DNA from: an uncultured Gemmatimonadaceae bacterium
GTDB taxonomy: Bacteria > Gemmatimonadota > Gemmatimonadetes > Gemmatimonadales > Gemmatimonadaceae
Assembly: GCA_963829055.1 (NCBI GenBank)
Contig: CAWHHI010000011.1
Location: 384,001 to 448,000 of the forward strand
DNA: 64,000 nt
Direction of reading: 5' to 3'
Under the pieces are notes generated by a model, which saw only the letters and a program-made list of their open reading frames with translations, was not told the origin of the DNA and searched no databases. Each line of letters starts with the position of its first letter. Position 1 is the first letter of the stretch. A program made the position numbers and the translations under genes. Shown here piece by piece: positions 1 through 64,000 of the stretch.

Positions 1-1349
1 ATCGGCATCGACGGCAACGTGCTGCTCTTTCTCCTGGCGCTCTCCGTAGTCACCGCGGTGATCTTCGGCGTGCTGCCGGCGCTGCAGATGTCGCGCGGGA
101 TGCCTATCGCGTCGCTTCGCGAAGGCCGGACGCGGTACGCGCGGCGGCATCGCCCGCCGTGGGCTGCGGCAGGCGCTGGTCGTGTCCGAAGTGGCGCTGG
201 CGGTGGTGCTGGTGGTGGGTGCGTCGCTGCTCGTGAAGAGCTTCTGGAAGATGCAGCGCGTGGACCCTGGCTTCGTGCCCGATCGCATGCTGGTCGTGCA
301 GATTCAGCTTCCGCAGTCGCGTTATGCGGGGTTCGCGAATGGCGATCGCGTGCGCGCGTTCTACGCCGATCTGTATGCGCGCCTCGCGGCACGGCCGGAG
401 GTCCAGTCGGTCGCTGTAGCGATGCAGCACCCGCTCTCACCCGGGTGGACGTCGAGCTTCACGATTGCCGGCCGCGAGCCGCCGCCTGCCGGTCAGGAGC
501 CGGAGTCGAGCATCCGCCCTGTGATGCCGGGTTATTTCCGCGCGGTCGGCGCGAAGCTGCTTCGTGGACGCGAGATCAAGGAATCGGATGGCGTCGGCGC
601 GCCGGGTGTCGTCGTGATCAACGAGGCGTTCGCGAGGCTGCACTTCCCTAACGAGGACCCGACTCGGTCGGCGTATCGAGCGCGCCTCGTGGTGGAAGGG
701 CATGCCGTCGTCGTACGAGATCGTGGGCATCGTCGCGGACGAACGATTCAACGGACCGCGCGCGCCAGCCGATCCGGCGACGTATTTCTCGCTCGCGCAG
801 TTCACGTTCAACGACAACTGGCTGCTCGTGCGCACGAAGACGGACGCGAAGGCATTCGCGCCGATGCTGCGGCAGATCGTGTGGTCGATGGACCGCGATC
901 TCCCGCTCGAGAACGTCCGCACCATGGACGAGATCCTCGGAGACTCGGTCGCGGATTCCCGGTTCAATACGGTGCTGTTGTCGCTCTTCGCGGTGGTCGC
1001 GCTCGTGTTGGCGGCAATCGGGATCTACGGTGTGCTGGCCTACATGGTGGCGCAGCGCACGAGCGAGATCGGACTTCGGATGGCACTCGGCGCGCAGCGC
1101 TCGAGTGTGCTGCGACTCGTGGTGGGCAACGGACTCACGCTCGCGATCATCGGAGTGGCGATCGGCGCGGCGGGAAGTCTCGTGGCCACTCGGGCGCTCG
1201 AGCGACTGGTATTCGGCGTGAGCACGACGGATCCCGGTGTGTTCATTGCGGTGGCGGTGGCGCTCACGGCGGTCGCAGGGACTGCAGCGTTGGTCCCGGC
1301 GCTGCGGGCGAGCCGAGTAGACCCGATTATCGCGATACGAAGCGAGTGA
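1..1349 (+). CDS. ADOP-family duplicated ABC transporter permease (MacB/FtsX-like), 5'-truncated by window, frameshifted
   Basis: Joined frames give 'VLLFLLALSVVTAVIFGVLPAL', 'SEVALAVVLVVGASLLVKSFWKMQRVDPGF' and 'LAAIGIYGVLAYMVAQRTSEIGLRMALGAQR...PALRASRVDPIIAIRSE*', typical of ADOP permeases. Confidence 0.9.
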
Positions 1350-1397
1350 TTCCCGGGGTCGAGTTCGGATCAGCGCGGGTCAAGGCCATCGCGCCGG

Positions 1398-1631
1398 GGC
1401 CGGTGGGAACTGCGATTGCGCGGATGTACTGCGAAACGGCCGGATACGGCTTTGCATTGACGCGGGCTCATCGCCGGACCCTGAACTAATGGGAACGGCC
1501 GCTCGGGACGTATCCTGCGTCACGAGCGGCCGTTCCCAAGAATCCCGGCTCGTTGCGTGAGGAGCGTGGATGCTACCGAGCGGTATCCTGATTCTTCCGT
1601 TTCATCCGCCCAATCGCAGTTCCCACCGGCC
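1398..1631. repeat. Long nested palindromic intergenic element between convergent genes
   Basis: 1399-1426 is the reverse complement of 1603-1630 (27/28 match); central hairpin 1490-1538 has a perfect 16-bp stem TGGGAACGGCCGCTCG/CGAGCGGCCGTTCCCA; weaker pairing extends to about 1352/1657. Confidence 0.85.
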
Positions 1632-1663
1632 GCGAAGCGCTATGCGACTCGACCTCGGCCCGC

Positions 1664-2082
1664 CTAGCCGACGAGATCCATTTGACCAGCATCGCCACCT
1701 TCGCGATGCCCATCGCGGCAATCGGCAGCAGCGTTAGGCCCACCGAGAAAATCAGCCCCTGCCGGAACAATGGCGGGCCCACGCGCGGGGTCTCGTCGCG
1801 CCACGCGCGCTGCATCGCCGCCTCGGTCATGAATCCGAGCGAGTAAAAGAGATTCGCCAGCACGCCGTAGGCGACGATGCCCGGCCAGAGCATCGACAAG
1901 CTCAAGCTCATCGAGAACGGCGGCAGGAGTGCCAGCACCTTCAGCGCCGTGATCGTCACGAGGCCGGTCGCACCGACGACGACGTTGAACGTCAGGCGGC
2001 GCGATTCCCACCACCGGAGGATTCCGCCGGTGTTACGCACCTCGGCGGGCGCGGGAAAGAGGACACGTGTGAGGGCAGACAA
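1664..2082 (-). CDS. Hypothetical integral membrane protein (about 3 TM segments)
   Basis: ORF 'MSALTRVLFPAP..WWESRRLTFNVVVGATG..GIVAYGVLANLFYSLG..FRQGLIFSVGLTLLP'; true stop probably near 1664 (the ORF-track version runs on into the palindrome). Confidence 0.7.
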
Positions 2083-2141
2083 GCGAAGCTCCGAGCAAGC
2101 GTCTCAAGCAACCTAGCCCGGCGTCCGGGATTGATCAAGTA

Positions 2142-2156
2142 CTTTGCAATGCAGAG
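2142..2156. promoter_or_regulatory. Putative operator palindrome
   Basis: CTTTGCA-A-TGCAGAG, a near-perfect inverted repeat in an AT-richer patch about 60 bp upstream of the 1664-2082 gene. Confidence 0.35.
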
Positions 2157-2252
2157 GGTCCTCGGTGGGAACTCAGGGAGCGGCCAGCGGTAGAGTTTGC
2201 CGGGCATCATCACATTGCCCTGAGTCCCGCGGTCTCGATCCCATCAACATTC

Positions 2253-2325
2253 ATGGCGAACTACATCACGCTGCTCCGGACACTCCTGTCGTTCGCCGTC
2301 GTCGCCATGCTACACGTGCGTCGTT
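2253..2325 (+). pseudogene. Possible 5' remnant of a CDP-alcohol phosphatidyltransferase-like gene
   Basis: 'MANYITLLRTLLSFAVVAMLHVR' resembles the N-terminal 'N.ITL.R' motif of PgsA-like enzymes; the frame then becomes non-protein-like and meets the 3' end of lhr. Confidence 0.35.
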
Positions 2326-2399
2326 CGCGGGCTGCCCGTAGTGGCCGAAGCGCGCCGACTCGTCCAGCGTTAGGCACCCGGAGCAGCCCAGCGCCGCAG

Positions 2400-5300
2400 T
2401 CAGGGCCCGAAGTCGAGCGCCTTTCGCAGCGTGAGGCCGTCGCGACGAAATCCAACCGCGACGAAAGCGCCCGAGTGTGGGCTGCGCGTGGCCGCCGCGC
2501 CATCGATCGTTTCGATCTCGAGGTCGTGCCGCCGCTGGCCTCCCGGAGACGGCAGCGACAAGTGCGCGACGAGCGACTCGGCCGCGGCGCGCGCGTCCTC
2601 CTCGGACGTGTCCGCTGCGACGATGATGCGCCGACCGCGCGCTTCCGCCGACATGATCACCCGACCCCGCATGGTGACGAGCAGCGCCCCGCGCCCCCTG
2701 CGGCCGCGCGAGCGCGGGGCGATCGTTCTCGTCCACGACGAGCGGCAACGCGTAGGCGTTCGCCGGGTCGGTCACCGACATCGTGACGGCTGGAGCGCTC
2801 GCATCGGCAGCCGCGTCTCGTAGCGCATCCACCGCGGCAGCCGAGGCGAATTGCGCACCAGCGAGCCCGCGAACGAAATAGCCGCGGCGGACTTCGCCAC
2901 GTAATTCCAGTCGGCGCAGCTCGCGGTAGATGAGTCGCCACGACACCGCGGGCCGTTCGCGTCGCCACCAGTCTCGCGTCACGATCCCGTAGCGATCGAG
3001 CCATTGGCGCGCGATCGCCTCGGCGCGGGTCTCATCGTCCTCGGCCGGCCCCATGATGCCCGGCGTCCTAACGAGTGACCAGCGGCCGACCCAGCCGTCC
3101 CGCCCGCCCGGCAGATCGGGACGTCGCCATTTCGGCAACCGCCGGAGGTTTGGACGTCGCTGCACAATCGGTCGGCCAGGCGAGGGCGAGAAGTCAGCCG
3201 GAAGCCAGCGCGTCGGGTCCGGATCGTCTCGACGATTCCCTGGGAGCAGCGGGCGAAACCTGATGACTTCGCGCAAGGCTTCCGCACTGTCGTTCGTGAC
3301 GAGTCCCGCCGCAGCGAGCTCGCGCAACGCTTCTCGCAGCGCGAGCATCGTGAGTCCTGTCGCGGCTTGCAGGTCGCTGACGAACGACGCGCCGTATGAT
3401 CGCAGCACTTCCACGGTCTTTGTCGCGGCGTCGCTGAGCGCTGCCTTCGCAACCGGTTGCTGCGTGCCGCCCGCGTCGGGCGAAGGGTCAGACGGTGCGA
3501 GCCACCGTGACGCCGTCCCGCGCTCGACGAAGCGGAGCCCCGTGAGCGCGCGCGCCTCGCTGCGCTCCGTCGAACCGGCGTCGCCGATCCAGACGACTGC
3601 GCCGCTCTGCGTGAGCGTGCTGAGCGCCGTCGCGTCGTACGGCCTAACGCGAGACGGCAGGTAGTCGCGCTCCCACGCCAACGGCGGGACGAACGATGCC
3701 GGCAAGCTGACGCACCGCCACGCCAACACCTTCGCCACCGGCGAGACGATCGCGCGGGTCGAGGTGCTGCCACCGCTGCAGGAACGCCACGAGGTCCGGG
3801 AGACCTACGGCCGTGATCTGCTGCCTCGCGTGTCGCCAGCGCTCGGCGACGCGCGTGCTCGAGCACGCGCCGCGAACACCAGCGCGCCACACTTCGATCG
3901 TTGCCGTAGAAGCCGCGAACGAGCTTCCCTTCCCGCTGCCACTCTTCGAGGCGCGCGGCGATCCACGACTCGGGAAAGTCGTACCGAGCGCGGATCTCGT
4001 CGACCGACACGGGGCCCGAGAGTGTCAGCCACCGTGCGAGAATCTCCCGCCGCGCTGCGCCGCGACTGAGTACGGGCTCACGAAGCGTGGCGGGCACGAC
4101 GTCGGCGGCAGGGCGCGCGTCGAGGTCCGGTCCGGACTCGTACGATCGTACCGGCGTCCAGACGCGAATGCGGCCGCATAACGCGCGAACGTCTCGGTGA
4201 GGATCAGCCGCGTCGCTCCGTCCTCCGCCGACGGCGTGCTCGCGGCGGGGACGTCGATGCCGATCAGACGCGTCGCTCGCGAGAAGATCGACGAGCGGAT
4301 CGCCGCGGGTCCATCGGGCCGGATCGGCGACGCGCTCACGGGCTTCATCGAGCGTGACGTCACCCGCGCGGTCGATGAGCGCTGCAAGCTCGTCGGCGTT
4401 TCGCGCGCGACGATTCGCGCGCGGTACCACGCCGAATCGCGAGCACTTCGTCGATCGCTTCCGTCGTTTCGGGATCGGCGCCTTCGCTGCCCATGACTTC
4501 GTCGAGCAGCGCGCGGTCGAGCGAGAGATACGCGGCCCGCTGTTCGGCGCGCGGCGTGTCGTCGACGTACAGCCAGTCCATGACGAACCCGAACTGCAGC
4601 GACGCCGCGAACGGCGACGGCCGATCGAGCTCTACGACGCGAACGCGGATCGCACCGCTGCGCAGGTCGCCGAGCACGCGTCGCGAGCGCGGACATGTCG
4701 AACGCGTCCTGCAGCACGTCGCGATACGTCTCGACGAGAATCGGGAACGACGGGAACGCTCTGGACGGTCTGCAAGCAGATCGAGCGCCTTGAGTCGCTG
4801 CAGCCACAGCGGCATGCGCGTCTGCGGATTGCCGCGCGGCAGGAGCAGCGCACGAGCAGCGTTCATGCGGAAGCGCGCGCCGAACAGCGACGTGCTCCCG
4901 ACTTCGTCGAGGATGCGCCGCTCTGCCTCGGCGGCTCGAGCCCGAGGATCGCGTCGACCGGAATGCGGTCCGCCGAGGTTGGGCAGGCGAAGCATGATCC
5001 CATCATCGGTCGTTTGACTTGAACATCGGGACTGGGAACTCGGGAACCGGGAACCGGGTCTCCCGAACCAGTTGCCGGTTCCCCGTTCCCTGTTCCCGAT
5101 TCCCGACAGCGCTTCGCGCACGCGCTGCGCCAGCGCCATTCCCCACGGCGCGTTCACTCGACCACCGAACGGCGCGTGCAGGACGATGCGAACGGCGCCG
5201 ACCTCGTCGCGGAAATGCTCGAGCACGAGCTCGCGGTCGTCAGGCACCGAACCGCACACCGCGCGTTGCTCGCGCACGTAGCCGACGAGCGAGCGCATCG

Positions 5301-7172
5301 TCGCCCGGTCCGCGGAGTAGCGCGTCGGCGAGCACGTCGAGCGCCGCTTCGTCATCCGGATCGACGCCGCGACCGTGCGACGCAGCTCGCCGATGCGGTG
5401 GCTCAGGTGGAACGAGCGCGCCATGTACTCGCCGTGCCAGAACGGCATCCGCGCGGGCGCGCCCGGGCGCCGGCGTCACGATGACGCGGTCGTGCTCGAT
5501 GGCCGAGATCCGCCACGTGCTCGAGCCGAGCTGGAAGACGTCGCCGACGCGCGACTCGTGCACGAACTCCTCGTCGAGCTCGCCGAGTCGCGTGCGGTCC
5601 GGAAGATTGACCGTGTAGAGACCGCGATCGGGGATCGTTCCGCCGGAGATGACCGCCGTCATGCGACTGGCGCGCGATCCCGTTAGGCGATCGGTCACGC
5701 GGTCCCACGTCAGGCGCTGCGCGAGCTCGGCGGCGAGGTCCGACGGATACTTCCCGGACAGCATCGCCAGCACTTCGTCGAACGCGGCTCGCGTGAGCGT
5801 CTGGTACGGATACGCCCGTCGAACGACGCTCGAACAGATCGGCCGACGTCCAGTCGTCCACCGACACCGCGGCGACGATGACCTGCGCGAGCACGTCGAG
5901 CGCGTTGTGCACGACGCGCGTCGGCTCGACGTCGCCGTCGCGCATCGCCTGGACGATCGCCGGTGAGCTCCATCGCGTCGTCGAGGAACGTCGGAACGAA
6001 CACCCCGCGGCTCACGGCACCGAGCGTGTGCCCGGCGCGTCCGACGCGCTGCAGTCCGTTCGCGACTCGCTTCGGGCTCTGGAGCTGAATCACGAGATCG
6101 ACCGACCCGATGTCGATGCCCAGCTCCAGGGAGCTCGTGCTGACGAGCGCGCGCAGATCACCGGCCTTGAGGCGCTGCTCGAGCAGCAGGCGTCGCTCGC
6201 GCGACAGCGACCCGTGATACGGCAGCGCGAGCTGCTCGTCCGGCGAGCGTGTTGATGCGCGCCGCCATGCGCTCTGCCTGGCCGCGATTGTTCACGAACA
6301 CGAGCGTCGTGCGCGCCGCGCGGATGCGCTCGAGCACGAGCGGCGCGACGGACGTCCAGATCGTGCCGCCGACGTCGCTCAGGTCCGGGACCGGCGAGAC
6401 GATCGCCGTCTCGGTCTTCTTCACGAGGCCGCAGTCGACGATGCGGCAGTCGCGCGCGCCGACGAGAAACCGCGCGATCTCCTCGAGCGGTCGCTGCGTC
6501 GCCGACAGGCCGATGCGCTGCAGCGGGCGCCCAACGAGATGCTCGAGGCGCTCGAGCGTGAGCGCGAGGTGCGCGCCGCGCTTCGTGCCGGCCACCGCGT
6601 GGATCTCATCGACGATCACCGCGCGAAGCGCGCTGAACATGCCGCGGCCCGCGCAGGCTCGTGAGCAGGATGTGCAGCGACTCGGGCGTCGTGATGAGGA
6701 TGTGCGGCGTCGTGCGCATCATCCGCGCGCGCGCGGACGCGGGCGTGTCACCCGTTCGCACGGCGACGCGGATCTCGGGAAACTCCTCGCCGTCCGCGAT
6801 GAAGCGCTCGCGCAGCTCCGCGAGCGGACGCTCGAGGTTGCGCTGGATGTCGTTGTTGAGCGCCTTGAGCGGCGAGATGTAGAGGAGGTGGATCGCGTTC
6901 GCGAGCGGACGCTCGAGGCCATCGGTGATGAGCGCGTTGAGCTCCCAGAGGAACGCCGCGAGCGTCTTGCCCGTGCCGGTCGGCGCGAGGATGAGCGCGT
7001 TCTCGCCGCTCGCGATCGCCGGCCAGCCCCTGCTGCTGCGGCGCGCTCGGCGCGCCTAACGTTTCGGTGAACCACCGGCGGACGATCGGATGGAAGTCGC
7101 GGAGCGCCGCTTGCGCGGCCGGTGCTGCGCGCGAACCACGCGACCGGCGTGCCCGCCTCGCGGCGTCGCCAT
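2400..7172 (-). CDS. lhr: Lhr-family long DEAD/DEAH-box helicase (multiple indels)
   Basis: Joined frames: '[16 protein letters not shown]', Walker A 'LAPTGTGKT', '[25 protein letters not shown]', 'GLSATQRPL', 'LQRVGRAGH', '[11 protein letters not shown]', '[20 protein letters not shown]', C-terminal 'LDRYGIVTR...[17 protein letters not shown]'. Confidence 0.9.
5026..5106. repeat. Palindromic GGGAACC-type repeat insert within lhr
   Basis: TCGGGACTGGGAACTCGGGAACCGGGAACCGG...CCGGTTCCCCGTTCCCTGTTCCCGATTCCCGA; reads '[26 protein letters not shown]' between the conserved blocks '[17 protein letters not shown]' and '[12 protein letters not shown]'. Confidence 0.7.
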
Positions 7173-7411
7173 CGTCAGTCGAGCGTCGCGAGGCGCCGGC
7201 GCGAGCCGGACGACCGTTCGGCTTCGGGACGATCTGTCCCACGACCGCACAGCGCGCTCGCCCGGACCTCGCGGCGAGCGACGCGACAACCGATTGTGAC
7301 GCAACGACATGGCACAACGTCGCCGCGGCACGAAGCTTTCGTTTGGGACAGGCAATCATTCGCAGGCGCTCCATCCTCCTGCTCCAGCCTCATCCGGGTC
7401 ATCAGACAGCC

Positions 7412-9851
7412 GTGCTTCAAGATATTCGCTACGCCGCGCGGAAGCTTTCGCGCACGCCCGGCTTCACGCTCATCGCCGCGTTCACGCTCGCGCTCGCGAT
7501 CGGCGCGACGACCGCGATCTTCAGCGTCATCGACGGCGTGCTCCTCAAGCCGCTGCCGTTCCGCGACCCCGAGCGCGTCGTCCGCGTGACGAACATGCGC
7601 GACGGGAATCGCATGGTCGTCGTCGGTGCCCGGACTTCCTCGACTTCCGCACCCAGATCGAAGTCGTTCTCGTCGATGGCGGCGATCGACAATCAGGCGA
7701 TGAACCTGACCGGCGGCTCCGAGCCCGAGCGCGTGCAGGCGGCGCGCGTCAGCGCGACGTTCTGGAGTCTGCTCGGCGTCACGCCGCCGATCGGCCGCGG
7801 CTTCGCGCCGAACGAGGACGCGCAGTCCGCCGGGCGCGTCGTCGTGTTGAGCGACGGGCTGTGGAAGCGACGCTTCGGCGCCGATCGACGCATCGTCGGC
7901 AAGACGATCGCGCTCGACGGCAACACGCTACACCGTGATCGGCGTCGCGCCGCCGCGGTTCAGCTTCCCGGACCGCCCCGACGTCTGGGTTCCGCTCGTC
8001 TTCTGCACCGGACGACCTCAATCCCGAGAACCGCGGCGCGCACTGGATGGGGATGATCGGCCGTCTCGCGCCTAACGTGACGGTCGCGCAGGCCACGGCC
8101 GAGCTGGTCACGCTGACCCGGCGGCTGGAGCAGCAGTATCCCGGAGTCGAACACGAACATGACGCGGCGCGGTCATCCCGATGCAGGAGTACATGGTCGG
8201 CGATGTGCGTCCGGCGCTCTACGTCATGCTCGGCGCCGTGGCGTTCGTGCTGCTCATCGCGTGCGCCAACGTCGCGAACCTGCTGCTCGTGCGGGCGGCG
8301 TCTCGCGAGTCGGAGATGGCGGTGCGCACCGCGCTCGGCGCCGGGTGCGTGGCGAATCGTTCGGCAGCTCGTGACCGAGAGCGTGCTGCTCGCGGTCGTC
8401 GGCGGCGTGTTCGGAACGCTGCTCGCGCTGTGGGGCGTGGACCTGCTGCTCGCGATGGCGCCTAACGGGTTGCCACGGATCAACGAGGTGACGGTCAATC
8501 GGCACGGTGCTCCTGTTCACGGCCGGCGTCGACGGCGCTCACCGGTGTGCTGTTCGGGTTGTTCCCCGCGCTTCACGCGGCGCGCGCGAACGTGAGCGGC
8601 ATGTTGAAGGAGGGCATGCGCGGCTCGAGCGGCGGCGTTGCGAGTCGCCGCGCGCGCAACAGGCTCGTCATGGCGGAGATGGCGCTCGCCGTCGTGCTGC
8701 TCGTCGGCGCCGGACTGCTGATCCGCAGCTTCTCGCAAGCTGCTCGCCGTCGATCCCGGGTTCCGCGCGGAGCGCGTCGTCACGTTCGCGATTGCGGCGC
8801 CGGATACGAAGTACGGTCAGTACGCGCAGCGTCGCGAGCTCGTGCGCCGATCTCATCGAGCGCATGAAGCGCGTGCCGGGAGCGCAGGGCGCGGCGATCG
8901 TCACCGGTCTGCCGCTCGGCAACATCGATGATGCGCACGTCTGCCCACATTGTGGGCACGCCTCCGGATCGGCCGGCGGAGCGGAAGTCCACGGACGTCG
9001 CGATGGTGACGCCCGGGTATTTCACGACCATGGGCATTCCGCTGGTCGGCGGGCGTGACTTCACCGATCGCGACGGGAGCGGCGCGCCGGTCGTGTCGAT
9101 CGTGAATCAGGAGTTCGTCAAGCGCTACTTCCCTAACGAGAACCCGATCGGCAAGCGCATCGCGCTCGGCTGGGACCAGGACACCGCCTCGACGGGTGGC
9201 AACATGACGCTCGGCGGCGAGATCGTCGGCGTCGTCGCCAACGTGAAGCGGCGCGGCCTGAGCCAGGAGGTCTTTCCGGAGACGTACGCGTCGTACATGC
9301 AGCCGACGTTCTCGAACTTCTCGGTCGTCGTGCGGTCGACGGCGGATCCGTCGACGGTCGATGGCGGCCATTCGCGCGCAGGTTCGTGAGCTCGATCGCG
9401 ACCTGCCGTTGAGCGAGCTGCGTCAGCTCAAGGAGCTCGTGTCGGCGTCGGTGTCGCGGCCGCGGTTCTACACGACGATCCTCGGCGTCTTCGCGTCGAT
9501 CGCGCTGATTCTGGCGGCGGTCGGGATCTACGGCGTGATCTCGTACGCGGTGAGCCTGCGAACTCGCGAGCTGGGGATTCGGATCGCACTGGGCGCGACG
9601 GGTCGTCAGGTGTCGGGGCTCGTGCTGCAGCAGGGCGTGGCGCTCGCGATCGCCGGTGTGCGTGGTTGGCGGCGCGGGCGCGTACTGGCTCACGCGACTT
9701 CTGAGCAAGCTGTTGTTCGGCGTGAGCGCGACGGATCCGCTGACGTTCGTCGGCGTCGCCGGCACTTCTGACGGCGATCGCGGCGCTCGCGTCCTTCGTT
9801 CCGGCTCGGCGCGCAGCGCGAGTGGATCCGCTGCTCGCTATGCGAGAGTAA
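7412..9851 (+). CDS. ADOP-family duplicated ABC transporter permease (multiple indels)
   Basis: GTG start '[50 protein letters not shown]', '[17 protein letters not shown]', '[25 protein letters not shown]', ends '[11 protein letters not shown]'. Confidence 0.92.
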
Positions 9852-9866
9852 TGGCGCAACAGAACG

Positions 9867-9991
9867 GGTAATTCGGTTAGCTGGAATTGGTTATCGAGTG
9901 CAGTCTGAACCCTCGGGATGCTCGATCTCGCTTGCGAGAGTCTTCCCGAGGGTTCTGATCACTCGATAACCCGTACCAGTAACCTGTTACC
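9867..9991. repeat. Long imperfect palindrome between convergent genes
   Basis: GGTTATCGAGTG(9889-9900)/CACTCGATAACC(9960-9971), GAACCCTCGGGA/TCCCGAGGGTTC, with outer GGTAA..GGTTA.CTGG/CCAG.TAACC..TTACC. Confidence 0.8.
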
Positions 9992-10006
9992 AGCTCTGTT
10001 GCGCGG

Positions 10007-11214
10007 TTAGTGGCAGGTTCCTGACCCGGAATCCGTGAAGGTCGCCGGCAGCCGGGATGAACTGCCAGTCGTATCCGCCCGCTGTGCAGCGTCAGCTTCA
10101 GCACGCCCATGGACGTGTTGTTGCGGCGCTCGCTGTTCGGCTCGGTGTCGGCTGAACGAGTAGAGCGCTCGCGCCACCGGTGCCGACCGTGAACTGGCGG
10201 ATGCCGTTGGCGCATCGGCGACGGCGTTAGGCGTCTGCGGCGCGAATCGCTCGTACACGTGCTCGTGGCCGTTCAGAACGATCGTCTGCACCGGCCGCGT
10301 AGAGCGCGTCCCAGAACGGCGCCACGTTCAGTGATGGTTCCCGTGCTCTGCGCCGGAGTTGAACCGCGGATGGTGCCAGTACGCGAGCGTGCACGACTTC
10401 GTGTTCGCGGCGAGGTCCGCCTCGAGCCACTGGACCTGCGCGGACGTGGCTGAACAGCTGATCGTCGCTGCAGGCCGAGTTGCTGTTCAGAACGACGATG
10501 TGCCAGGCGCCCAGGTCGTAGCTGTAATACCCCTTGGTCGGGATCGCCCGCCGCGCTGCCGAAGTAGCCGAAGTACCCGGCGGCATCCGCGGTGTGGTAC
10601 TCGTGGTTGCCTGGCGTTGGCATCGTTCGCGCCTTATGTCGGCCCCACGATCGGGTTGTAGCAATTCGCGTAGTCGGTCGCCGACCCGTTCAGGGTACGC
10701 GTTGTCGCCGAGCGTGAACACGGTGCCGGTCGATGCGTCGAGCAATGTTCGCGGTCGCGTCGTCGCCGGTCGAACCACAGACCGCAATGTCACCCGCGCC
10801 AATCGAGCACCTGGCGGCGCGGGCGGGGGGGCGGCGTGGAAACCGTGATCGACGAGTTCCGGACTTGCCACCGGCCGACGCACTGATCGTCGCAGCACCC
10901 GCCGCAACACCGGTGACGAGTCCCGTCGACGACACCGTCGCCACCGCGGTGTTCGACGAGCTCCAGTGAACGTCGTGGCGGATCCGGGCGGGTTCGCAGT
11001 CGCCGTGAGCTGCACCGTTGTGCCAGCCGCGACGGTGGCGCTCGAAGGCGACGACCGAGATCGACTTCACGGTCTTCGGCGGACCCGCCCTTGGCGAACG
11101 ATGGCGCCAGCGTGTCCGGCGCTGGCGGAGCGACGTGTCGGAGCATGCCGCGAACGCGACGGCGACGCTGCCCGATGACAGCCGCGCCGCGTAAACGATG
11201 GTGCGTCTCTGCAT
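10007..11214 (-). CDS. Secreted/lipoprotein calcineurin-like metallophosphoesterase with Ig-like (Big_2) domain (indels)
   Basis: Lipobox-like 'FAAC'; Ig motif '[23 protein letters not shown]'; phosphoesterase motifs 'GAGDIA', 'TLGDNAY', 'PGNHEY', 'YWHHP', '[14 protein letters not shown]'. Confidence 0.8.
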
Positions 11215-11548
11215 AACCTCTCGCTTGCGAATTCGATCCACCGACGTTCGGCCGGTGGAATCACCCACACAAGTGCCGCACCGTCACGCAACAGACATGC
11301 TGCTGACCTGCTGACCTAACGCGGTAACGGCGAGACACACGTGATTTTGGTTACCGACTGGCGCATCGGAGAGAACGGCCATCATCTCCATGGGAACGCG
11401 TGCATCCCCGAGACGCGGCGCCGCTGGCGGCGGCGCTCGCGCCGATGCAACATCCGGGCGCGGCTGCCATTCACGCAACCATCCTCAATGCCCGCACACG
11501 TCTACCTAATCGTCATAATCTTCCCGAACTTCGCGGAGCACAACTCTC

Positions 11549-13191
11549 CTGACTTCTCGTCGCGATTTTCTGACCGGCGCCGCCGGCGCCGTCGCCGCCA
11601 TGGTGGGCGCGCCCTCGGTCATCCTTCCGCGACGCAGCCGCACTACGACCTCGTGATCCGCGGCGGCAACGTCATCGACGGCACGGGCGCACCCGCGGTC
11701 GAGATGGACGTCGCGGTGCAGCGGCGGCCGCATCACGGCTGTCGCATCGACGCATCGCCGACAAAGGCACGGTCGAGATCGATGCGCGCGGCGTCGCCGT
11801 CGCGCCGGGATTCATCGACATCCACTCGCATGGCGACGGCTCGCTGTTCTCCGACCCGCGATCCGAGTCGGTGATCCGTCAGGGCGTGACGACGATCGTC
11901 GTCGGGCAGGACGGCAGCTCGCGCTTTCCCTCGCGACGAGCGGGGACGACGAGGCGGCTACGCCTCGTACACGGCGTTCGCGGCGCCATCGATCGCCTAC
12001 CGAGCTCCGTGAACGTCGCGTCGATGATCGGGCTCGGCACCATTCGCGGGATCGTGGTCGGTGCACGACGATCGTCCGGCGACGCCTGACGAGCTGCAAG
12101 CGCATGTGACGATGGTTCGCGACGCGATCGCCGACCGGTGCATGTGGTGCGTCGTCGGGGCTCGAGTACACGCCGGGCGCGTTCGCGTCACGGGCCGAGC
12201 TCGCCGCGTTATGCGCGCCGCTGGCCGCGGCGACGGCTTCCGTACTCGACGCACATGCGCAACGAGGACGATCGGCTGCTCGACGCGATCGACGAATCGA
12301 TCGACGTCGCGCGTCAGGCGCAGCTGCCCGCTGCAGATCTCGCACCTCAAGACACAGGGGCCGCGCAACTGGGGCAAGCTCGACGAGGTGTTCCGTCGTA
12401 TCGATGACGCGCGCCGCGGCGGCATGGACATCATGTTCGACCGCTACCCCTACATCGCGTACCAGACCGGCCTAACGAATCTCTTCCCGGTCTGGAGCCG
12501 AGACGGCGGGACCGCCGCGTTCTTCCGCCGCCTCGACGATCCCGTCGACGTCCGACCGCATCAAGCGCGAGACGCTCGCGAAGATCGAGCTCATCGGCGG
12601 CTGGGACAACGTTCTCATCTCGGGCGTGGGCCGCGGCGGCGACACGACCGCCGAAGGCAAGCGACTCGGCGCATTCGCGCAGGCCAAGGGCGGCCGACCC
12701 GTACGACGCGACGGTGGCGCTGCTGCGCTCCGCAACGGCAACGTCGGTATGGTCGGCTTCGCCATGAGCGAGGACAATCTCGAGCGCATCCTCGCGCATC
12801 CGCTCGGCATGGTCTGCAGCGATGGCGGCGCGTTCGCGACGACGGCGCGTCGCGCCGCGGCAGCCCGCACCCACGCGGGCTCGGCACGTTCCCCCGCGTA
12901 CTCGGCCGCTACGTGCGCGAGCGAAAGGCACTCACGCTCGAGCAGGCGGTGAGGAAGATGAGCGCACTGCCTGCGTCGCGCATCCGACTCGGCGACCGCG
13001 GCCGCATCGCGCCGAAGCTCGCGGCGGACCTCGTGGTCTTCGACCCCGCGACGGTGACGGACAAGGCGACGTTCGAGGATCCGTTCCAGTATCCCGGAAG
13101 GCATTCGCGCGGTCATCGTGAATGGGCAGATCGCGTTCCGCGATGGACAGCGAACGAAGGCGGCGGCGGGAAGGCGCTCAGGCCCAGCTGA
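11549..13191 (+). CDS. N-acyl-D-amino-acid deacylase (D-aminoacylase) family amidohydrolase with Tat signal (indels; start uncertain)
   Basis: 'SRRDFLTGAAGAVAAM' twin-arginine motif; 'YDLVIRGGNVIDGTG', 'APGFIDIHSHGD', 'QGVTTIVVGQDG', 'STHMRNE', 'QISHLK', 'PHPRGLGTFPRVLGRYVRE'. Confidence 0.85.
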
Positions 13192-13305
13192 ACGGGAACA
13201 TGGGACATCGGGACAGCGGACGGGATCATGACGGCCGCGTAGCCGTGCGGCAGAAGCTTCACGGCAAGAGCCTGCGATGCCCGGGTCCCCATGTCCCCGT
13301 TCCCG
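13192..13305. repeat. Imperfect palindrome with GGGAAC/GGGAC units between convergent genes
   Basis: ACGGGAACATGGGACATCGGGAC... pairs with ...GTCCCCATGTCCCCGTTCCCG. Confidence 0.55.
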
Positions 13306-14664
13306 CTATTCCTTCGCAGCTGCGCCTACGACGACTTCTCCGCCTTTCATCACGAACTTCACCTTGCTGCAGATCTTTCACGTCCTTGAGCGGGTCGCCC
13401 TCGACCGCGATGATGTCGGCCAGCTTGCCCGCTTCGATCGACCCAATGCGATCGGCCCAGCCTAACAACGTCGCTGCATTCACCGTCGCCGTCCGCAGCA
13501 CCTCGAGCGGCGACATGCCCGCCTCCTGATACGCCTGCAGCGTCAGCAGGCTCGCCTGGCCGCGCGTCTTCCCCGGCGTGTCGTAGTACTCGTCCGACCC
13601 GAACGCGACCTTCACGCCGGCCTTCACCGCGCGCATGAGCCGCTCGGCGTTTCGCCTTCGCGAACTGCTGTGCGCCCGCGAGCTGCTGACGCTTCTGCTC
13701 CGGCGTGAGGTTACTCGGACCCAACCCCTCGACGTAGAACTCGGCCGGGTAGTCCGTGGCGACGAGGTAGATCCCCTTCTGCGCCATCATTCTCAGCACC
13801 TCGTCCGGAACCGTGTAGGCATGCTCGATCGATGTCACGCCCGCCTCAGCCGCAATGCGCGTGGCCGTGTCACCGATGGCGTGCGCGGCAACCGTGCGGT
13901 TCACGCGTCGCGCTTCCTCGACAATCGCCTTCATCTCGTCCAGCGACACCACGCGCGGACCCGTGTTCACGATGACCTTGATGAGGTCCGCCCCGTCGTA
14001 GAACGCCTGCCTAACGGCTCTGCGCGCTTCGTCGACGGTGCTCACCACCGCGTACTCCTGTTCGATCAGCTTCTGCGTCTCGGGCTGTAGCGGGCCAAAC
14101 TGGCCACCGGCAGCGGACAGCGCGCGCGTCGACGCGCGAATGCGCGGGCCCATGACCCAGCCCGCGTTGATCGCATCGCGCAGCGCGACGTCTCCGCCGA
14201 AGCCGGAGTTCCCGACATCGCGCACCGTCGTTATGCCGGCCTCCAGATCCTCACGGCCCATCTTCGCGCCGAGCAGAGCGCGCTTGGCCGTGCTCATGGT
14301 GGCGACCGTCATCAACATGTTCGGGTCATCGCCGCCGAGATCGCCGCGATAGTTCTGCAGCAGATGCGTGTGCGCGTCGATGAGGCCGGGCAGCAGGGTG
14401 ACGTTACCGAGGTCCGTCACCTTGGCGCCGCTCGGGATGGCGGCATTGGAGCCGACGCTCACGATGCGCCCGGCGCGAATCACGACGACCGGATTCTCCA
14501 TCGTCGTTCCGCTCTTCGGATCCACCATGCGCGCGGCGCGGAGCACAGTCGTCGGTGGCGCGGCTACCCCCGGCGTTGCCTGGGCACCGGCAGAAATTAC
14601 CGGGAGCTGAGCGATGCATGCTGCGACCACGACACGGCGAGCAGTGCGGGCAGATTGAATTCAC
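13306..14664 (-). CDS. Secreted amidohydrolase (Xaa-Pro dipeptidase-like, Amidohydro_1) (indels)
   Basis: 'LLPGLIDAHTHL', 'AGITTVRDVG', 'GADLIKV', 'VAAHAIG', 'SIEHAY', 'VAFGSD', 'GSIEAGKLADIIAVEGDPL'. Confidence 0.88.
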
Positions 14665-14937
14665 GAAGTCCTCGAACGGAGCGAGCTGAGATGCGACGAG
14701 TCGACAGAGAACTCGAATCTATCGGTCGAGGCTGCGCGAGGCAGCCGTCGAGTTGGGCGTGTCTCTTGCTTTTACGCATGCCGAGGCGGCCGGGGCCGTT
14801 CCTGGCGCGCGAACGGAGAGATCACCACCATGCGACTAAACAGAATATATTGCCCAATCCATTGTCCTCGCCTTGGTCACATCGCACGACTGCGTCGGCC
14901 CAGGTCACGCTTCGCAACACGGCCCGCGAGTTGACCG

Positions 14938-15708
14938 ATGCGCTCAGCGACGTCGCTTCATATCTGGGTATCGCCATTCCGCGCGGAAGGACGCGACTGG
15001 ATCTCGGCGTTGGGCGTCGCGGCCGGAGCGGCGGCCCTGTTGCCTGTCGACGATCAGGTCGATTCGTGGATCGTGCGTCACTCGAACGCGGCCATCGTGC
15101 GTGCGGTGTCGCCGTGGGATGAGAACCATCCGAATCTCGGAGACCTGTCCACGGGACAGCGGCTGCTTCCCATCTCGGTGGCGCTGCTCGTACCCGGCAT
15201 GATCAGCGACAACCGCAAACTCAGAGAGGCGGGCTGGGGATGTCTATCAGCCTGGCAGGCGAGCAGCACGATTCGCGAAGCCGTGTATGCCGGCATCTCT
15301 CGCGAGCGGCCGTCGATTGCAGAGGGAGATCAGTACGCCATCACCACACCAGGTGGAGAGTGGGAGTACCACTCGTTTTTCGCCGGCCACGCGACGAACG
15401 CATGGGCGTGCACGTCGTTCTGGAACTCACGCTTTCATCTGGGCGCGCTCGAACCGATTCTCTACGCCGGCGCGACCGGAATCACGCTCTCGCGCATGAA
15501 GGACCGCCGACACTGGGCGTCGGACACGTGGGTGGGCATCGCGGCAGGCTACGCGATGGGCCGATCGGTTGCTGCGCGTTATGCACGGCGTGAGGCCAAG
15601 CGCAACGCGAAGCCCGAGGCAGAGCCGATTCGTGCGTCGTTCCTCGAAGGCCTCTCGGTGGCGCCAACACGCGGCGGCCTCGCGCTCGGCTGGTCGGGCA
15701 TTTTCTAA
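14938..15708 (+). CDS. PAP2-superfamily phosphatase (true start probably further upstream across an indel)
   Basis: PAP2 motifs 'SRERP', 'SFFAGHA', '[12 protein letters not shown]'. Confidence 0.8.
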
Positions 15709-16034
15709 GGCGGGGACGAGGTCGAGGCGAGCTTCAGGCCCACGATGCCCGCGACGATCAGCGCGATGCAGGTCAGCCGCATCGCGGTAGCCGGCTCGCG
15801 GAACAGGACGATGCCGAGCACCGCCGTACCTACACTCCCAATGCCAGTCCAGACGGCGTACGCGGTCCCGAGCGGCAACGTGCGGAGCGCCACTCCGAGA
15901 AGACTCAGGCTCGCGATCAGAGCCACGGCGGTGGCGACCATCGGCCAAGCCCGCGTGAAGCCCACGGTGTACTTGAGGCCCACGGCCCAGCCGATCTCAA
16001 ACAGTCCAGCAGCGAAAAGGACGGCCCACACCAT
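15705..16034 (-). CDS. sugE: SMR-family guanidinium exporter Gdx (SugE)
   Basis: '[24 protein letters not shown]', '[14 protein letters not shown]', 'GIVGLKL'; 109 aa; preceded by a guanidine-II riboswitch. Confidence 0.93.
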
Positions 16035-16054
16035 CTCCGTACTCCACGGATGAT

Positions 16055-16103
16055 GTAGGGTCGTCCCTACGTTCTCGCGCGACTCCGAGGGTCGTCCCCC
16101 GGA
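16055..16103 (-). ncRNA. Guanidine-II (mini-ykkC) riboswitch
   Basis: Minus strand carries two hairpins with ACGA loops, UCCGGGGG-ACGA-CCCUCGGA and GUAGGG-ACGA-CCCUAC, joined by a 13-nt linker and ending 20 nt upstream of the sugE ATG. Confidence 0.92.
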
Positions 16104-16200
16104 CGTGGTGTGCTTCCAAAATATTCTGAAGCAGCGAGCGAGTCCAGCGATCGGACCTCGTTGCGCGCACGCCCCAGCCTGATACCCGCGTTAGGTCCAG

Positions 16201-17016
16201 TCAGGGCAGCGAGTCGATGACTCGGCGCTTGCTCAACTGATCGACGTCGAACGACACGGCGCGACCTCGGCGCGACTCGGCGCCGCGCACGGTCATGAGC
16301 GCCGAGTAGTAGTCGAGGTACGCGAAGGACGAGATCTTCCCGCCGACGAACTCGTACTTCGTCACCGCGTTGCGCCAACGCGACGAGTCCTCCGGCGCGA
16401 CGCCAACGTAGACGTACGGACGAAATCCGTCGGGATCCTCCCAGTTCTCCGCGTACCACACGGACCGAATGCCGCGCCACGCAGGGTGCTCGGTCACGAC
16501 GCCAGGCAGCGACGCGAGCAGCACAGCATCGACGACGACGCGGCTCGCCGCCGCGTGATCCTTGTGGATGCTCGAGCCCCAGTGCGTGAGAACGTGCGTC
16601 GGCTTCACCTGACGAATCACATCAGCCACATAACGCCGCGTCGCATCATCATCCGGCAGCTGGCCATCCTTGTACGGCGCGAACAACACCTCGGCACCTA
16701 ACGCGGCGGCGACGGCCTGAGCCTCGCGGCGCTTCTGTTCGCCGTACGTCTCCGGCGAGAGCTTCGGGTTGCCCCCTTCGCCCAGCGTCAGGTGGAGAAT
16801 CACCGTGCGGTCGCCGAGCCGCCGCTGATGCGCGAGCAGCAAGCCGGTCGTGAGCTCGGCGTCCCCAGCATGCGCGCCAATCGCGAGAATGGTGCGAGCC
16901 GGCGTGGCGGCCTGCGAGCCCTGCGCACCGAGGTCTCTCCCGGGAGTAGCGATCGTTGCGACTGCGACGGCCATCGCGAGCATCAGCGTGATGCGCCGGC
17001 CCGTCGCGACGTTCAC
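16201..17016 (-). CDS. PIG-L/LmbE family N-deacetylase with signal peptide
   Basis: 'ILAIGAHAGDAE', 'LTLGEGG', 'EAQAVAAALG', 'VIRQVKPTHVLTHW...HKDH'; GTG start overlaps the upstream stop (GTGA). Confidence 0.85.
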   Translation of the reverse strand: MNVATGRRITLMLAMAVAVATIATPGRDLGAQGSQAATPARTILAIGAHAGDAELTTGLLLAHQRRLGDRTVILHLTLGEGGNPKLSPETYGEQKRREAQAVAAALGAEVLFAPYKDGQLPDDDATRRYVADVIRQVKPTHVLTHWGSSIHKDHAAASRVVVDAVLLASLPGVVTEHPAWRGIRSVWYAENWEDPDGFRPYVYVGVAPEDSSRWRNAVTKYEFVGGKISSFAYLDYYSALMTVRGAESRRGRAVSFDVDQLSKRRVIDSLP

Positions 17017-17240
17017 GACGCTTTGGTTTCCTTGGGCGCGACCTGGCGCTGAGAGCGACAGGCGAGGCAGACCACCGGCGCACCGAACGAAACCTGAATC
17101 CGACGCACCAACGAGCCGTGCAGATGGTTGTCGCACAGGATTCTCCGACAGCGCTCGCACACGCCGCCTCCGCCAATGTGAAAGCGCACGTGACAGCGGT
17201 CGCACTCGGAAAAGAAGATCGACTTCTTGAGGAAGGGCAT
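17013..17240 (-). CDS. Small Cys/His-rich putative zinc-binding protein (75 aa)
   Basis: 'MPFLKKSIFFSECDRCHVRF..VCERCRRILCDNH..VVCLAC'; CxxC, CxxC-x4-CxxH, CxxC; translationally coupled to the PIG-L gene. Confidence 0.7.
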   Translation of the reverse strand: MPFLKKSIFFSECDRCHVRFHIGGGGVCERCRRILCDNHLHGSLVRRIQVSFGAPVVCLACRSQRQVAPKETKAS

Positions 17241-17271
17241 GTCGAAAAAAATAGCGCCGCGCAACGCGGCG

Positions 17272-17703
17272 TCACACGTTGAGCCGGTCATCGTACGGCA
17301 CCGTTTCGCCGAACTCGACGTGGCGGCGAAGGATCCGCAGATAGAGCGCCCAGCAATGACACGACGTCCGATAGTGGTCGTTGGCCGACGGCCAGCCGCG
17401 ATGGTAGAAGCGCACTCGCGTAGTCTCGCCGGCTGGCTCGAGCTCGAAGCCGACCAGCGAGTCGGTCCAATCGGCATCGGCGCTCGTCAGGCGCAGTTCG
17501 AACGCGGTACCTGGGGCCGCCTTCGTGACCACGGCATTCCAGTGATACCCCGGTCCGAAGTCCAGGTCGTAGGTCGCACCGACCGCGGCCCGTCCGCTCG
17601 AGCGTAGCGTCCACCATTCGTCGAGCAGACGCGGCTCGCTGACCGCCTCGTACACGCGCGCCGCCGACGCGGCGATCGGAAAGTCCTGGAGGATGTCGGC
17701 CAT
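17272..17703 (-). CDS. SRPBCC/AHSA1 (START-like) domain protein
   Basis: 'IAASAARVYEAVS...LDEWWT', 'TRVRFYHRGW...CWALYLRILRRHVEFG'. Confidence 0.85.
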   Translation of the reverse strand: MADILQDFPIAASAARVYEAVSEPRLLDEWWTLRSSGRAAVGATYDLDFGPGYHWNAVVTKAAPGTAFELRLTSADADWTDSLVGFELEPAGETTRVRFYHRGWPSANDHYRTSCHCWALYLRILRRHVEFGETVPYDDRLNV

Positions 17704-17830
17704 CGAATCACTGACTGAAGGAATCAGGTGACGACTGGGGTAGTAACACTACGCGTCGAACTGTTCGCGCACGACTCTCGCGGAACGAGGCGCTTGCGGT
17801 TACCTGACTGCCATCACGGAGCCACAAGAT

Positions 17831-18435
17831 ATGAACTCGCTCACCACTCTCGTCCAGGCACTCGGCGTCGCGTTCGCGTCGGGGATCAGCCCGTACGCAA
17901 CGGTCGCGCTGGCGGGCCTCGCGAGCCGCATGGGATGGATCGACTCGCTGCCCGGCGCGCTCGGCGCCGTGAGTCATCCGGCGGTGATCGTGCTCGCGTC
18001 CGCGCTCACGCTGATGGAGTTTCTCGCGACGCTCATTCCCGGCGTTGCATCGGTGTGGGAGACGATTCACACGGCGATTCGGCCGCCGGCCGCGGCTGCA
18101 CTGGCCGTACTCACCGCCTGGCATGGCGACCCTGCCATCATCACGGCGGCCGCGCTTCTCGGTGGGGGGCTCGGATTCGCGACCCACGCCACGAAGCTCG
18201 GGCTTCGCTACACGATCGACACGTCTCCCGAGCCTGTCACGAACGGCGCCGCCAACATCGCCGAGCTGGGCGTGGTCGCGACGATCGCGTATACCCTGTG
18301 GCACCACCCATACCTGACGCTCGCCGGAGCGCTCGATCGTGCTCGTGCTGCTCATGCTTGCTCGTCCGCACGATCTTCCGCGCGGCAAAGCGTGCGTTGC
18401 GTGGGCTCCGACCCGCAGCGCCCACCACCGGGTGA
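17831..18435 (+). CDS. DUF4126-like membrane protein (indel near 3' end)
   Basis: 'LGVAFASGISPYATV', 'EFLATLIPGVASVWETIHTAIRPPAAA', 'TSPEPVTN'. Confidence 0.75.
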
Positions 18436-18439
18436 CCGC

Positions 18440-19175
18440 CTAACGGATTCTGGTGGGCGCGAAGACCGTCACGGGTGACCCGTCAGCGACGAACGCCGAT
18501 CGTACCGGGCTGCGAAGCACCTGCGCGAACTCCGCGCCGTAGACCGGCTCCACGTTGCCGTCGAGTCGCGCGTCGACCGCGCTCCAGACGTTCCAGCGGG
18601 GATGCTGTACGCGGTATTCGACGGTGCCGCCGTCTCGCTGGCGGGTGTAGCCCCAGTAGTGCTCGGTGATGAACTCCTCTTCGGAGCCTACCTCGAGCGT
18701 TCTTGCCGCGCCCGTCGTGCGGGCTGAGAGGCGAGTCCACGCGCCGTTCGATCGCCACGCGTACTCCCGCTCGACGCACGTCACCGGGCTGAGAATCGTG
18801 GCGATGCCGCATGGGCAGCGCGCGGTACGGCTCGTTGTACAGCAGCCGGGCGACCACGGCGATAGCGGGACGCGGAACGATCTCGCGGACGAAGACCACG
18901 CCTCGACGCACCTCGTTCCCGACCTCGCGGCGAACGTAGAAGCGCAGGTTCACCTCCTCGAACGTCCGGTGCCACGGGATCGGTAGCCCAAGCACGCGGG
19001 TGTCGCGGAAGAGGAATCCGACGACGCTGACGTACAACGTTCCGCGCCAGCGATCCATTTCGACGCCCGCGGGTAGCAGCGGGGCGAGCAGCGCTGGCGC
19101 CACCTCGTAGTTCACCATCACGAGGTCTCGCCACTCGGCGCGGAGGAACGGGCGTTCGCTTGCTGGGTCGCTCAA
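18440..19175 (-). CDS. YqjF/DUF2071 family protein (one indel)
   Basis: 'FLRAEWRDLVMVNYEV', 'FEEVNLRFYVRR', 'EEFITEHYWGYT', 'EYRVQHPRW'. Confidence 0.85.
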
Positions 19176-19372
19176 TCTGGTCGTGTCGATTGCGGTTCAG
19201 CGCGTCCCATTTTCGAACAGCCGCTGGCCTGGCCAGGCCGGTGCGCAACAACACAACACGTTGATTTGACATGTAGTTAGCTGCACATTCGCGACGGCAC
19301 AAGACTTTCCTAAGTGGTATGGCGAGAAGACTCGCCCCCGCGGTCGTAAACCGCCTGCGCTGCACGTAGGAG

Positions 19373-20419
<1,047 letters not shown>

Positions 20420-20422
20420 CCT

Positions 20423-20502
20423 GTCATTCCGAGCGGCGAGCAGGATCGCGTCCGAGAGGCTCGACAACCCGAGACTCGACTCCGGCGTCCGCTCGGAATG
20501 AC
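20423..20502. repeat. REP-like element (GTCATTCCGAGCG family)
   Basis: Perfect 14-bp inverted repeat GTCATTCCGAGCGG/CCGCTCGGAATGAC just after the kinase stop; same family as 59779-60221. Confidence 0.8.
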
Positions 20503-20564
20503 GACGCTAGCGCGAACCGCCTTGCCAGTCGCATCATGATTTTCCGCGAAGACGAGGATGCGAG

Positions 20565-20981
20565 ATGGCTCTCGACGAGTCGGACCTTGGCAACGTAGGT
20601 CCGGACAAGAGCAGAGGCGCTGGCGGCACACCTGGTGGACTTGGGGAATTTTTCATGGGCCTCGCCATGGCCGCTGGTGGCGGATACCTGCTGCTGAATC
20701 AGGTGACCGTCACGTCCGGCTACTGGCAGCTCGGCGGCTACAACGCGTTCGGCATCTCGCTCATCCCGCTGCTGATCGGGATCGCGATGCTCTTCTTCAA
20801 CGGCCAGTCGAAGCTCGGGTGGGTGCTCACCGCACTCGGCGCGCTCGTCATCCTGCTCGGCATCATCACGAACCTGACGATCTTCTTCCGCCCGACGAGC
20901 CTGTTCAACACGCTCATCATTCTCGGATTGCTCGCGGGCGGACTCGGGCTGATCGTGAGAAGCCTTCGCACGAAAGTCTGA
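20565..20981 (+). CDS. Conserved hypothetical 4-TM membrane protein
   Basis: Clean ORF with GC-typical codon usage: 'GAGGTPGGLGEFFMG', 'IFFRPTSLFNTLIILGLLAGGLGLIVRSL'. Confidence 0.8.
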   Translation: MALDESDLGNVGPDKSRGAGGTPGGLGEFFMGLAMAAGGGYLLLNQVTVTSGYWQLGGYNAFGISLIPLLIGIAMLFFNGQSKLGWVLTALGALVILLGIITNLTIFFRPTSLFNTLIILGLLAGGLGLIVRSLRTKV

Positions 20982-21006
20982 ACGCCGCGAGCGGCGCCTA
21001 ACGAGC

Positions 21007-21309
21007 CTAACGCCCCGACAGCAGACGGCCGCGACGTGGCGGCTTCCGTCCGGTCACGCGTGTCCAGCCAGCGGCCGCGCCTCGCCGGGCGGCCAACTGC
21101 GCGACACTCACGAGCACGCCCGTGATCGCGCTCCACGCGACTGCCTTTCCCCAGCTCGTGGTCGACGCGTCGGGATCGATCGGCGGCTCCTCGTCGCGAA
21201 TCGCCCGCCAGCCGCCTTCGATCAACCCTGTCGCCGCAGCGCCCGCGGCCATCGCGGATCCAGCACCCACCAACATCCACGTCACGCGCTGCTTTCGTCG
21301 TTTGTTCAC
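21007..21309 (-). CDS. DUF4235-like small membrane protein
   Basis: 'GWRAIRDEEPP..P......SWGKAVAWSAITGVLVSVAQLAARRGAAAGW...TG..PP'. Confidence 0.7.
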   Translation of the reverse strand: MNKRRKQRVTWMLVGAGSAMAAGAAATGLIEGGWRAIRDEEPPIDPDASTTSWGKAVAWSAITGVLVSVAQLAARRGAAAGWTRVTGRKPPRRGRLLSGR

Positions 21310-21365
21310 CCTGCCCCCTCCGTCAGTAGTCTGACCACTAGCGGGCAAGGCCGGTGCCGGACGTT

Positions 21366-21548
21366 CTACGGCTCGTCGTCGTGGTCAGCCGGAGGACCCG
21401 ACCTGAGCGGTTCCCATGATGGAGGATCGCTCGCAGGAAAGCTTTCCTCCGATGCTTCCTCCACGGCGTCTACTGGAGGCGTACTCACGTCCGCCTGTGG
21501 TCGCGTGGCTGCGCGCGTAACCTCGGGCCGTTCATGTTCTTCGGGCAT
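21366..21548 (-). CDS. Small acidic hypothetical protein
   Basis: RBS GGAGG before ATG; contains the recurrent small-protein motif 'VEEASEESFPASDPPSW'. Confidence 0.7.
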   Translation of the reverse strand: MPEEHERPEVTRAATRPQADVSTPPVDAVEEASEESFPASDPPSWEPLRSGPPADHDDEP

Positions 21549-21709
21549 TGGTGGACCTCCCTGAAATGAGCTGAGCACGAACCCGAACGATGAGCCCGTT
21601 CGAGAACGATCACTCCGCGTAATGGACCAGCTCGACAGAGTGCGGCATGCGTCGTGCCCGTTAGGCGCCCTTCCCTCTGCACACGCCTGACAGCCGCACG
21701 CGGAGTCCC

Positions 21710-22099
21710 ATGGCGCTCCATCTCACGAATTTCAACGTAGCACATCAAATCGCGGGTCGCATCCGAGCGCTGATCGCGCGACAGGACAACGGCGACGTCA
21801 CCGCCGCCGCGCGCCGACTCGAACTTCCCATCGCGGACGTCTATCTACCGGAACGCGTCATCTCGCTCGAACGATGAGCCGGCGGCGCTCGAATTTCTCG
21901 CGACGGTCGTTCGCAGCTACGACGCGGACGTCTGCTGGCTGATCACCGGCACGACGGCCCGCAACGCGCAGCGCGCGACGCCATTCTCCGAGCGAGGCGC
22001 GCGGTGACGATCGTCGAGCTCCTCGGCGAGTTGAGCGACCGGCTGCTCGACGAAGTGCGCAGCGAGCGCGAGACCACGTCGAAGCACGGGCCACACTAA
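21710..22099 (+). CDS. Hypothetical protein with HTH-like N-terminus (indels; absent from ORF track)
   Basis: GGAG RBS, then 'MALHLTNFNVAHQIAGRIRALIARQDNGDVTAAARRLELPIADV', 'LEFLATVVRSYDADVCWLITG', 'IVELLGELSDRLLDEVR..PH*'. Confidence 0.5.
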
Positions 22100-22108
22100 C
22101 GCGCACCG

Positions 22109-23008
22109 TCAGCCTGCGATGCTCGGCGCCATGCCCATGGAGTGGTAGCCCTTGTCGACGTAGATCGTCGTGCCGGTGATGCCTGACGCGAGCGGGCTCG
22201 CGAGAAACGCCGCGGTGACGCCGACGTCCATCGGCGTCAGCTCGCTCGTGAGCGGCGAGTTGGCCGAGCAGTACTCGACCATGCGCTCGATGATGCCGAT
22301 GGCGCTCGCGGCGCGCGACGCGAGTGGGCCGGCGGAGATGGTGTTGATGCGAACGCCCCACTTGCGGCCGGCCTCGTAGGCGAGCGTCCGCGTGTCGCTC
22401 TCGAGCGCCGCTTTCGCCGACGACATTCCGCCGCCGTAGCCCGGGATCACGCGCTCGCTCGCCATGTACGTGAGCGAAACGACCGACGCGTTAGGCCGCA
22501 GCAGTGGACCCGAGCCGACTCACGAGCGAGATGAGCGAGTACGCGCTCACGCCCACGGCGGCGAGATAGCCCGATCGCGACGTCTCGAGCAGCGGCTTCT
22601 TGACCTCCGGGCCGTTCGCCAGCGAGTGCACGACGAATGTCGAGTGCCGGGGTTCCGAAATCACTCGTCAGGCGCGTCGCGAGCCCGTCGATCGAGAAGT
22701 CGCCGACGCTCGCGATAGCGCTTGTTCGTGCGGATGTCCTCGGGGGCGTCGGCGAGCGTGTCGAACGCGGCGTCGAGCGGATAGATGCGCTCGAACTCCA
22801 TCAGCGAGCCGTTGCCGAGTCGACGGGACTCGTCGAGCTTCCCGCGCTCGAGCAGATTCATGAAAATGTTGAGCGCCGGCGGCCACGTGCCGACGCAGAC
22901 CGACGCTCCGGCCTCGGCGAGCGCCTTCGCGATGGCGAACCCGTATCCTGCATCGTCGGCGACGCCGGCGACCAGCGCGCGACGGCCGGTGAGATCGATG
23001 GCTAGCAT
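22109..23008 (-). CDS. fabI: Enoyl-ACP reductase FabI, chlamydial/plant type (indels)
   Basis: '[43 protein letters not shown]', '[18 protein letters not shown]', '[10 protein letters not shown]', '[30 protein letters not shown]'. Confidence 0.92.
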
Positions 23009-23089
23009 GGCGTGATATCGCCACTCGGGTTGCGCCGGGCAAGTGGCCGGGACTTCCGATAGTACCGGTGGTTGTGCTATGGTCGGCTG

Positions 23090-23136
23090 GCTGTCGCAGG
23101 TCAGCTGTCGCAGGTGAGCTGTCGCTGGTCAGCTGG
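23090..23136. repeat. 14-bp tandem repeat x3 upstream of the receiver gene
   Basis: GCTGTCGCAGGTCA GCTGTCGCAGGTGA GCTGTCGCTGGTCA GCTGG, ending at the RBS. Confidence 0.75.
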
Positions 23137-23143
23137 AGGAGAA

Positions 23144-23508
23144 ATGCCAACCGTGCTGTATGTCGACGACGACCCTGCGGTCCGCATGGTCGTTCGCCGC
23201 CAACTCGAGTACCACGGACTCCAGGTGTATACCGCCGAGGGCGTCCGAGAGGCGAAGGAGCGCATCGAGCAGATGCCGCCCGACGGCCTGTTCATCGACA
23301 TCTGGCTCGGTGACGGTACCGCGTTCGAGCTGCACGCGTGGCTGCAGGAGCATCATCCCGCGCTCGTCGAAGCGGGTGGTCTTCGTGAGCGGCGACGTCC
23401 CGGGCGACACGAGCTGGTCCCACACCCACCGCGCTCGGCTGTCCGGTCCTCGGCAAGCCGCTCGATGTGCCGGCGATGGTGCGTCTCGCACAGGAGTGGG
23501 ATGGATAG
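23144..23508 (+). CDS. Single-domain response regulator (receiver only; indels)
   Basis: 'TVLYVDDD', 'LFIDIWLGDG', 'VVFVSGD', 'VLGKPLD'. Confidence 0.8.
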
Positions 23509-24754
23509 ACGCCGAGCGAGTCCTGGCGCCGCGTGCCTGCCGGCAGCAACGTCCTCGATCCTCGCACGACTCGCGTCGGCGGCTCGCCGCTTCCACCCTC
23601 GGCGGAGCGACGGCTGCGCAGACAGTCAGCCAGGAACACCCTCGTTCGCGCGAGGCCTGTGGCGCATTGCCGCCGCCGACGTCTCGAGCGGCAACCGGGT
23701 CACGCTGCTCCGCAACGGACCGGCGACGTTCGAGGCGATGCTCGCGCTGATCGACGGCGCGGAGCGGTCGGTGAGCCTCGAGGGGTACATCTTCCGGAGC
23801 GACGAGGTAGGCCAGCAGTTCGCCGACGCGCTCGTTGCCGCAGCGATGCGGGGCGTGAAGCGTGCGTCTGCTGGTCGACTGGATCGGCCGCATGGGGACG
23901 CCGATACTCGTTCTTCAACACCATGCGCGCCGCGCGGCGTCGACGTGCGGATCTTCAATCCGCCGGGATTCCGCCGCTGGCTCGGACTCGTGCCGCGCGA
24001 TCACCGAAAGCTGCTCGTCGTCGACGACCGCGCGGGCGTGACCGGCGGCATTGGCATCGGTCGCGAGTGGAAGACCGGCGTGCTCAAGCGGCGTCGTGCG
24101 CCGTGGCGCGACACGGCGGTGCTGATCGAGGGCGCCGCCGCGAACGACATGATTCAGGCGTTCGAGCGGATGTGGCGACGCGCGACGGGCAAGGAGCGTC
24201 GCGGCTCGCATCGCCATCTCACGCGGCCCGCGCGATCGACCCACCTCGATCCGAGCGTGCATCCGCCTGCGCTGGTCGGCATCATCGAAGGCGAGCCCGG
24301 CCGGTTCCGGGTCTCGCGCGCACTTCAGATCCAGGCTGTGTCGGCCGAGCGGTCGATCTGGATCGCGAGCGCGTACTTCACGCCGAGCTCATCGGAGGTC
24401 GAGGCGCTGACGGGCGCGGCGCGCGACGGGGTGGACGTGCGGGTGCTCGTGCCGAGCCGGTACGATCACCCGTGGATTCGACTCGCCACACGGCACTTCT
24501 ACCGCCGTTTGCTGCTGAACGGGGTACGGATCTGGGAGTGGCGCGGCGAGATGATGCACGCGAAGACGAGCGTGGTGGACGGTCGCTGGACGCGCATCGG
24601 CTCGACCGATTTCAACCCGCTGGGTATCGCCATCAACTTCGAGCTCGACGCGGTCATCGAAGACCGCGTCCTCGGCGCGCAGGCGGAGGCGATGTTCCTC
24701 GAGGACCTCGAGCAATCGAAGGAGATCACGATCAACATGGCAGCCGCACGATGA
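23501..24754 (+). CDS. cls: Cardiolipin synthase (ClsB-like phospholipase D) (indels)
   Basis: Two HKD motifs 'DHRKLLVVDD' and 'MHAKTSVVDG'; also 'GNRVTLLRNG', 'WRDT', 'GSTDFN'. Confidence 0.88.
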   Translation: MDRRRASPGAACLPAATSSILARLASAARRFHPRRSDGCADSQPGTPSFARGLWRIAAADVSSGNRVTLLRNGPATFEAMLALIDGAERSVSLEGYIFRSDEVGQQFADALVAAAMRGVKRASAGRLDRPHGDADTRSSTPCAPRGVDVRIFNPPGFRRWLGLVPRDHRKLLVVDDRAGVTGGIGIGREWKTGVLKRRRAPWRDTAVLIEGAAANDMIQAFERMWRRATGKERRGSHRHLTRPARSTHLDPSVHPPALVGIIEGEPGRFRVSRALQIQAVSAERSIWIASAYFTPSSSEVEALTGAARDGVDVRVLVPSRYDHPWIRLATRHFYRRLLLNGVRIWEWRGEMMHAKTSVVDGRWTRIGSTDFNPLGIAINFELDAVIEDRVLGAQAEAMFLEDLEQSKEITINMAAAR

Positions 24755-26282
24755 AGCCACTGGCTCGACGCCTCAGCCGGCAGCGAACGCTCTCGTTCGT
24801 GCTGGTGGCGGCGTGCGCTGGCCCGACGGAAGCGCAGCTGCCGGCGCAGGCGTCGAAGTCCGCCGCCACGACGGTGCGCGTCGAGGTGAACGCCGCCGCG
24901 GCGCATCAGGTGATGGAGGGGTTCGGCGCGACGACCGCGTCGCTCATCTATCAGAACGGCGCCGACGACAAGGTGCCGGCGGCGCTCCGCACGCGCGCCG
25001 TGCAGGCGGTGTATCGGCGACGTCAAGCCTGACGCTCGGCAACGTGTCGCTCGGCCAGTGGGAACCGGCGAACGATGACGCGGACCCGATGCATCTGAAC
25101 GAGCCGGCGTTCGAGGTGGCGGGGCTGCAAGCGGTCAACGAGAAGCTGCTGGCGCCGGCGCGCGCGTTAGGCGCCGATGGGCTCTACCCCGGCAACGTCA
25201 TCAGCATGGACGCGACCGAGTGGCTCAAGCCGCTCCGCGCGAGTTCGAACTACAATCGCTACATCGACGAGTGCGCCGAGTACGTGGTGAGCGCGGTGCT
25301 CAAGTGGCGGGACGTGACGGGCCAGATTCCGCGTTACCACGCACTGTTCAACGAAGCGATCTGGGGAAATCAGGAGCTCAAGGGCGGGAACACCGAAGGA
25401 GATCATCGGACATCATCAAGCGCGCCGGAGCGCAGACTGCGCTCGGCCGGTATGCCGACCAGGTTCGTGATCGCGTCGGAGTACTCTGCCGCGCAGTCGG
25501 CGGCGCTGTCGAAGGAGATTCTCGCCGACCCGGACGCGAGGCAGTACGTGGGCGCGATCGGGTATCACCCGTACCCGTACGGGTCGGCCTACTCGAGCAT
25601 GCCGGTGATTCTCGCCGGCGCGGGTGCGGGTCGTCCGGATCCGGCCGCGCTCGCGGATCGCCGGCGCTTCGCGACCTCGGGCGCCAGTACAACGTTCCGG
25701 TGTGGATGACGGAGGTGTCGCACGGCGAGCTCGATCCGCGGACGATGGACGCGCTGCGCGCGCGGGCGATCCAGATTCACGATGAGCTGGCGTACGCGGA
25801 TGCGAGCGCGTTCTTCGGCATGCACGCGATGTGGGACAGCAAGTCGAACTCGGAGCACTTCGGTGCGGGGCGGTCGCTGCTCAAGGAGGAGGACACGATC
25901 GTGCTGATCGACGTCGACGCCTCGTCGGTGTTGATCACGGGGACGGGGTATGCGATCGGGCACTACGCGCGGTGGGTGCAGCGCGGCGCGTTGCGGGTGG
26001 AGGCGACGAGCGACGATCCGCTGGTGATGGTGAGCGCGTTCACGAACCGGAAGACGTGGCAAGGCGTCGTTCGTGATCATCAACAAGCGATGCGGCGTCG
26101 AAGACGGTGCGCGTGCACGTGAGCGGGGCTGACGTTCACGGGGCCGTTGACGGGCGAGCAGTCGTCGGGCGACGCGCGGTGGAAGGCGTTAGGCGCGGTG
26201 GCGCTGGATGGGGATGCGAAGGACGCGTTCGTGGTTACGGTGCCGGGGAAGTAGCGTCACATCCCTGGGTGGTAAGTACTGA
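24751..26282 (+). CDS. Glycoside hydrolase, GH30-like, putative lipoprotein (indels)
   Basis: Lipobox-like 'VAAC'; 'HQVMEGFGA', acid/base 'LFNEA', 'AIGYHPY', nucleophile 'VWMTEVS', 'GHYARWVQRGALRV'. Confidence 0.7.
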
Positions 26283-26296
26283 AAGATCAACTGCCG

Positions 26297-26337
26297 GCTG
26301 GTTGCTGGGTGCTCGTGCTGGTGGCTGGGTGACGCTG
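26297..26337. repeat. Dispersed 41-bp repeat (copy of 45532-45572)
   Basis: GCTGGTTGCTGGGTGCTCGTGCTGGTGGCTGGGTGACGCTG; 40/41 identical to 45532-45572. Confidence 0.85.
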
Positions 26338-26361
26338 AGTGCCGACGGCGTCAGGTAGATG

Positions 26362-26398
26362 CGAGAACCCCGGGGCTGAGCTCCCGGGGTTCTCGTTT
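26362..26398. terminator. Intrinsic terminator-like hairpin between convergent genes
   Basis: CGAGAACCCCGGG...CCCGGGGTTCTCG stem followed by TTT. Confidence 0.7.
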
Positions 26399-26414
26399 GG
26401 CAGACCAGTGAGCG

Positions 26415-29400
26415 CTACTTGTCGTGGATCTCGATGCTGCCGCCGCCGAGCGTGGTGGTCGGGTGCAGTCGATCGGGCGCGCCGATCTGGTTGTCGTAGA
26501 CGACCGCGTCGCCGTTGTTCTTGTTCCAGATCTTCATGCGGAACGTGTCCGCGCCGCTTCCCTTCGACGTCGCCGTCGATCGCGGTGAGCATGAAGCCGT
26601 AGTCGCCGCCGCCGTTGATCGTGCCGATGCCCTTGAACTGCGCCTTCGTGCCGGCGACCACGAGCCATTCGTAGTGCCGTCGCTCTTGAAGTTCATGTTG
26701 CCAGCCTGGAACTGGAACTCGGTGTTCCCGTCCGGCGTGCTCTGGCCCTTCTTGTACTTCGAGACGAAGCCGAAGTTGGCCTTGCCGGTCGAGCGACGGG
26801 TTCGGCGCACGTACGCGCCGGCCGGTGAGTTGATCCAGCCGCCGCCGGTCACGAAGCCGCCGTTCGGGTCGTAGACGACGACGTAGTACTCGAACGTCTT
26901 CGTATCGACGTGCGTGATCGGGAAGTTGTCCTGCTTCACGGTCACCGTGACGATGTACACGCCGGCGCCGGAGTAGGTCTTCGTGCCTGAGATCGTGCCC
27001 GGTGTAGTGAACGTGCTCATCGCTGTTCGAGCCGTTGCCCCAATCGATCGTCGCCGTGTACGGCTGGCTTGCTGCGACGTCGAGCGTCAGTGAACGGCGC
27101 GCTGACGATGACTGGCGTCGCCGACCGCCGTCGGAAGCTAGCGGGCGCGGTGAATCAGCACCGAGCACCGGCTTCGCGTTCGCTGTGACGGTCAGCGTGC
27201 CGTTGGTCAGCGTCGGCGTGTAGTTCGCCGAGTCTTGTTCGTCGGGATCAAGGAGCGCTGGGACGATCGGATACGTACCCGGCGGCGACAGCGTGACCGC
27301 GGTGGTGCTGTACGTCGCGGTAATGTTGTCGGCAGAACTGCACACCGACCATGGTACCAGCTGAACGCCGGATTCACGGCGCCCGCGATCTTCGACTTGT
27401 TCGCGGCCGTGACGGTCAGCGCGCGCTGGCGTGATCGTCAGGTTCGCGCCGACGTAGCGTGAGCGCGTAGTTCGGCGTCGAGCGCGACGCGTGCCCTGGT
27501 TGATCGCGTAGCATCCCGACGTTCTCGCCGGCGACGCGTGTCAGCGTACCGCGAGAACGCATCGCTGAAGGCGAGCGAGCCCGCTCGTGATCTGGTACGT
27601 GAGCGCGGGATCGCGCATTGCCGTACGTCTTCGTCTTCGCGTCGGCGGTGATCGTGACGGCGCGCTGGCGTGATCGTGAGGTTGGCGCCGACGAACGTCA
27701 GCGCGTAGTTCGAGCCAGCGCCAGCGTTCCCTGCTTGATCGCGTACGTGCCGACGTTCTCGCCGGCTACGCGCGTCAGCGCGCCGCTGAAGGCGTCGCTG
27801 AAGGCGAGACTAGCCGGTGGTGATCTGGTACGTGAGCGCCGGATCGGCATCGCCGTAGACCTTCGTCTTCGGCATCGGCGGTGACGGTGATCGGGCGCTG
27901 CGTGATCGTGAGATCGGCGCCCGCGTACGTGAGGTCGTAGTTCGCCGCCGGCGGTAACGCGTACCCTGCGTGAATCGCGTACGTGCCGACGTTCTCGCCG
28001 GCGACACGCGTCAGCGCTACCGCGTGAACGCGTCGCCGATGACGAGCGATTGCCGGTCGTGACCTGGTAGGTGAGGCGCAGGGTCGGCGTTGCCATACAC
28101 CTTGGTCTTCGGATCGGCGGTGATCGCGATCGGCCGCTTCGTGATCGTCAGGTTCGCGCCGACATACGTGAGCGTGTAGTTCGTGCGTCACCGCGAGCGT
28201 ACCCTGCTTGATCGCGTAGCTGCCGACGTTCTCGCCCGGCGACGCGCGTCAGCGTACCGGTGAGCGTCGGTCTGTCGAACGCGAGCGAGCCGACTGTGAT
28301 CTGGTACGTCAGCGCCGGGTCCGCGTTGCCGTACACCTTCGTCTTCGTGTTCGCCGTGACCGTGATCGGCCGCGGCGTGATCGTGAGGTTTGCTCCGACG
28401 AACGTGAGGTCGTAGTTCGCGCTCAGCGCGAGCGATGCCCTGTGTGAATCGCGTACGTACCGACGTTCTCGCCGGCAGCACGCGCCAGCGCTACCAGTGA
28501 ACGCGTCGCCGAATGCGAGACTACCACTCGTGACCTGGTAGGTGAGCGCCGGATCGGCGTCGCCGTAGACCTTCGACTTCGCGTCGGCGGTGACGGTGAT
28601 CGCACGCGTCGGTGATCGTGAGGTTCGCGCCGACGTAACGTGAGCGTGTAGTTCGGGCCGGCGGTCAGCGTGCCTTGTGTGATCGCGTACGTACCGACGG
28701 ACTCGCCCGCGAGTGCGCGACAGGCTCCCGTGAAGGCATCGCCGCCGACCAGCGCTCCGGTTGTCACCTGATAGGTGAAGGTGGGATCGGCGTCGCCGTA
28801 GACCTTCGTCTTCGGGTCGGCAGTGACGGTGATCGCGCGCGTGTGATCGACAGGTTCGGCGGAACGAACGTGAGGTCGTAGTTGGTGCCAGCGCCAGCGT
28901 GCCCTGCAGATCGCGTACGTGCCGACGTTTTCGCCCGCGACTCGCGTGAGCGCGCCGTGAGATCGCGTCGCTCCCGACGCAAGTGACCCGATCGTGATCT
29001 GATAGGTGAGCGCAGGATCCGCGTCGCCGTAGACCTTCGACTTCGCGTCGGCGGTGACGGTGATCGGGCGCCTGGTGATCGTGAGGTCTCGCTCCGACGA
29101 ACGTGAGGAGTAGTTGGCGTTGAGCGCGAGCGTTCCCTGATTGATCGCGTACGTGCCCACATTCTCACCGGCGACACGAGCGAGCGCCCCGCTGAAGGCG
29201 TCACCTGACGCGAGGGAGCCGGCGGTGATCTGGTAGGTGAGTACCGGGTCCGCGTCGCCGTACGTCTTCGACTTCGCGTCGGCGGTGACGGCAATGGCCC
29301 GTGTGGTGATCGTCAGGTTCGCACCGGTAAATGCGAGCGCGTAGTTGGCGCCGGCGCTGAGTGTCCCCTGCGTGATCGCGTAGGCGCCAATGGCCTCTCC

Positions 29401-31993
29401 CGGCTGCTCGAGCGAGCGCGCCGGTGAACGCGTCAGTGGATGCGAGTGATCCAGCCGTCACCTGATAGGTGAGCGTCGGGTCGGCGTTGCCGTAGACTTT
29501 CGTCTGCGGGTCGGCGGTAACCGTGATCGGGCGAGTGGTGATCGTCAGGTTCGCCGATACGAATGCGAGGGTGTAGTTGGAACCTGCAGAGAGGGTTCCG
29601 ATCTGTGATCGCGTAGGTGCCGACGTTCTCACCTGCGACGCGGGTGAGCGCGCCAGTGAACGCGTCACCAGTCGGCGAGCGTCCCGGTCGTCAGCGTGTA
29701 GGTGAACGCCGGATCGGCGTCGCCGTACACCTTCGTGGCGGCGTCTGGCGGTGACAGTCAGCGGGCGAGCGGTGATCGTCAGGTTCGCGCCGACGTAGTT
29801 GAGCAGGTAGTTGGCACTCGGCGTGACGGTGCCCTGCAGAATCGCGTAGGTGCCGACGGGTTCGCCGGCCACACGCGTGAGCGCGCCAGTGACGGCGTCG
29901 CTGCCGACGAGTGGTCCGCCGCTCACGACGTAGGTCAGCGCCGGGATCGGCGTCCCCGTAGACCTTCGTCGGCGGCGTTGGCCGTGATCGTCAGCGGCCG
30001 CTGTGTGATCGTGAGGTTTGCGCCGACGTACGTGAGCGTGTAGTTGCGTTCACGCGCCAGCGTGCCCTGGTGGATCGCGAAGGTGCCGACGTTCTCACCG
30101 GCAGCTCGGGTGAGTGAACCGCTGAACGCATCGCCGCGGACGAGCGGACCGCCGCTCGTGATCTGATACGTCAGCGCCGGGTCGGCGTTGCCGTAGACCT
30201 TGGTCTGTGCGTCAGCGGTGACGGTGATTGCGCGCGTGTTGACCGTGCAGCGACTGCGCGCTGCTCGTTGCTGCCGAGGACTGCGCGCCCGCGATCGTCA
30301 CGGCGGCGATAGTCTCGTGCCGGCGGCTGGCTGTCGCCGGGCAGCGACGACGTTGACGATAGCGTTGCGACACTGATCGGCGTTCACTGGTCGTGCGGAG
30401 CCGATGGTCGGGCCCGCGTCGACCGTGAAGGTCACGGTCGCCGTGCCGACCGTGCGCCGACTCAGCTGTGCGCGTCAGGTCGAGACTGAGCGTTGCTGAC
30501 CTGCGCGTGAGCTCGTAAGGTCACCGACGTGGGCTCGACGCTGACAGCGGTTAGCGTAGTCGCTACGATCGCTGGAGCGCGGTGGTCTCGTTGCGGCCGC
30601 ACCGCTGCTGCTGCCGGTGAACCCAGCGTTGCCCGTGGGCGTCTGGCCAGACCGAGCGTCGAGTGCGTGAACGAGAACGCTGTTGAGCGCTGCCGGCGGG
30701 ATCGTCACGCTCGTCACGGCGATTCCGGCGCATCCGTTCCGGTAAACGTCGCCGGCGCACGTTGCGCTGAACGCGCCGGAAGCCCGCTGGCTGTGACAGT
30801 GGCGGTCACGAGCCATTTCCGTTGGCAGTTTCCCGAGTTGGTGACGCGTTGAAGCACCGTACGTCACGGAGTTGCCAGGCACGACGCGGCATTCGGCTGC
30901 CACGCAGCCGAGGACGCTGACACGTCTGGGTTGGCCGTCGGTGAACGTCGCTTGCGCACGCTGCCCACTGCTCTGTCCGACGGCCGTCAGGACGAAGCGG
31001 ACATCCAACGTCGTATTCCGCCGGGCGCGAAGTCCGTAGTTCGTGATGTTACCGCTCCCGTCAGCGGTGGCCGTCAGCTCCGTGTCCGCTTCGCGGAGCG
31101 GATCCATGTGCAGCGTCAGCCTCACCGTTTCGCCCGGCTGCCAACCAGTCCCGGTGATCATCACCGTCGTCGCCCGGCGCGTAGTCGTCCTTGTCGGTCC
31201 GGACCGTCGCGCCACTCGCGTTCCCGGCCTCCATCGTCACCAGCACGACCTGGCCACCCTGCGCCGTTCCCGTCTGACCAACGGCGTCCAGGCTCACTCC
31301 GGCGGCGCCGTTAGGCACCTGGAATCCGAACGTCGCCATGTTGTCGTACACGATCGGCCCAGCGCCCGACGTCAGAATCGTCGTCGCGCGCGGGTTCAGC
31401 GCGCGCACGCTGTTGTAGATCAGCAGCGCCGGATCCGACGTCACCGGCAGCGGCGTGATCGCCCGCACCCAGTCATAACGCGATCCTGACGTTCGCCGAC
31501 GCATCCAGCAGCGCCACGAGGCCCGGCCCCTTCGCCGCACCGAACGCGCCACCGGCCCAGCCGACCAGGTTCTGGATCAGCGCGTCCTTCATCGCCGCGA
31601 TTCGTCGCGCCCTGATCAGGACTCCCCGACCACATCGCGATCCGCCCGATCAGCGCCGCCTTGAGGTGCTCCACCACCTCCGGGTCGCGCAGCTTCGCGT
31701 ACGGCTGCGACGTCGCGCCATCGGCGAGCGACGGCACGACGAACACCGAATACGTGAACAGGTCGACCGTCTTGAGGTCGACCGTCCCGCCGGTGCCGTC
31801 GTAGCCGCGGTCCACGCCTAACGGGTAGGCCGGACCGGTCAAGGCATTGACGATGTTCGTTGCATCCGGTCGCGTCGACGGTCACCGGGCAGTACACGAG
31901 GGCTTTCTGGGCTCGTACGGCCGCTGGCATGGTGACCATGCCTAACGTGACGCCGACGAGCAGCGCGAGGCGCCGGGGGAGGAGTCGCATCAT
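26415..31993 (-). CDS. Large secreted repeat adhesin A: conserved N-domain, 12-13 MBG-like repeats, PKD-like domain, conserved C-terminal 'GGFVTGGGWI' domain (many indels)
   Basis: Signal peptide 'MMRLLPRRLALLVGVTLGMVTMPAAVRA'; about 233-bp units like 'RPITVTADAKSKVYGDADPALTYQIT.G.L..GDAFTGAL.R.AGENVGTYAI.QGTL....NY.LT.VGANLTIT' at about 27400-30240; 'TIDWGNG'; C-terminus 'VVYDPNGGFVTGGGWINSP..KANFGFVSKYKKG..LGGGSIEIHDK*'. Confidence 0.85.
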
Positions 31994-32028
31994 TGGGGAG
32001 GCGGGGATGAGCGGTCGGTCAGCGAAGA

Positions 32029-32312
32029 TCAGTTACACGTCTCTTTCACCAGCGCGTCGAGCGATCTTCACTCGGTGCTGTTGGACGCGTGTCGGCCGGT
32101 GCGGCATCGAGCTCCGTCTTCGCGACATCGCGCTCGGTGGCGTAGACGCGACAGATCGTCGAACCACCAGAGATGTCCGCGGCTGTCGCAGACGCCTGTG
32201 CGGCCATCGGCGCGACGACCGGTGCCGTCGGGCCTACCCCGGGCTTCGCTTGCTCGTCGTCGCACGACGCGACGAAGAGAACTGCAATCAGAAGAGGGAT
32301 CGTGCGTTTCAT
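32029..32312 (-). CDS. Small lipoprotein A (paralog of 38564-38848; indels)
   Basis: 'MKRTIPLLIAVLFVASC' lipobox; 'GGSTICRVYATERDVAK'; reconstructed end 'KSLDALVKETCN*'. Confidence 0.8.
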
Positions 32313-32361
32313 TGGAGCTCCCACGACAATCAGAGTTGCCGACCGCGCGTCGGCGAACGCC

Positions 32362-32446
32362 TTTTCGGTAGCTGGGCGGTCTCCTAACGCGGGAGATCCC
32401 TGGCTTTGCGGACCGGCCTCGCGACCGGGGTGCCTTTGTCGAATGG
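32362..32446 (-). ncRNA. Cyclic di-GMP-I (GEMM-I)-like riboswitch
   Basis: Minus strand UUCGACAAAGGCACCCCGGUC-GCGA-GGCCGGUCCGCAAAGCCAGGGAUCUCC...GGAGACCGCCCAGCUACCGAA: GGCA, GNRA-capped P2, CGCAAAGC junction, P3, GCUACCG 3' motif and a UUCG/CGAA P1; about 50 nt upstream of lipoprotein A. Confidence 0.78.
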
Positions 32447-32949
32447 AACGGAAGACAACGGCGATGATCGAGCGCGACGTGCGCCGGTCATCGTGACTAC
32501 TCGAGCGTGTGTGCCTGACGAGTGGAGCGCTCGGCGACAGCCCGGCGGCGATCTCCGCTAGTCAGAGCGGCACGGAGAGAAGGCAACCCGCGCACCGCCG
32601 GCGGACGTGCGTCGTGTCCGTACCGTCAACCGCAGGGAATGCATGCGGTTGTGGGTGATCGCTTGGGGCACTAACCAAATCGGCGGCAGCGGGTGCCGGC
32701 GACGGCGCTGTTGCGCCGCCGCGCACGCGTCGTGGGTGCGCTGCCACACGTTCGCGACGCGCGAGGCGTGTCAAACCCCGTTCGGAGGTCCGCGGAGCGC
32801 GCGGACGATCTGTCCGAACGTACGCTGCCAACGTGACCGGGCGGCCGCGCGGGCGACGGCGAGTCGCTCGTGGTAACAGCGGTTCGTGGGTGGCGACCGC
32901 AGTTGTTAGGCGGCCGGCCGCACGCACGGAACAGGGCGTGGATGCACGA

Positions 32950-32993
32950 ATCCCCTACGAGGCGCCCCCTTTCGTGCGGCTCTCGTAGGGGAT
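32950..32993. terminator. Hairpin downstream of adhesin B (terminator or GTAG-type REP)
   Basis: ATCCCCTACGAG/CTCGTAGGGGAT perfect 12-bp stem. Confidence 0.55.
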
Positions 32994-33031
32994 CGTCGCT
33001 GCCGGACCCCGGCAGCGATGCCTATCGTGCG

Positions 33032-36000
33032 CTACTTGTCGTGAATCTGAATGCTACCACCACCGAGGAGTGCGTGGTGTGCCAGACGGATCGCGGTCGT
33101 CCGGCGCGCCCATTCGGTTGTCGTAACGGTGGCACCGTCGGTGCCATTGCGTTCTTGATTCCGATTTTCATGCGGAACGTGTCGGGCGCGCCCTTCGACT
33201 CGTCGCCGTCGATGGCGGTGAGCATGAAGCCGTACCTCACCGCCTCCGTTGATCGTGCCGACGCCCTTGTACTGCGCCTTCGTGCCGGCGATCACGAGCC
33301 AGTCGTACGACGTCGAGCTTGAAGTTCAAGTTGCCGGCCTGGAACTGGAACTCCGTGTTGCCCGTCCGGCGCGGTCTGACCCTTCTTGTACTTCGCGACG
33401 AAGCCGAAGTTGGCCTTGCCCACTGCGCCGCCGCACGTCCGGCTAAGCTGACAGGCGCCCGACGGCGAGTTGATCCAGCCGCCGCCGGTCACGAATCCAC
33501 CGGACGGGTCGTACACGACTATGTAAGCGAAGGTCTCGCTCTGACTGGTGCGCGACCCGGTGCCGGCATTGTTATCCCTGACCGTGACCCGCACCGTATA
33601 GACCCCCGCTGCTTGGTACGTGTTGCCCCCTGATACGATGCCTTGCACGCTGGAGGTCGGCTCCGACGCGACCGGTGAAAACGTCGAGGTGAAGCTGCCA
33701 GGCGTTTTCGCATTCGTCGCGAGGTCCCAATCCCAATCGACGCTGAACGTGTGCGTATCCGTCAGCCCCGGGTCAATGAACTTCGCGGTCAGATTGGCCG
33801 CCGACCCAAGTGAGATCGCCGTCGTTGGTAACGTTATCGATGTGACGGTCGGCGCGACGTTATTGACCGTCAGAACCTTCGTTAGGCTCGTCCCGGCGTA
33901 GTTCTGATCGCTCGAGACGAAATCCACGCGAATATCATACGGCCCTGCGCCGAACACCGGCGTTCCAACAGTGACGGTTGTTGATGGAAGCAATGTGTAC
34001 ACAAAAGTGCCAGCGACCGCTGGACCCGCGATTACCGGTTGAGCTATAGCGTTGAGTTGTGCCGCCGTGAGCTGGCTTCCTTGGTCCACGGAAGACGGCA
34101 TGCCGTTCCAAACGATCGCAGGCGTCGCCTTCGTCACTGAGAGTTTTCCGTTGACGTAAGCGATGTTGTAGTTCGCGAGCGCGCCGCCGACCGCTGCCGT
34201 CGGGATGATGTCGTACGGCGAACCCGCTACCGCTGCCGCCGCTGGTGTGCCAGCACTGGTGAGCGTGACGGACGCGACCACGTCGCCATTCACCAGCTGA
34301 CCGCTCCCGGTGGTGAAGCCGGTTGCTCCGTCCAGAACCAGTGCCTGGCCATATGTCTTCGTCGCGTTCTTAGCCGTGATCGTGAGCGCCCGCGCGTTCA
34401 CCGTCAGCTTACCGTCTACGTAGCCGACCGCGTAGTTGGCGAGCCCCGTCCCAGCGGCGGCACTCGGCGCGACTGCGAAGGGCGAGCCAGCGACCAATGC
34501 CGTCGCCGCGGCTCCCGCACTCGTCAACGTTACACCGGTCACCGCGTCTCCATTGACCAACTGCCCGGCTACTGTCGTGAACCCGGCCGCGCCGTCCAGC
34601 GCGGCGACGTCACCGTAGGTCTTGCTGACGTCCTTGGCGGTAATCGTCAGGGTCCGATGATTCACAGTCAGCTTGCCGGGGACATAGCCGATCGCGTAGT
34701 TCGTGAGTCCCGTACCGACGGCTACGCTCGCGACGACGTCGTACGGCGAGCCAGCGACCAGGGCGGTTACAACGGCACCCGGGCTCGCCAGCGTCACGCT
34801 GTTGACGACGTCGTTGTTCACGAGCTGGCCCGCTCCTGTTGTGAATCCCACTGCGCCGTCAAGCGTGGCGGCGTCGCCGTACACCTTACTCGCGTCCTTG
34901 GCGGTAATCGTCAGGGGACGCGGGTCGACCTTCAGATTGCCCTTTACGTAGCTGATCACGTAGTTGGCCAAGGCCGCACCCGACGCGGCGCTGGCTATGA
35001 TGTCGTAGTTCCCCACCGCCGCCGTTCCTAGCGTACCGGCGCTCGTCAACGTCACGCCGTTCACAGCGTCGCCATTCACCAGATCGCCGGTCCCGGTCGT
35101 AAAGCCCGACGCGCCATTGAGAGTGGCGACGTCGCCGTAGATCTTAGCGAGGTCCTTGGCCGTGATCGTTAGGGTCCGCGGCTTCACGGTGAGCTTGCCG
35201 GCTGCGTAGTCGATCGCGTAGTTGTCCAATCCCGTGCCTACCGCCGCACTCGCTGCGATCGCGTATGGTGAGCCTCCCACGAGTGCGGCCCCCGGCGCGC
35301 CGGCGCTCGTCAGCGTCACGCTGTTCACGACGTCTTCGTTCACCAACTGCCCGGACCCGGTCGAGAACTCGTTTCCGGCGAAGGTCACCATTTCGCCATA
35401 GGTCTTGGTCCTGTCGTTGGCGGTAACGGTCAACGGCCGTGGGCTCACGTTCAGCTTGCCCTTCTGGTAAGTGACAGTGTAGTTCAGCAGTCCGGTGCCG
35501 ACTGCCGCGCTTGCGACGATGTCGTAGCTCGGCCACTGTCGCCGTCGCCACCGCGCCTGGGCTGATCAAACGTGACGCTGCTGACCACGTCTCCGTTCAC
35601 CAAGTCGCCTGTGCTAGTTGTGAAGCCGCTCGCCCCGTCGAGTACCGCCGGATCGCCATAGATCTTGTTGGCATCCTTGGCGGTAATGGTGAGCGGACGC
35701 GGCCCGACGGTCAGCTTGCCGTTCACGTAGCCGATTGTGTAGTTGCGCGAGTCCCGTGCCGACGGCATTGCTCGCGACAATGTCGTACGGCGACCCACCG
35801 ACGGACGCCGATGCAGGCGCGCCAGCGCTCGTCAGCGTCACCGAGCTCACTCCGTCGCCGTTGAGCAGTCCCACCGTTGTGAACTCGGTACCGGCGAAGG
35901 TCACCGTTTGACCGTAGACCTTTGTACGCGCGGCGGCGGTAATTGTCAGCGCCTTCGGGTCGACCTTCAGCTTCCCGACGGCATACGTGATCACGTAGTT

Positions 36001-38532
36001 CGTGAGCCCCGTGCCCACGGCATTGCTCGGTGTGATGTCGTACGGTGACCCCGCACACCGCCGCCGTCGCCGCCGCGCCTACGCTCGAGAGGGCAACGGA
36101 GGCTACGGCGTCGCCGCTAACGACGCCGGTCGCCGTAAACTCTGTACCGGCGAAAGTCACTGCTTCGCCGTAGGCCTTTGTTCGGTCGCTGGCGGTGATA
36201 GTCAGTGCCTTCGGATCGACCTTCAAGAGTGCGGTTCCAAACGACCCCGCCAGCGTGGCGTCTGCCGTGAATTCGGCACGCACGCCTGAGCTGGCGCCCG
36301 GGCTATACGTCCCTGCGTTGACTCCCGCGAGACTCACGTTAGGCAATATCGCGACGCCACTCGCATTGGTCGTTGCCGTTCCGGCAGGGGTTCCGTTCAG
36401 TGAAAACGCGACGGCCTTCCCGGAGAGCGGAGTAGTTCCAGTCTTGAGCGTGGCCCTCAGCGTGGCCGTTCCGCCGTAGGCACCCGTTGCCGGATCGACC
36501 GCCAGCGTGGTCGCAATTTGATTGATGACCTGGGCGACCTGTGTACTGGTGCTAGTCACGAAGTTTGTAGCACCGGCGTACGTGGCAGTGACGTTGTGCG
36601 TGCCGACCACCAAGGCTGATGTCGTGAACGTTGCCGTTTGCACGCCACCGATATTCGAGAGCGGCACGGCACCAAGGGTCGTCGCGCCTTCCTTGAAATC
36701 GACATTCCCCGTTGGCGTGCCCGCTCCTGGACTCACGGCCGCGACGGTTGCCGTGAACGTCACCGGCTGACCGAACGTCGACGGGTTGAGGGACGACGCA
36801 AGCGTTGTAGTCGTCTGCGCTTGATTGACGACTTGGCTGAGGGGCGCACTCGTACTCGCGTTGAAACTCCCTGCGACGCCGGTGTAGTCGACGGTGATGG
36901 AATGCGAACCGACAATGAGCGCGCTGGTTGACACAGTCGCCTGTCCATTCGCCAAGTTTACGGTACCTAGCGCCGCTGCTCCGTCCTTGAATGTGACCGA
37001 CCCACTCGGGGTGCCAGCCGAAGCCGTGACGGTCGCAGTAAATGTGACAGACTGGCCAAATACGGATGGGTTGGCCGAGCTTGCCACCGTTGTGGTGGTG
37101 TTGACCGCAGATGGCGCGGCGATCGCCAGCGTGACATTGGCCGATTCCTCGAACTGAGGATTGGGCGGCCCACAGTCGCCAGCACTCCCTGTAGCTCGGA
37201 CCTTGAACGTATGGTTTCCGGTCGCAACTGCGGCGGTCGTATTCACCGTCAGCAGCGAATTCCTAACGTCTTGGTTTGCACCCTGTAAGGTGGACGGAGC
37301 AAACGTGGCCGTCGCGCCACTTGGCAGTCCAACAGCGGTAAGGGTGACCGTACATGTACCACTGCCGTTGAACGCGACTGCAACAGACGTCGCTGCGGTA
37401 GTGCCGTACGTGGCTGATCCACCCGGGCTGAACGAGCTCGGCGTCTGACCACCGAGAACGGTTACAGTCTTGATCGAGGTGTTGTCGGTGAACGTCGTCT
37501 GGGCGCGGCGACCGCTTGCTGACCGACCGCCGTCAGCACGAACCGCACGCCGATGTCGTATTCCTTCGGCGCGAAGTCGGTGTTGGTGATGCTTCCGTTC
37601 CCGTCTGCGATCGCGGTCAACTCGGTATCTGCGTCGCGTAGCGGATCCATGTGCAACGTCAACTTCACTGTCTCACCGGCCTGCCAGCCGGAACCCGTGA
37701 TGACGACTGGAGTCCCAGGCGCATAGTCGTCCTTATCCGTCTTGACCACGGCGCCGGTCGTGTTTCCCGCCTCGACGGTGAGCAGCACCACCTGCCCACC
37801 AACCGACGTCCCCGTCTGCCCCACGGCATCGAGGCTGACTCCGGCCGCCCCGTTAGGCACCTGGAACCCATACGTCGCCATGTTCGCGTAGGCGATCGGC
37901 CCCGTACCCGAGGTCAGAATCGTCGTGCCCCGCGAGTTCAACGCGCGGGCAGCGTCATAGCTCAACAGGTTCGCATCCGCCGTTACCGGCAGCGGCGTGA
38001 TCCCACGCAGCCAGTCATACCGCGCGCTGGACGACGACGAACCATCGAGCAACCCAACGAGCCCCGGCCCCTTCGCCGTCCCGAACGCTCCGGCGGCCCA
38101 CGCCGTGAGGTTCTGGATCAACGCATCCTTCGCCGTCCTGTTGGACGCACCCTGATCCGGCGATCCCGACCACAGTGCGATCCGCCCGATGAGCGCCGCC
38201 TTGAGGTGCTCCACCACCTCCGGGTCGCGCAGCTTCGCGTACGGCTGCGACGTCGCGCCATCGGCCAGCGACGGCACGACGAACACCGAATACGTGAACA
38301 GGTCGACCGTCTTGAGGTCGACCGTCCCGCCGGTGCCGTCGAACCCGCGGTCGACGCCTAACGGGAACGCGCCGCCGCTCAGGGCAGTGACGATCGCGTT
38401 ACACCCGGTCGCGTCGACCGACACCGGGCAGTACACCAGCGCCTTCTGGGCCTGGGTCGTGGACGGCACTACGGCAAGTACGCCGAGCATCACGCTGGCG
38501 AGCAGCGTGACGCGCTGAATCGACAATCTCAT
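33032..38532 (-). CDS. Large secreted repeat adhesin B: same N- and C-domains as adhesin A, two Ig-like group-3 domains, about 8 longer MBG-like repeats, PKD-like domain (several indels)
   Basis: Signal peptide; N-domain 'QKALVYCPVSVDATGCN...TDKDDYAPG'; 'TTTTVASSANPSVFGQSVTFTATV' and 'TTTTLASSLNPSTFGQPVTFTATV'; about 260-bp repeats 'PRPLTITAKD..K.YGD....L..GD.V..VTLTSAG...Y.I..S.A.GTGL.NY.I.YV.GKLTV'; C-terminus 'VVYDPSGGFVTGGGWINSP...GGGSIQIHDK*'. Confidence 0.88.
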
Positions 38533-38563
38533 GTGTCGCGCTCGTTAGGCGAAGGAGGCAGGA

Positions 38564-38848
38564 TCAGTTGCAGGTTTCCTTGACGAGCGCATCCAGCGAC
38601 TTCAGTCGCTGCTGGCCGAGCGTATCGGCCACGGTCGAATCGAGCTGAGCCTTAGCGACGTCACGCTCGACGAGATACACGCGGCAAATGGTCGACGCAC
38701 CACTGGGGACGTCGGTCGCGGATGCGGATGCCGCCGCCGCAGTGGGCGCCACCGCTGGCGCGGTGGGCACGGCGGAAGACTTCGACGGCTCGTCTTCACA
38801 GCCGACGACGAACGAGATCGCGAGAAGAACGGGGATCGCGCGCTTCAT
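38564..38848 (-). CDS. Small lipoprotein B
   Basis: 'MKRAIPVLLAISFVVGC' lipobox; 'GASTICRVYLVERDVAKAQLD..QQRLKSLDALVKETCN*'. Confidence 0.85.
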   Translation of the reverse strand: MKRAIPVLLAISFVVGCEDEPSKSSAVPTAPAVAPTAAAASASATDVPSGASTICRVYLVERDVAKAQLDSTVADTLGQQRLKSLDALVKETCN

Positions 38849-39004
38849 CTTTGCACCAGGAATTGTCGGGGTCGCCGATAGCGATATCGGCAAGGCGAGT
38901 ACACGAGGCGTCTGATGCACGGCGGGACCTGCGACATCGCACCGGACCGCACACGAGCCCGAGCTCAGATCACCCAGCGCCGCGCAAACATCTGATCGCG
39001 CAGC

Positions 39005-39046
39005 GTAACAGCATCACAGTGACGAAACTGTGACGGCTGAATTACG
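39005..39046 (-). promoter_or_regulatory. Putative OmpR/PhoB-family binding direct repeats
   Basis: Minus strand GTAAT-N7-GTCAC-N6-GTCAC-N9-GTTAC; the central GTCAC pair has 11-bp periodicity; lies between the two-component operon and lipoprotein B. Confidence 0.45.
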
Positions 39047-39144
39047 GTTCGTTCATGGTCGCCGGATGTCGACACGGCGAGTCATGTCCATACCCGCGAT
39101 GCTAAGAAATTCGCGAGATGGTTTTCCTTAGTGTCCCGGCGAAT

Positions 39145-40587
39145 TCAGGCGGGCGCTGGTATCTCTCGACGCCGGAGCCGGCGGTCAGCTTCCTGGCTCA
39201 CGTCCGCGGCGGACAGGATGATGCGAAAAGTCGAGCCCTCGCCGACCTCGCTCTGCACCTCGAGACGATACCCCATGAGGTCGCATAACGATTTCGAGAC
39301 CGCGAGACCCAACCCGGTCCCACCGTACTGCCGCGCCGTGCTGCTGTCGGCTTGCTCGAACGCTCCGAAGATCGCTTGCTGTCTGTCGGCCGGAATACCG
39401 ATCCCGGTATCCACGACCTCAATGCGCTCCGGACGACGCGACGCCGCGTCCGCGAGGACCCGTACCACGACGCGACCGTGCTCGGTGAACTTGATCGCGT
39501 TCCCAATCAGGTTCGTGAGCACCTGCAACAGCTTCGCCGGGTCACTCATGATCGGCGTCAGGTGGTCGGGGATCTCCGCATCCAACACGATCGGGCGGTC
39601 GCGCAACTGCCCCTCGAACGACGCGATCGTGTCCTCGACCAACTCGCCAACGGCAACCGGAGCCCGCTCGAGCCGCATCCGCCCTGCCTCGATCTTCGAC
39701 AGATCCAGTACTTCGTCGATGAGCGAGAGCAGATGCCCGCCGCCGGCCTTGATGCGCTGCAGGTACACGAGATCCCGCTCCAGCAGGTTGCCCGCGCGGT
39801 TGCGCAGCAGCACGTTCGAGAAACCGATCACCGAGTTGAGTGGAGTCCGGAGCTCGTGACTCATCATGGCGAGGAACTCGCTCTTCGCGCGACTCGCCGC
39901 CTCCGCAAACTCCTTGGCGCGGCGCGCCTCCTCCTCGGCCCGAAGCCGTCGGTCAATGTCCCGGGTCACCACCAGCGCTGCTGCGAGGCCGAGCATCACC
40001 GCGACGAAGAAGCTCCCGGCGATGAGCGTCGTCGCGCGACTCATGCTGTGGCGCTCCTGCTCGGACCGGTCGCGAAGGCGCGCGGATTCGTCGGCAGCCA
40101 TGGCCGCCACTACACCACGAATCGAATCCATCACCACGCGTCCTCGGCCGGACCGAGCAGACGTGGCGGCGCTATTGAAGCCTCCGTTCGCCCGCAGGCG
40201 GATGGCGTCGTCGAGAATCGCAAACCGCTGCGCCACGAGCGGCGTCAGCCGCTCGAGTCGCTCCCGCTGCGCCGAGTCGCCCTCGGCAAGACGCTCGAGT
40301 GCTCGAAGCCGAGTGACAGCGTCGGCCTCCGCGGTCCGATACGGTTCGAGGTACTGTGCGTCACCCGTGATGACGAAACCACGCGAGCCTGTCTCGGCTC
40401 CAGTAACGAGAGAAAGGACATCCTGGAGCGTGCGCAGGATGACGTTCGTGCGTTCCGCGCGCGCGGTCGTTTCGCCGAGCCGCTCGACGCTCTGGTATGC
40501 GATCGCCCCGATCACGGCGAGATAGAGGACCCCCACCATGAACGCCCCCGCGACCTTCTCGGACAGCGTTAGGCGACGCAACTTCAT
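39145..40587 (-). CDS. Sensor histidine kinase with CHASE3 periplasmic domain
   Basis: TM, 'AETGSRGFVITGDAQYLEPY' (CHASE3), TM, H-box 'MMSHELRTPLNSVIG', 'NLIGNAIKFT', 'DTGIGI', 'GGTGLGL'; no C-terminal receiver. Confidence 0.93.
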   Translation of the reverse strand: MKLRRLTLSEKVAGAFMVGVLYLAVIGAIAYQSVERLGETTARAERTNVILRTLQDVLSLVTGAETGSRGFVITGDAQYLEPYRTAEADAVTRLRALERLAEGDSAQRERLERLTPLVAQRFAILDDAIRLRANGGFNSAATSARSGRGRVVMDSIRGVVAAMAADESARLRDRSEQERHSMSRATTLIAGSFFVAVMLGLAAALVVTRDIDRRLRAEEEARRAKEFAEAASRAKSEFLAMMSHELRTPLNSVIGFSNVLLRNRAGNLLERDLVYLQRIKAGGGHLLSLIDEVLDLSKIEAGRMRLERAPVAVGELVEDTIASFEGQLRDRPIVLDAEIPDHLTPIMSDPAKLLQVLTNLIGNAIKFTEHGRVVVRVLADAASRRPERIEVVDTGIGIPADRQQAIFGAFEQADSSTARQYGGTGLGLAVSKSLCDLMGYRLEVQSEVGEGSTFRIILSAADVSQEADRRLRRREIPAPA

Positions 40588-41428
40588 GACGGATGGCGCC
40601 CGTTGTCAGGAATCCCGGTCGACGAACCCGGGCTACGACGGGCGAGCAACCGTTCGATGGCGTGGACGAGCAGATCTGCTCGTCCACGATGGGCTTCGCC
40701 ACATAGTCGTCGAACCCGGCGGTGAGGTAACGCTCCCGATCACCCGCCATCGCATGCGCCGTGACCGCGATGACCGGCACCGTCCGTAACGTCCGATCCT
40801 GGCGCATGCGTGCAAGTACCTCTATGCCGTCCATGCCGGGGAGCGACACATCGAGAAGCACGAGATCCGGCCGGCGGCTGACCATCGCCTCGAGCGCGTC
40901 GGCACCAGTCGGATATTCGTCGAGGACGAATCGGTCGCCGAGAATCGCCTCGACAAGCAGCCGATTATCCGCGTTGTCCTCGATCACGGCGATGACGGGC
41001 CCTGCGGACGAGATCGCGCGAGTGGACGGACGTGCACCAGCTCCGGTGCGCGCGATGAGCCACTCGCTGAACGCGGCATAGTGTCCCTCTGCCTCCACGA
41101 GAAGCGTCTCTCCGGCGGCAAGATCTTCTCGCTCCGCCGCGCCTTCCGCCGCGTCACAGACCTTTGCGAGCGCGTCGGCGCCGAGCTGCGCTGCGCTCGA
41201 CTTCATCGCATGGGCGAAACGCGCGAGAGACGAAGCGTCCCGCGACGTCAATGCGGCGCGAGCACCCTCGAACCGCTCCGGCATGTCCTGGAGAAAGATC
41301 GCGGCAAGGCTACGCACGAAATCTTCACCCCCGAGTCGCATCAGCCGCTCGAGCGTCGCGGTCTCGCGATCGCGAGACACGAGTTCAGCGCCGCCTGTGG
41401 CGCGATCGGAATCAGCGGGGCCGTGCAC
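40584..41428 (-). CDS. Hpt-receiver fusion protein (indel near 3' end)
   Basis: Hpt motif 'AHAMKSSAAQLGA..LAKVC' followed by receiver 'VIEDN', 'LLDVSLPGMDG', 'VTAHA', 'YVAKP'; stop overlaps the kinase start (ATGA). Confidence 0.85.
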
Positions 41429-41433
41429 GTCGG

Positions 41434-42127
41434 TCAGGCCGTTTCTTTCCCCATCGCGTCGTGGGACAGCATGAAGCCTATGCCCCGCACGGTCTCCAGC
41501 TGTACGCTGGCGTTCGCCGATCGGAGCTTTGCCCGGAGGCGCGCGACGTGCACGTCAACGACGTTGGAACCGGGGTCGAAATGAAAGTCCCACACCTTCT
41601 CCAGAAGCTCGGTTCGCGGCACGACTTCGTCGGCCCTCACCATTAGATACTCGAGAAGCGCGAACTCCTTGGGCGTCATGTGAAGCGCCTGGCCCTCCAC
41701 CGTCGCGGTGCGCTTCCGGCTGTCGAGTCGAATGCCACCCAGGGCCAATGGCTCAGCGGCGCCGCGCGCCTCCACGACGCACCAGGGCACGAACGCGCGC
41801 TTTCAGCTCGTCGAGATCGAACGGCTTGATCAGATAGTCATCGGCGCCAGCGTCGAGCCCGCGCACGACGTCCTGCGTTTCTCGCCGGCCCGTGAGGATG
41901 AGCGTAGGCGTCAGTCGGCCCTCGCGCCGCATCTCCTGGAGCAACTGCAGCCCCGACTTCAGCGGAAGCAGCAGGTCCAGCACGATGGCGTCGTACTCGT
42001 TCACGAACGCAAGCGCCCCGGCCTGCTCGCCATCGGACGCGACATCCACGGCGAATCCATCTTCCGTGAGCGCGCGGCGAATCAGCGCCGAAAGCATCCG
42101 ATCATCTTCAACGACCAGTAGCTTCAT
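41434..42127 (-). CDS. OmpR/PhoB-family DNA-binding response regulator (one indel)
   Basis: 'MKLLVVEDD', 'LDLLLP', 'GADDYLIKPF', winged helix 'TPKEFALLEYL', 'SNVVDVHVARLRAKL', 'TVRGIGF'. Confidence 0.92.
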
Positions 42128-42395
42128 AAGAGGTCAGTCACGAGACCGCGCAGACTGGGGGAATCTCGGCTCCGCGTCGTCGTTATAACCGCCGGAGCCA
42201 GCCTGGGCCAAGGCGTTCCCAAGCAATCAACAGACCGTTCCGGGGCGCCGATAGACCCCAATCGGCGTCGGGTTAGCTGGCGGTTGGGCGGCCAACCGTG
42301 CCCGGTAAGTACCCAGTAACACGGCCGGGACGACGGTCAAACGGCCGATGACCGCGCTGGGCGGCCACCGGCTCGAACGATGGGACGACGGAGCC

Positions 42396-45095
42396 TCAGC
42401 TCCTCTTCAGCTCTGCAGGGCCTTCGTCGGCTCGACGCGGGTCGCACGCCGCGCCGGCACCACGCTCGCGGCGAGCGCCACCAGCCCGAGCACTATCGGC
42501 ACGAGCACGAAGGTCAGCGGGATCCCGCGTGCCGATTCCGAAGACGAGGCTCGCGAGCAGCCGGCTCGCCACGACCGCCAGCGTGACGCCCACCACGATG
42601 CCGAGCACCACGGGACGCATCCCCTGCCCGACCACCAGCCGCAGCACGCGTCCGGGTGTCGCGCCGAGCGCCATTCGGAGGCCGATCTCGCCGGTCCGTT
42701 GCGTCACGAAATACGCCACGACACCATAGATCCCGACCGCCGCGAGCAGCGAGCCCGATCGACACCGAGCGTCGTGAGCAGCAGCGTGTTGAAGCGGCCC
42801 GGTGGCGAGCGACGCCGACATGCGCTCGTCCATCGAACGGATGTCGAACATCGGAAGCGTCGGCGTCCACCCTGGCGACCGCCGCCTGCAGCTGCTTGGT
42901 CATCGCCCGCGGATCCCCGTCGGTGCGCGCGACGATGAACGTCGACCGCTGCATCGCGAACCAGAACGCCGCCGGCGCCTGGGCGGCCGCGAAGTAGATC
43001 TGCGGTCGCACGGCTTCACGCAGCCCGTCGTCGTGTGCGTCGCCGACGACGCCGACGACTCTGCACATGGTGCGCGTGCCCGGCGGAGTCGCGCGGTCCG
43101 GGAATTCGCTTGCCGATCGCCGATTCGTTAGGCCACGCCTGCTTCGCGCGCGGCCTCGTTGACGATCAGCGCGCACGGCGCGCTCGCCACGTCGCGGTCG
43201 TCGAAGTCACGCCCCTGCTTGATCGGGATACCGAACGTTCGGAACACGCCCGGCGTCGCGAGCCGGAAGTTGAACGAGATGGAGTTGCTCGGGTCGTCGG
43301 CGCGACCCTCCGGCATGAAGACGCCGCGCAGAGAGGCCCGTCATCGGCAATGACCGTGATGGCTGCCGCGGACTGCACGCCCGGCACTGCGCGCACCTCG
43401 GTCAGGATGCGGTCGTACGCCGTCGCGACACTCTCGACGCTCTCGTACTGTGCCGGCGGGAGCGCAACCCACGCCGAGAATACGCGCGCGTCACGAACCC
43501 GGGCTCGACGCGCTGCAGCATGATGCCGCTTCGGATCAGCAGCCCTGCGCCCACGAGCAGCATGAGCGAGAGCGACGACCTCGGCCGCCACGAGCAGCTG
43601 TCGCACGCGGTCGCGCGCCGAGCCGCCGGAGCCGCGTCCGCCTTCACGCAGCGCCCCCTGCAGATCCGGACGCGCGGTCCGCAGCGCCGGCACGATCCCG
43701 AACACGATGCTGCTCAGCGAGCGTCGCGCCTAACGCGAATGCCACGGTCGTCAGGTCCAGCCCGGCCTGGTCGAGTCGCGGCACCTCGCTCGGCGCCGTC
43801 GCCTTGAGGAGACGCACGCCCCAGAACGCGAGCCCGAGCCCGATCACTCCGCCGATGCCGGCAAGCACGAGGCTCTCGGTGAACAGTTGCCGGAGCACGC
43901 GCCCGCGACCCGCACCGAGCGCGGCGCGGATCGCGATCTCCTTGCCGCGCGCCGCTCCGCGCGCGAGCAGCAGGTTCGCGACGTTCACGCACGCGATGAG
44001 CAGCACGAACGCCACGGCGCCGAGCAGGATGAACAAGCCGCGACCGATACGAGCCGACGTAGATGTCGGTGAGCGACGCGATCCGCACGCCGTTCTCGCG
44101 ATTCTCCTCGAGCTCCGTCTCGAGTCGCTTCGCGATCTGACGACATCTCCTGTCTGCGCCTGCGCCTGCGATACGCCGGGCGCGAGGCGCGCGAACACGT
44201 CGAGGTATCCCTTCCGGGAATCGGCCCGCTCCTCGGCGGTAAATGCCATCGGGACCCAGACGTTCGCGTCCTCGAGCAACGCATCGGCAGACGCCGACGC
44301 CACGCCGATGATCACGTGATCGACGGCGTTGAGCCGGATCGCTACGACCGATCATGCTCGAGTCGCCGTTGAACCGCGACTGCCAGAATCGCTCGTTCAG
44401 AACGACGACGTTCGACCGACCGACCTGATCTTCGTCCTTGGTGAACGGCCGGCCCAGCACGCATCCCGACGCGCAGCGCGGGGAAGAAATCCGCGGAGAC
44501 ACGCTCGCCGGTCACCTGTTCCGCTGGGCGATCGCCGGTGATGAGCGTGAAGTTCCGGTACTCGACCGGAACGAGCTGCGAGAAGGAGTGCGCGCGCTCG
44601 CGCCAGGCGACGAAGTTGGCGGCACTCGTGCTCGCGTCGTCACCGCGACGGTTGGAGTAGATGCGAACCAGCCGATCGGGCTCCGGAAATGGCAGCGGGC
44701 GCAGCACGACGGCGTGCACGACGCTGAAGATGGCGGTCGTCGCGCCGATCCCGATGGCGAGCGTCAGCGCAGCGACCGTGGTGAATCCGGGCATGCGCGC
44801 GAGCTGGCGCAGCGCATAGCGACGCGTCCTGCACGACCTCGTGTATCCATTCGGCACGGCGCATATCCCGCTCCCTTCCCTCGCCAATGCGGCGACAGGT
44901 GTTGTTGACTCGTTGGATGTCGCCGAAGCGACCGACGGCTTTCGCGCGCGCGAGCTCGGGATCGAGCCCGCGCGCGATGTACTCGCGCGTGCGCATCTCG
45001 ACGTGGAACGCGAGCTCGGCGTCGACCTCGTCGGCGACGCTCGCCTTCCACATGAGCGAGCGCAGCTGGCGACCGAACGTGCCCTGACGCGGCAT
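42396..45095 (-). CDS. ADOP-family duplicated ABC permease with N-terminal prefix domain (indels)
   Basis: 'VADEVDAELAFHVEMR..ARAKAVGRFG', '[33 protein letters not shown]', 'LLIACVNVANLLLARG', 'GIYGVVAYFVTQRTGEIGLRMALGA'. Confidence 0.9.
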
Positions 45096-45123
45096 GACTC
45101 GCGATGCGCGACGCGGATGGCCG

Positions 45124-45455
45124 TTAGGCGGGCAGCAGGATGCGCGACACGGCACCGGCGAACCGCGCCCACTCCTCGGTCTCGGCGCGCAGCTGCTTGC
45201 GTCCCGACGGCGGTGAGCCGATAGAGCTTCGCCTTGCGGCCGAGCTCCGACTCGCCCCACTCGGCTTCGATCCACCCTTTGCGTTCCATGCGGTAGAGCG
45301 ACGGATAGAGCGAGCCCTCTTCGATGACGAGCTCGTCGCCGCTCGTGTCCTCGAGCCACCGCGCGATGGCGTACCCGTGGCGCGGGCCCCAGCTCAGCGT
45401 CTTGAGCACGAGGGCATCGAGCGTCCCGTGCAGGTCCTTTGGCGGCGACAGCCAT
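45124..45455 (-). CDS. PadR-family transcriptional regulator, ADOP-associated type (indels)
   Basis: 'HGTLDALVLKTLSWGPRHGYAIARWL', 'IEEGSLYPSLYRMERKGWIEAEWG', 'KLYRLT'. Confidence 0.9.
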
Positions 45456-45465
45456 GGAACCGATT

Positions 45466-45514
45466 ACCTAGTTAGACTAGGTTCAGGATAAGGGCGGTAC
45501 CTAGACAGTCAAGG
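45466..45514. promoter_or_regulatory. Paired palindromic operators upstream of padR (likely autoregulation)
   Basis: ACCTAG-TTAGA-CTAGGT (45466-45482) and ACCTAG-ACAGT-CAAGG (45499-45514); CTAG is otherwise uncommon in this window. Confidence 0.65.
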
Positions 45515-45531
45515 CATCCAGACAACGGCAC

Positions 45532-45664
45532 GCTGGTAGCTGGGTGCTCGTGCTGGTGGCTGGGTGACGCTGGATGTGGGCTGCGATGCAAATGGGGTCA
45601 GAGTCAACAGACTCCGACCCCAAGCACGTCACCCAGCGACAAGCACGCGCACCCAGCTACCAGC
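45532..45664. repeat. Composite palindromic intergenic element
   Basis: GCTGGTAGCTGGGTGC..CTGGGTGACG arm pairs with CGTCACCCAG..GCACCCAGCTACCAGC; central hairpin TGGGGTCAGAGTC-AACA-GACTCCGACCCCA. Confidence 0.85.
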
Positions 45665-45673
45665 TCCTCGCCG

Positions 45674-48600
45674 TTAGCTGGTCACGATTGGCTTCTGATC
45701 TTTCTTCAACTCAGTGGTGCTTGGAACGATCGGCTCGAGTCCCGCCGCCTTCAGCACCGCGTTGATCTTCGGCAGCAGCTCGTCGAGCGATGACTTCACG
45801 CCCGTCAGGCGTACGCGAAGGTCCTTCGTCAGCGAATCGAACGCCGCGTACGTCTGCTTCGTCGGTCGATACTCTCCGCTCGCCACACCGGCCAGCGCCG
45901 CGATCTTGTTGTTCAACTTGATCGGGTAGTTGAGCGGGTCCTGGCTGCTCTGGTTCTGGACCTGGTAGATGTCCTTCTCCGCCGAGCCGAGTTTGTCCAT
46001 GAGCTGACCGGAGAGCTGCTTGAACTCCGCCGCCTGCGGCTTGCCCGCGATCTTCTCGCGGTCCGGTCGTCGACCTGGAAGCGGACGTTGCGAACCGTGC
46101 GCACCGCGTTGTTCGCCGCGCTCACCGTGTCGCGCACCTTCGATGAGGAAGCGGAACTGCTCCTGGTAGTCCGCGAGCGTCGACGTCGAGCGCGGGTCCT
46201 TCTTCACCACGAACGACTGCGTCTGCGTCTCGCCTCCGACGCGCAGCCGGACCTGGTACGTGCCCGGCGGCGCGATGGGGCCGGTCGTGCTCGCGGCCCA
46301 CATGATCAGGTTCTCGAACCGGACGGCGTCCGGATACCGCAGGTTCCAGGTGAACGCGTTCAGCCCGCCTTGTTAGGCACGCGCGGCGGACGCGGGCCGG
46401 TGCGGGCGAGCACTTCGAAGTCCGGCAGACGCGCCACCCTCGGTCGCCGGCGACGCGAGGATCTTCTGGATGCTGTCGGCGGAAAGGCCGGCGCGCGTCA
46501 GGCTGTCGCGTCGCGCTGCCTTGCGCTGTCGTCGCCGCGGAGGCTGTCGCCAGCGTGAGCCGAGTCGGGGTTGCTCGTGAACGAGCGGATGAGCGCGCCC
46601 TGCGCGTCGAGGAAGTCCATCGTGACGAGCTGGTTCGCCTTGTCGAGCGTGTAGTACACCGTCGCGCCCGACGGCGGATTCGCGCCGGTCGGCGTTCCAG
46701 AGCTGCCGCCGCCACCGCCGAAGCCTCCACCCCAATCGATGCGGTAGGCGTCACGCGGCTTGAACAGGTGAGCGCTCTTCGCGACGATCGCCGGCGTGAG
46801 CTGACGAAGCGGCCGAGAGGTCATCCATGACGTAGAAGCCGCGCGCGTGCGTGGCGGCGATCAGATCGCCTTCCTTGATCGTCATGTCGTGCACCGGCGC
46901 GGGCGGCAGGTTGCGCTGCAGCGACTGCCACCGCCCGCCGTCGTCGAACGACACCCACACGCCGCGCTCCGTGCCGGCGAACAGCAGACCGCGCCTCACG
47001 GGATCCTCGCGGATGACGCGCGTGAACTCCGTCTCCGGAATGCCGTTCACGATCTTCGTCCAGCTCTTCCCGCAGTCCGTCGTCTTGTACAGGATCGGGC
47101 GCTTGTCGCCGAGCTGATAGCGGTTCGCCGCGACGTACGCGCCGCACGACGACGAAGTGCGACGGCTCGATGATCGACATGCGCGTGAAGTCGCCAATGT
47201 CCTTCGGCGTGACGTTCGTCCAGTTCGCGCCGTTGTCGCGCGACACCCAGATGTAACCGTCGTCCGTACCCGCCCAGAGCAGCCCGGCCGTGAGCGGCGA
47301 CTCGTCGAACGCGAAGATGAGCGCGTACGTCTCGACGCCCGTCTGGTCCTTCGTGATCGGGCCGCCGGACGCGCCCATCGTCTTCGGGTCGTGGCGTGAC
47401 AGGTCCGGCGAGACACGCGTCCAGCTCTCGCCCTCGTTGGTCGACCGGTACAGGTAGTTCCCGGCGGCGTACACGACGTTAGGCGTGTGGCGCGAGAACA
47501 CGATCGGGTACGTCCACTGGAAGCGGACCTTGATGTCTTCCGACGAGTAGCCCATCGGGTTGTCGGGCCACACGGTGATGTTCCGCTCGTAGTTCGTGTT
47601 CAGGTCCTTGCGCGTCATGAGCCCGCCGTAGCTGCCGGCGAAGATGACGTCGGGCTTCGTCGGATGCGGCGTGACGTAGCCCGACTCGCCGCCACCCGGC
47701 ATCGACCCAGTCCGACGGTGGCAATCCCACCCGCCTTGCGGCTCGGGCCGCACAACGTCGAGTTGTCCTGCTGCGCGCCGCAGATCTTGTACGGGAACTC
47801 GTTCGTCGTCGCGACGTGGTAGAACTGCGCGGTCGCGAAGTCCTGCTCGCTCCACGCTCGGCCAGCGTTGAACGACACGTTCGCGCCGCCGTCGTTCGCC
47901 TCGATCATCCGGTTCGGATCGTTAGGCGCGATCCACAGGTCGTGGTTGTCGCCGTGCGGCGGGTTGATGCGACTGCGGGAACGTCTTGCCGCCGTCGCGC
48001 GAGCGGATAGAAGCCGATGTTCAGCGCGTACACCATGTTGGAGTCGCGCGGGTCGGCATAGATGTGCGTGTAGTACCACGCGCGCTGGCGGAGCTTGCGC
48101 TCGCCGTTCACGAACTGCCACGTCGCGCCGCCGTCGTCGGAGCGGTACACGCCGCCCGAGTCGTGCTCCACGAGCGCCCACACGCGATTCGGCTTCGCCG
48201 GCGAGACGGCGACGCCGATCTTACCGTAGATGCCAGCCGGCAATCCCTTCGCCGTCTTCGTGAGATTCGTCCACGTGCGGCCGGCGTCGGTGCTCTTGTA
48301 CAAGCGCGCTCCCCGCGCCACCGCTCGACATCGACCACGGCGTGCGGCCCGACTGCCAGAACGCGACGTAGATGCACGTCCGGGTTCGACGGATCGAACT
48401 GGAAGTCGATCGCGCCGGTGGAGTCGTTCGCGAACAGGATCTTGTTCCACGTCTTTCCCGCGTCCGTCGACTTGAACAGTCCGCGATGCTCGTTCGCGCG
48501 AATGCGTCGGGCCGAGCGCGGAGACGTAGATGACGTCGGAGTTGCGCGGGTCGATGTTCACGGCCGCGATCTGCTCCGTCTCCTTGAGCCCCATGTAGCT

Positions 48601-49044
48601 CCACGTCTTGCCGGCGTCCTTCGTCATCCACACGCCATCGCCGTGCGAGACGTTGCCGCGGATGCACGTCTCACCGCCGCCAACCCAGACGACGTCCGGG
48701 ATTCTTCGGGTCGACCGCGATCGCGCCGATGGTTCCGCTGAAGTACTTGTCGGTCATCGGCTGCCAGGTGATGCCGCCGTCGGTCGTCTTGAACACGCCG
48801 CCGCCGCGTCGTGCCCATCCAGTACTCGAGCGGCCGCTGCGCCGAGCCGATGGCGGCGACCGAGCGACCGCCGCGATACGGACCGACCTCGCGCCACTTG
48901 AGCGCGGCGAAGGCAGTGGTGTCGTACGGGGCCTGGGCACGTACGCGCCGCGGGCCCGAAGGCGACCGCGAGTGTGAGGGCGACCGAGACGCCGCCAAGT
49001 CGAAGACAGTGCATTCCGCTACTCCGGAGGGGTGGTGTTTTCAT
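45674..49044 (-). CDS. Secreted VPS10/sortilin-like BNR-repeat beta-propeller protein (glycosyl hydrolase-like; indels)
   Basis: 'LKWREVGPYRGGRS', repeated Asp-box motifs 'KTTDGGITW', 'KSTDAGRTW', 'RSDDGGATW', 'VSRDNGANW'; 'HGDNHDLWIAP', 'GAQQDNS'. Confidence 0.88.
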
Positions 49045-49208
49045 ATGACCTTCGATGTAGCCGCGGCTCTCGAGAGCGGCAAGTGCGTAATGACCGGTGT
49101 TCGCGCGGGATGCGTGTGGGACCCGGCGCTGCCCTCGCTCAATTGACAGCTCGAATATCGTTCAGGCCTCACCAGTCGATCCTTCAGCACGAGGAACCAC
49201 GAGGAACC

Positions 49209-50215
49209 ATGCGCATGCAGTGTTCGATCCTCCCGCGTTCGACGGGCGCTCCTGCGCCTCCAGCAGCTCATTCATCGTCTTCGCCGCGTGCTCGTCCGGC
49301 GAGAAAGCGAGCACCGACACCGCCATCGGCGAAGGCAGCCGACACGACAGCGGCCGCTGCGGCGACTCCAGCGATGTTCGCGAGCGCCGGCGCGACCGAC
49401 AGCATGAAGACGCCGGAGTCGGTGCGCTACGACGCAGATCTCGATGCGTACTTCGTCTCGAACATCAACGGCAATCCGTCGCAGAAGGATGGCAACGGAT
49501 TCATCGCCCGCGTCGACGCCGGGAACACGTCGCCGATGACGATTGCTCGTGCAGGGCGGAAAGAACGGCGCGACGCTCAACGCGCCGAAGGGGCTCGCGA
49601 TCGTCGGCGACACACTCTGGGTCGCGGACATCGACGCCGCACGCGCGTTCAACAAGCGAACCGGTGCGCCGATCGCGAACGATCGATCTCCGACCGATGA
49701 AGGCCACGTTCCTCAACGACGTCGTCGCCGGACCGGACGGCGCCATCTACATCACCGACTACCGGCGATCATGTTCGACGCGAAAGGCGGGATGACGCAT
49801 CCCGGCCACGACCAGATCTTCAAGATCGTCGGTCGCAAGGCGACGGTGGCGATCAAGAGCGACTCGACGCTCAAGAGCCCGAACGGCATTGCGTGGGATG
49901 GCGCGAATGCGCGGTTCGTTCTCGCGCCGTTCGCCGACAAGGTCGTCAGCGCGTGGAAGGACGGCGACTCTACCGTCACGCCGATCGGGACGGGTCCCGG
50001 CGGCTACGACGGCGTCGAAGTGCTCGCGCGACGGCCGCATGCTCGTCACGAGCTGGGCGGATTCATCGGTGCACGTGATCTCGAACGGCACGTTCCGGAA
50101 GGTGATCGGCAACGTCGAGGGGCCGGCCGACATCGGCGTCGATACGAAGCGGAACGTTGTCGCGGTGCCGCGGTTCAACGCCGGTCGCGTCGAGTACTTC
50201 ACGATCGCTCGCTGA
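49209..50215 (+). CDS. SMP-30/gluconolactonase-like beta-propeller lipoprotein (indels)
   Basis: 'FAACSS' lipobox; 'TPESVRYD..YFVSNING.P..KDGNGFI', 'LNAPKGLAI', 'FLNDVV', 'SPNGI', 'GPADIG'. Confidence 0.75.
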
Positions 50216-50364
50216 TGATCATACCGGCCGCGCGAGCAGGCGTTCGTGCGTCGCGACGTCGAGGATGGCGATCCGTACCAACCCAGTGGCCTAACGCGCC
50301 CGAGTCGCTATATTCCGCGCTGCGCGACGACTGCGCGAACCTTCACGAACAGGAGAAGAACCCC

Positions 50365-50974
50365 ATGCACCGATTTCTCGGCCGTTTCGTCATCGGCGCC
50401 GGCGCGTTGCTGATCGCAGCAACGGCGCACGCGCAGGGGACAGCCGGCTCGTCTGGACGACCATTCAAACTTGGCGGTGCACTCGGCGCGACGGTTCCTC
50501 TCGGGGATTTCAGCGATGACGCGGACCTCGGGTTTCACCTGGGTGGGCTCGTCGAGTACAAACCTGCCGTCGGTGCCGGTCAACCTGCGCGGCGAGCTCA
50601 CGTACCATCGAAACGGTCTGAGGTGCGGATTGCTTTCCAGCGAGGGAGCCGACATCGGAACGTCGACGGCCAGTTTCAGCATGTTCAGCTTCATCGCGAA
50701 TGCTTTCTTTCCGTTCGGAGATGCGGCCTCGACAGCGCGGCCATACGCGATCGGCGGGACTTGGTCTCTACCATGTCTGAAGGCGTCGGTGACATTCCGG
50801 GACGGACGACACACAGAGCGACTCGCAGCACAAAGTTCGGTATCAACGTCGGTGGCGGTTTCACTTTCAACCTGAGCGGCTTCGAGACTTTCGTCGAAGC
50901 GCGCTTCCACTCCGTCTTCACCGAACGACAGCAACACGAACTTCATGCCGATCTCGTTCGGCTTCAAGTTCTAA
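50365..50974 (+). CDS. Outer-membrane beta-barrel protein (indels)
   Basis: AGGAG RBS, signal peptide ending 'AHA', alternating strands, 'RPYAIGG', 'FGINVGGG', C-terminal 'MPISFGFKF*' ending in Phe. Confidence 0.78.
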
Positions 50975-51111
50975 CACCGTTCCCCGCAGGTATCAGCCGC
51001 GGACCGACAATACGAACACGACGGCCAGCGCTCACTCCGGTGACGATGGCCGTCGTTTTCCATCGTGGGGTAGCTCACCGTCGCGCGGCGAACATATGCC
51101 TGCGGAACAGC

Positions 51112-51125
51112 GGCACACATGCTGC
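51112..51125 (+). promoter_or_regulatory. Possible sigma-54 -24/-12 promoter
   Basis: GGCAC-ACATG-CTGC (GG-N10-GC) just upstream of the methyltransferase ATG. Confidence 0.3.
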
Positions 51126-51141
51126 TTTCCTTGGGCTAACA

Positions 51142-52157
51142 ATGCTCTCGCTCGCCTACGAACTCGCGCGTTGCCCCGTGTGCAACAGTGCCGACTCCCG
51201 CGAAATCGCGGGGGCGGATGACGTGCGAGAAGAAGTCGAAGCGCTGTGGGGATTCCACACGCGCCGGTTGCGCGCAGACACGCCGGTCGAGCGGCTGACG
51301 GATCGCGTCGCGTTCTCACAGGCGCCGCCGCTGCGCCTCGTTCAGTGCGTACGCTGCGAGACGGTGTTCCGAAATCCGCGAGAGCGCGCGTTCGAAGTCA
51401 CCGACACATACGCCGACGAGACGCCGACCATCGAGACGCTGCAATCGCTGCACGACACACAGCGGTCCACGTTCGAGGGCCAACTCTCACGCCTGATGGA
51501 CGTCGCCGGCCGTGTGGGACGCGGACTCGAGGTCGGCAGCTATGCCGGCGGATTTCTCGAGGCAGCGCGCGACGGCGGGCTGGCACTTCGAGGGGCTCGA
51601 CGTCAATGAGTCTGCGAACGAGTTCACGCGCTCGCTCGGCTTCACGGTGACAGCCGGCGACCTCACGTCCTATCGCACGACGCAGCCGTTCGACGCGGTC
51701 GCGATCTGGAACTGCTTCGATCAGCTGCCCGATCCTCGCGTCGGCCGCGCGCGCCGCGCGTGCGTTGCTCAAGCCGAATGGCGTCCTGGCGATCCGCGTC
51801 CCTAACGGAGCGTTCTACGCGACCGTGCGCCAGCGTCTCGATGGGCTCACCGGCCCGATCGCGCGCGCATTGCTCGCGCACAACAACCTGCTCGCGTTCC
51901 CGTATCGCCACGGCTTCACGGTACAGTCACTGACACTGCTGCTCGAGGATACCGGCTTCGACGTCGTCCGCACGTACGGCGATGCTCTGGTACCGATCGC
52001 CGACGAGTGGACACGCGGCTGGGCGGCGGCGGAAGAGCGAATGATCAAGACGACGATCAAGGCGCTCGCCGCGCTCGACACCGAGGGCGCGCCGTGGTTC
52101 GAGATCTACGCGAGAGCGAGCGGTACGCCGATCAGCCGCCCCGTGCCTAACGTCTAG
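51142..52157 (+). CDS. Class I SAM-dependent methyltransferase with N-terminal Cys pairs (indels)
   Basis: 'CPVC', 'CVRC', motif I 'GLEVGSYAGGFL', 'FDAVAIWNCFDQLPDP', 'LKPNGVLAIRVPN'. Confidence 0.8.
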
Positions 52158-52318
52158 TGGACGCGCGTGAGATGTTGAGAGCAGGCGATACTGGCCCCTA
52201 GCCAGAATCGGCAAATGCGTTACGCCTCTCGCCTGTCACGGAAGGGCTGCCCTTTGCCAATTCTGGCTATAGGGCCTACCTCGCCTACTCTCAACATCCA
52301 GCACGCAGTCCACCGGCG

Positions 52319-53095
52319 CTACCGCGCAGGGACCGGTGTCTGCAACGTCGTCGCAAGCCACCTGGCGGCTGATCGCACGGCCTCATCGGGCAGATAGTGC
52401 CCAGCCTCGAACCACTGGATTTCCTTCGGCTCCCCCGCCGCCGCGAACAGACGCTCGGCCAGCGCCGGAGGAATGGTGCGGTCGCGCTTACCGTGCACCA
52501 TCAGCAGCGGCCGTCCGGCGAGCGCGCGCACTCCGGCGAGCGGATTCGCCACCGCGCGAATGAGCGCCGAGAATGGAAAGTCCGGCAGGTCTCCTCCGGC
52601 CGCTAGCACCACTGCACGCGGTGCACGATCTCGTTCCGCGACGGCGAGCGACAGGTAGGACCCGAGCGAGTATCCGACAAGCGCGAGGCGGTCGCGATCG
52701 ATCTCCGCGCGCGCCGATAGAAAACGGAGCGCGAGTTGCGCCTCGTCTATCGCCGTCCGCCAGCGAGAGGCGATATCGAACGGATTGCGCATCGACCGAA
52801 GCTCGAACGGGTCCGCTCGCTCGCCGTGCAACGGGAGATCGATCGACAGGCTGGCAATGCCGAGCGGCAGCAGGGCGTCGCCCACGTAGTCCGCCATGTC
52901 TTCCTTGCGCGATGCGTAGCCGTGCAGGAGAAGCGCGGCGGGAACTCGGTCGGTCGCCGCCAGGCAATCGCAGCACAGCGGGAACCGGCGCATCCGCACT
53001 CGGTCCGTCGTCGGCGCGGAACGTCAGCGAGATCGCGCGCCACCGTTGGGGATCGCGCGCTCGCTCAGCGTCTGTTGCGTGATGCGTTTCTTCAC
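52319..53095 (-). CDS. Alpha/beta hydrolase (indel near 5' end)
   Basis: 'LLLHGY', 'IDLPLHGER', nucleophile 'GYSLG', 'VHGKRD', 'AGH'. Confidence 0.85.
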
Positions 53096-53110
53096 TCCCC
53101 GTGCCGACAC

Positions 53111-54128
53111 CTAACGCGGCTTGAGCTCCACGTTGCCCTTGAAGCTGCGGACGACGACACGCGTGTCGCCGGTGCCTGACGAGAACCCGAGCTCCATGCC
53201 TCGGCCTTCCCGTCCTGCGATGGGCCGGCTCGAGGTGACGGCATTCTCGATGGTGCCGGTGACCGTCACCGCGTCGAGCTCGACGTTCGGCCTGGGCGGG
53301 AGGCGGAGCTCGACTCGCGCCGCTGTGCGTGGTGAGGTCGACCGAACCCTTGTATCCGACCTCGCCACCGTAGACGACGTCCCCGGTCACCGTCTCGAAC
53401 TTGCCGCGCTCGTAGCGACCATCGGTGACGCGAACCGTGCCGCTGACCGATCGACAGGCCGGCGTCCTCGCTCCCGCCGCGCACATCGATGTCACCCGTT
53501 GCGGTCTTCACGCGCAGCCAGGCGGCACCCGCGAGCACGCGAACGCTACCATCCATGGATTCGATGTTGAGCTCACGCGGTGCGCTCTGAGACGGTGACT
53601 GAACCACCGACAATGTTGAGATCGAGCCCGCCGGTCACGCCCGACACCTCGATGTCGGCGCTGCCACTCTTCGCCCACACGCGCGCTCGCAGAGGAACAT
53701 GGATCTCGAGCACGGCGCCGCTCGTGTAGCCCTCGGACTGTGGCTTCCACGAAGAACTTGGCGCCGCGCGGCAATCCCGCAGGTGCAGAAGCCAAGCCAC
53801 CGTCGAAGACGCCAGCCCTTCGGCATGGTCCCGCTCACTACGAGCGAGTCCCGATCCCAGCCGATGATGCGGAGCGTCGAGAACGCTCCGAACAACCGAA
53901 TCGACGCGTCCGAAGCGACGGCCCCGCGCCTCTCGATCGCCACGCGCGGCGTCGCCCCTTTGGCGGGATCGCCACCCTTCTGGGCGCGGGCGTCCGCACC
54001 GGCCGCTGCGAGTGCGGCGGCGACCACCACCGCCCACCCGACGGGAAGGGACCCGCCGTGCCGGCGAGCCGAGTATCGACTGGAGATCATGGACATCCGT
54101 TCGTCATGCGTAGCGTCGTCCCTTTCAT
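53111..54128 (-). CDS. DUF4097-like beta-strand repeat exported protein (indels; start uncertain)
   Basis: Repeats 'SGSADIEVSGVTGGLDLNIVGGSV', 'ESMDGSVRV', 'KTATGDIDV', 'ETVTGDVVY', 'RSFKGNVEL'; lies downstream of an ECF/anti-sigma pair. Confidence 0.7.
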
Positions 54129-54131
54129 GAG

Positions 54132-54878
54132 TCAGATCCTGGAGCTCAGCTCCGACGTTCGTCGCAGCAGATCGAGCTTTCTCTGGTAGCTCGCCGACAG
54201 GAGATCGACGAGGGTGGCGTTGTTCGGGTCTGCGACGAGGGCATTCCGCGCTTCGGCAATGGCAGAGTCGATGACGGCGAGGCTGCGGTCGACCGTTCGA
54301 ATGGTCTCGGGACTGAGCCGACTGCGCTGAGCGTCGACCGCCTGGAGCAGCTCGCCGATCGCGCGACTGTATTCTCCCTCCGCCATCGTGAAGCCGACCG
54401 GGAGAACGGACGGTGGCACCGGGGCACTGCCAGGAGCACGCACGGAGGGGTACTGGTTGGCGAGCCGCTGAGCGTTGTTGCCGCGGAGCATAAGCGCGGT
54501 GATCCCCGACGAGACGATAACCAGGATGACGGCAGCAACCGCCAGAAATGCCGGGGATTGCCACCGTTTTCGGGTAGTACCTGGACTGCGCTGATCAGCC
54601 TTGCTCACGATGTGGCCGGTGCCGATGACCGGGAGCACCACCTCCTTGCGCCGGTCCAATGATTCTTTGAGGTCGGCCCAGATATCGTCCGGTGGCGCGA
54701 GAGTACGCGGGAGCTGAGCCGCGGACTGTACGACGGACCGCAGCACGGAATACTGGCCAGCGCACACGGAGCATGATTCTATGTGCTTACTTACGATAGA
54801 CATAGATCGCTCGTCGAGTACGCCGTCGGCGTAGTCGTTCAGTGTGTCGAACGCTATGTGCTCCCGTTCGCCCTTCAT
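54132..54878 (-). CDS. Anti-sigma factor (zf-HC2, single TM)
   Basis: 'LNDYADGVL', 'HIESCSVC', TM 'FLAVAAVILVIVSSGITALML'. Confidence 0.88.
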   Translation of the reverse strand: MKGEREHIAFDTLNDYADGVLDERSMSIVSKHIESCSVCAGQYSVLRSVVQSAAQLPRTLAPPDDIWADLKESLDRRKEVVLPVIGTGHIVSKADQRSPGTTRKRWQSPAFLAVAAVILVIVSSGITALMLRGNNAQRLANQYPSVRAPGSAPVPPSVLPVGFTMAEGEYSRAIGELLQAVDAQRSRLSPETIRTVDRSLAVIDSAIAEARNALVADPNNATLVDLLSASYQRKLDLLRRTSELSSRI

Positions 54879-55522
54879 CGTGAAAGTGCCTCCATCAGTA
54901 GCTTCCGTGCACGGTGCAACTGCGCCCGCAACGTTCCCTCGGCCGATCCTGTCATGCGCGAGATCTCTTCGTGCCGATAGCCTTCGATGTCGTGGAGCAC
55001 GAACACGGTCCGTGCTCCCAGTGGCAGCGCCGCTATCGCGCGATCGAGGTCCATGCGCGTTTCAATGTCTTCCGGTAACGTGATCCCGGACATCTCTGGA
55101 GCATCTTCTCGTGCTCCGGCGTCGTCATTCCCTGCGTCTTCGGTCGTCCGGTCCTCCGCGAGCACTACCCGGGCTCGTCGGCGCCGGTCGGTGCGTGCCT
55201 CCGTAAGTACCTCGTTCACGGCAATTCGGTGCAGCCAGGACGATAGCTGCGAATCCCCGCGGAACGACCCAAGGCGATCCCACGCCCGCACGAACACGCT
55301 CTGGGTCAGTTCCCGAGCCCGGGCGGCGTCCGCGGTCATGCGTAGGCAGAGCGCGTACACACGACCCACCTCGCGGCGGTAGACGTGCTCGAACGCTGCG
55401 ACATCGCCGGTGCGGGCACGCTCGACCAACTGCGCGTCGTCATCGCGGTCCGGAAAGTCGTTCGCGGGTGGAACCGCGGTCATTGAGTCAATCGTGTGCT
55501 TCCGGGCGGCGATCGGTGGCAT
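54875..55522 (-). CDS. ECF RNA polymerase sigma factor
   Basis: 'DAQLVERARTGDVAAFE', 'SWLHRIAVN', 'LPLGARTVFVLHDIEGYRHEEIS', 'LHRARKLL'. Confidence 0.93.
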   Translation of the reverse strand: MPPIAARKHTIDSMTAVPPANDFPDRDDDAQLVERARTGDVAAFEHVYRREVGRVYALCLRMTADAARARELTQSVFVRAWDRLGSFRGDSQLSSWLHRIAVNEVLTEARTDRRRRARVVLAEDRTTEDAGNDDAGAREDAPEMSGITLPEDIETRMDLDRAIAALPLGARTVFVLHDIEGYRHEEISRMTGSAEGTLRAQLHRARKLLMEALSR

Positions 55523-55830
55523 CCCGGTTCATAGGATGCCAGCCAACGGAACAATGCTTGAATCTGTGGCATCCAGCTGCCCGCTGCACGCAGCTGCACG
55601 CTGGGCACATCAGCCGACGGCTGCATGCTGCGGCCGCACGCTGCGCGCTGCTGCCAATACCGCCCGGTCACCCACGCGCGCTCGCCGCAGCGACCAGCAC
55701 GAGCGTACCCAGCGACCAGCTCGCAGTTCCCAGCTCCAGCTCGAGTCCCCAGTCCCCGTTCTTCTCCGCTGGCGCCGGCCTGCGAAGTTGCTGAGTTTGA
55801 CGGCCAGACTTCTACCACGATTCCGGATTC

Positions 55831-58322
55831 ATGAACGCTCGGTCGGTCCGCACGTCCGTCCTGCTGCTCTTCGCCATCTTCATGGCTGCCTGTCAGCAGG
55901 CCGCGAACACCAGCGCCGACGCCACGAACGAGCTGGCGAGCCGGCCGCGGCTGCCGACCGGGGCGTATCTCGATCCGGTCGTCCCCGCGTCTGCCGTCGG
56001 GTCGATGCCATTGGCCATGGTGCTCGCGCCGGGCGGCGGACAGATCGTCGTGCTGCTGAACGGGTGGCGGGAGCAGGGGATCCAGATCGTCGATCGGCAG
56101 ACGGGCCAGGTGGCGCAGACGCTTCTCCAGCCCGCGGCGTTTCTCGGGATCACGTTTTCGCCCGACGGGCGGACGCTGTACACCTCCGGCGGGAATCAGG
56201 ACGTCATTTACCGTTACGACTGGGCCGCCGGACGCGCGACGCTCGCCGACAGCATTCCGCTCGCGGTGAAAGAGCCGGATCGCTCCGGGCGATCGTACCC
56301 CGCCGGCATTGCCGTCTCTCGCGACGGGTCCCGGCTGTACGTGGCGGAGAATCTCTTCGACTCCGTCGCGGTGTGGATGTCGCTTCGAAGCGCGTCGTGC
56401 AGCGATTCGCGACCGAGCGCTACCCGTACGGTGTTGCCGTCGCGCCTGACGGACGCGTCTTCGTGTCGGCCTGGGGCGGCAACACCGTCGCACTGTTCCG
56501 GCCTAACGCGGACGGCAACCTGCAGGCCGACGGACAGCTCCGCGTCGCGCGCCACCCCTCCGCGCTCGCGCTGTCGAGCGACGGGTCACGCCTGTTCGTC
56601 GCATCGGGCAGCACCGACCGCATCGCGGTGGTGGACACGCGCGCGAAGCGCGTCATCGCCGAGCTCAGCGACGCACCGCCCGCCGGACCGCGTGAAGGCA
56701 GCACGCCTAACGCGCTGGCGCTCGATGCCACCGGTACCCGACTCTACGTGGCCGAAGCGGACAACAACGCCATCGGCATCTTCGATCTGTCGCCAGCAAC
56801 GTCCGGCGTGGCGACCGCCACCGGCCGCGACAGCCTCGCCGGCCGAGTGCCGGTCGAGTGGTACCCGACGGCGGTAATCGCCGCCGGCGACACGCTGCTC
56901 GTTGCCAACGGAAAGGGCCGCGGCACCGCGCCTAATCGCGACTACCCGCACCCTGGCACTGGCGTACACACCACTCGACCCCAGACGTACACGCTCGGCC
57001 AGCTGAACGGGTCCGTTCTGGCGGCGCCGGTCGCGCGCGCGTCCGGGCCGGATCTCGAGAGCCTAACGCGACGGGTGGAGCGCGCGAACGGCTGGCGCGA
57101 GGTCACGCGCGACGCGACGTACCCGCCATTCGAGCACGTGATCTACATCATCAAGGAGAACCGCACGTACGATCAGGTGTTCGGCGACATGACGCAGGGC
57201 GACGGCGACACGTCGCTCGTGTTCTTCCCGCGCGCGAACTCACCGAACCATCACGCGCTCGCCGATCGCTTCGGACTGTTCGATCGCTTCTTCGTGAACG
57301 CCGAGGTCAGCCCGGACGGGCACAACTGGTCGATGGCCGCGTACGCGACGGATTATCTGGAGAAGACAGTGCCCGTCGAATTATTCCGGGCGCGGGCGGA
57401 CGTACGACTGCGAGGGGACGAACCGCGACCGCGTCCCATCCGACGAGGGCGCCGAGGACGCCTCCGAGCCGGCGAACGGCTACTTGTGGGACCTCGTGCA
57501 GCGAAAGGGACTGACGTTCCGGAACTACGGCGAGTTCGTGATCCCGGAACGGGACGAACCCTAACGCGACGATGCCCTCGGGATACCGCGGCGTCAAGCC
57601 ATTCCTGGCGGCGAACACGAACCGCGATTTCCCGCCGTTCGACATGAACATCACCGACCAGCGTCGAGCGGACATCTGGCTGGCCGAGTTTCAGCAATAC
57701 GTGCAGCGCGGCACCATGCCGTCGCTGATGATCGTGCGTCTGCCTAACGATCACACCGCGGGCGCGCGTGCCGGCGCTCCGACGCCGCACGCCTACATGG
57801 CCGACAACGACCTCGCGCTCGGCCGCGTCGTCGAGGCCGTCTCGAAATCTCCCTTCTGGAAGAACACGCTCATCGTCGTGCTCGAGGATGACGCGCAGAA
57901 CGGGCCGGATCACGTCGATTCGCATCGCTCCGTCCTGCTCACCATCTCCGCGTACTCGCGCGCCGGGACCGTGCATCGGTTCACCAATACCACGGATGTA
58001 CTCGCAACGATCGAGGACGTGCTGGGCCTCGACGCGCTGTCGCAGTTCGATCACTACGGCCGGCCGTTGCGCGAGATCTGGACGACGGAACCCGACCTCA
58101 CGCCCGTACACGGCGCTCGTGCCGTCAGTGTCGCTCGACGCCAGGAATCCGGCGTGGCGGCCGCGACGCGCGCGAGTCTGCGACAGCTGGACTTCGACTT
58201 CGAGGACGTCGCCGAGGAGCGTGCATTCAACCGGGTGCTGTGGCGCGACGATCAAGGGAGAGACGGTCCCCTATCCCGGCATCAACCGAATGTCGGCGCT
58301 CGAATGGAAGCGCGGTTGGTAA
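55831..58322 (+). CDS. YVTN/YncE beta-propeller plus phosphoesterase (alkaline-phosphatase-like) lipoprotein (indels)
   Basis: 'MAAC' lipobox; propeller repeats 'FSPDGRTLY', 'SSDGSRLFV', 'EWYPTAV'; 'HVIYIIKENRTYDQVFGD', 'LPNDHT', 'EDDAQNGPDHVDSHRS'. Confidence 0.88.
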
Positions 58323-58396
58323 CGCGATTGGCAGCGCTGCTGGTAACGAGCCGACTCCATTGACGCGACGTCGCGTCGTCCCTCGATGACTCCTCG

Positions 58397-59405
58397 ATGA
58401 CCACGAAGCGGTGGGTACTCACCGCGCTCTCGTTCCTGCTCGCCATCGGCGCGTCGGTGTACATCATCCGCTCGAGCTGGTCGGCGGAAGGGGCACGCGT
58501 GGGACTGCCGCTGTGGGGTCACCTGGCATGCCTCACGGCCGCGTCGCTCGAGGTACTGACACGGTCCATCAAGATCCGGCTGAGCGGCGCGCGCTGTCCG
58601 AATTCCACTGACGCTGCGGACGGCATTTCGCGTGTCGTTAGGCGGAGACTTCGCCGGGTCCATCACGCCCTCGCGATCGGGCGGCGAGCCCGCGCGATTC
58701 CTCATTCTTCGCGAAGCCGCGTTGCCGGTAGCGGACGCGCTCGTGATCCTCTTTCTCGAGCTGTCGCTCGAGGTGCTGTCGCTCGCCTCGCTCGCCGTGA
58801 TCGTCTACGCCGTGCTCGGCGGATCGTCGAACGCGGTACGTGGACTGGTCGGGATGGTCGGCGTGTACTCGACGTTGGTGATTGCTGCCGGCGTCGTCGG
58901 CTTGACGGCGTCGCGGCGGTGGGCCGACGGCCCGCCGCCAGCCTGGCTTCATCGCCTGGATGTGAGCGACCATCGCTGGCACAACATGCAGCGCGCGCTT
59001 CACCATCTGCGCGACAACGTGGGGAAGCTGCGCCAGGCGCGGTGGTGGGTGCTCGTGAGCGCGCTGCTCTTCTCGATCATGCACGTCGCGATGCGCCTGT
59101 CGGTGCTGCCCATCGTCGTCTATGCGCTCGGTGTTCGTGCGCCGATTGGCCCGCTGATCCTCTGGCCGCTGGCGATCATGTACGGCGGGAACGCCGCGCC
59201 GGCACCGGCTGGCGGCGGGCTCATCGAGGTCGCGTTCCGCGGCGCGCTCGACGAGTACATCCCCGTGCAGATCTTCGGCGCCGCGCTCCTCTGGTGGCGC
59301 GTGTATACGTTCTACATCCTGCTCATTGCCGGCGCGCTCGTGACGGGCGCGACGGTGATGCGCGCGCTACGGCGCAACGGAGACGCAGCACTGGAGGACG
59401 AGTGA
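58397..59405 (+). CDS. Lysylphosphatidylglycerol-synthase TM/flippase-like (UPF0104) membrane protein (indel)
   Basis: 'ITPSRSGGEP', 'PAPAGGGLIE', 'LLWWRVYTFY'. Confidence 0.8.
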
Positions 59406-59417
59406 TCCGGGTGGCCC

Positions 59418-59744
59418 ATGGCGTTTGATGCGGGGCTCGTGGAACGCGTGGCCGATGTACTTCTGCAGATCGGCGAGCGCGGCGTCAGGCAGAAGAACGT
59501 CTTTGGCGGGCGGGGGTTTCTCGTCGGCAAGTCGACGTTCGTGATCGTCTGGGGCGAGGGCTTGCTGGTGAAGACCACAGCGGCAGAGTACGACGACCTC
59601 CTGGCGCAACCTGGAATCGAGCGGTTCGCGCCGGGCGGCGAGGGGAGCATGGGCACGTGGCTGGTCGTTCCCGCCGATGCCATCGCGGACGATCCGGAGC
59701 TCACGGAGTGGGTTCGTCGCGGCCTCCGCGGGATCAGGCGTTAG
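59418..59744 (+). CDS. TfoX N-terminal-like domain protein
   Basis: 'MAFDAGLVERV', 'KNVFGGRGFLV', 'LLVK', 'MGTWLVV', 'ELTEWV'. Confidence 0.75.
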   Translation: MAFDAGLVERVADVLLQIGERGVRQKNVFGGRGFLVGKSTFVIVWGEGLLVKTTAAEYDDLLAQPGIERFAPGGEGSMGTWLVVPADAIADDPELTEWVRRGLRGIRR

Positions 59745-59778
59745 GCGTTACTCCAATGTCCTCCCGGTGATGAGCGAT

Positions 59779-60221
59779 TGTCATCCCGAGCGCGATTGTC
59801 ATCCCGAGCGCCAGCGAGGGATCTTCCGTGAAATGATTGTGGCCAGGCTGGCTGCAATGAGCTCAGGCAGGTCGCTGACACACGAAGTCCGCTGAGCCGG
59901 CAACAGCAGTAAACGACACCGGTAAACGACAACAGCAAACAACAGAGACAGGATTGCCAGGATTGGCAGGATTGAAGAGACGTCTCGAGGGGTGATCGCG
60001 ATCCGCCCGCCCGGAATCCTGTCAATCCTGCAATCCTGTCTGCTGTTGCTGTTGTCGTTCGTCATCCCGAGGACCGCCGGAGCCTGCCCTGAGGAGCGCA
60101 GCGACGAAGTGAGGGACCTGCTGTGAGGTCATCGTGGCTGCTCTGGCCACGAGTGCTTCACAGAAGATCCCTCGCTGCGCTTCGCTGCGCTCGGGATGAC
60201 AACGCTGCCGCTCGGGATGAC
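59779..60221. repeat. Nested composite REP-like palindrome (about 440 bp) between convergent genes
   Basis: TGTCATCCCGAGCG x2 plus GCGAGGGATCTT on the left is inverted to AAGATCCCTCGC plus CGCTCGGGATGAC x2 on the right; inner palindrome GACAGGATTG../..CAATCCTGTC with CAACAG/CTGTTG arms. Confidence 0.85.
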
Positions 60222-60229
60222 CACACCGT

Positions 60230-61952
60230 CTAGCCGCCCTCGCACGGGCGCCTGACGGCGACGACTGTTCCGGCCTCACCCATGGCCGTCGCGCGATCGA
60301 TCTCTTCGATACTTCCGCGCATCATCGAGCCCGGCGGACCGGACAGGCGCACGCGATCGGTGCGCGTTCCGTAACTCCACTCGAGCTCGACGGCGTCCGG
60401 CCCCGCCGGTCGCCACAAGCCGTTAGGCAGCGTGCCGACGCGCGCGAGATCGCGCGCCCGATACCACACCCCGTCGGCATTCGCTGGCACGATCTCCGAA
60501 TCCAGCGCAATGCGCCGAGGCACCTGCCGAAATCCAGTGCGTGCCTGCGCGGCGGTGGGCGTGATGCCGAGCTCGTAGCACCCAACGGCGTTCGACTGCG
60601 CGGCGGTGATCGGCGCACCAGGAGGCGCGTCCGAGGTGGCTGCGGCCGTGCGCTTCCGAGCCGCCGCCGTCCCCGTCGTCACCACTTCACTCAGCGCGAC
60701 GCTGCTTGGCGTGAGCACGATATCCGCGTTCGTCGACTGCCCCGCCACGACGGTGACGTCGCGACCGACGGTGTCATAGCCAATGCGGCGAACCGTTAGG
60801 CGGCGGGCACCCGGTGCCAGTCCGCCGAGCGTGAATTCGCCAGCGGCGTTCGTGGATACGCCCGTCTCCGTCCCCGCGACGCGCACCATCGCGCCTTCGA
60901 GCCCGGTGTTGTTCGCATCCGTGATGCGACCACGCACGATTCCGGTCGCAGCCGATACGTTCGCGGCGTCCGCACGAACCGAATTGGCGTTGGCACGCTG
61001 GGACCTGGCGATTGCCGAGCCCGCAGCGAGTGGGCTGACAGCTCTTCGCGCCGCGTATCACGATCGCCGACGAATCGCGCCCGCGGCTTTTCGGTCGCGA
61101 GGACCGACGCCGGCGGCGGTGCCTTCTTGAGCTCATCCCTCGCAACGCTGTCTTGCTTCGCGAGCGATTGTCGGCGCAGCTCGGCCGGCGCGACGAATCC
61201 GTCCTTCGCGCGGTCGTCCACCGATGTCTTCGCCGACGGAGGCGGCGGTGCGCCCGGCGCCGACGCCGCGCGTTGCGGAGCTGGAGCACTCTCGCGCTTC
61301 GCGTCGGCGACTTTCTCGCTCGATTCCAGGCGAGCCGCGTCCCGAAGCGTGCGTGTGTCGGCGGGAGCGGATGCGACCCGCGGCTGGCCAGCCGCAGCCC
61401 CCGCGGCACCTAACGACTGCGGCGCCGGCGCGGCCGGCGAAGGCGCCGCCGAGGGCACTACCGCACGGCCTCCGGACGCAACGGCAGACGACGGCACCGC
61501 CGAATCGGCGATCGGGCCGGACGCCGGGGACGACGCCTCGGTTTCGCTCAGAGCGCGCATGTCTGGCCCGCTCGCTCGCATCAACGCGAATGTTCCGACC
61601 GCCATGACCACAACAGCGGCAGCCGCGAGCGACGGACCTCGGAACCACCGCCGCTGCGCGCGCTGCTGTCGCCTGCGATGACGACCGCGGCGCGACGACA
61701 GGGGCTGCCGGCGTCTCGGCTCCGCGCTCCGCATCCGATCGAGGCGTGGACGGTAACGGAACGACGTCGCGCGGGACGCTGTCGAGCGACATGAGAATGC
61801 GCGACGAAGCCGCGATCAGCCCACGCGCCTCCGCCACCGCGTCGGCACACGGCCGGCACGCGGCGACGTGCTCTTCGACGGCCCGCGCCTCGTCTCGGAG
61901 GCAACTGGTCATCGAGCCACGCGTGGATCGTTCCCTCGTCAAGATGCTGCAT
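60230..61952 (-). CDS. zf-HC2 anti-sigma factor fused to a periplasmic carboxypeptidase-regulatory-like domain (indels)
   Basis: 'MQHLDEGTIHAWLDDQL', 'HVAACRPC', TM 'LAAAAVVVMAVGTFAL', Ala/Pro linker, 'RGRITDANNTGLEGAMVRVAG..TNAAGEFTL..VRRIGY', 'LSEVVTTG'. Confidence 0.8.
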
Positions 61953-62475
61953 GTCCTCCTCCTGCTGCGCCGCGGCGCCCTTCGGCCTGCATTGCCTCGT
62001 ACGCCTCGGCGAGTCTCCGGCGAGCACGCGCGAGCGTCGTTCCAATGGAGCCTGGTGACAATTCCAGTGCCTCCGCGATCTCGTTGTAGTCGAGCCCTTC
62101 CTCGCGCATGAGCAGCGCCAGTCGGTCGCGCTCCGCGAGTGCTTCCACCGCCTTTCGCGCGAGCGCGGCTTCCTGAGCTCGCTCGAGCGATGAGGGCTCG
62201 GGTTCCTCCATCTCTCTCGCGCGTTCCTCATCTGCGAGGATCGCGAGGTGACGGCGACGCCGTTCATCCTTCCGTGCCTCGTCACGCACGAGGTTCGTGG
62301 CAACGGCGAACAGCCACGACCGCTCGCTCGCGAGCGTGTCCTGCCGGAGGGCGCGCAGGAAGGTTTCCTGCGCGACCTCTTCGGCCCAATCGCGGTCGCC
62401 GAGGCGCCGGGTCAGGTACCGCACGAGAGCGGTGTTGTAGGTGCGGAACAGTCGCTCGACGTCTTCGTCCTTCAC
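61939..62475 (-). CDS. ECF RNA polymerase sigma factor
   Basis: 'AEEVAQETFLRA', 'SWLFAVATNLVRD', 'GLDYNEIAEAL', 'GTTLARARRRL'. Confidence 0.93.
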   Translation of the reverse strand: MKDEDVERLFRTYNTALVRYLTRRLGDRDWAEEVAQETFLRALRQDTLASERSWLFAVATNLVRDEARKDERRRRHLAILADEERAREMEEPEPSSLERAQEAALARKAVEALAERDRLALLMREEGLDYNEIAEALELSPGSIGTTLARARRRLAEAYEAMQAEGRRGAAGGGHAAS

Positions 62476-62535
62476 GGCCTCACCGGTCTTGCCTCTGGCT
62501 ACGTCCGGCGGCGAGCCGGTCCAGCGAGCATGCGC

Positions 62536-64000
62536 TCACCAGGCCGCCTCGGTCGCCGCGACATCTCGCGCGCTGAGCGTTTCGACACCGTCCTCCACGA
62601 ATGCGACCGCAACGGCGCGTCCCGCCACGACGATACCCGCGTTGCTACCCGGACCGACGAGCGAGAGCGGTGCGCGCAGATCCTCGATTCGCTCGAGCAG
62701 CGCGAAGTACGCGGACGAGTACGGCTTCACTCGAACCGTGCGCATGGTGCTGACGTAGCGTGCATCGGTCCAGGTGCCCGCTGCGAGGGTGAACGTCCGT
62801 GTCCCGATACGACGCGTCGTCGCGCCCGCTGCACCGCTGAAATCTGCGCTGGCGGAGTCGACAGCGGACAGGGTGGTCGCGGCGCGCTGCGCGGCCGCCG
62901 TCTTGGCCATGTCGAACCGCTGTTCGCGGGTCAGCTCTGCAGGCGCGGACGCCGGCATCGGACGGGCCTCGTCGCGCGCCGACCCGGTCCCGGCACGCGT
63001 GTCCTTGCGATCGACCGCGACCGCGGTGCCCGTCACGACAACCTCATTGAGACGTGCAGAGGAGGCGTTGCCAAGCTTGCCTGGATGCTTGCATGCCCGG
63101 CTCGAGCACGAGATACGACGACAGCTCGGTCGGTATCCCGTAACGGGTGCCGAGCGTACGCAGCTCGTCGTCGAGCTCGGGCGACGCGCCATTGCGTCGA
63201 CGCTCGGCCGAGAGCCACCCGGCGCGCTGCGCCGCCCACAGGCGGGCGACAAAGCTGTTGCGGCGCTCGCGATCAGGGAAACGCACCTGCTCCGTCCACG
63301 TCACGGGACCATTCGCGGTGCGACCTTCGACGACGATGCGTCCGTTGCCGTCGCCGGAGTAGCGCGCGAACAGGACGAGGTCCTGACCGGCGAAGATGTC
63401 CGTGGGCAGCGACGGGTGCAGCTTCGTCAGGCGAACGCCTTCCGCCCTAACGCGGACGTCGGTGACGATCGGACTCGTTATGCGCGTGGCGACGAGCGAC
63501 ACCGCGCGCTCGACGGACTCGTCGGGCCGTACGAATTGCGCGGTCCCGCGACCGTCGACGGCAAGTTGCTCGACGAGCGCGGCGTTCACATCGGCGCCGA
63601 CGCCGAACGTGAACACGCGCGCGCGGCCTCGCACCCGGCTCGCCAGCGCGGCGATGCGGTCTGCGTTGCGCTCGCCGACGGTCGGCTCGCCATCGGTGAC
63701 GAAGAAGACGATGGGCATGCGTGCTTCGTCGGTGGGCGTGTCGAGTGCTTCCTCGAGCGCGCCCGAGATGTTCGTGGATCCCTCGGGGCGGAGATCATCG
63801 AGGTAGCGGTTCGCCTCGTCGATGTTCCGGCGCGTGGCGGTGGTGAAGCCGTTGCCGAACGTGCGGACGTCGGTCGAGAAGTCGATGATGCGAAAGCGAT
63901 CCTGCGATCCGAGCGATGCGAGCATCTGCCGGCCGGCGGCGCGCGCCTGCTCCATCTTCTGGCCGCGCATGGAGCCGGACACGTCGACGACGAACGTGAG
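62536..64000 (-). CDS. VWA-domain protein (VIT/VWA-like), 5'-truncated by window, indel near 63090
   Basis: MIDAS 'VVDVSGSM', 'GSTNISGAL', 'FVTDGEPTVG', 'FTFGVG', 'RLWA', 'YGIPTELSSYLV', C-terminal 'IGTRTF..GTWTD'. Confidence 0.88.

What the first reader, a model, noticed from the sequence alone, without database searches (positions are those of the whole stretch)
647..63452. Highly iterated non-palindromic heptamer CCTAACG/CGTTAGG throughout the window
Seen in sequence: a manual scan found at least 55 exact copies, about 31 as CCTAACG and 24 as CGTTAGG. Examples: 647, 1732, 2368, 3067, 5681, 7055, 8071, 8461, 9132, 12471, 16697, 18439, 20997 and 21006, 25165, 31309, 32383, 38357, 45122, 47477, 53110, 56502, 56706, 57062, 57743, 59739, 63446. 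A rough zero-order expectation at about 69% GC is about 7. Most copies lie inside genes and are accommodated in different frames with rare codons: CCT-AAC (Pro-Asn; FPNE at both 647 and 9132), CTA-ACG (Leu-Thr; TGLTNLF at 12471), TTA-GG (Leu-Gly). It also supplies stop codons (TAG at 18440, 21007, 53111, 59744; TAA of padR) and overlaps the riboswitch P3 hairpin. Established: HIP1 of cyanobacteria and the DNA uptake sequences of Neisseria/Pasteurellaceae show this frame-independent enrichment, whereas Chi and KOPS are strand-polarised, which this motif is not within the window. Inference: a lineage-specific iterated signal such as an uptake sequence, a methyltransferase-linked HIP-like motif or a nucleoid-protein site. 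I do not recognise it as described.
Basis: partly seen in the sequence, partly recalled or inferred. Interest (0 to 1): 0.85.

Follow-up and report, generated by a model that had tools for sequence, protein, structure and literature searches.

The report
Genome-wide iterated octamer GCCTAACG
A soil bacterium of the little-known phylum Gemmatimonadota carries thousands of copies of one eight-letter DNA word, written into its genes by silent codon changes, much like the "self-DNA" tags of Neisseria and Haemophilus, and the word is the same as the core recombination site of integron gene cassettes.

Summary
The window holds 55 exact CCTAACG/CGTTAGG copies (31 +, 24 -) against about 3 expected. 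The full word is the 8-mer GCCTAACG. The 7.8-Mb Gemmatimonadaceae genome has 6391 heptamer and 5004 octamer copies, about one per 1.2-1.5 kb. It is not a miscall or a codon effect. A synonymous-codon shuffle gives 358 copies in called ORFs against 4225 observed. Copies avoid the two stop frames. Six congeneric assemblies and independent metagenome contigs carry them too. In rpoB the word is made by silent changes, such as CTC to TTA, at residues conserved in relatives. It is unpolarised, whereas GGGNAGGG is polarised in the same genome. Copies avoid each other below about 300 bp. The word is enriched only in several clades of Gemmatimonadales, 16 of 401 genomes in the phylum scan. I found no link to Vsr, three DNA-methyltransferase families, VirB4, TfoX or integron integrase. 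PilT and ComEC are present but not discriminating. The word equals the integron attC core site (R' GTTAGGC plus one base) of this order. Best reading: an uptake-sequence-like signal spread by molecular drive (about 0.35). A recombinase-linked origin is the main rival. I found no description of it in the searchable literature.

The parts
647..653 (+). motif copy CCTAACG; codons CCT-AAC in FPNE of an FtsX-type permease
1732..1738 (-). motif copy
2368..2374 (-). motif copy
3067..3073 (+). motif copy; present at the same place in G005, absent in G001 and G002
3643..3649 (+). motif copy; shared by all 4 species aligned
5681..5687 (-). motif copy; shared by all 4 species aligned
7055..7061 (+). motif copy; shared by all 4 species aligned
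8071..8077 (+). motif copy; shared by all 4 species aligned
8461..8467 (+). motif copy; its TAA is the stop of called ORF 8181-8465; shared by 3 of 4 species
9132..9138 (+). motif copy; FPNE in a MacB-type permease; shared by all 4 species aligned
10225..10231 (-). motif copy
11315..11321 (+). motif copy
12471..12477 (+). motif copy; codons CTA-ACG in TGLTNLF
14010..14016 (+). motif copy
16189..16195 (-). motif copy
16697..16703 (+). motif copy
18439..18445 (+). motif copy; gives the TAG stop of minus-strand ORF 18440-18784 (DUF2071)
20997..21003 (+). motif copy, first of a direct pair 9 nt apart
21006..21012 (+). motif copy; gives the TAG stop of minus-strand ORF 21007-21309
21659..21665 (-). 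motif copy
22489..22495 (-). motif copy
25165..25171 (-). motif copy
26187..26193 (-). motif copy
31309..31315 (-). motif copy
31817..31823 (+). motif copy
31941..31947 (+). motif copy
32383..32389 (+). motif copy inside the c-di-GMP-I riboswitch (32364-32444, minus strand)
33880..33886 (-). motif copy
35167..35173 (-). motif copy
36337..36343 (-). motif copy
37262..37268 (+). motif copy
37851..37857 (-). motif copy
38357..38363 (+). motif copy
38543..38549 (-). motif copy
40567..40573 (-). motif copy
43126..43132 (-). motif copy; overlaps the stop of minus-strand ORF 43128-43316
43729..43735 (+). motif copy
45122..45128 (-). motif copy
47477..47483 (-). motif copy
47920..47926 (-). motif copy
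50290..50296 (+). motif copy
51801..51807 (+). motif copy
52146..52152 (+). motif copy
53110..53116 (+). motif copy; gives the TAG stop of minus-strand ORF 53111-53368
56502..56508 (+). motif copy; no listed difference here in contigs of 4 independent runs (349 differences not listed)
56706..56712 (+). motif copy
57062..57068 (+). motif copy
57560..57566 (+). motif copy
57743..57749 (+). motif copy
58636..58642 (-). motif copy
59739..59745 (-). motif copy; its TAG is the stop of the TfoX_N gene 59418-59744
60421..60427 (-). motif copy
60794..60800 (-). motif copy
61409..61415 (+). motif copy
63446..63452 (+). motif copy

Best explanation
GCCTAACG is a real, heritable, genome-wide DNA-level signal. 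Shown: it is written into the chromosome at about one copy per 1.2-1.5 kb, equally on both strands and in every open reading frame. Shown: it arises mostly through silent codon changes and keeps a minimum distance between copies. Inferred: it behaves like the DNA uptake sequences of Neisseriaceae and Pasteurellaceae. In that model a surface DNA receptor of the type IV pilus/ComEC uptake route prefers fragments that carry the word. Conspecific alleles that carry it are then taken up and recombined more often. This molecular drive, filtered by purifying selection on proteins, fills the core genome until about every fragment-sized stretch has one copy. The receptor is not identified, and uptake and competence are not shown.
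For: Abundance: 6391 heptamers (3154/3237 by strand) and 5004 octamers in 7.78 Mb, against 373 for the reversed control word. Not a codon or protein effect: 4225 copies in called ORFs against 358 +/- 19 after synonymous shuffling. Context-specific codon choice: Pro-Asn before G uses CCTAAC 59.7% (CCT overall 8.7%). Leu-Gly after CG uses TTAGG 36.6% (TTA overall 1.7%). Leu-Thr after C uses CTAACG 23% (CTA overall 2.4%). All four non-stop frames are used. Only 26 of 2762 classifiable in-gene copies lie in a stop frame with coding signal on both sides. In rpoB of 16 genomes the word sits at 12 columns. In 7 of these the residues are identical in all genomes, and relatives that lack the motif at the column have CTC/CTG/CCG there. 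Gains are patchy among species, so recurrent. In a 7.4-kb syntenic stretch of 4 species, 5 of 10 motif sites are shared by all four, against 11.5% for any G000 heptamer. Strand symmetry holds despite a working positive control for polarity. Distances under 100, 200 and 300 bp are 0.29x, 0.41x and 0.56x of the exponential expectation, as expected if one copy per fragment is enough. Non-coding density is slightly higher (0.93 against 0.71 per kb), and 34% of TAA stops are CC-TAA-CG. Three motif-free blocks of 31-50 kb look foreign or chimeric. Uptake machinery exists: PilT in 46 of 46 genomes, ComEC in 5 of 5. The main repair and methylation alternatives lack their enzymes.
Against: No member of Gemmatimonadota is shown to be competent, and my search listed no paper on it (top 10 of 1385 listed). 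PilT and ComEC are just as present in motif-poor relatives, including G289. ComEA (TIGR00426) was not found in G000. No receptor candidate was found, and none of eight families compared between motif-rich and motif-poor genomes tracks the trait. Vsr, PF00145, PF01555, PF02384, VirB4 and TfoX_N were scanned over 46 genomes; IntI and ComEC over 31-genome or 5-genome sets. The same word recurs, without dialects, in clades that need at least 5 changes on the rpoB tree. In Neisseriaceae, dialects follow phylogeny. I saw no excess of inverted pairs as terminators: about 70 convergent pairs, few of them hairpins. The exact identity with the integron attC core is unexplained by a plain uptake model and points to a recombinase. 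Enrichment (about 13x the control word) is weaker than what I recall for DUS/USS.
Confidence: 0.35

Rival explanations
1. Recombinase-linked origin. The dispersed copies are mimics of the integron integrase R box (attC R'/attI R, GTTRRRY). They could be made or kept by a tyrosine recombinase. One route is short-patch gene conversion during abortive strand exchange between folded attC DNA and near-cognate chromosomal sites. Another is that they serve as attG-like landing or binding sites.
For: GTTAGGC fits the core-site consensus GTTRRRY, and GCCTAAC is the R'' of attC_aadB (passages read in PMC3053210 and PMC12901181). In cassette arrays of relatives G021, G019 and G029, R' is CGTTAGGC in 32 of 46 anchored attC sites, which is the full 8-mer. 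In motif-rich G300 and G236 the attC sites carry the 8-mer at both ends (R'' GCCTAACG, R' CGTTAGGC). In motif-poor genomes R'' is GCCTAACA in 33 of 46. The base 5' of CCTAACG is a purine in 91%, as in RYYYAAC. Many motif sites differ from orthologous sequence at 2-3 clustered bases. Integron integrases are common in the order, 18 of 31 genomes over the cut-off. Close pairs of recombination sites would be selected against, which also fits the spacing.
Against: IntI presence does not track the trait. It is present in motif-poor G289 (2 copies over the cut-off plus a third just under it), G008, G009, G021 and others. It was not found in motif-rich G397, G002, G004 or G010. Dispersed copies have no attC hairpin: only about 7 of 6391 loci look hairpin-like, and a G021 attC profile finds nothing in G000. 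No conserved flank exists beyond the 8-mer. G000's own IntI (C20:208041-208958) has no attC array beside it. Species differ by 14-17% (83-86% identity) in DNA, so clustered differences are not proof of one-step conversion. No such drive is known for any recombinase (my knowledge).
Confidence: 0.2
2. A chromosome-maintenance signal read once per region by a DNA-binding protein and kept by weak selection. Candidates are an unpolarised Chi-like site for AddAB, a nick or strand-discrimination site for repair, or a nucleoid-protein site.
For: Regular spacing with a deficit of close pairs. Conservation of sites across species above background. Presence in core genes. AddAB-like PDDEXK_1 pairs occur in G000, G289 and G008.
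Against: No replichore polarity, unlike the known Chi and KOPS words that I recall, although GGGNAGGG is polarised in this genome. AddAB-like genes also occur in motif-poor genomes, and RecC is in 0 of 5. Forcing very rare codons (TTA, CTA, CCT) into thousands of genes needs a stronger force than is usually ascribed to such sites (inference). Motif-poor sister lineages do without it.
Confidence: 0.15
3. HIP1-like drive by an orphan DNA methyltransferase, with or without a very-short-patch repair endonuclease, that keeps converting near-matches into the word.
For: HIP1 is the closest formal analogue: an octamer, all frames, conserved, quasi-regular spacing (abstracts of PMC5861425 and PMC4390886 seen in the listing). 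In G397, two single-transition neighbours of the word, CCTAGCG and CCTAATG, are at 0.12x and 0.10x of their level in G289.
Against: Vsr (PF03852) in 2 of 23 motif-rich against 7 of 23 motif-poor genomes. C5 methyltransferases in 3 of 23 against 8 of 23. No PF01555 or PF02384 hit in G000, G002, G004, G005, G236, G397 and others. The word is not a palindrome. Precursors differ at several positions, not at one deamination site. A site-by-site mutational process would not make copies avoid each other. Other methyltransferase families, for example Dam-like PF02086, were not searched.
Confidence: 0.05
4. Artefact: systematic base-calling error of a long-read assembly, or a by-product of codon or dipeptide usage.
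For: G000 is an assembly with many 1-nt indel errors. Genes are split, and there are 1-nt differences against independent contigs at 55706, 55708, 57371, 57550 and 63075.
Against: The same word is enriched in 6 other species of the genus, in assemblies of 260-1170 contigs, and in many other genera. Contigs of 4 runs from 4 studies cover the stretch, and none of the 40 listed substitutions hits a copy, although 349 were not listed. Copies avoid stop frames. The codon shuffle gives 358 against 4225.
Confidence: 0.01

Closest known systems
DNA uptake sequences (DUS of Neisseriaceae, USS of Pasteurellaceae)
   Same: A short specific word at about one per kb, equal on both strands, in and between genes. 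It is fitted into coding sequence by codon choice, missing from foreign DNA and more evenly spaced than chance. The type IV pilus ATPase and ComEC are present.
   Different: 8 nt rather than the 9-12 that I recall. Enrichment is about 13x a control word, weaker than I recall for DUS/USS. No dialects: the same word recurs in clades that are not each other's closest relatives. No excess of inverted-pair terminators. Uptake bias, competence and a ComP-type receptor are all untested. The phylum has no known competent member.
HIP1 (GCGATCGC) of cyanobacteria
   Same: An octamer, hyper-abundant, in all frames, conserved between species beyond background, with quasi-regular spacing and function still debated (abstracts).
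   Different: Not a palindrome. No cognate methyltransferase families were found in the motif-rich genomes. Patchy within one order rather than phylum-wide.
Integron attC core site R' (GTTRRRY) / inverse core R'' (RYYYAAC), and attG secondary sites
   Same: The sequence is identical. GTTAGGC/GCCTAAC plus the neighbouring base is the R' of attC sites in this order, and both ends of attC in motif-rich genomes carry it (consensus from PMC3053210 and PMC12901181).
   Different: Dispersed copies are bare 8-mers inside ordinary genes. They have no hairpin, no L boxes, no cassette and no nearby integrase. Integrase presence does not track the enrichment.
Chi and KOPS (strand-polarised architecture words)
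   Same: Over-represented oligomers read by DNA-processing machines.
   Different: Those are co-oriented with replication. Here the split is 298:367, while GGGNAGGG is 47:3 in one arm and 12:64 in the other on the same contig.

Membership tests
DNA uptake sequence (DUS/USS) | One short word hyper-abundant at about 1 per kb, equal on both strands, inside and between genes | tested here: met
   6391 heptamers and 5004 octamers in 7.78 Mb, 3154/3237 by strand; coding 0.71 and non-coding 0.93 per kb
DNA uptake sequence (DUS/USS) | DNA carrying the word is taken up or transforms preferentially | not testable with these tools
   Needs uptake or transformation assays with a motif-rich strain
DNA uptake sequence (DUS/USS) | Competence machinery present (type IV pilus, ComEC, ComEA, DprA) | tested here: inconclusive
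   PilT 46 of 46, ComEC 5 of 5, both also in motif-poor genomes; ComEA model gave no hit in G000 and only sub-threshold hits in genus g40; DprA not searched
DNA uptake sequence (DUS/USS) | Specific receptor (ComP-type minor pilin in Neisseria) | not tested
   No candidate identified; no ComP search run
DNA uptake sequence (DUS/USS) | Lineage-specific dialects that follow phylogeny | tested here: not met
   Same consensus GCCTAACG in G000, G014, G397, G010 and G030; only the weight of the end bases differs. Rich clades need 7 changes (at least 5 forced) on the rpoB tree
HIP1-type iterated palindrome | Palindromic octamer | tested here: not met
   GCCTAACG differs from its reverse complement CGTTAGGC (sequence itself)
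HIP1-type iterated palindrome | Cognate (orphan) DNA methyltransferases in genomes that have the motif | tested here: not met
   PF00145 in 3 of 23 rich against 8 of 23 poor; no PF01555 or PF02384 hit in G000, G002, G004, G005, G236, G397. Other methyltransferase families not searched
HIP1-type iterated palindrome | Over-representation in all frames with conservation beyond background | tested here: met
   5 of 10 sites shared by 4 species against 11.5% background
Chi / KOPS | Strong co-orientation with replication direction | tested here: not met
   Motif 298:367 between the replichore-oriented strands on C16; control GGGNAGGG 47:3 and 12:64
Integron attC site | Core site GTTRRRY and inverse core RYYYAAC | tested here: met
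   GTTAGGC/GCCTAAC; 5' neighbour is a purine in 91%; consensus from passages read
Integron attC site | Imperfect inverted repeat of 57-141 nt that folds as a hairpin, closing a cassette in an array near intI | tested here: not met
   No conserved flanks. No hit of a G021 attC profile in G000. Only about 7 hairpin-like pairs. No array beside G000 IntI. True arrays exist in G021, G019, G029 and G300
Very-short-patch repair product (Dcm/Vsr type) | Vsr endonuclease with a C5 methyltransferase in the genomes concerned | tested here: not met
   Vsr 2 of 23 rich against 7 of 23 poor; none in G000, genus g1, G014, G300 or genus g40

The most novel reading that the evidence does not exclude
The genome-wide word is the integron recombination core itself, put to a second use. 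One version: these Gemmatimonadales have a DNA-uptake preference tuned to the attC core (GCCTAAC/GTTAGGC), which would scavenge gene cassettes from environmental DNA, and the preference has by drive stamped the core site across their own chromosomes. The other version: an integrase-type recombinase writes its own site into near-matching chromosomal DNA by abortive strand exchange. Either would be the first known link between integron site recognition and whole-genome sequence composition. Thousands of chromosomal genes would then lie between integrase-readable sites, which bears on the unsolved origin of gene cassettes.
Probability: 0.12. Interest if true: 0.95.

Novelty: new variant of a known kind. 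Interest (0 to 1): 0.78.

Why it matters
Specific uptake sequences are established in only two proteobacterial families, and the function of HIP1 is still debated after three decades. This is a third system that looks independent. It is non-palindromic, has no methyltransferase that I could find, and lies in a poorly studied soil phylum. It comes with natural contrasts that make the cause findable: motif-rich and motif-poor sister lineages such as the g40 trio against G289, G300 against genus g26, and G030 against G020. The identity with the integron core site suggests a testable link between cassette exchange, DNA uptake and genome composition. In practice the word is a sharp marker for binning and for spotting chimeric or foreign DNA in Gemmatimonadales assemblies. 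If uptake bias is real, it also gives a handle for genetic tools in this phylum.

Tried and rejected
1. Maximal-order Markov ranking of heptamers was useless, because sub-words of the motif are themselves enriched.
2. My first GC3-based ORF caller covered only 48-69% of the genome. A codon-model caller reached 77%. Both are crude, because the assembly has frameshifts.
3. Earlier findings of this scan: nothing on record.
4. Rfam has no hit on the attC arrays.
5. Search for a determinant by presence or absence, all without association. IntI. ComEC: 5 of 5. ComEA. Vsr. PilT: 46 of 46. PF00145, PF01555, PF02384. VirB4: 1 of 46. TfoX_N: 16 of 23 against 13 of 23. RecC: 0 of 5, and PDDEXK_1.
6. A truncated IntI N-terminal ORF at G000:C4:2862-3170 was considered as a stand-alone reader. 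It is seen only in G000, G002 and G003, near contig ends, and is probably a remnant.
7. 'One-step multi-base conversion' as proof of templated writing was dropped, because the species differ by 14-17% in DNA (83-86% identity).
8. A different word in motif-poor relatives: none stood out in 80-kb samples of G008 and G018.
9. Laid contigs. Parts of the stretch have thin cover in some runs, and only 40 of 389 substitutions were listed. The absence of differences at motif copies is therefore only weak support.
10. Motif-free islands as prophages was rejected: they hold housekeeping genes.

Full report
**Observation.** One search finds exactly 55 copies of CCTAACG in the window, 31 on the + strand and 24 on the - strand. 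100 dinucleotide-preserving shuffles give 3.0 +/- 1.8 copies, with a maximum of 8. The window is G000:C11:384001-448000 of a 7.78-Mb, 20-contig, 66.7% G+C assembly that is 86% complete. Titles of the nearest rpoB relatives (82-86% identity) place it in Gemmatimonadaceae.

Genome-wide there are 3154 + 3237 = 6391 heptamers. The base before CCTAACG is G in 78% and A in 13%. The word is therefore the octamer GCCTAACG, with 5004 copies against 373 of the reversed control word. No flank beyond the 8-mer is conserved apart from codon periodicity. 41 of the window's 55 copies are full octamers.

**Real sequence, not an artefact.** G000 does have indel errors.
- rpoB, an Lhr helicase, MacB/FtsX permeases and a response regulator are split between frames.
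- Contigs of four public runs from four studies differ from it by single-base indels at 55706, 55708, 57371, 57550 and 63075.

The motif, however, is not an error.
- All six other species of the genus, in assemblies of 260-1170 contigs, have 2501-5112 octamers.
- 20 runs from 17 studies hold 28-55% of the sampled 31-mers of window 54001-64000.
- None of the 40 listed substitutions in the laid contigs falls in a copy, although 349 were not listed.
- Of 2762 in-gene copies that I could classify, only 26 lie in one of the two stop-creating frames with coding signal on both sides. Random miscalls would not avoid those frames.

**A DNA-level signal, not a protein or codon effect.** In crude ORF calls the word occupies all four open frames: Pro-Asn-G 1091, x-Leu-Thr 723, x-Leu-Gly 1413 and Val-Arg 540. 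Codon choice depends on the neighbouring bases.

| Context | Motif-forming codons used | Overall use of the rare codon |
|---|---|---|
| Pro-Asn before G | CCTAAC 59.7% (4-16% before other bases) | CCT 8.7% |
| Leu-Gly after ..CG | TTAGG 36.6% | TTA 1.7% |
| Leu-Thr after C | CTAACG 23% | CTA 2.4% |

Shuffling synonymous codons within each gene leaves 358 +/- 19 copies (maximum 396 in 20 shuffles) against 4225 observed. For the window's ORFs it leaves 3.5 +/- 1.7 against 27. This null is conservative, because it keeps the rare codons that the motif itself brought in. 307 of 903 TAA stops are CC-TAA-CG and 244 of 1895 TAG stops are CGT-TAG-G. Six window copies overlap called stop codons.

**Orthologous comparison.** In a codon alignment of rpoB from 16 genomes, motif copies occupy 12 columns.
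- Copies per genome: G000 4, G004 2, G005 3, G014 10, G030 3, and 0 in the eleven others.
- In 7 columns the residues are identical in all genomes (for example HPNGQ, SALGP, GGLTR, LALGA, IPNVA, NPLGV, QALGI). Two more are nearly so, and three lie in variable positions.
- At each column, the genomes that lack the motif there read CTC, CTG, CCG or CCC where motif-bearing genomes read TTA, CTA or CCT.
- Which species has the motif at a given column is patchy, so gains recur.

In a 7.4-kb syntenic stretch of four species of the genus (83-86% nucleotide identity), 5 of 10 motif sites are shared by all four, 2 by three, 1 by two, and 2 are single. Any G000 heptamer is identical in all three others in 11.5% of cases.

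**Distribution along the chromosome.**
- Polarity. Contig C16 has a clear GC-skew switch near 550 kb. There GGGNAGGG is 47:3 in one arm and 12:64 in the other. The octamer is 298:367 between the replichore-oriented strands. The word is therefore not of the Chi/KOPS type.
- Gene orientation does not matter (1814 sense against 1953 antisense).
- Spacing is more regular than chance. After dropping 8 gaps of 9 kb or more the CV is 0.88. Distances under 100, 200 and 300 bp are 0.29x, 0.41x and 0.56x of the exponential expectation.
- Motif-free blocks. Three exist: C6:5440-55038, C6:591808-623330 and C11:1-44055. They sit at contig ends and have 66-73% G+C. They hold housekeeping genes such as aro/trp genes, FtsK, GreA and GlnA. 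One 20-kb sample of them matches congeners only over 1 kb at 69-71% identity, whereas the window matches at 72-84% over most of the 20 kb compared. They are probably foreign or chimeric.

**Taxonomic distribution.** In 401 genomes of the phylum, 16 have more than twice as many octamers as the control word, by my reading of the table. All 16 lie in Gemmatimonadales.
- Family f1: genera g1, g43 (G300 4469), g40 (G236 3896, G293 4141, G397 3479), g37, g39, g45, g30, g33 and g42.
- Family f2: genus g73.
- None of the 136 genomes of families f4-f12 is enriched.

Typical genomes have 5-60 copies, fewer than the control word. One search adds G014 (6360 in 5.1 Mb), G010 (605) and G030 (345, family f3). 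G289, placed in genus g40, has only 66.

On an rpoB tree of 40 genomes the 19 rich rows need 7 changes, at least 5 of them forced by well-supported branches. Shuffled labels need 13.6 on average, and 0 of 500 shuffles were as low. One clade holds g1, g9, g45, g30 and g37, all of them rich. The trait is thus inherited over long spans and also gained or lost several times.

The consensus is the same everywhere. Anchored on TAAC, G397 gives G77 C74 C77 TAAC G61, and G000 gives G61 C73 C61 TAAC G74. 80-kb samples of motif-poor G008 and G018 show no other dominant word. Unpublished genomes appear only as motif-poor rows: G013, and G079, G118 and G199. No conclusion rests on them.

**The link to integrons.** In relatives with few copies, those copies cluster on one strand every 550-650 bp.
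- In G021:C95:1-24000 each copy closes a ~90-nt imperfect inverted repeat, GCCTAACA[A/C]GCGC..TGAAGCTG ... CAGCTTA[A/G]GCGC..C-CGTTAGGC.
- These repeats fold more stably than the G000 background.
- Such arrays lie next to integron-integrase genes, for example G021:C80. They are attC sites of chromosomal integrons.
- The literature gives R'' = RYYYAAC and R' = GTTRRRY, and GCCTAAC is the R'' of attC_aadB (passages read in PMC3053210 and PMC12901181).
- When attC sites are anchored on their internal repeat rather than on the motif, R' is CGTTAGGC in 32 of 46, CGTTAGAC in 4, and not found in 10. R'' is GCCTAACA in 33 of 46.
- In motif-rich G300, 13 attC sites of about 97 nt near intI (C2:838.9-853 kb) carry G[C/T]CTAACG at R'' and CGTTAG[G/A]C at R', so the octamer sits at both ends. 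One attC-like site in G236 does the same.
- G000 has a few similar solitary elements, for example C20:158140 and C9:93485.

The dispersed copies themselves are not attC sites.
- They have no hairpin partner. There are about 70 convergent pairs within 40-130 nt and only about 7 hairpin-like loci.
- A G021 attC profile gives no hit in G000.
- There is no array beside G000's own IntI at C20:208041-208958.

Integrase presence also does not track the trait. It is over the cut-off in 18 of 31 relatives, including motif-poor ones. It is present in G289, and it was not found in G397, G002, G004 or G010.

**Search for a determinant.** Twenty-three motif-rich and 23 motif-poor genomes were compared for six families.

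| Family | Motif-rich | Motif-poor |
|---|---|---|
| Vsr (PF03852) | 2 of 23 | 7 of 23 |
| C5 methyltransferase (PF00145) | 3 of 23 | 8 of 23 |
| PilT | 23 of 23 | 23 of 23 |
| VirB4 (PF03135) | 0 of 23 | 1 of 23 |
| TfoX_N | 16 of 23 | 13 of 23 |

- The sixth pair of scans, N6/N4 (PF01555) and N6 (PF02384) methyltransferases, gave no hit in G000, G002, G004, G005, G236, G397 and others, while both occur in many poor genomes.
- Smaller sets gave ComEC in 5 of 5 (including poor G289), ComEA absent in G000, RecC in 0 of 5, and AddAB-like nuclease pairs in both kinds of genome.
- Nothing tested tracks the trait.

**Reading.** The facts call for a force that acts on the whole word, on either strand, and once per stretch of a few hundred bp. 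It must be strong enough to install very rare codons in conserved genes, and it must be heritable but gained or lost between lineages.

The closest known behaviour is that of DNA uptake sequences spreading by molecular drive. I recall the drive model from Maughan and Redfield and did not read it here. I put this at about 0.35. The uptake machinery exists, but uptake bias, competence and a receptor are all unshown, and the lack of dialects is atypical.

The identity with the integron core site is too exact to dismiss. By my rough estimate, the chance that a given 8-mer contains this 7-mer is a few in 10,000. It supports a recombinase-linked rival (0.2) or a hybrid of the two, which is the novel case.

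The other rivals rank lower:
- A selected chromosome-maintenance site: 0.15.
- A HIP1-like methylation/repair drive: 0.05, since its enzymes are missing.
- An artefact: excluded.

**Novelty.** No relevant paper in the library holds the word (one hit, unrelated). None links Gemmatimonadetes with attC sites (two hits, unrelated). None in the listing links Gemmatimonas with transformation. HIP1 and DUS papers were seen as listings and abstract starts only.

Noticed in passing
window 32364-32444 (-) and 16056-16103 (-): c-di-GMP-I riboswitch (48.2 bits, with a motif copy inside it) and a guanidine-II riboswitch (39.1 bits) just upstream of the SMR transporter gene 15705-16034 (-).
   Followed up: partly
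window 2266-7000 (-), 7067-9771 (+), 41434-42127 (-), 42396-44857 (-); G000:C19:51343-51350: Genes split between frames: Lhr helicase, MacB/FtsX permeases, an OmpR-type response regulator and rpoB. Independent metagenome contigs lack single bases at 55706, 55708, 57371, 57550 and 63075. The assembly therefore carries 1-nt indel errors, and ORF-based annotation of it is unreliable.
   Followed up: partly
window 59679-60346: In four metagenomes this stretch has 10-50 times the summed contig depth of its surroundings, with many joints and loose ends. It is probably a repeated or mobile element just after the TfoX_N gene.
   Followed up: no
G000:C6:5440-55038, C6:591808-623330, C11:1-44055: Three motif-free blocks of 31-50 kb at contig ends, 66-73% G+C, holding housekeeping genes. 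One sample has only 1 kb at 69-71% identity in congeners. They are probably chimeric joins or foreign DNA, and the motif works as a marker for them.
   Followed up: partly
L119/L120 (G021:C95:1-24000), L124 (G021:C80), L121 (G019:C3), L122 (G029:C1), L252 (G300:C2:838.9-853 kb): Chromosomal integron cassette arrays in Gemmatimonadales: at least 26 attC sites of about 90 nt in G021, and 13 of about 97 nt in G300. A TfoX_N gene (G021:C80:5926-6174) sits between the array and intI.
   Followed up: partly
G000:C16, switch near 550 kb: GC skew changes sign and GGGNAGGG flips from 47:3 to 12:64. This is a KOPS-like polarised word and a replication origin or terminus.
   Followed up: partly
G000:C4:2862-3170 (-): Short ORF that is only the N-terminal domain of an integron integrase (105.5 bits to model positions 2-104), followed by stops. 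Similar pieces occur in G002 and G003 near contig ends. Probably a remnant.
   Followed up: partly
G000:C18:97494 (53 nt): Perfect 53-nt palindrome whose two ends are the motif and its complement (CCTAACG...CGTTAGG), folding at -30.4 kcal/mol. It resembles the inverted uptake-sequence pairs that act as terminators in Neisseria (recalled).
   Followed up: no
L149-L152 (G030), L153-L156 (G008): In 75-80 kb samples GGTGCTGG is 49 against 5 expected in G030, and GCTGGTGG (the E. coli Chi word, recalled) is 23 against 4.2 in G008. In G000:C16 both show a mild replichore skew. They are candidate Chi-like words of the group.
   Followed up: partly
window 28423-36018 (-): Run of ORFs with MBG (YGX-type) domains, probably one very large surface protein gene broken by frameshifts.
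   Followed up: no
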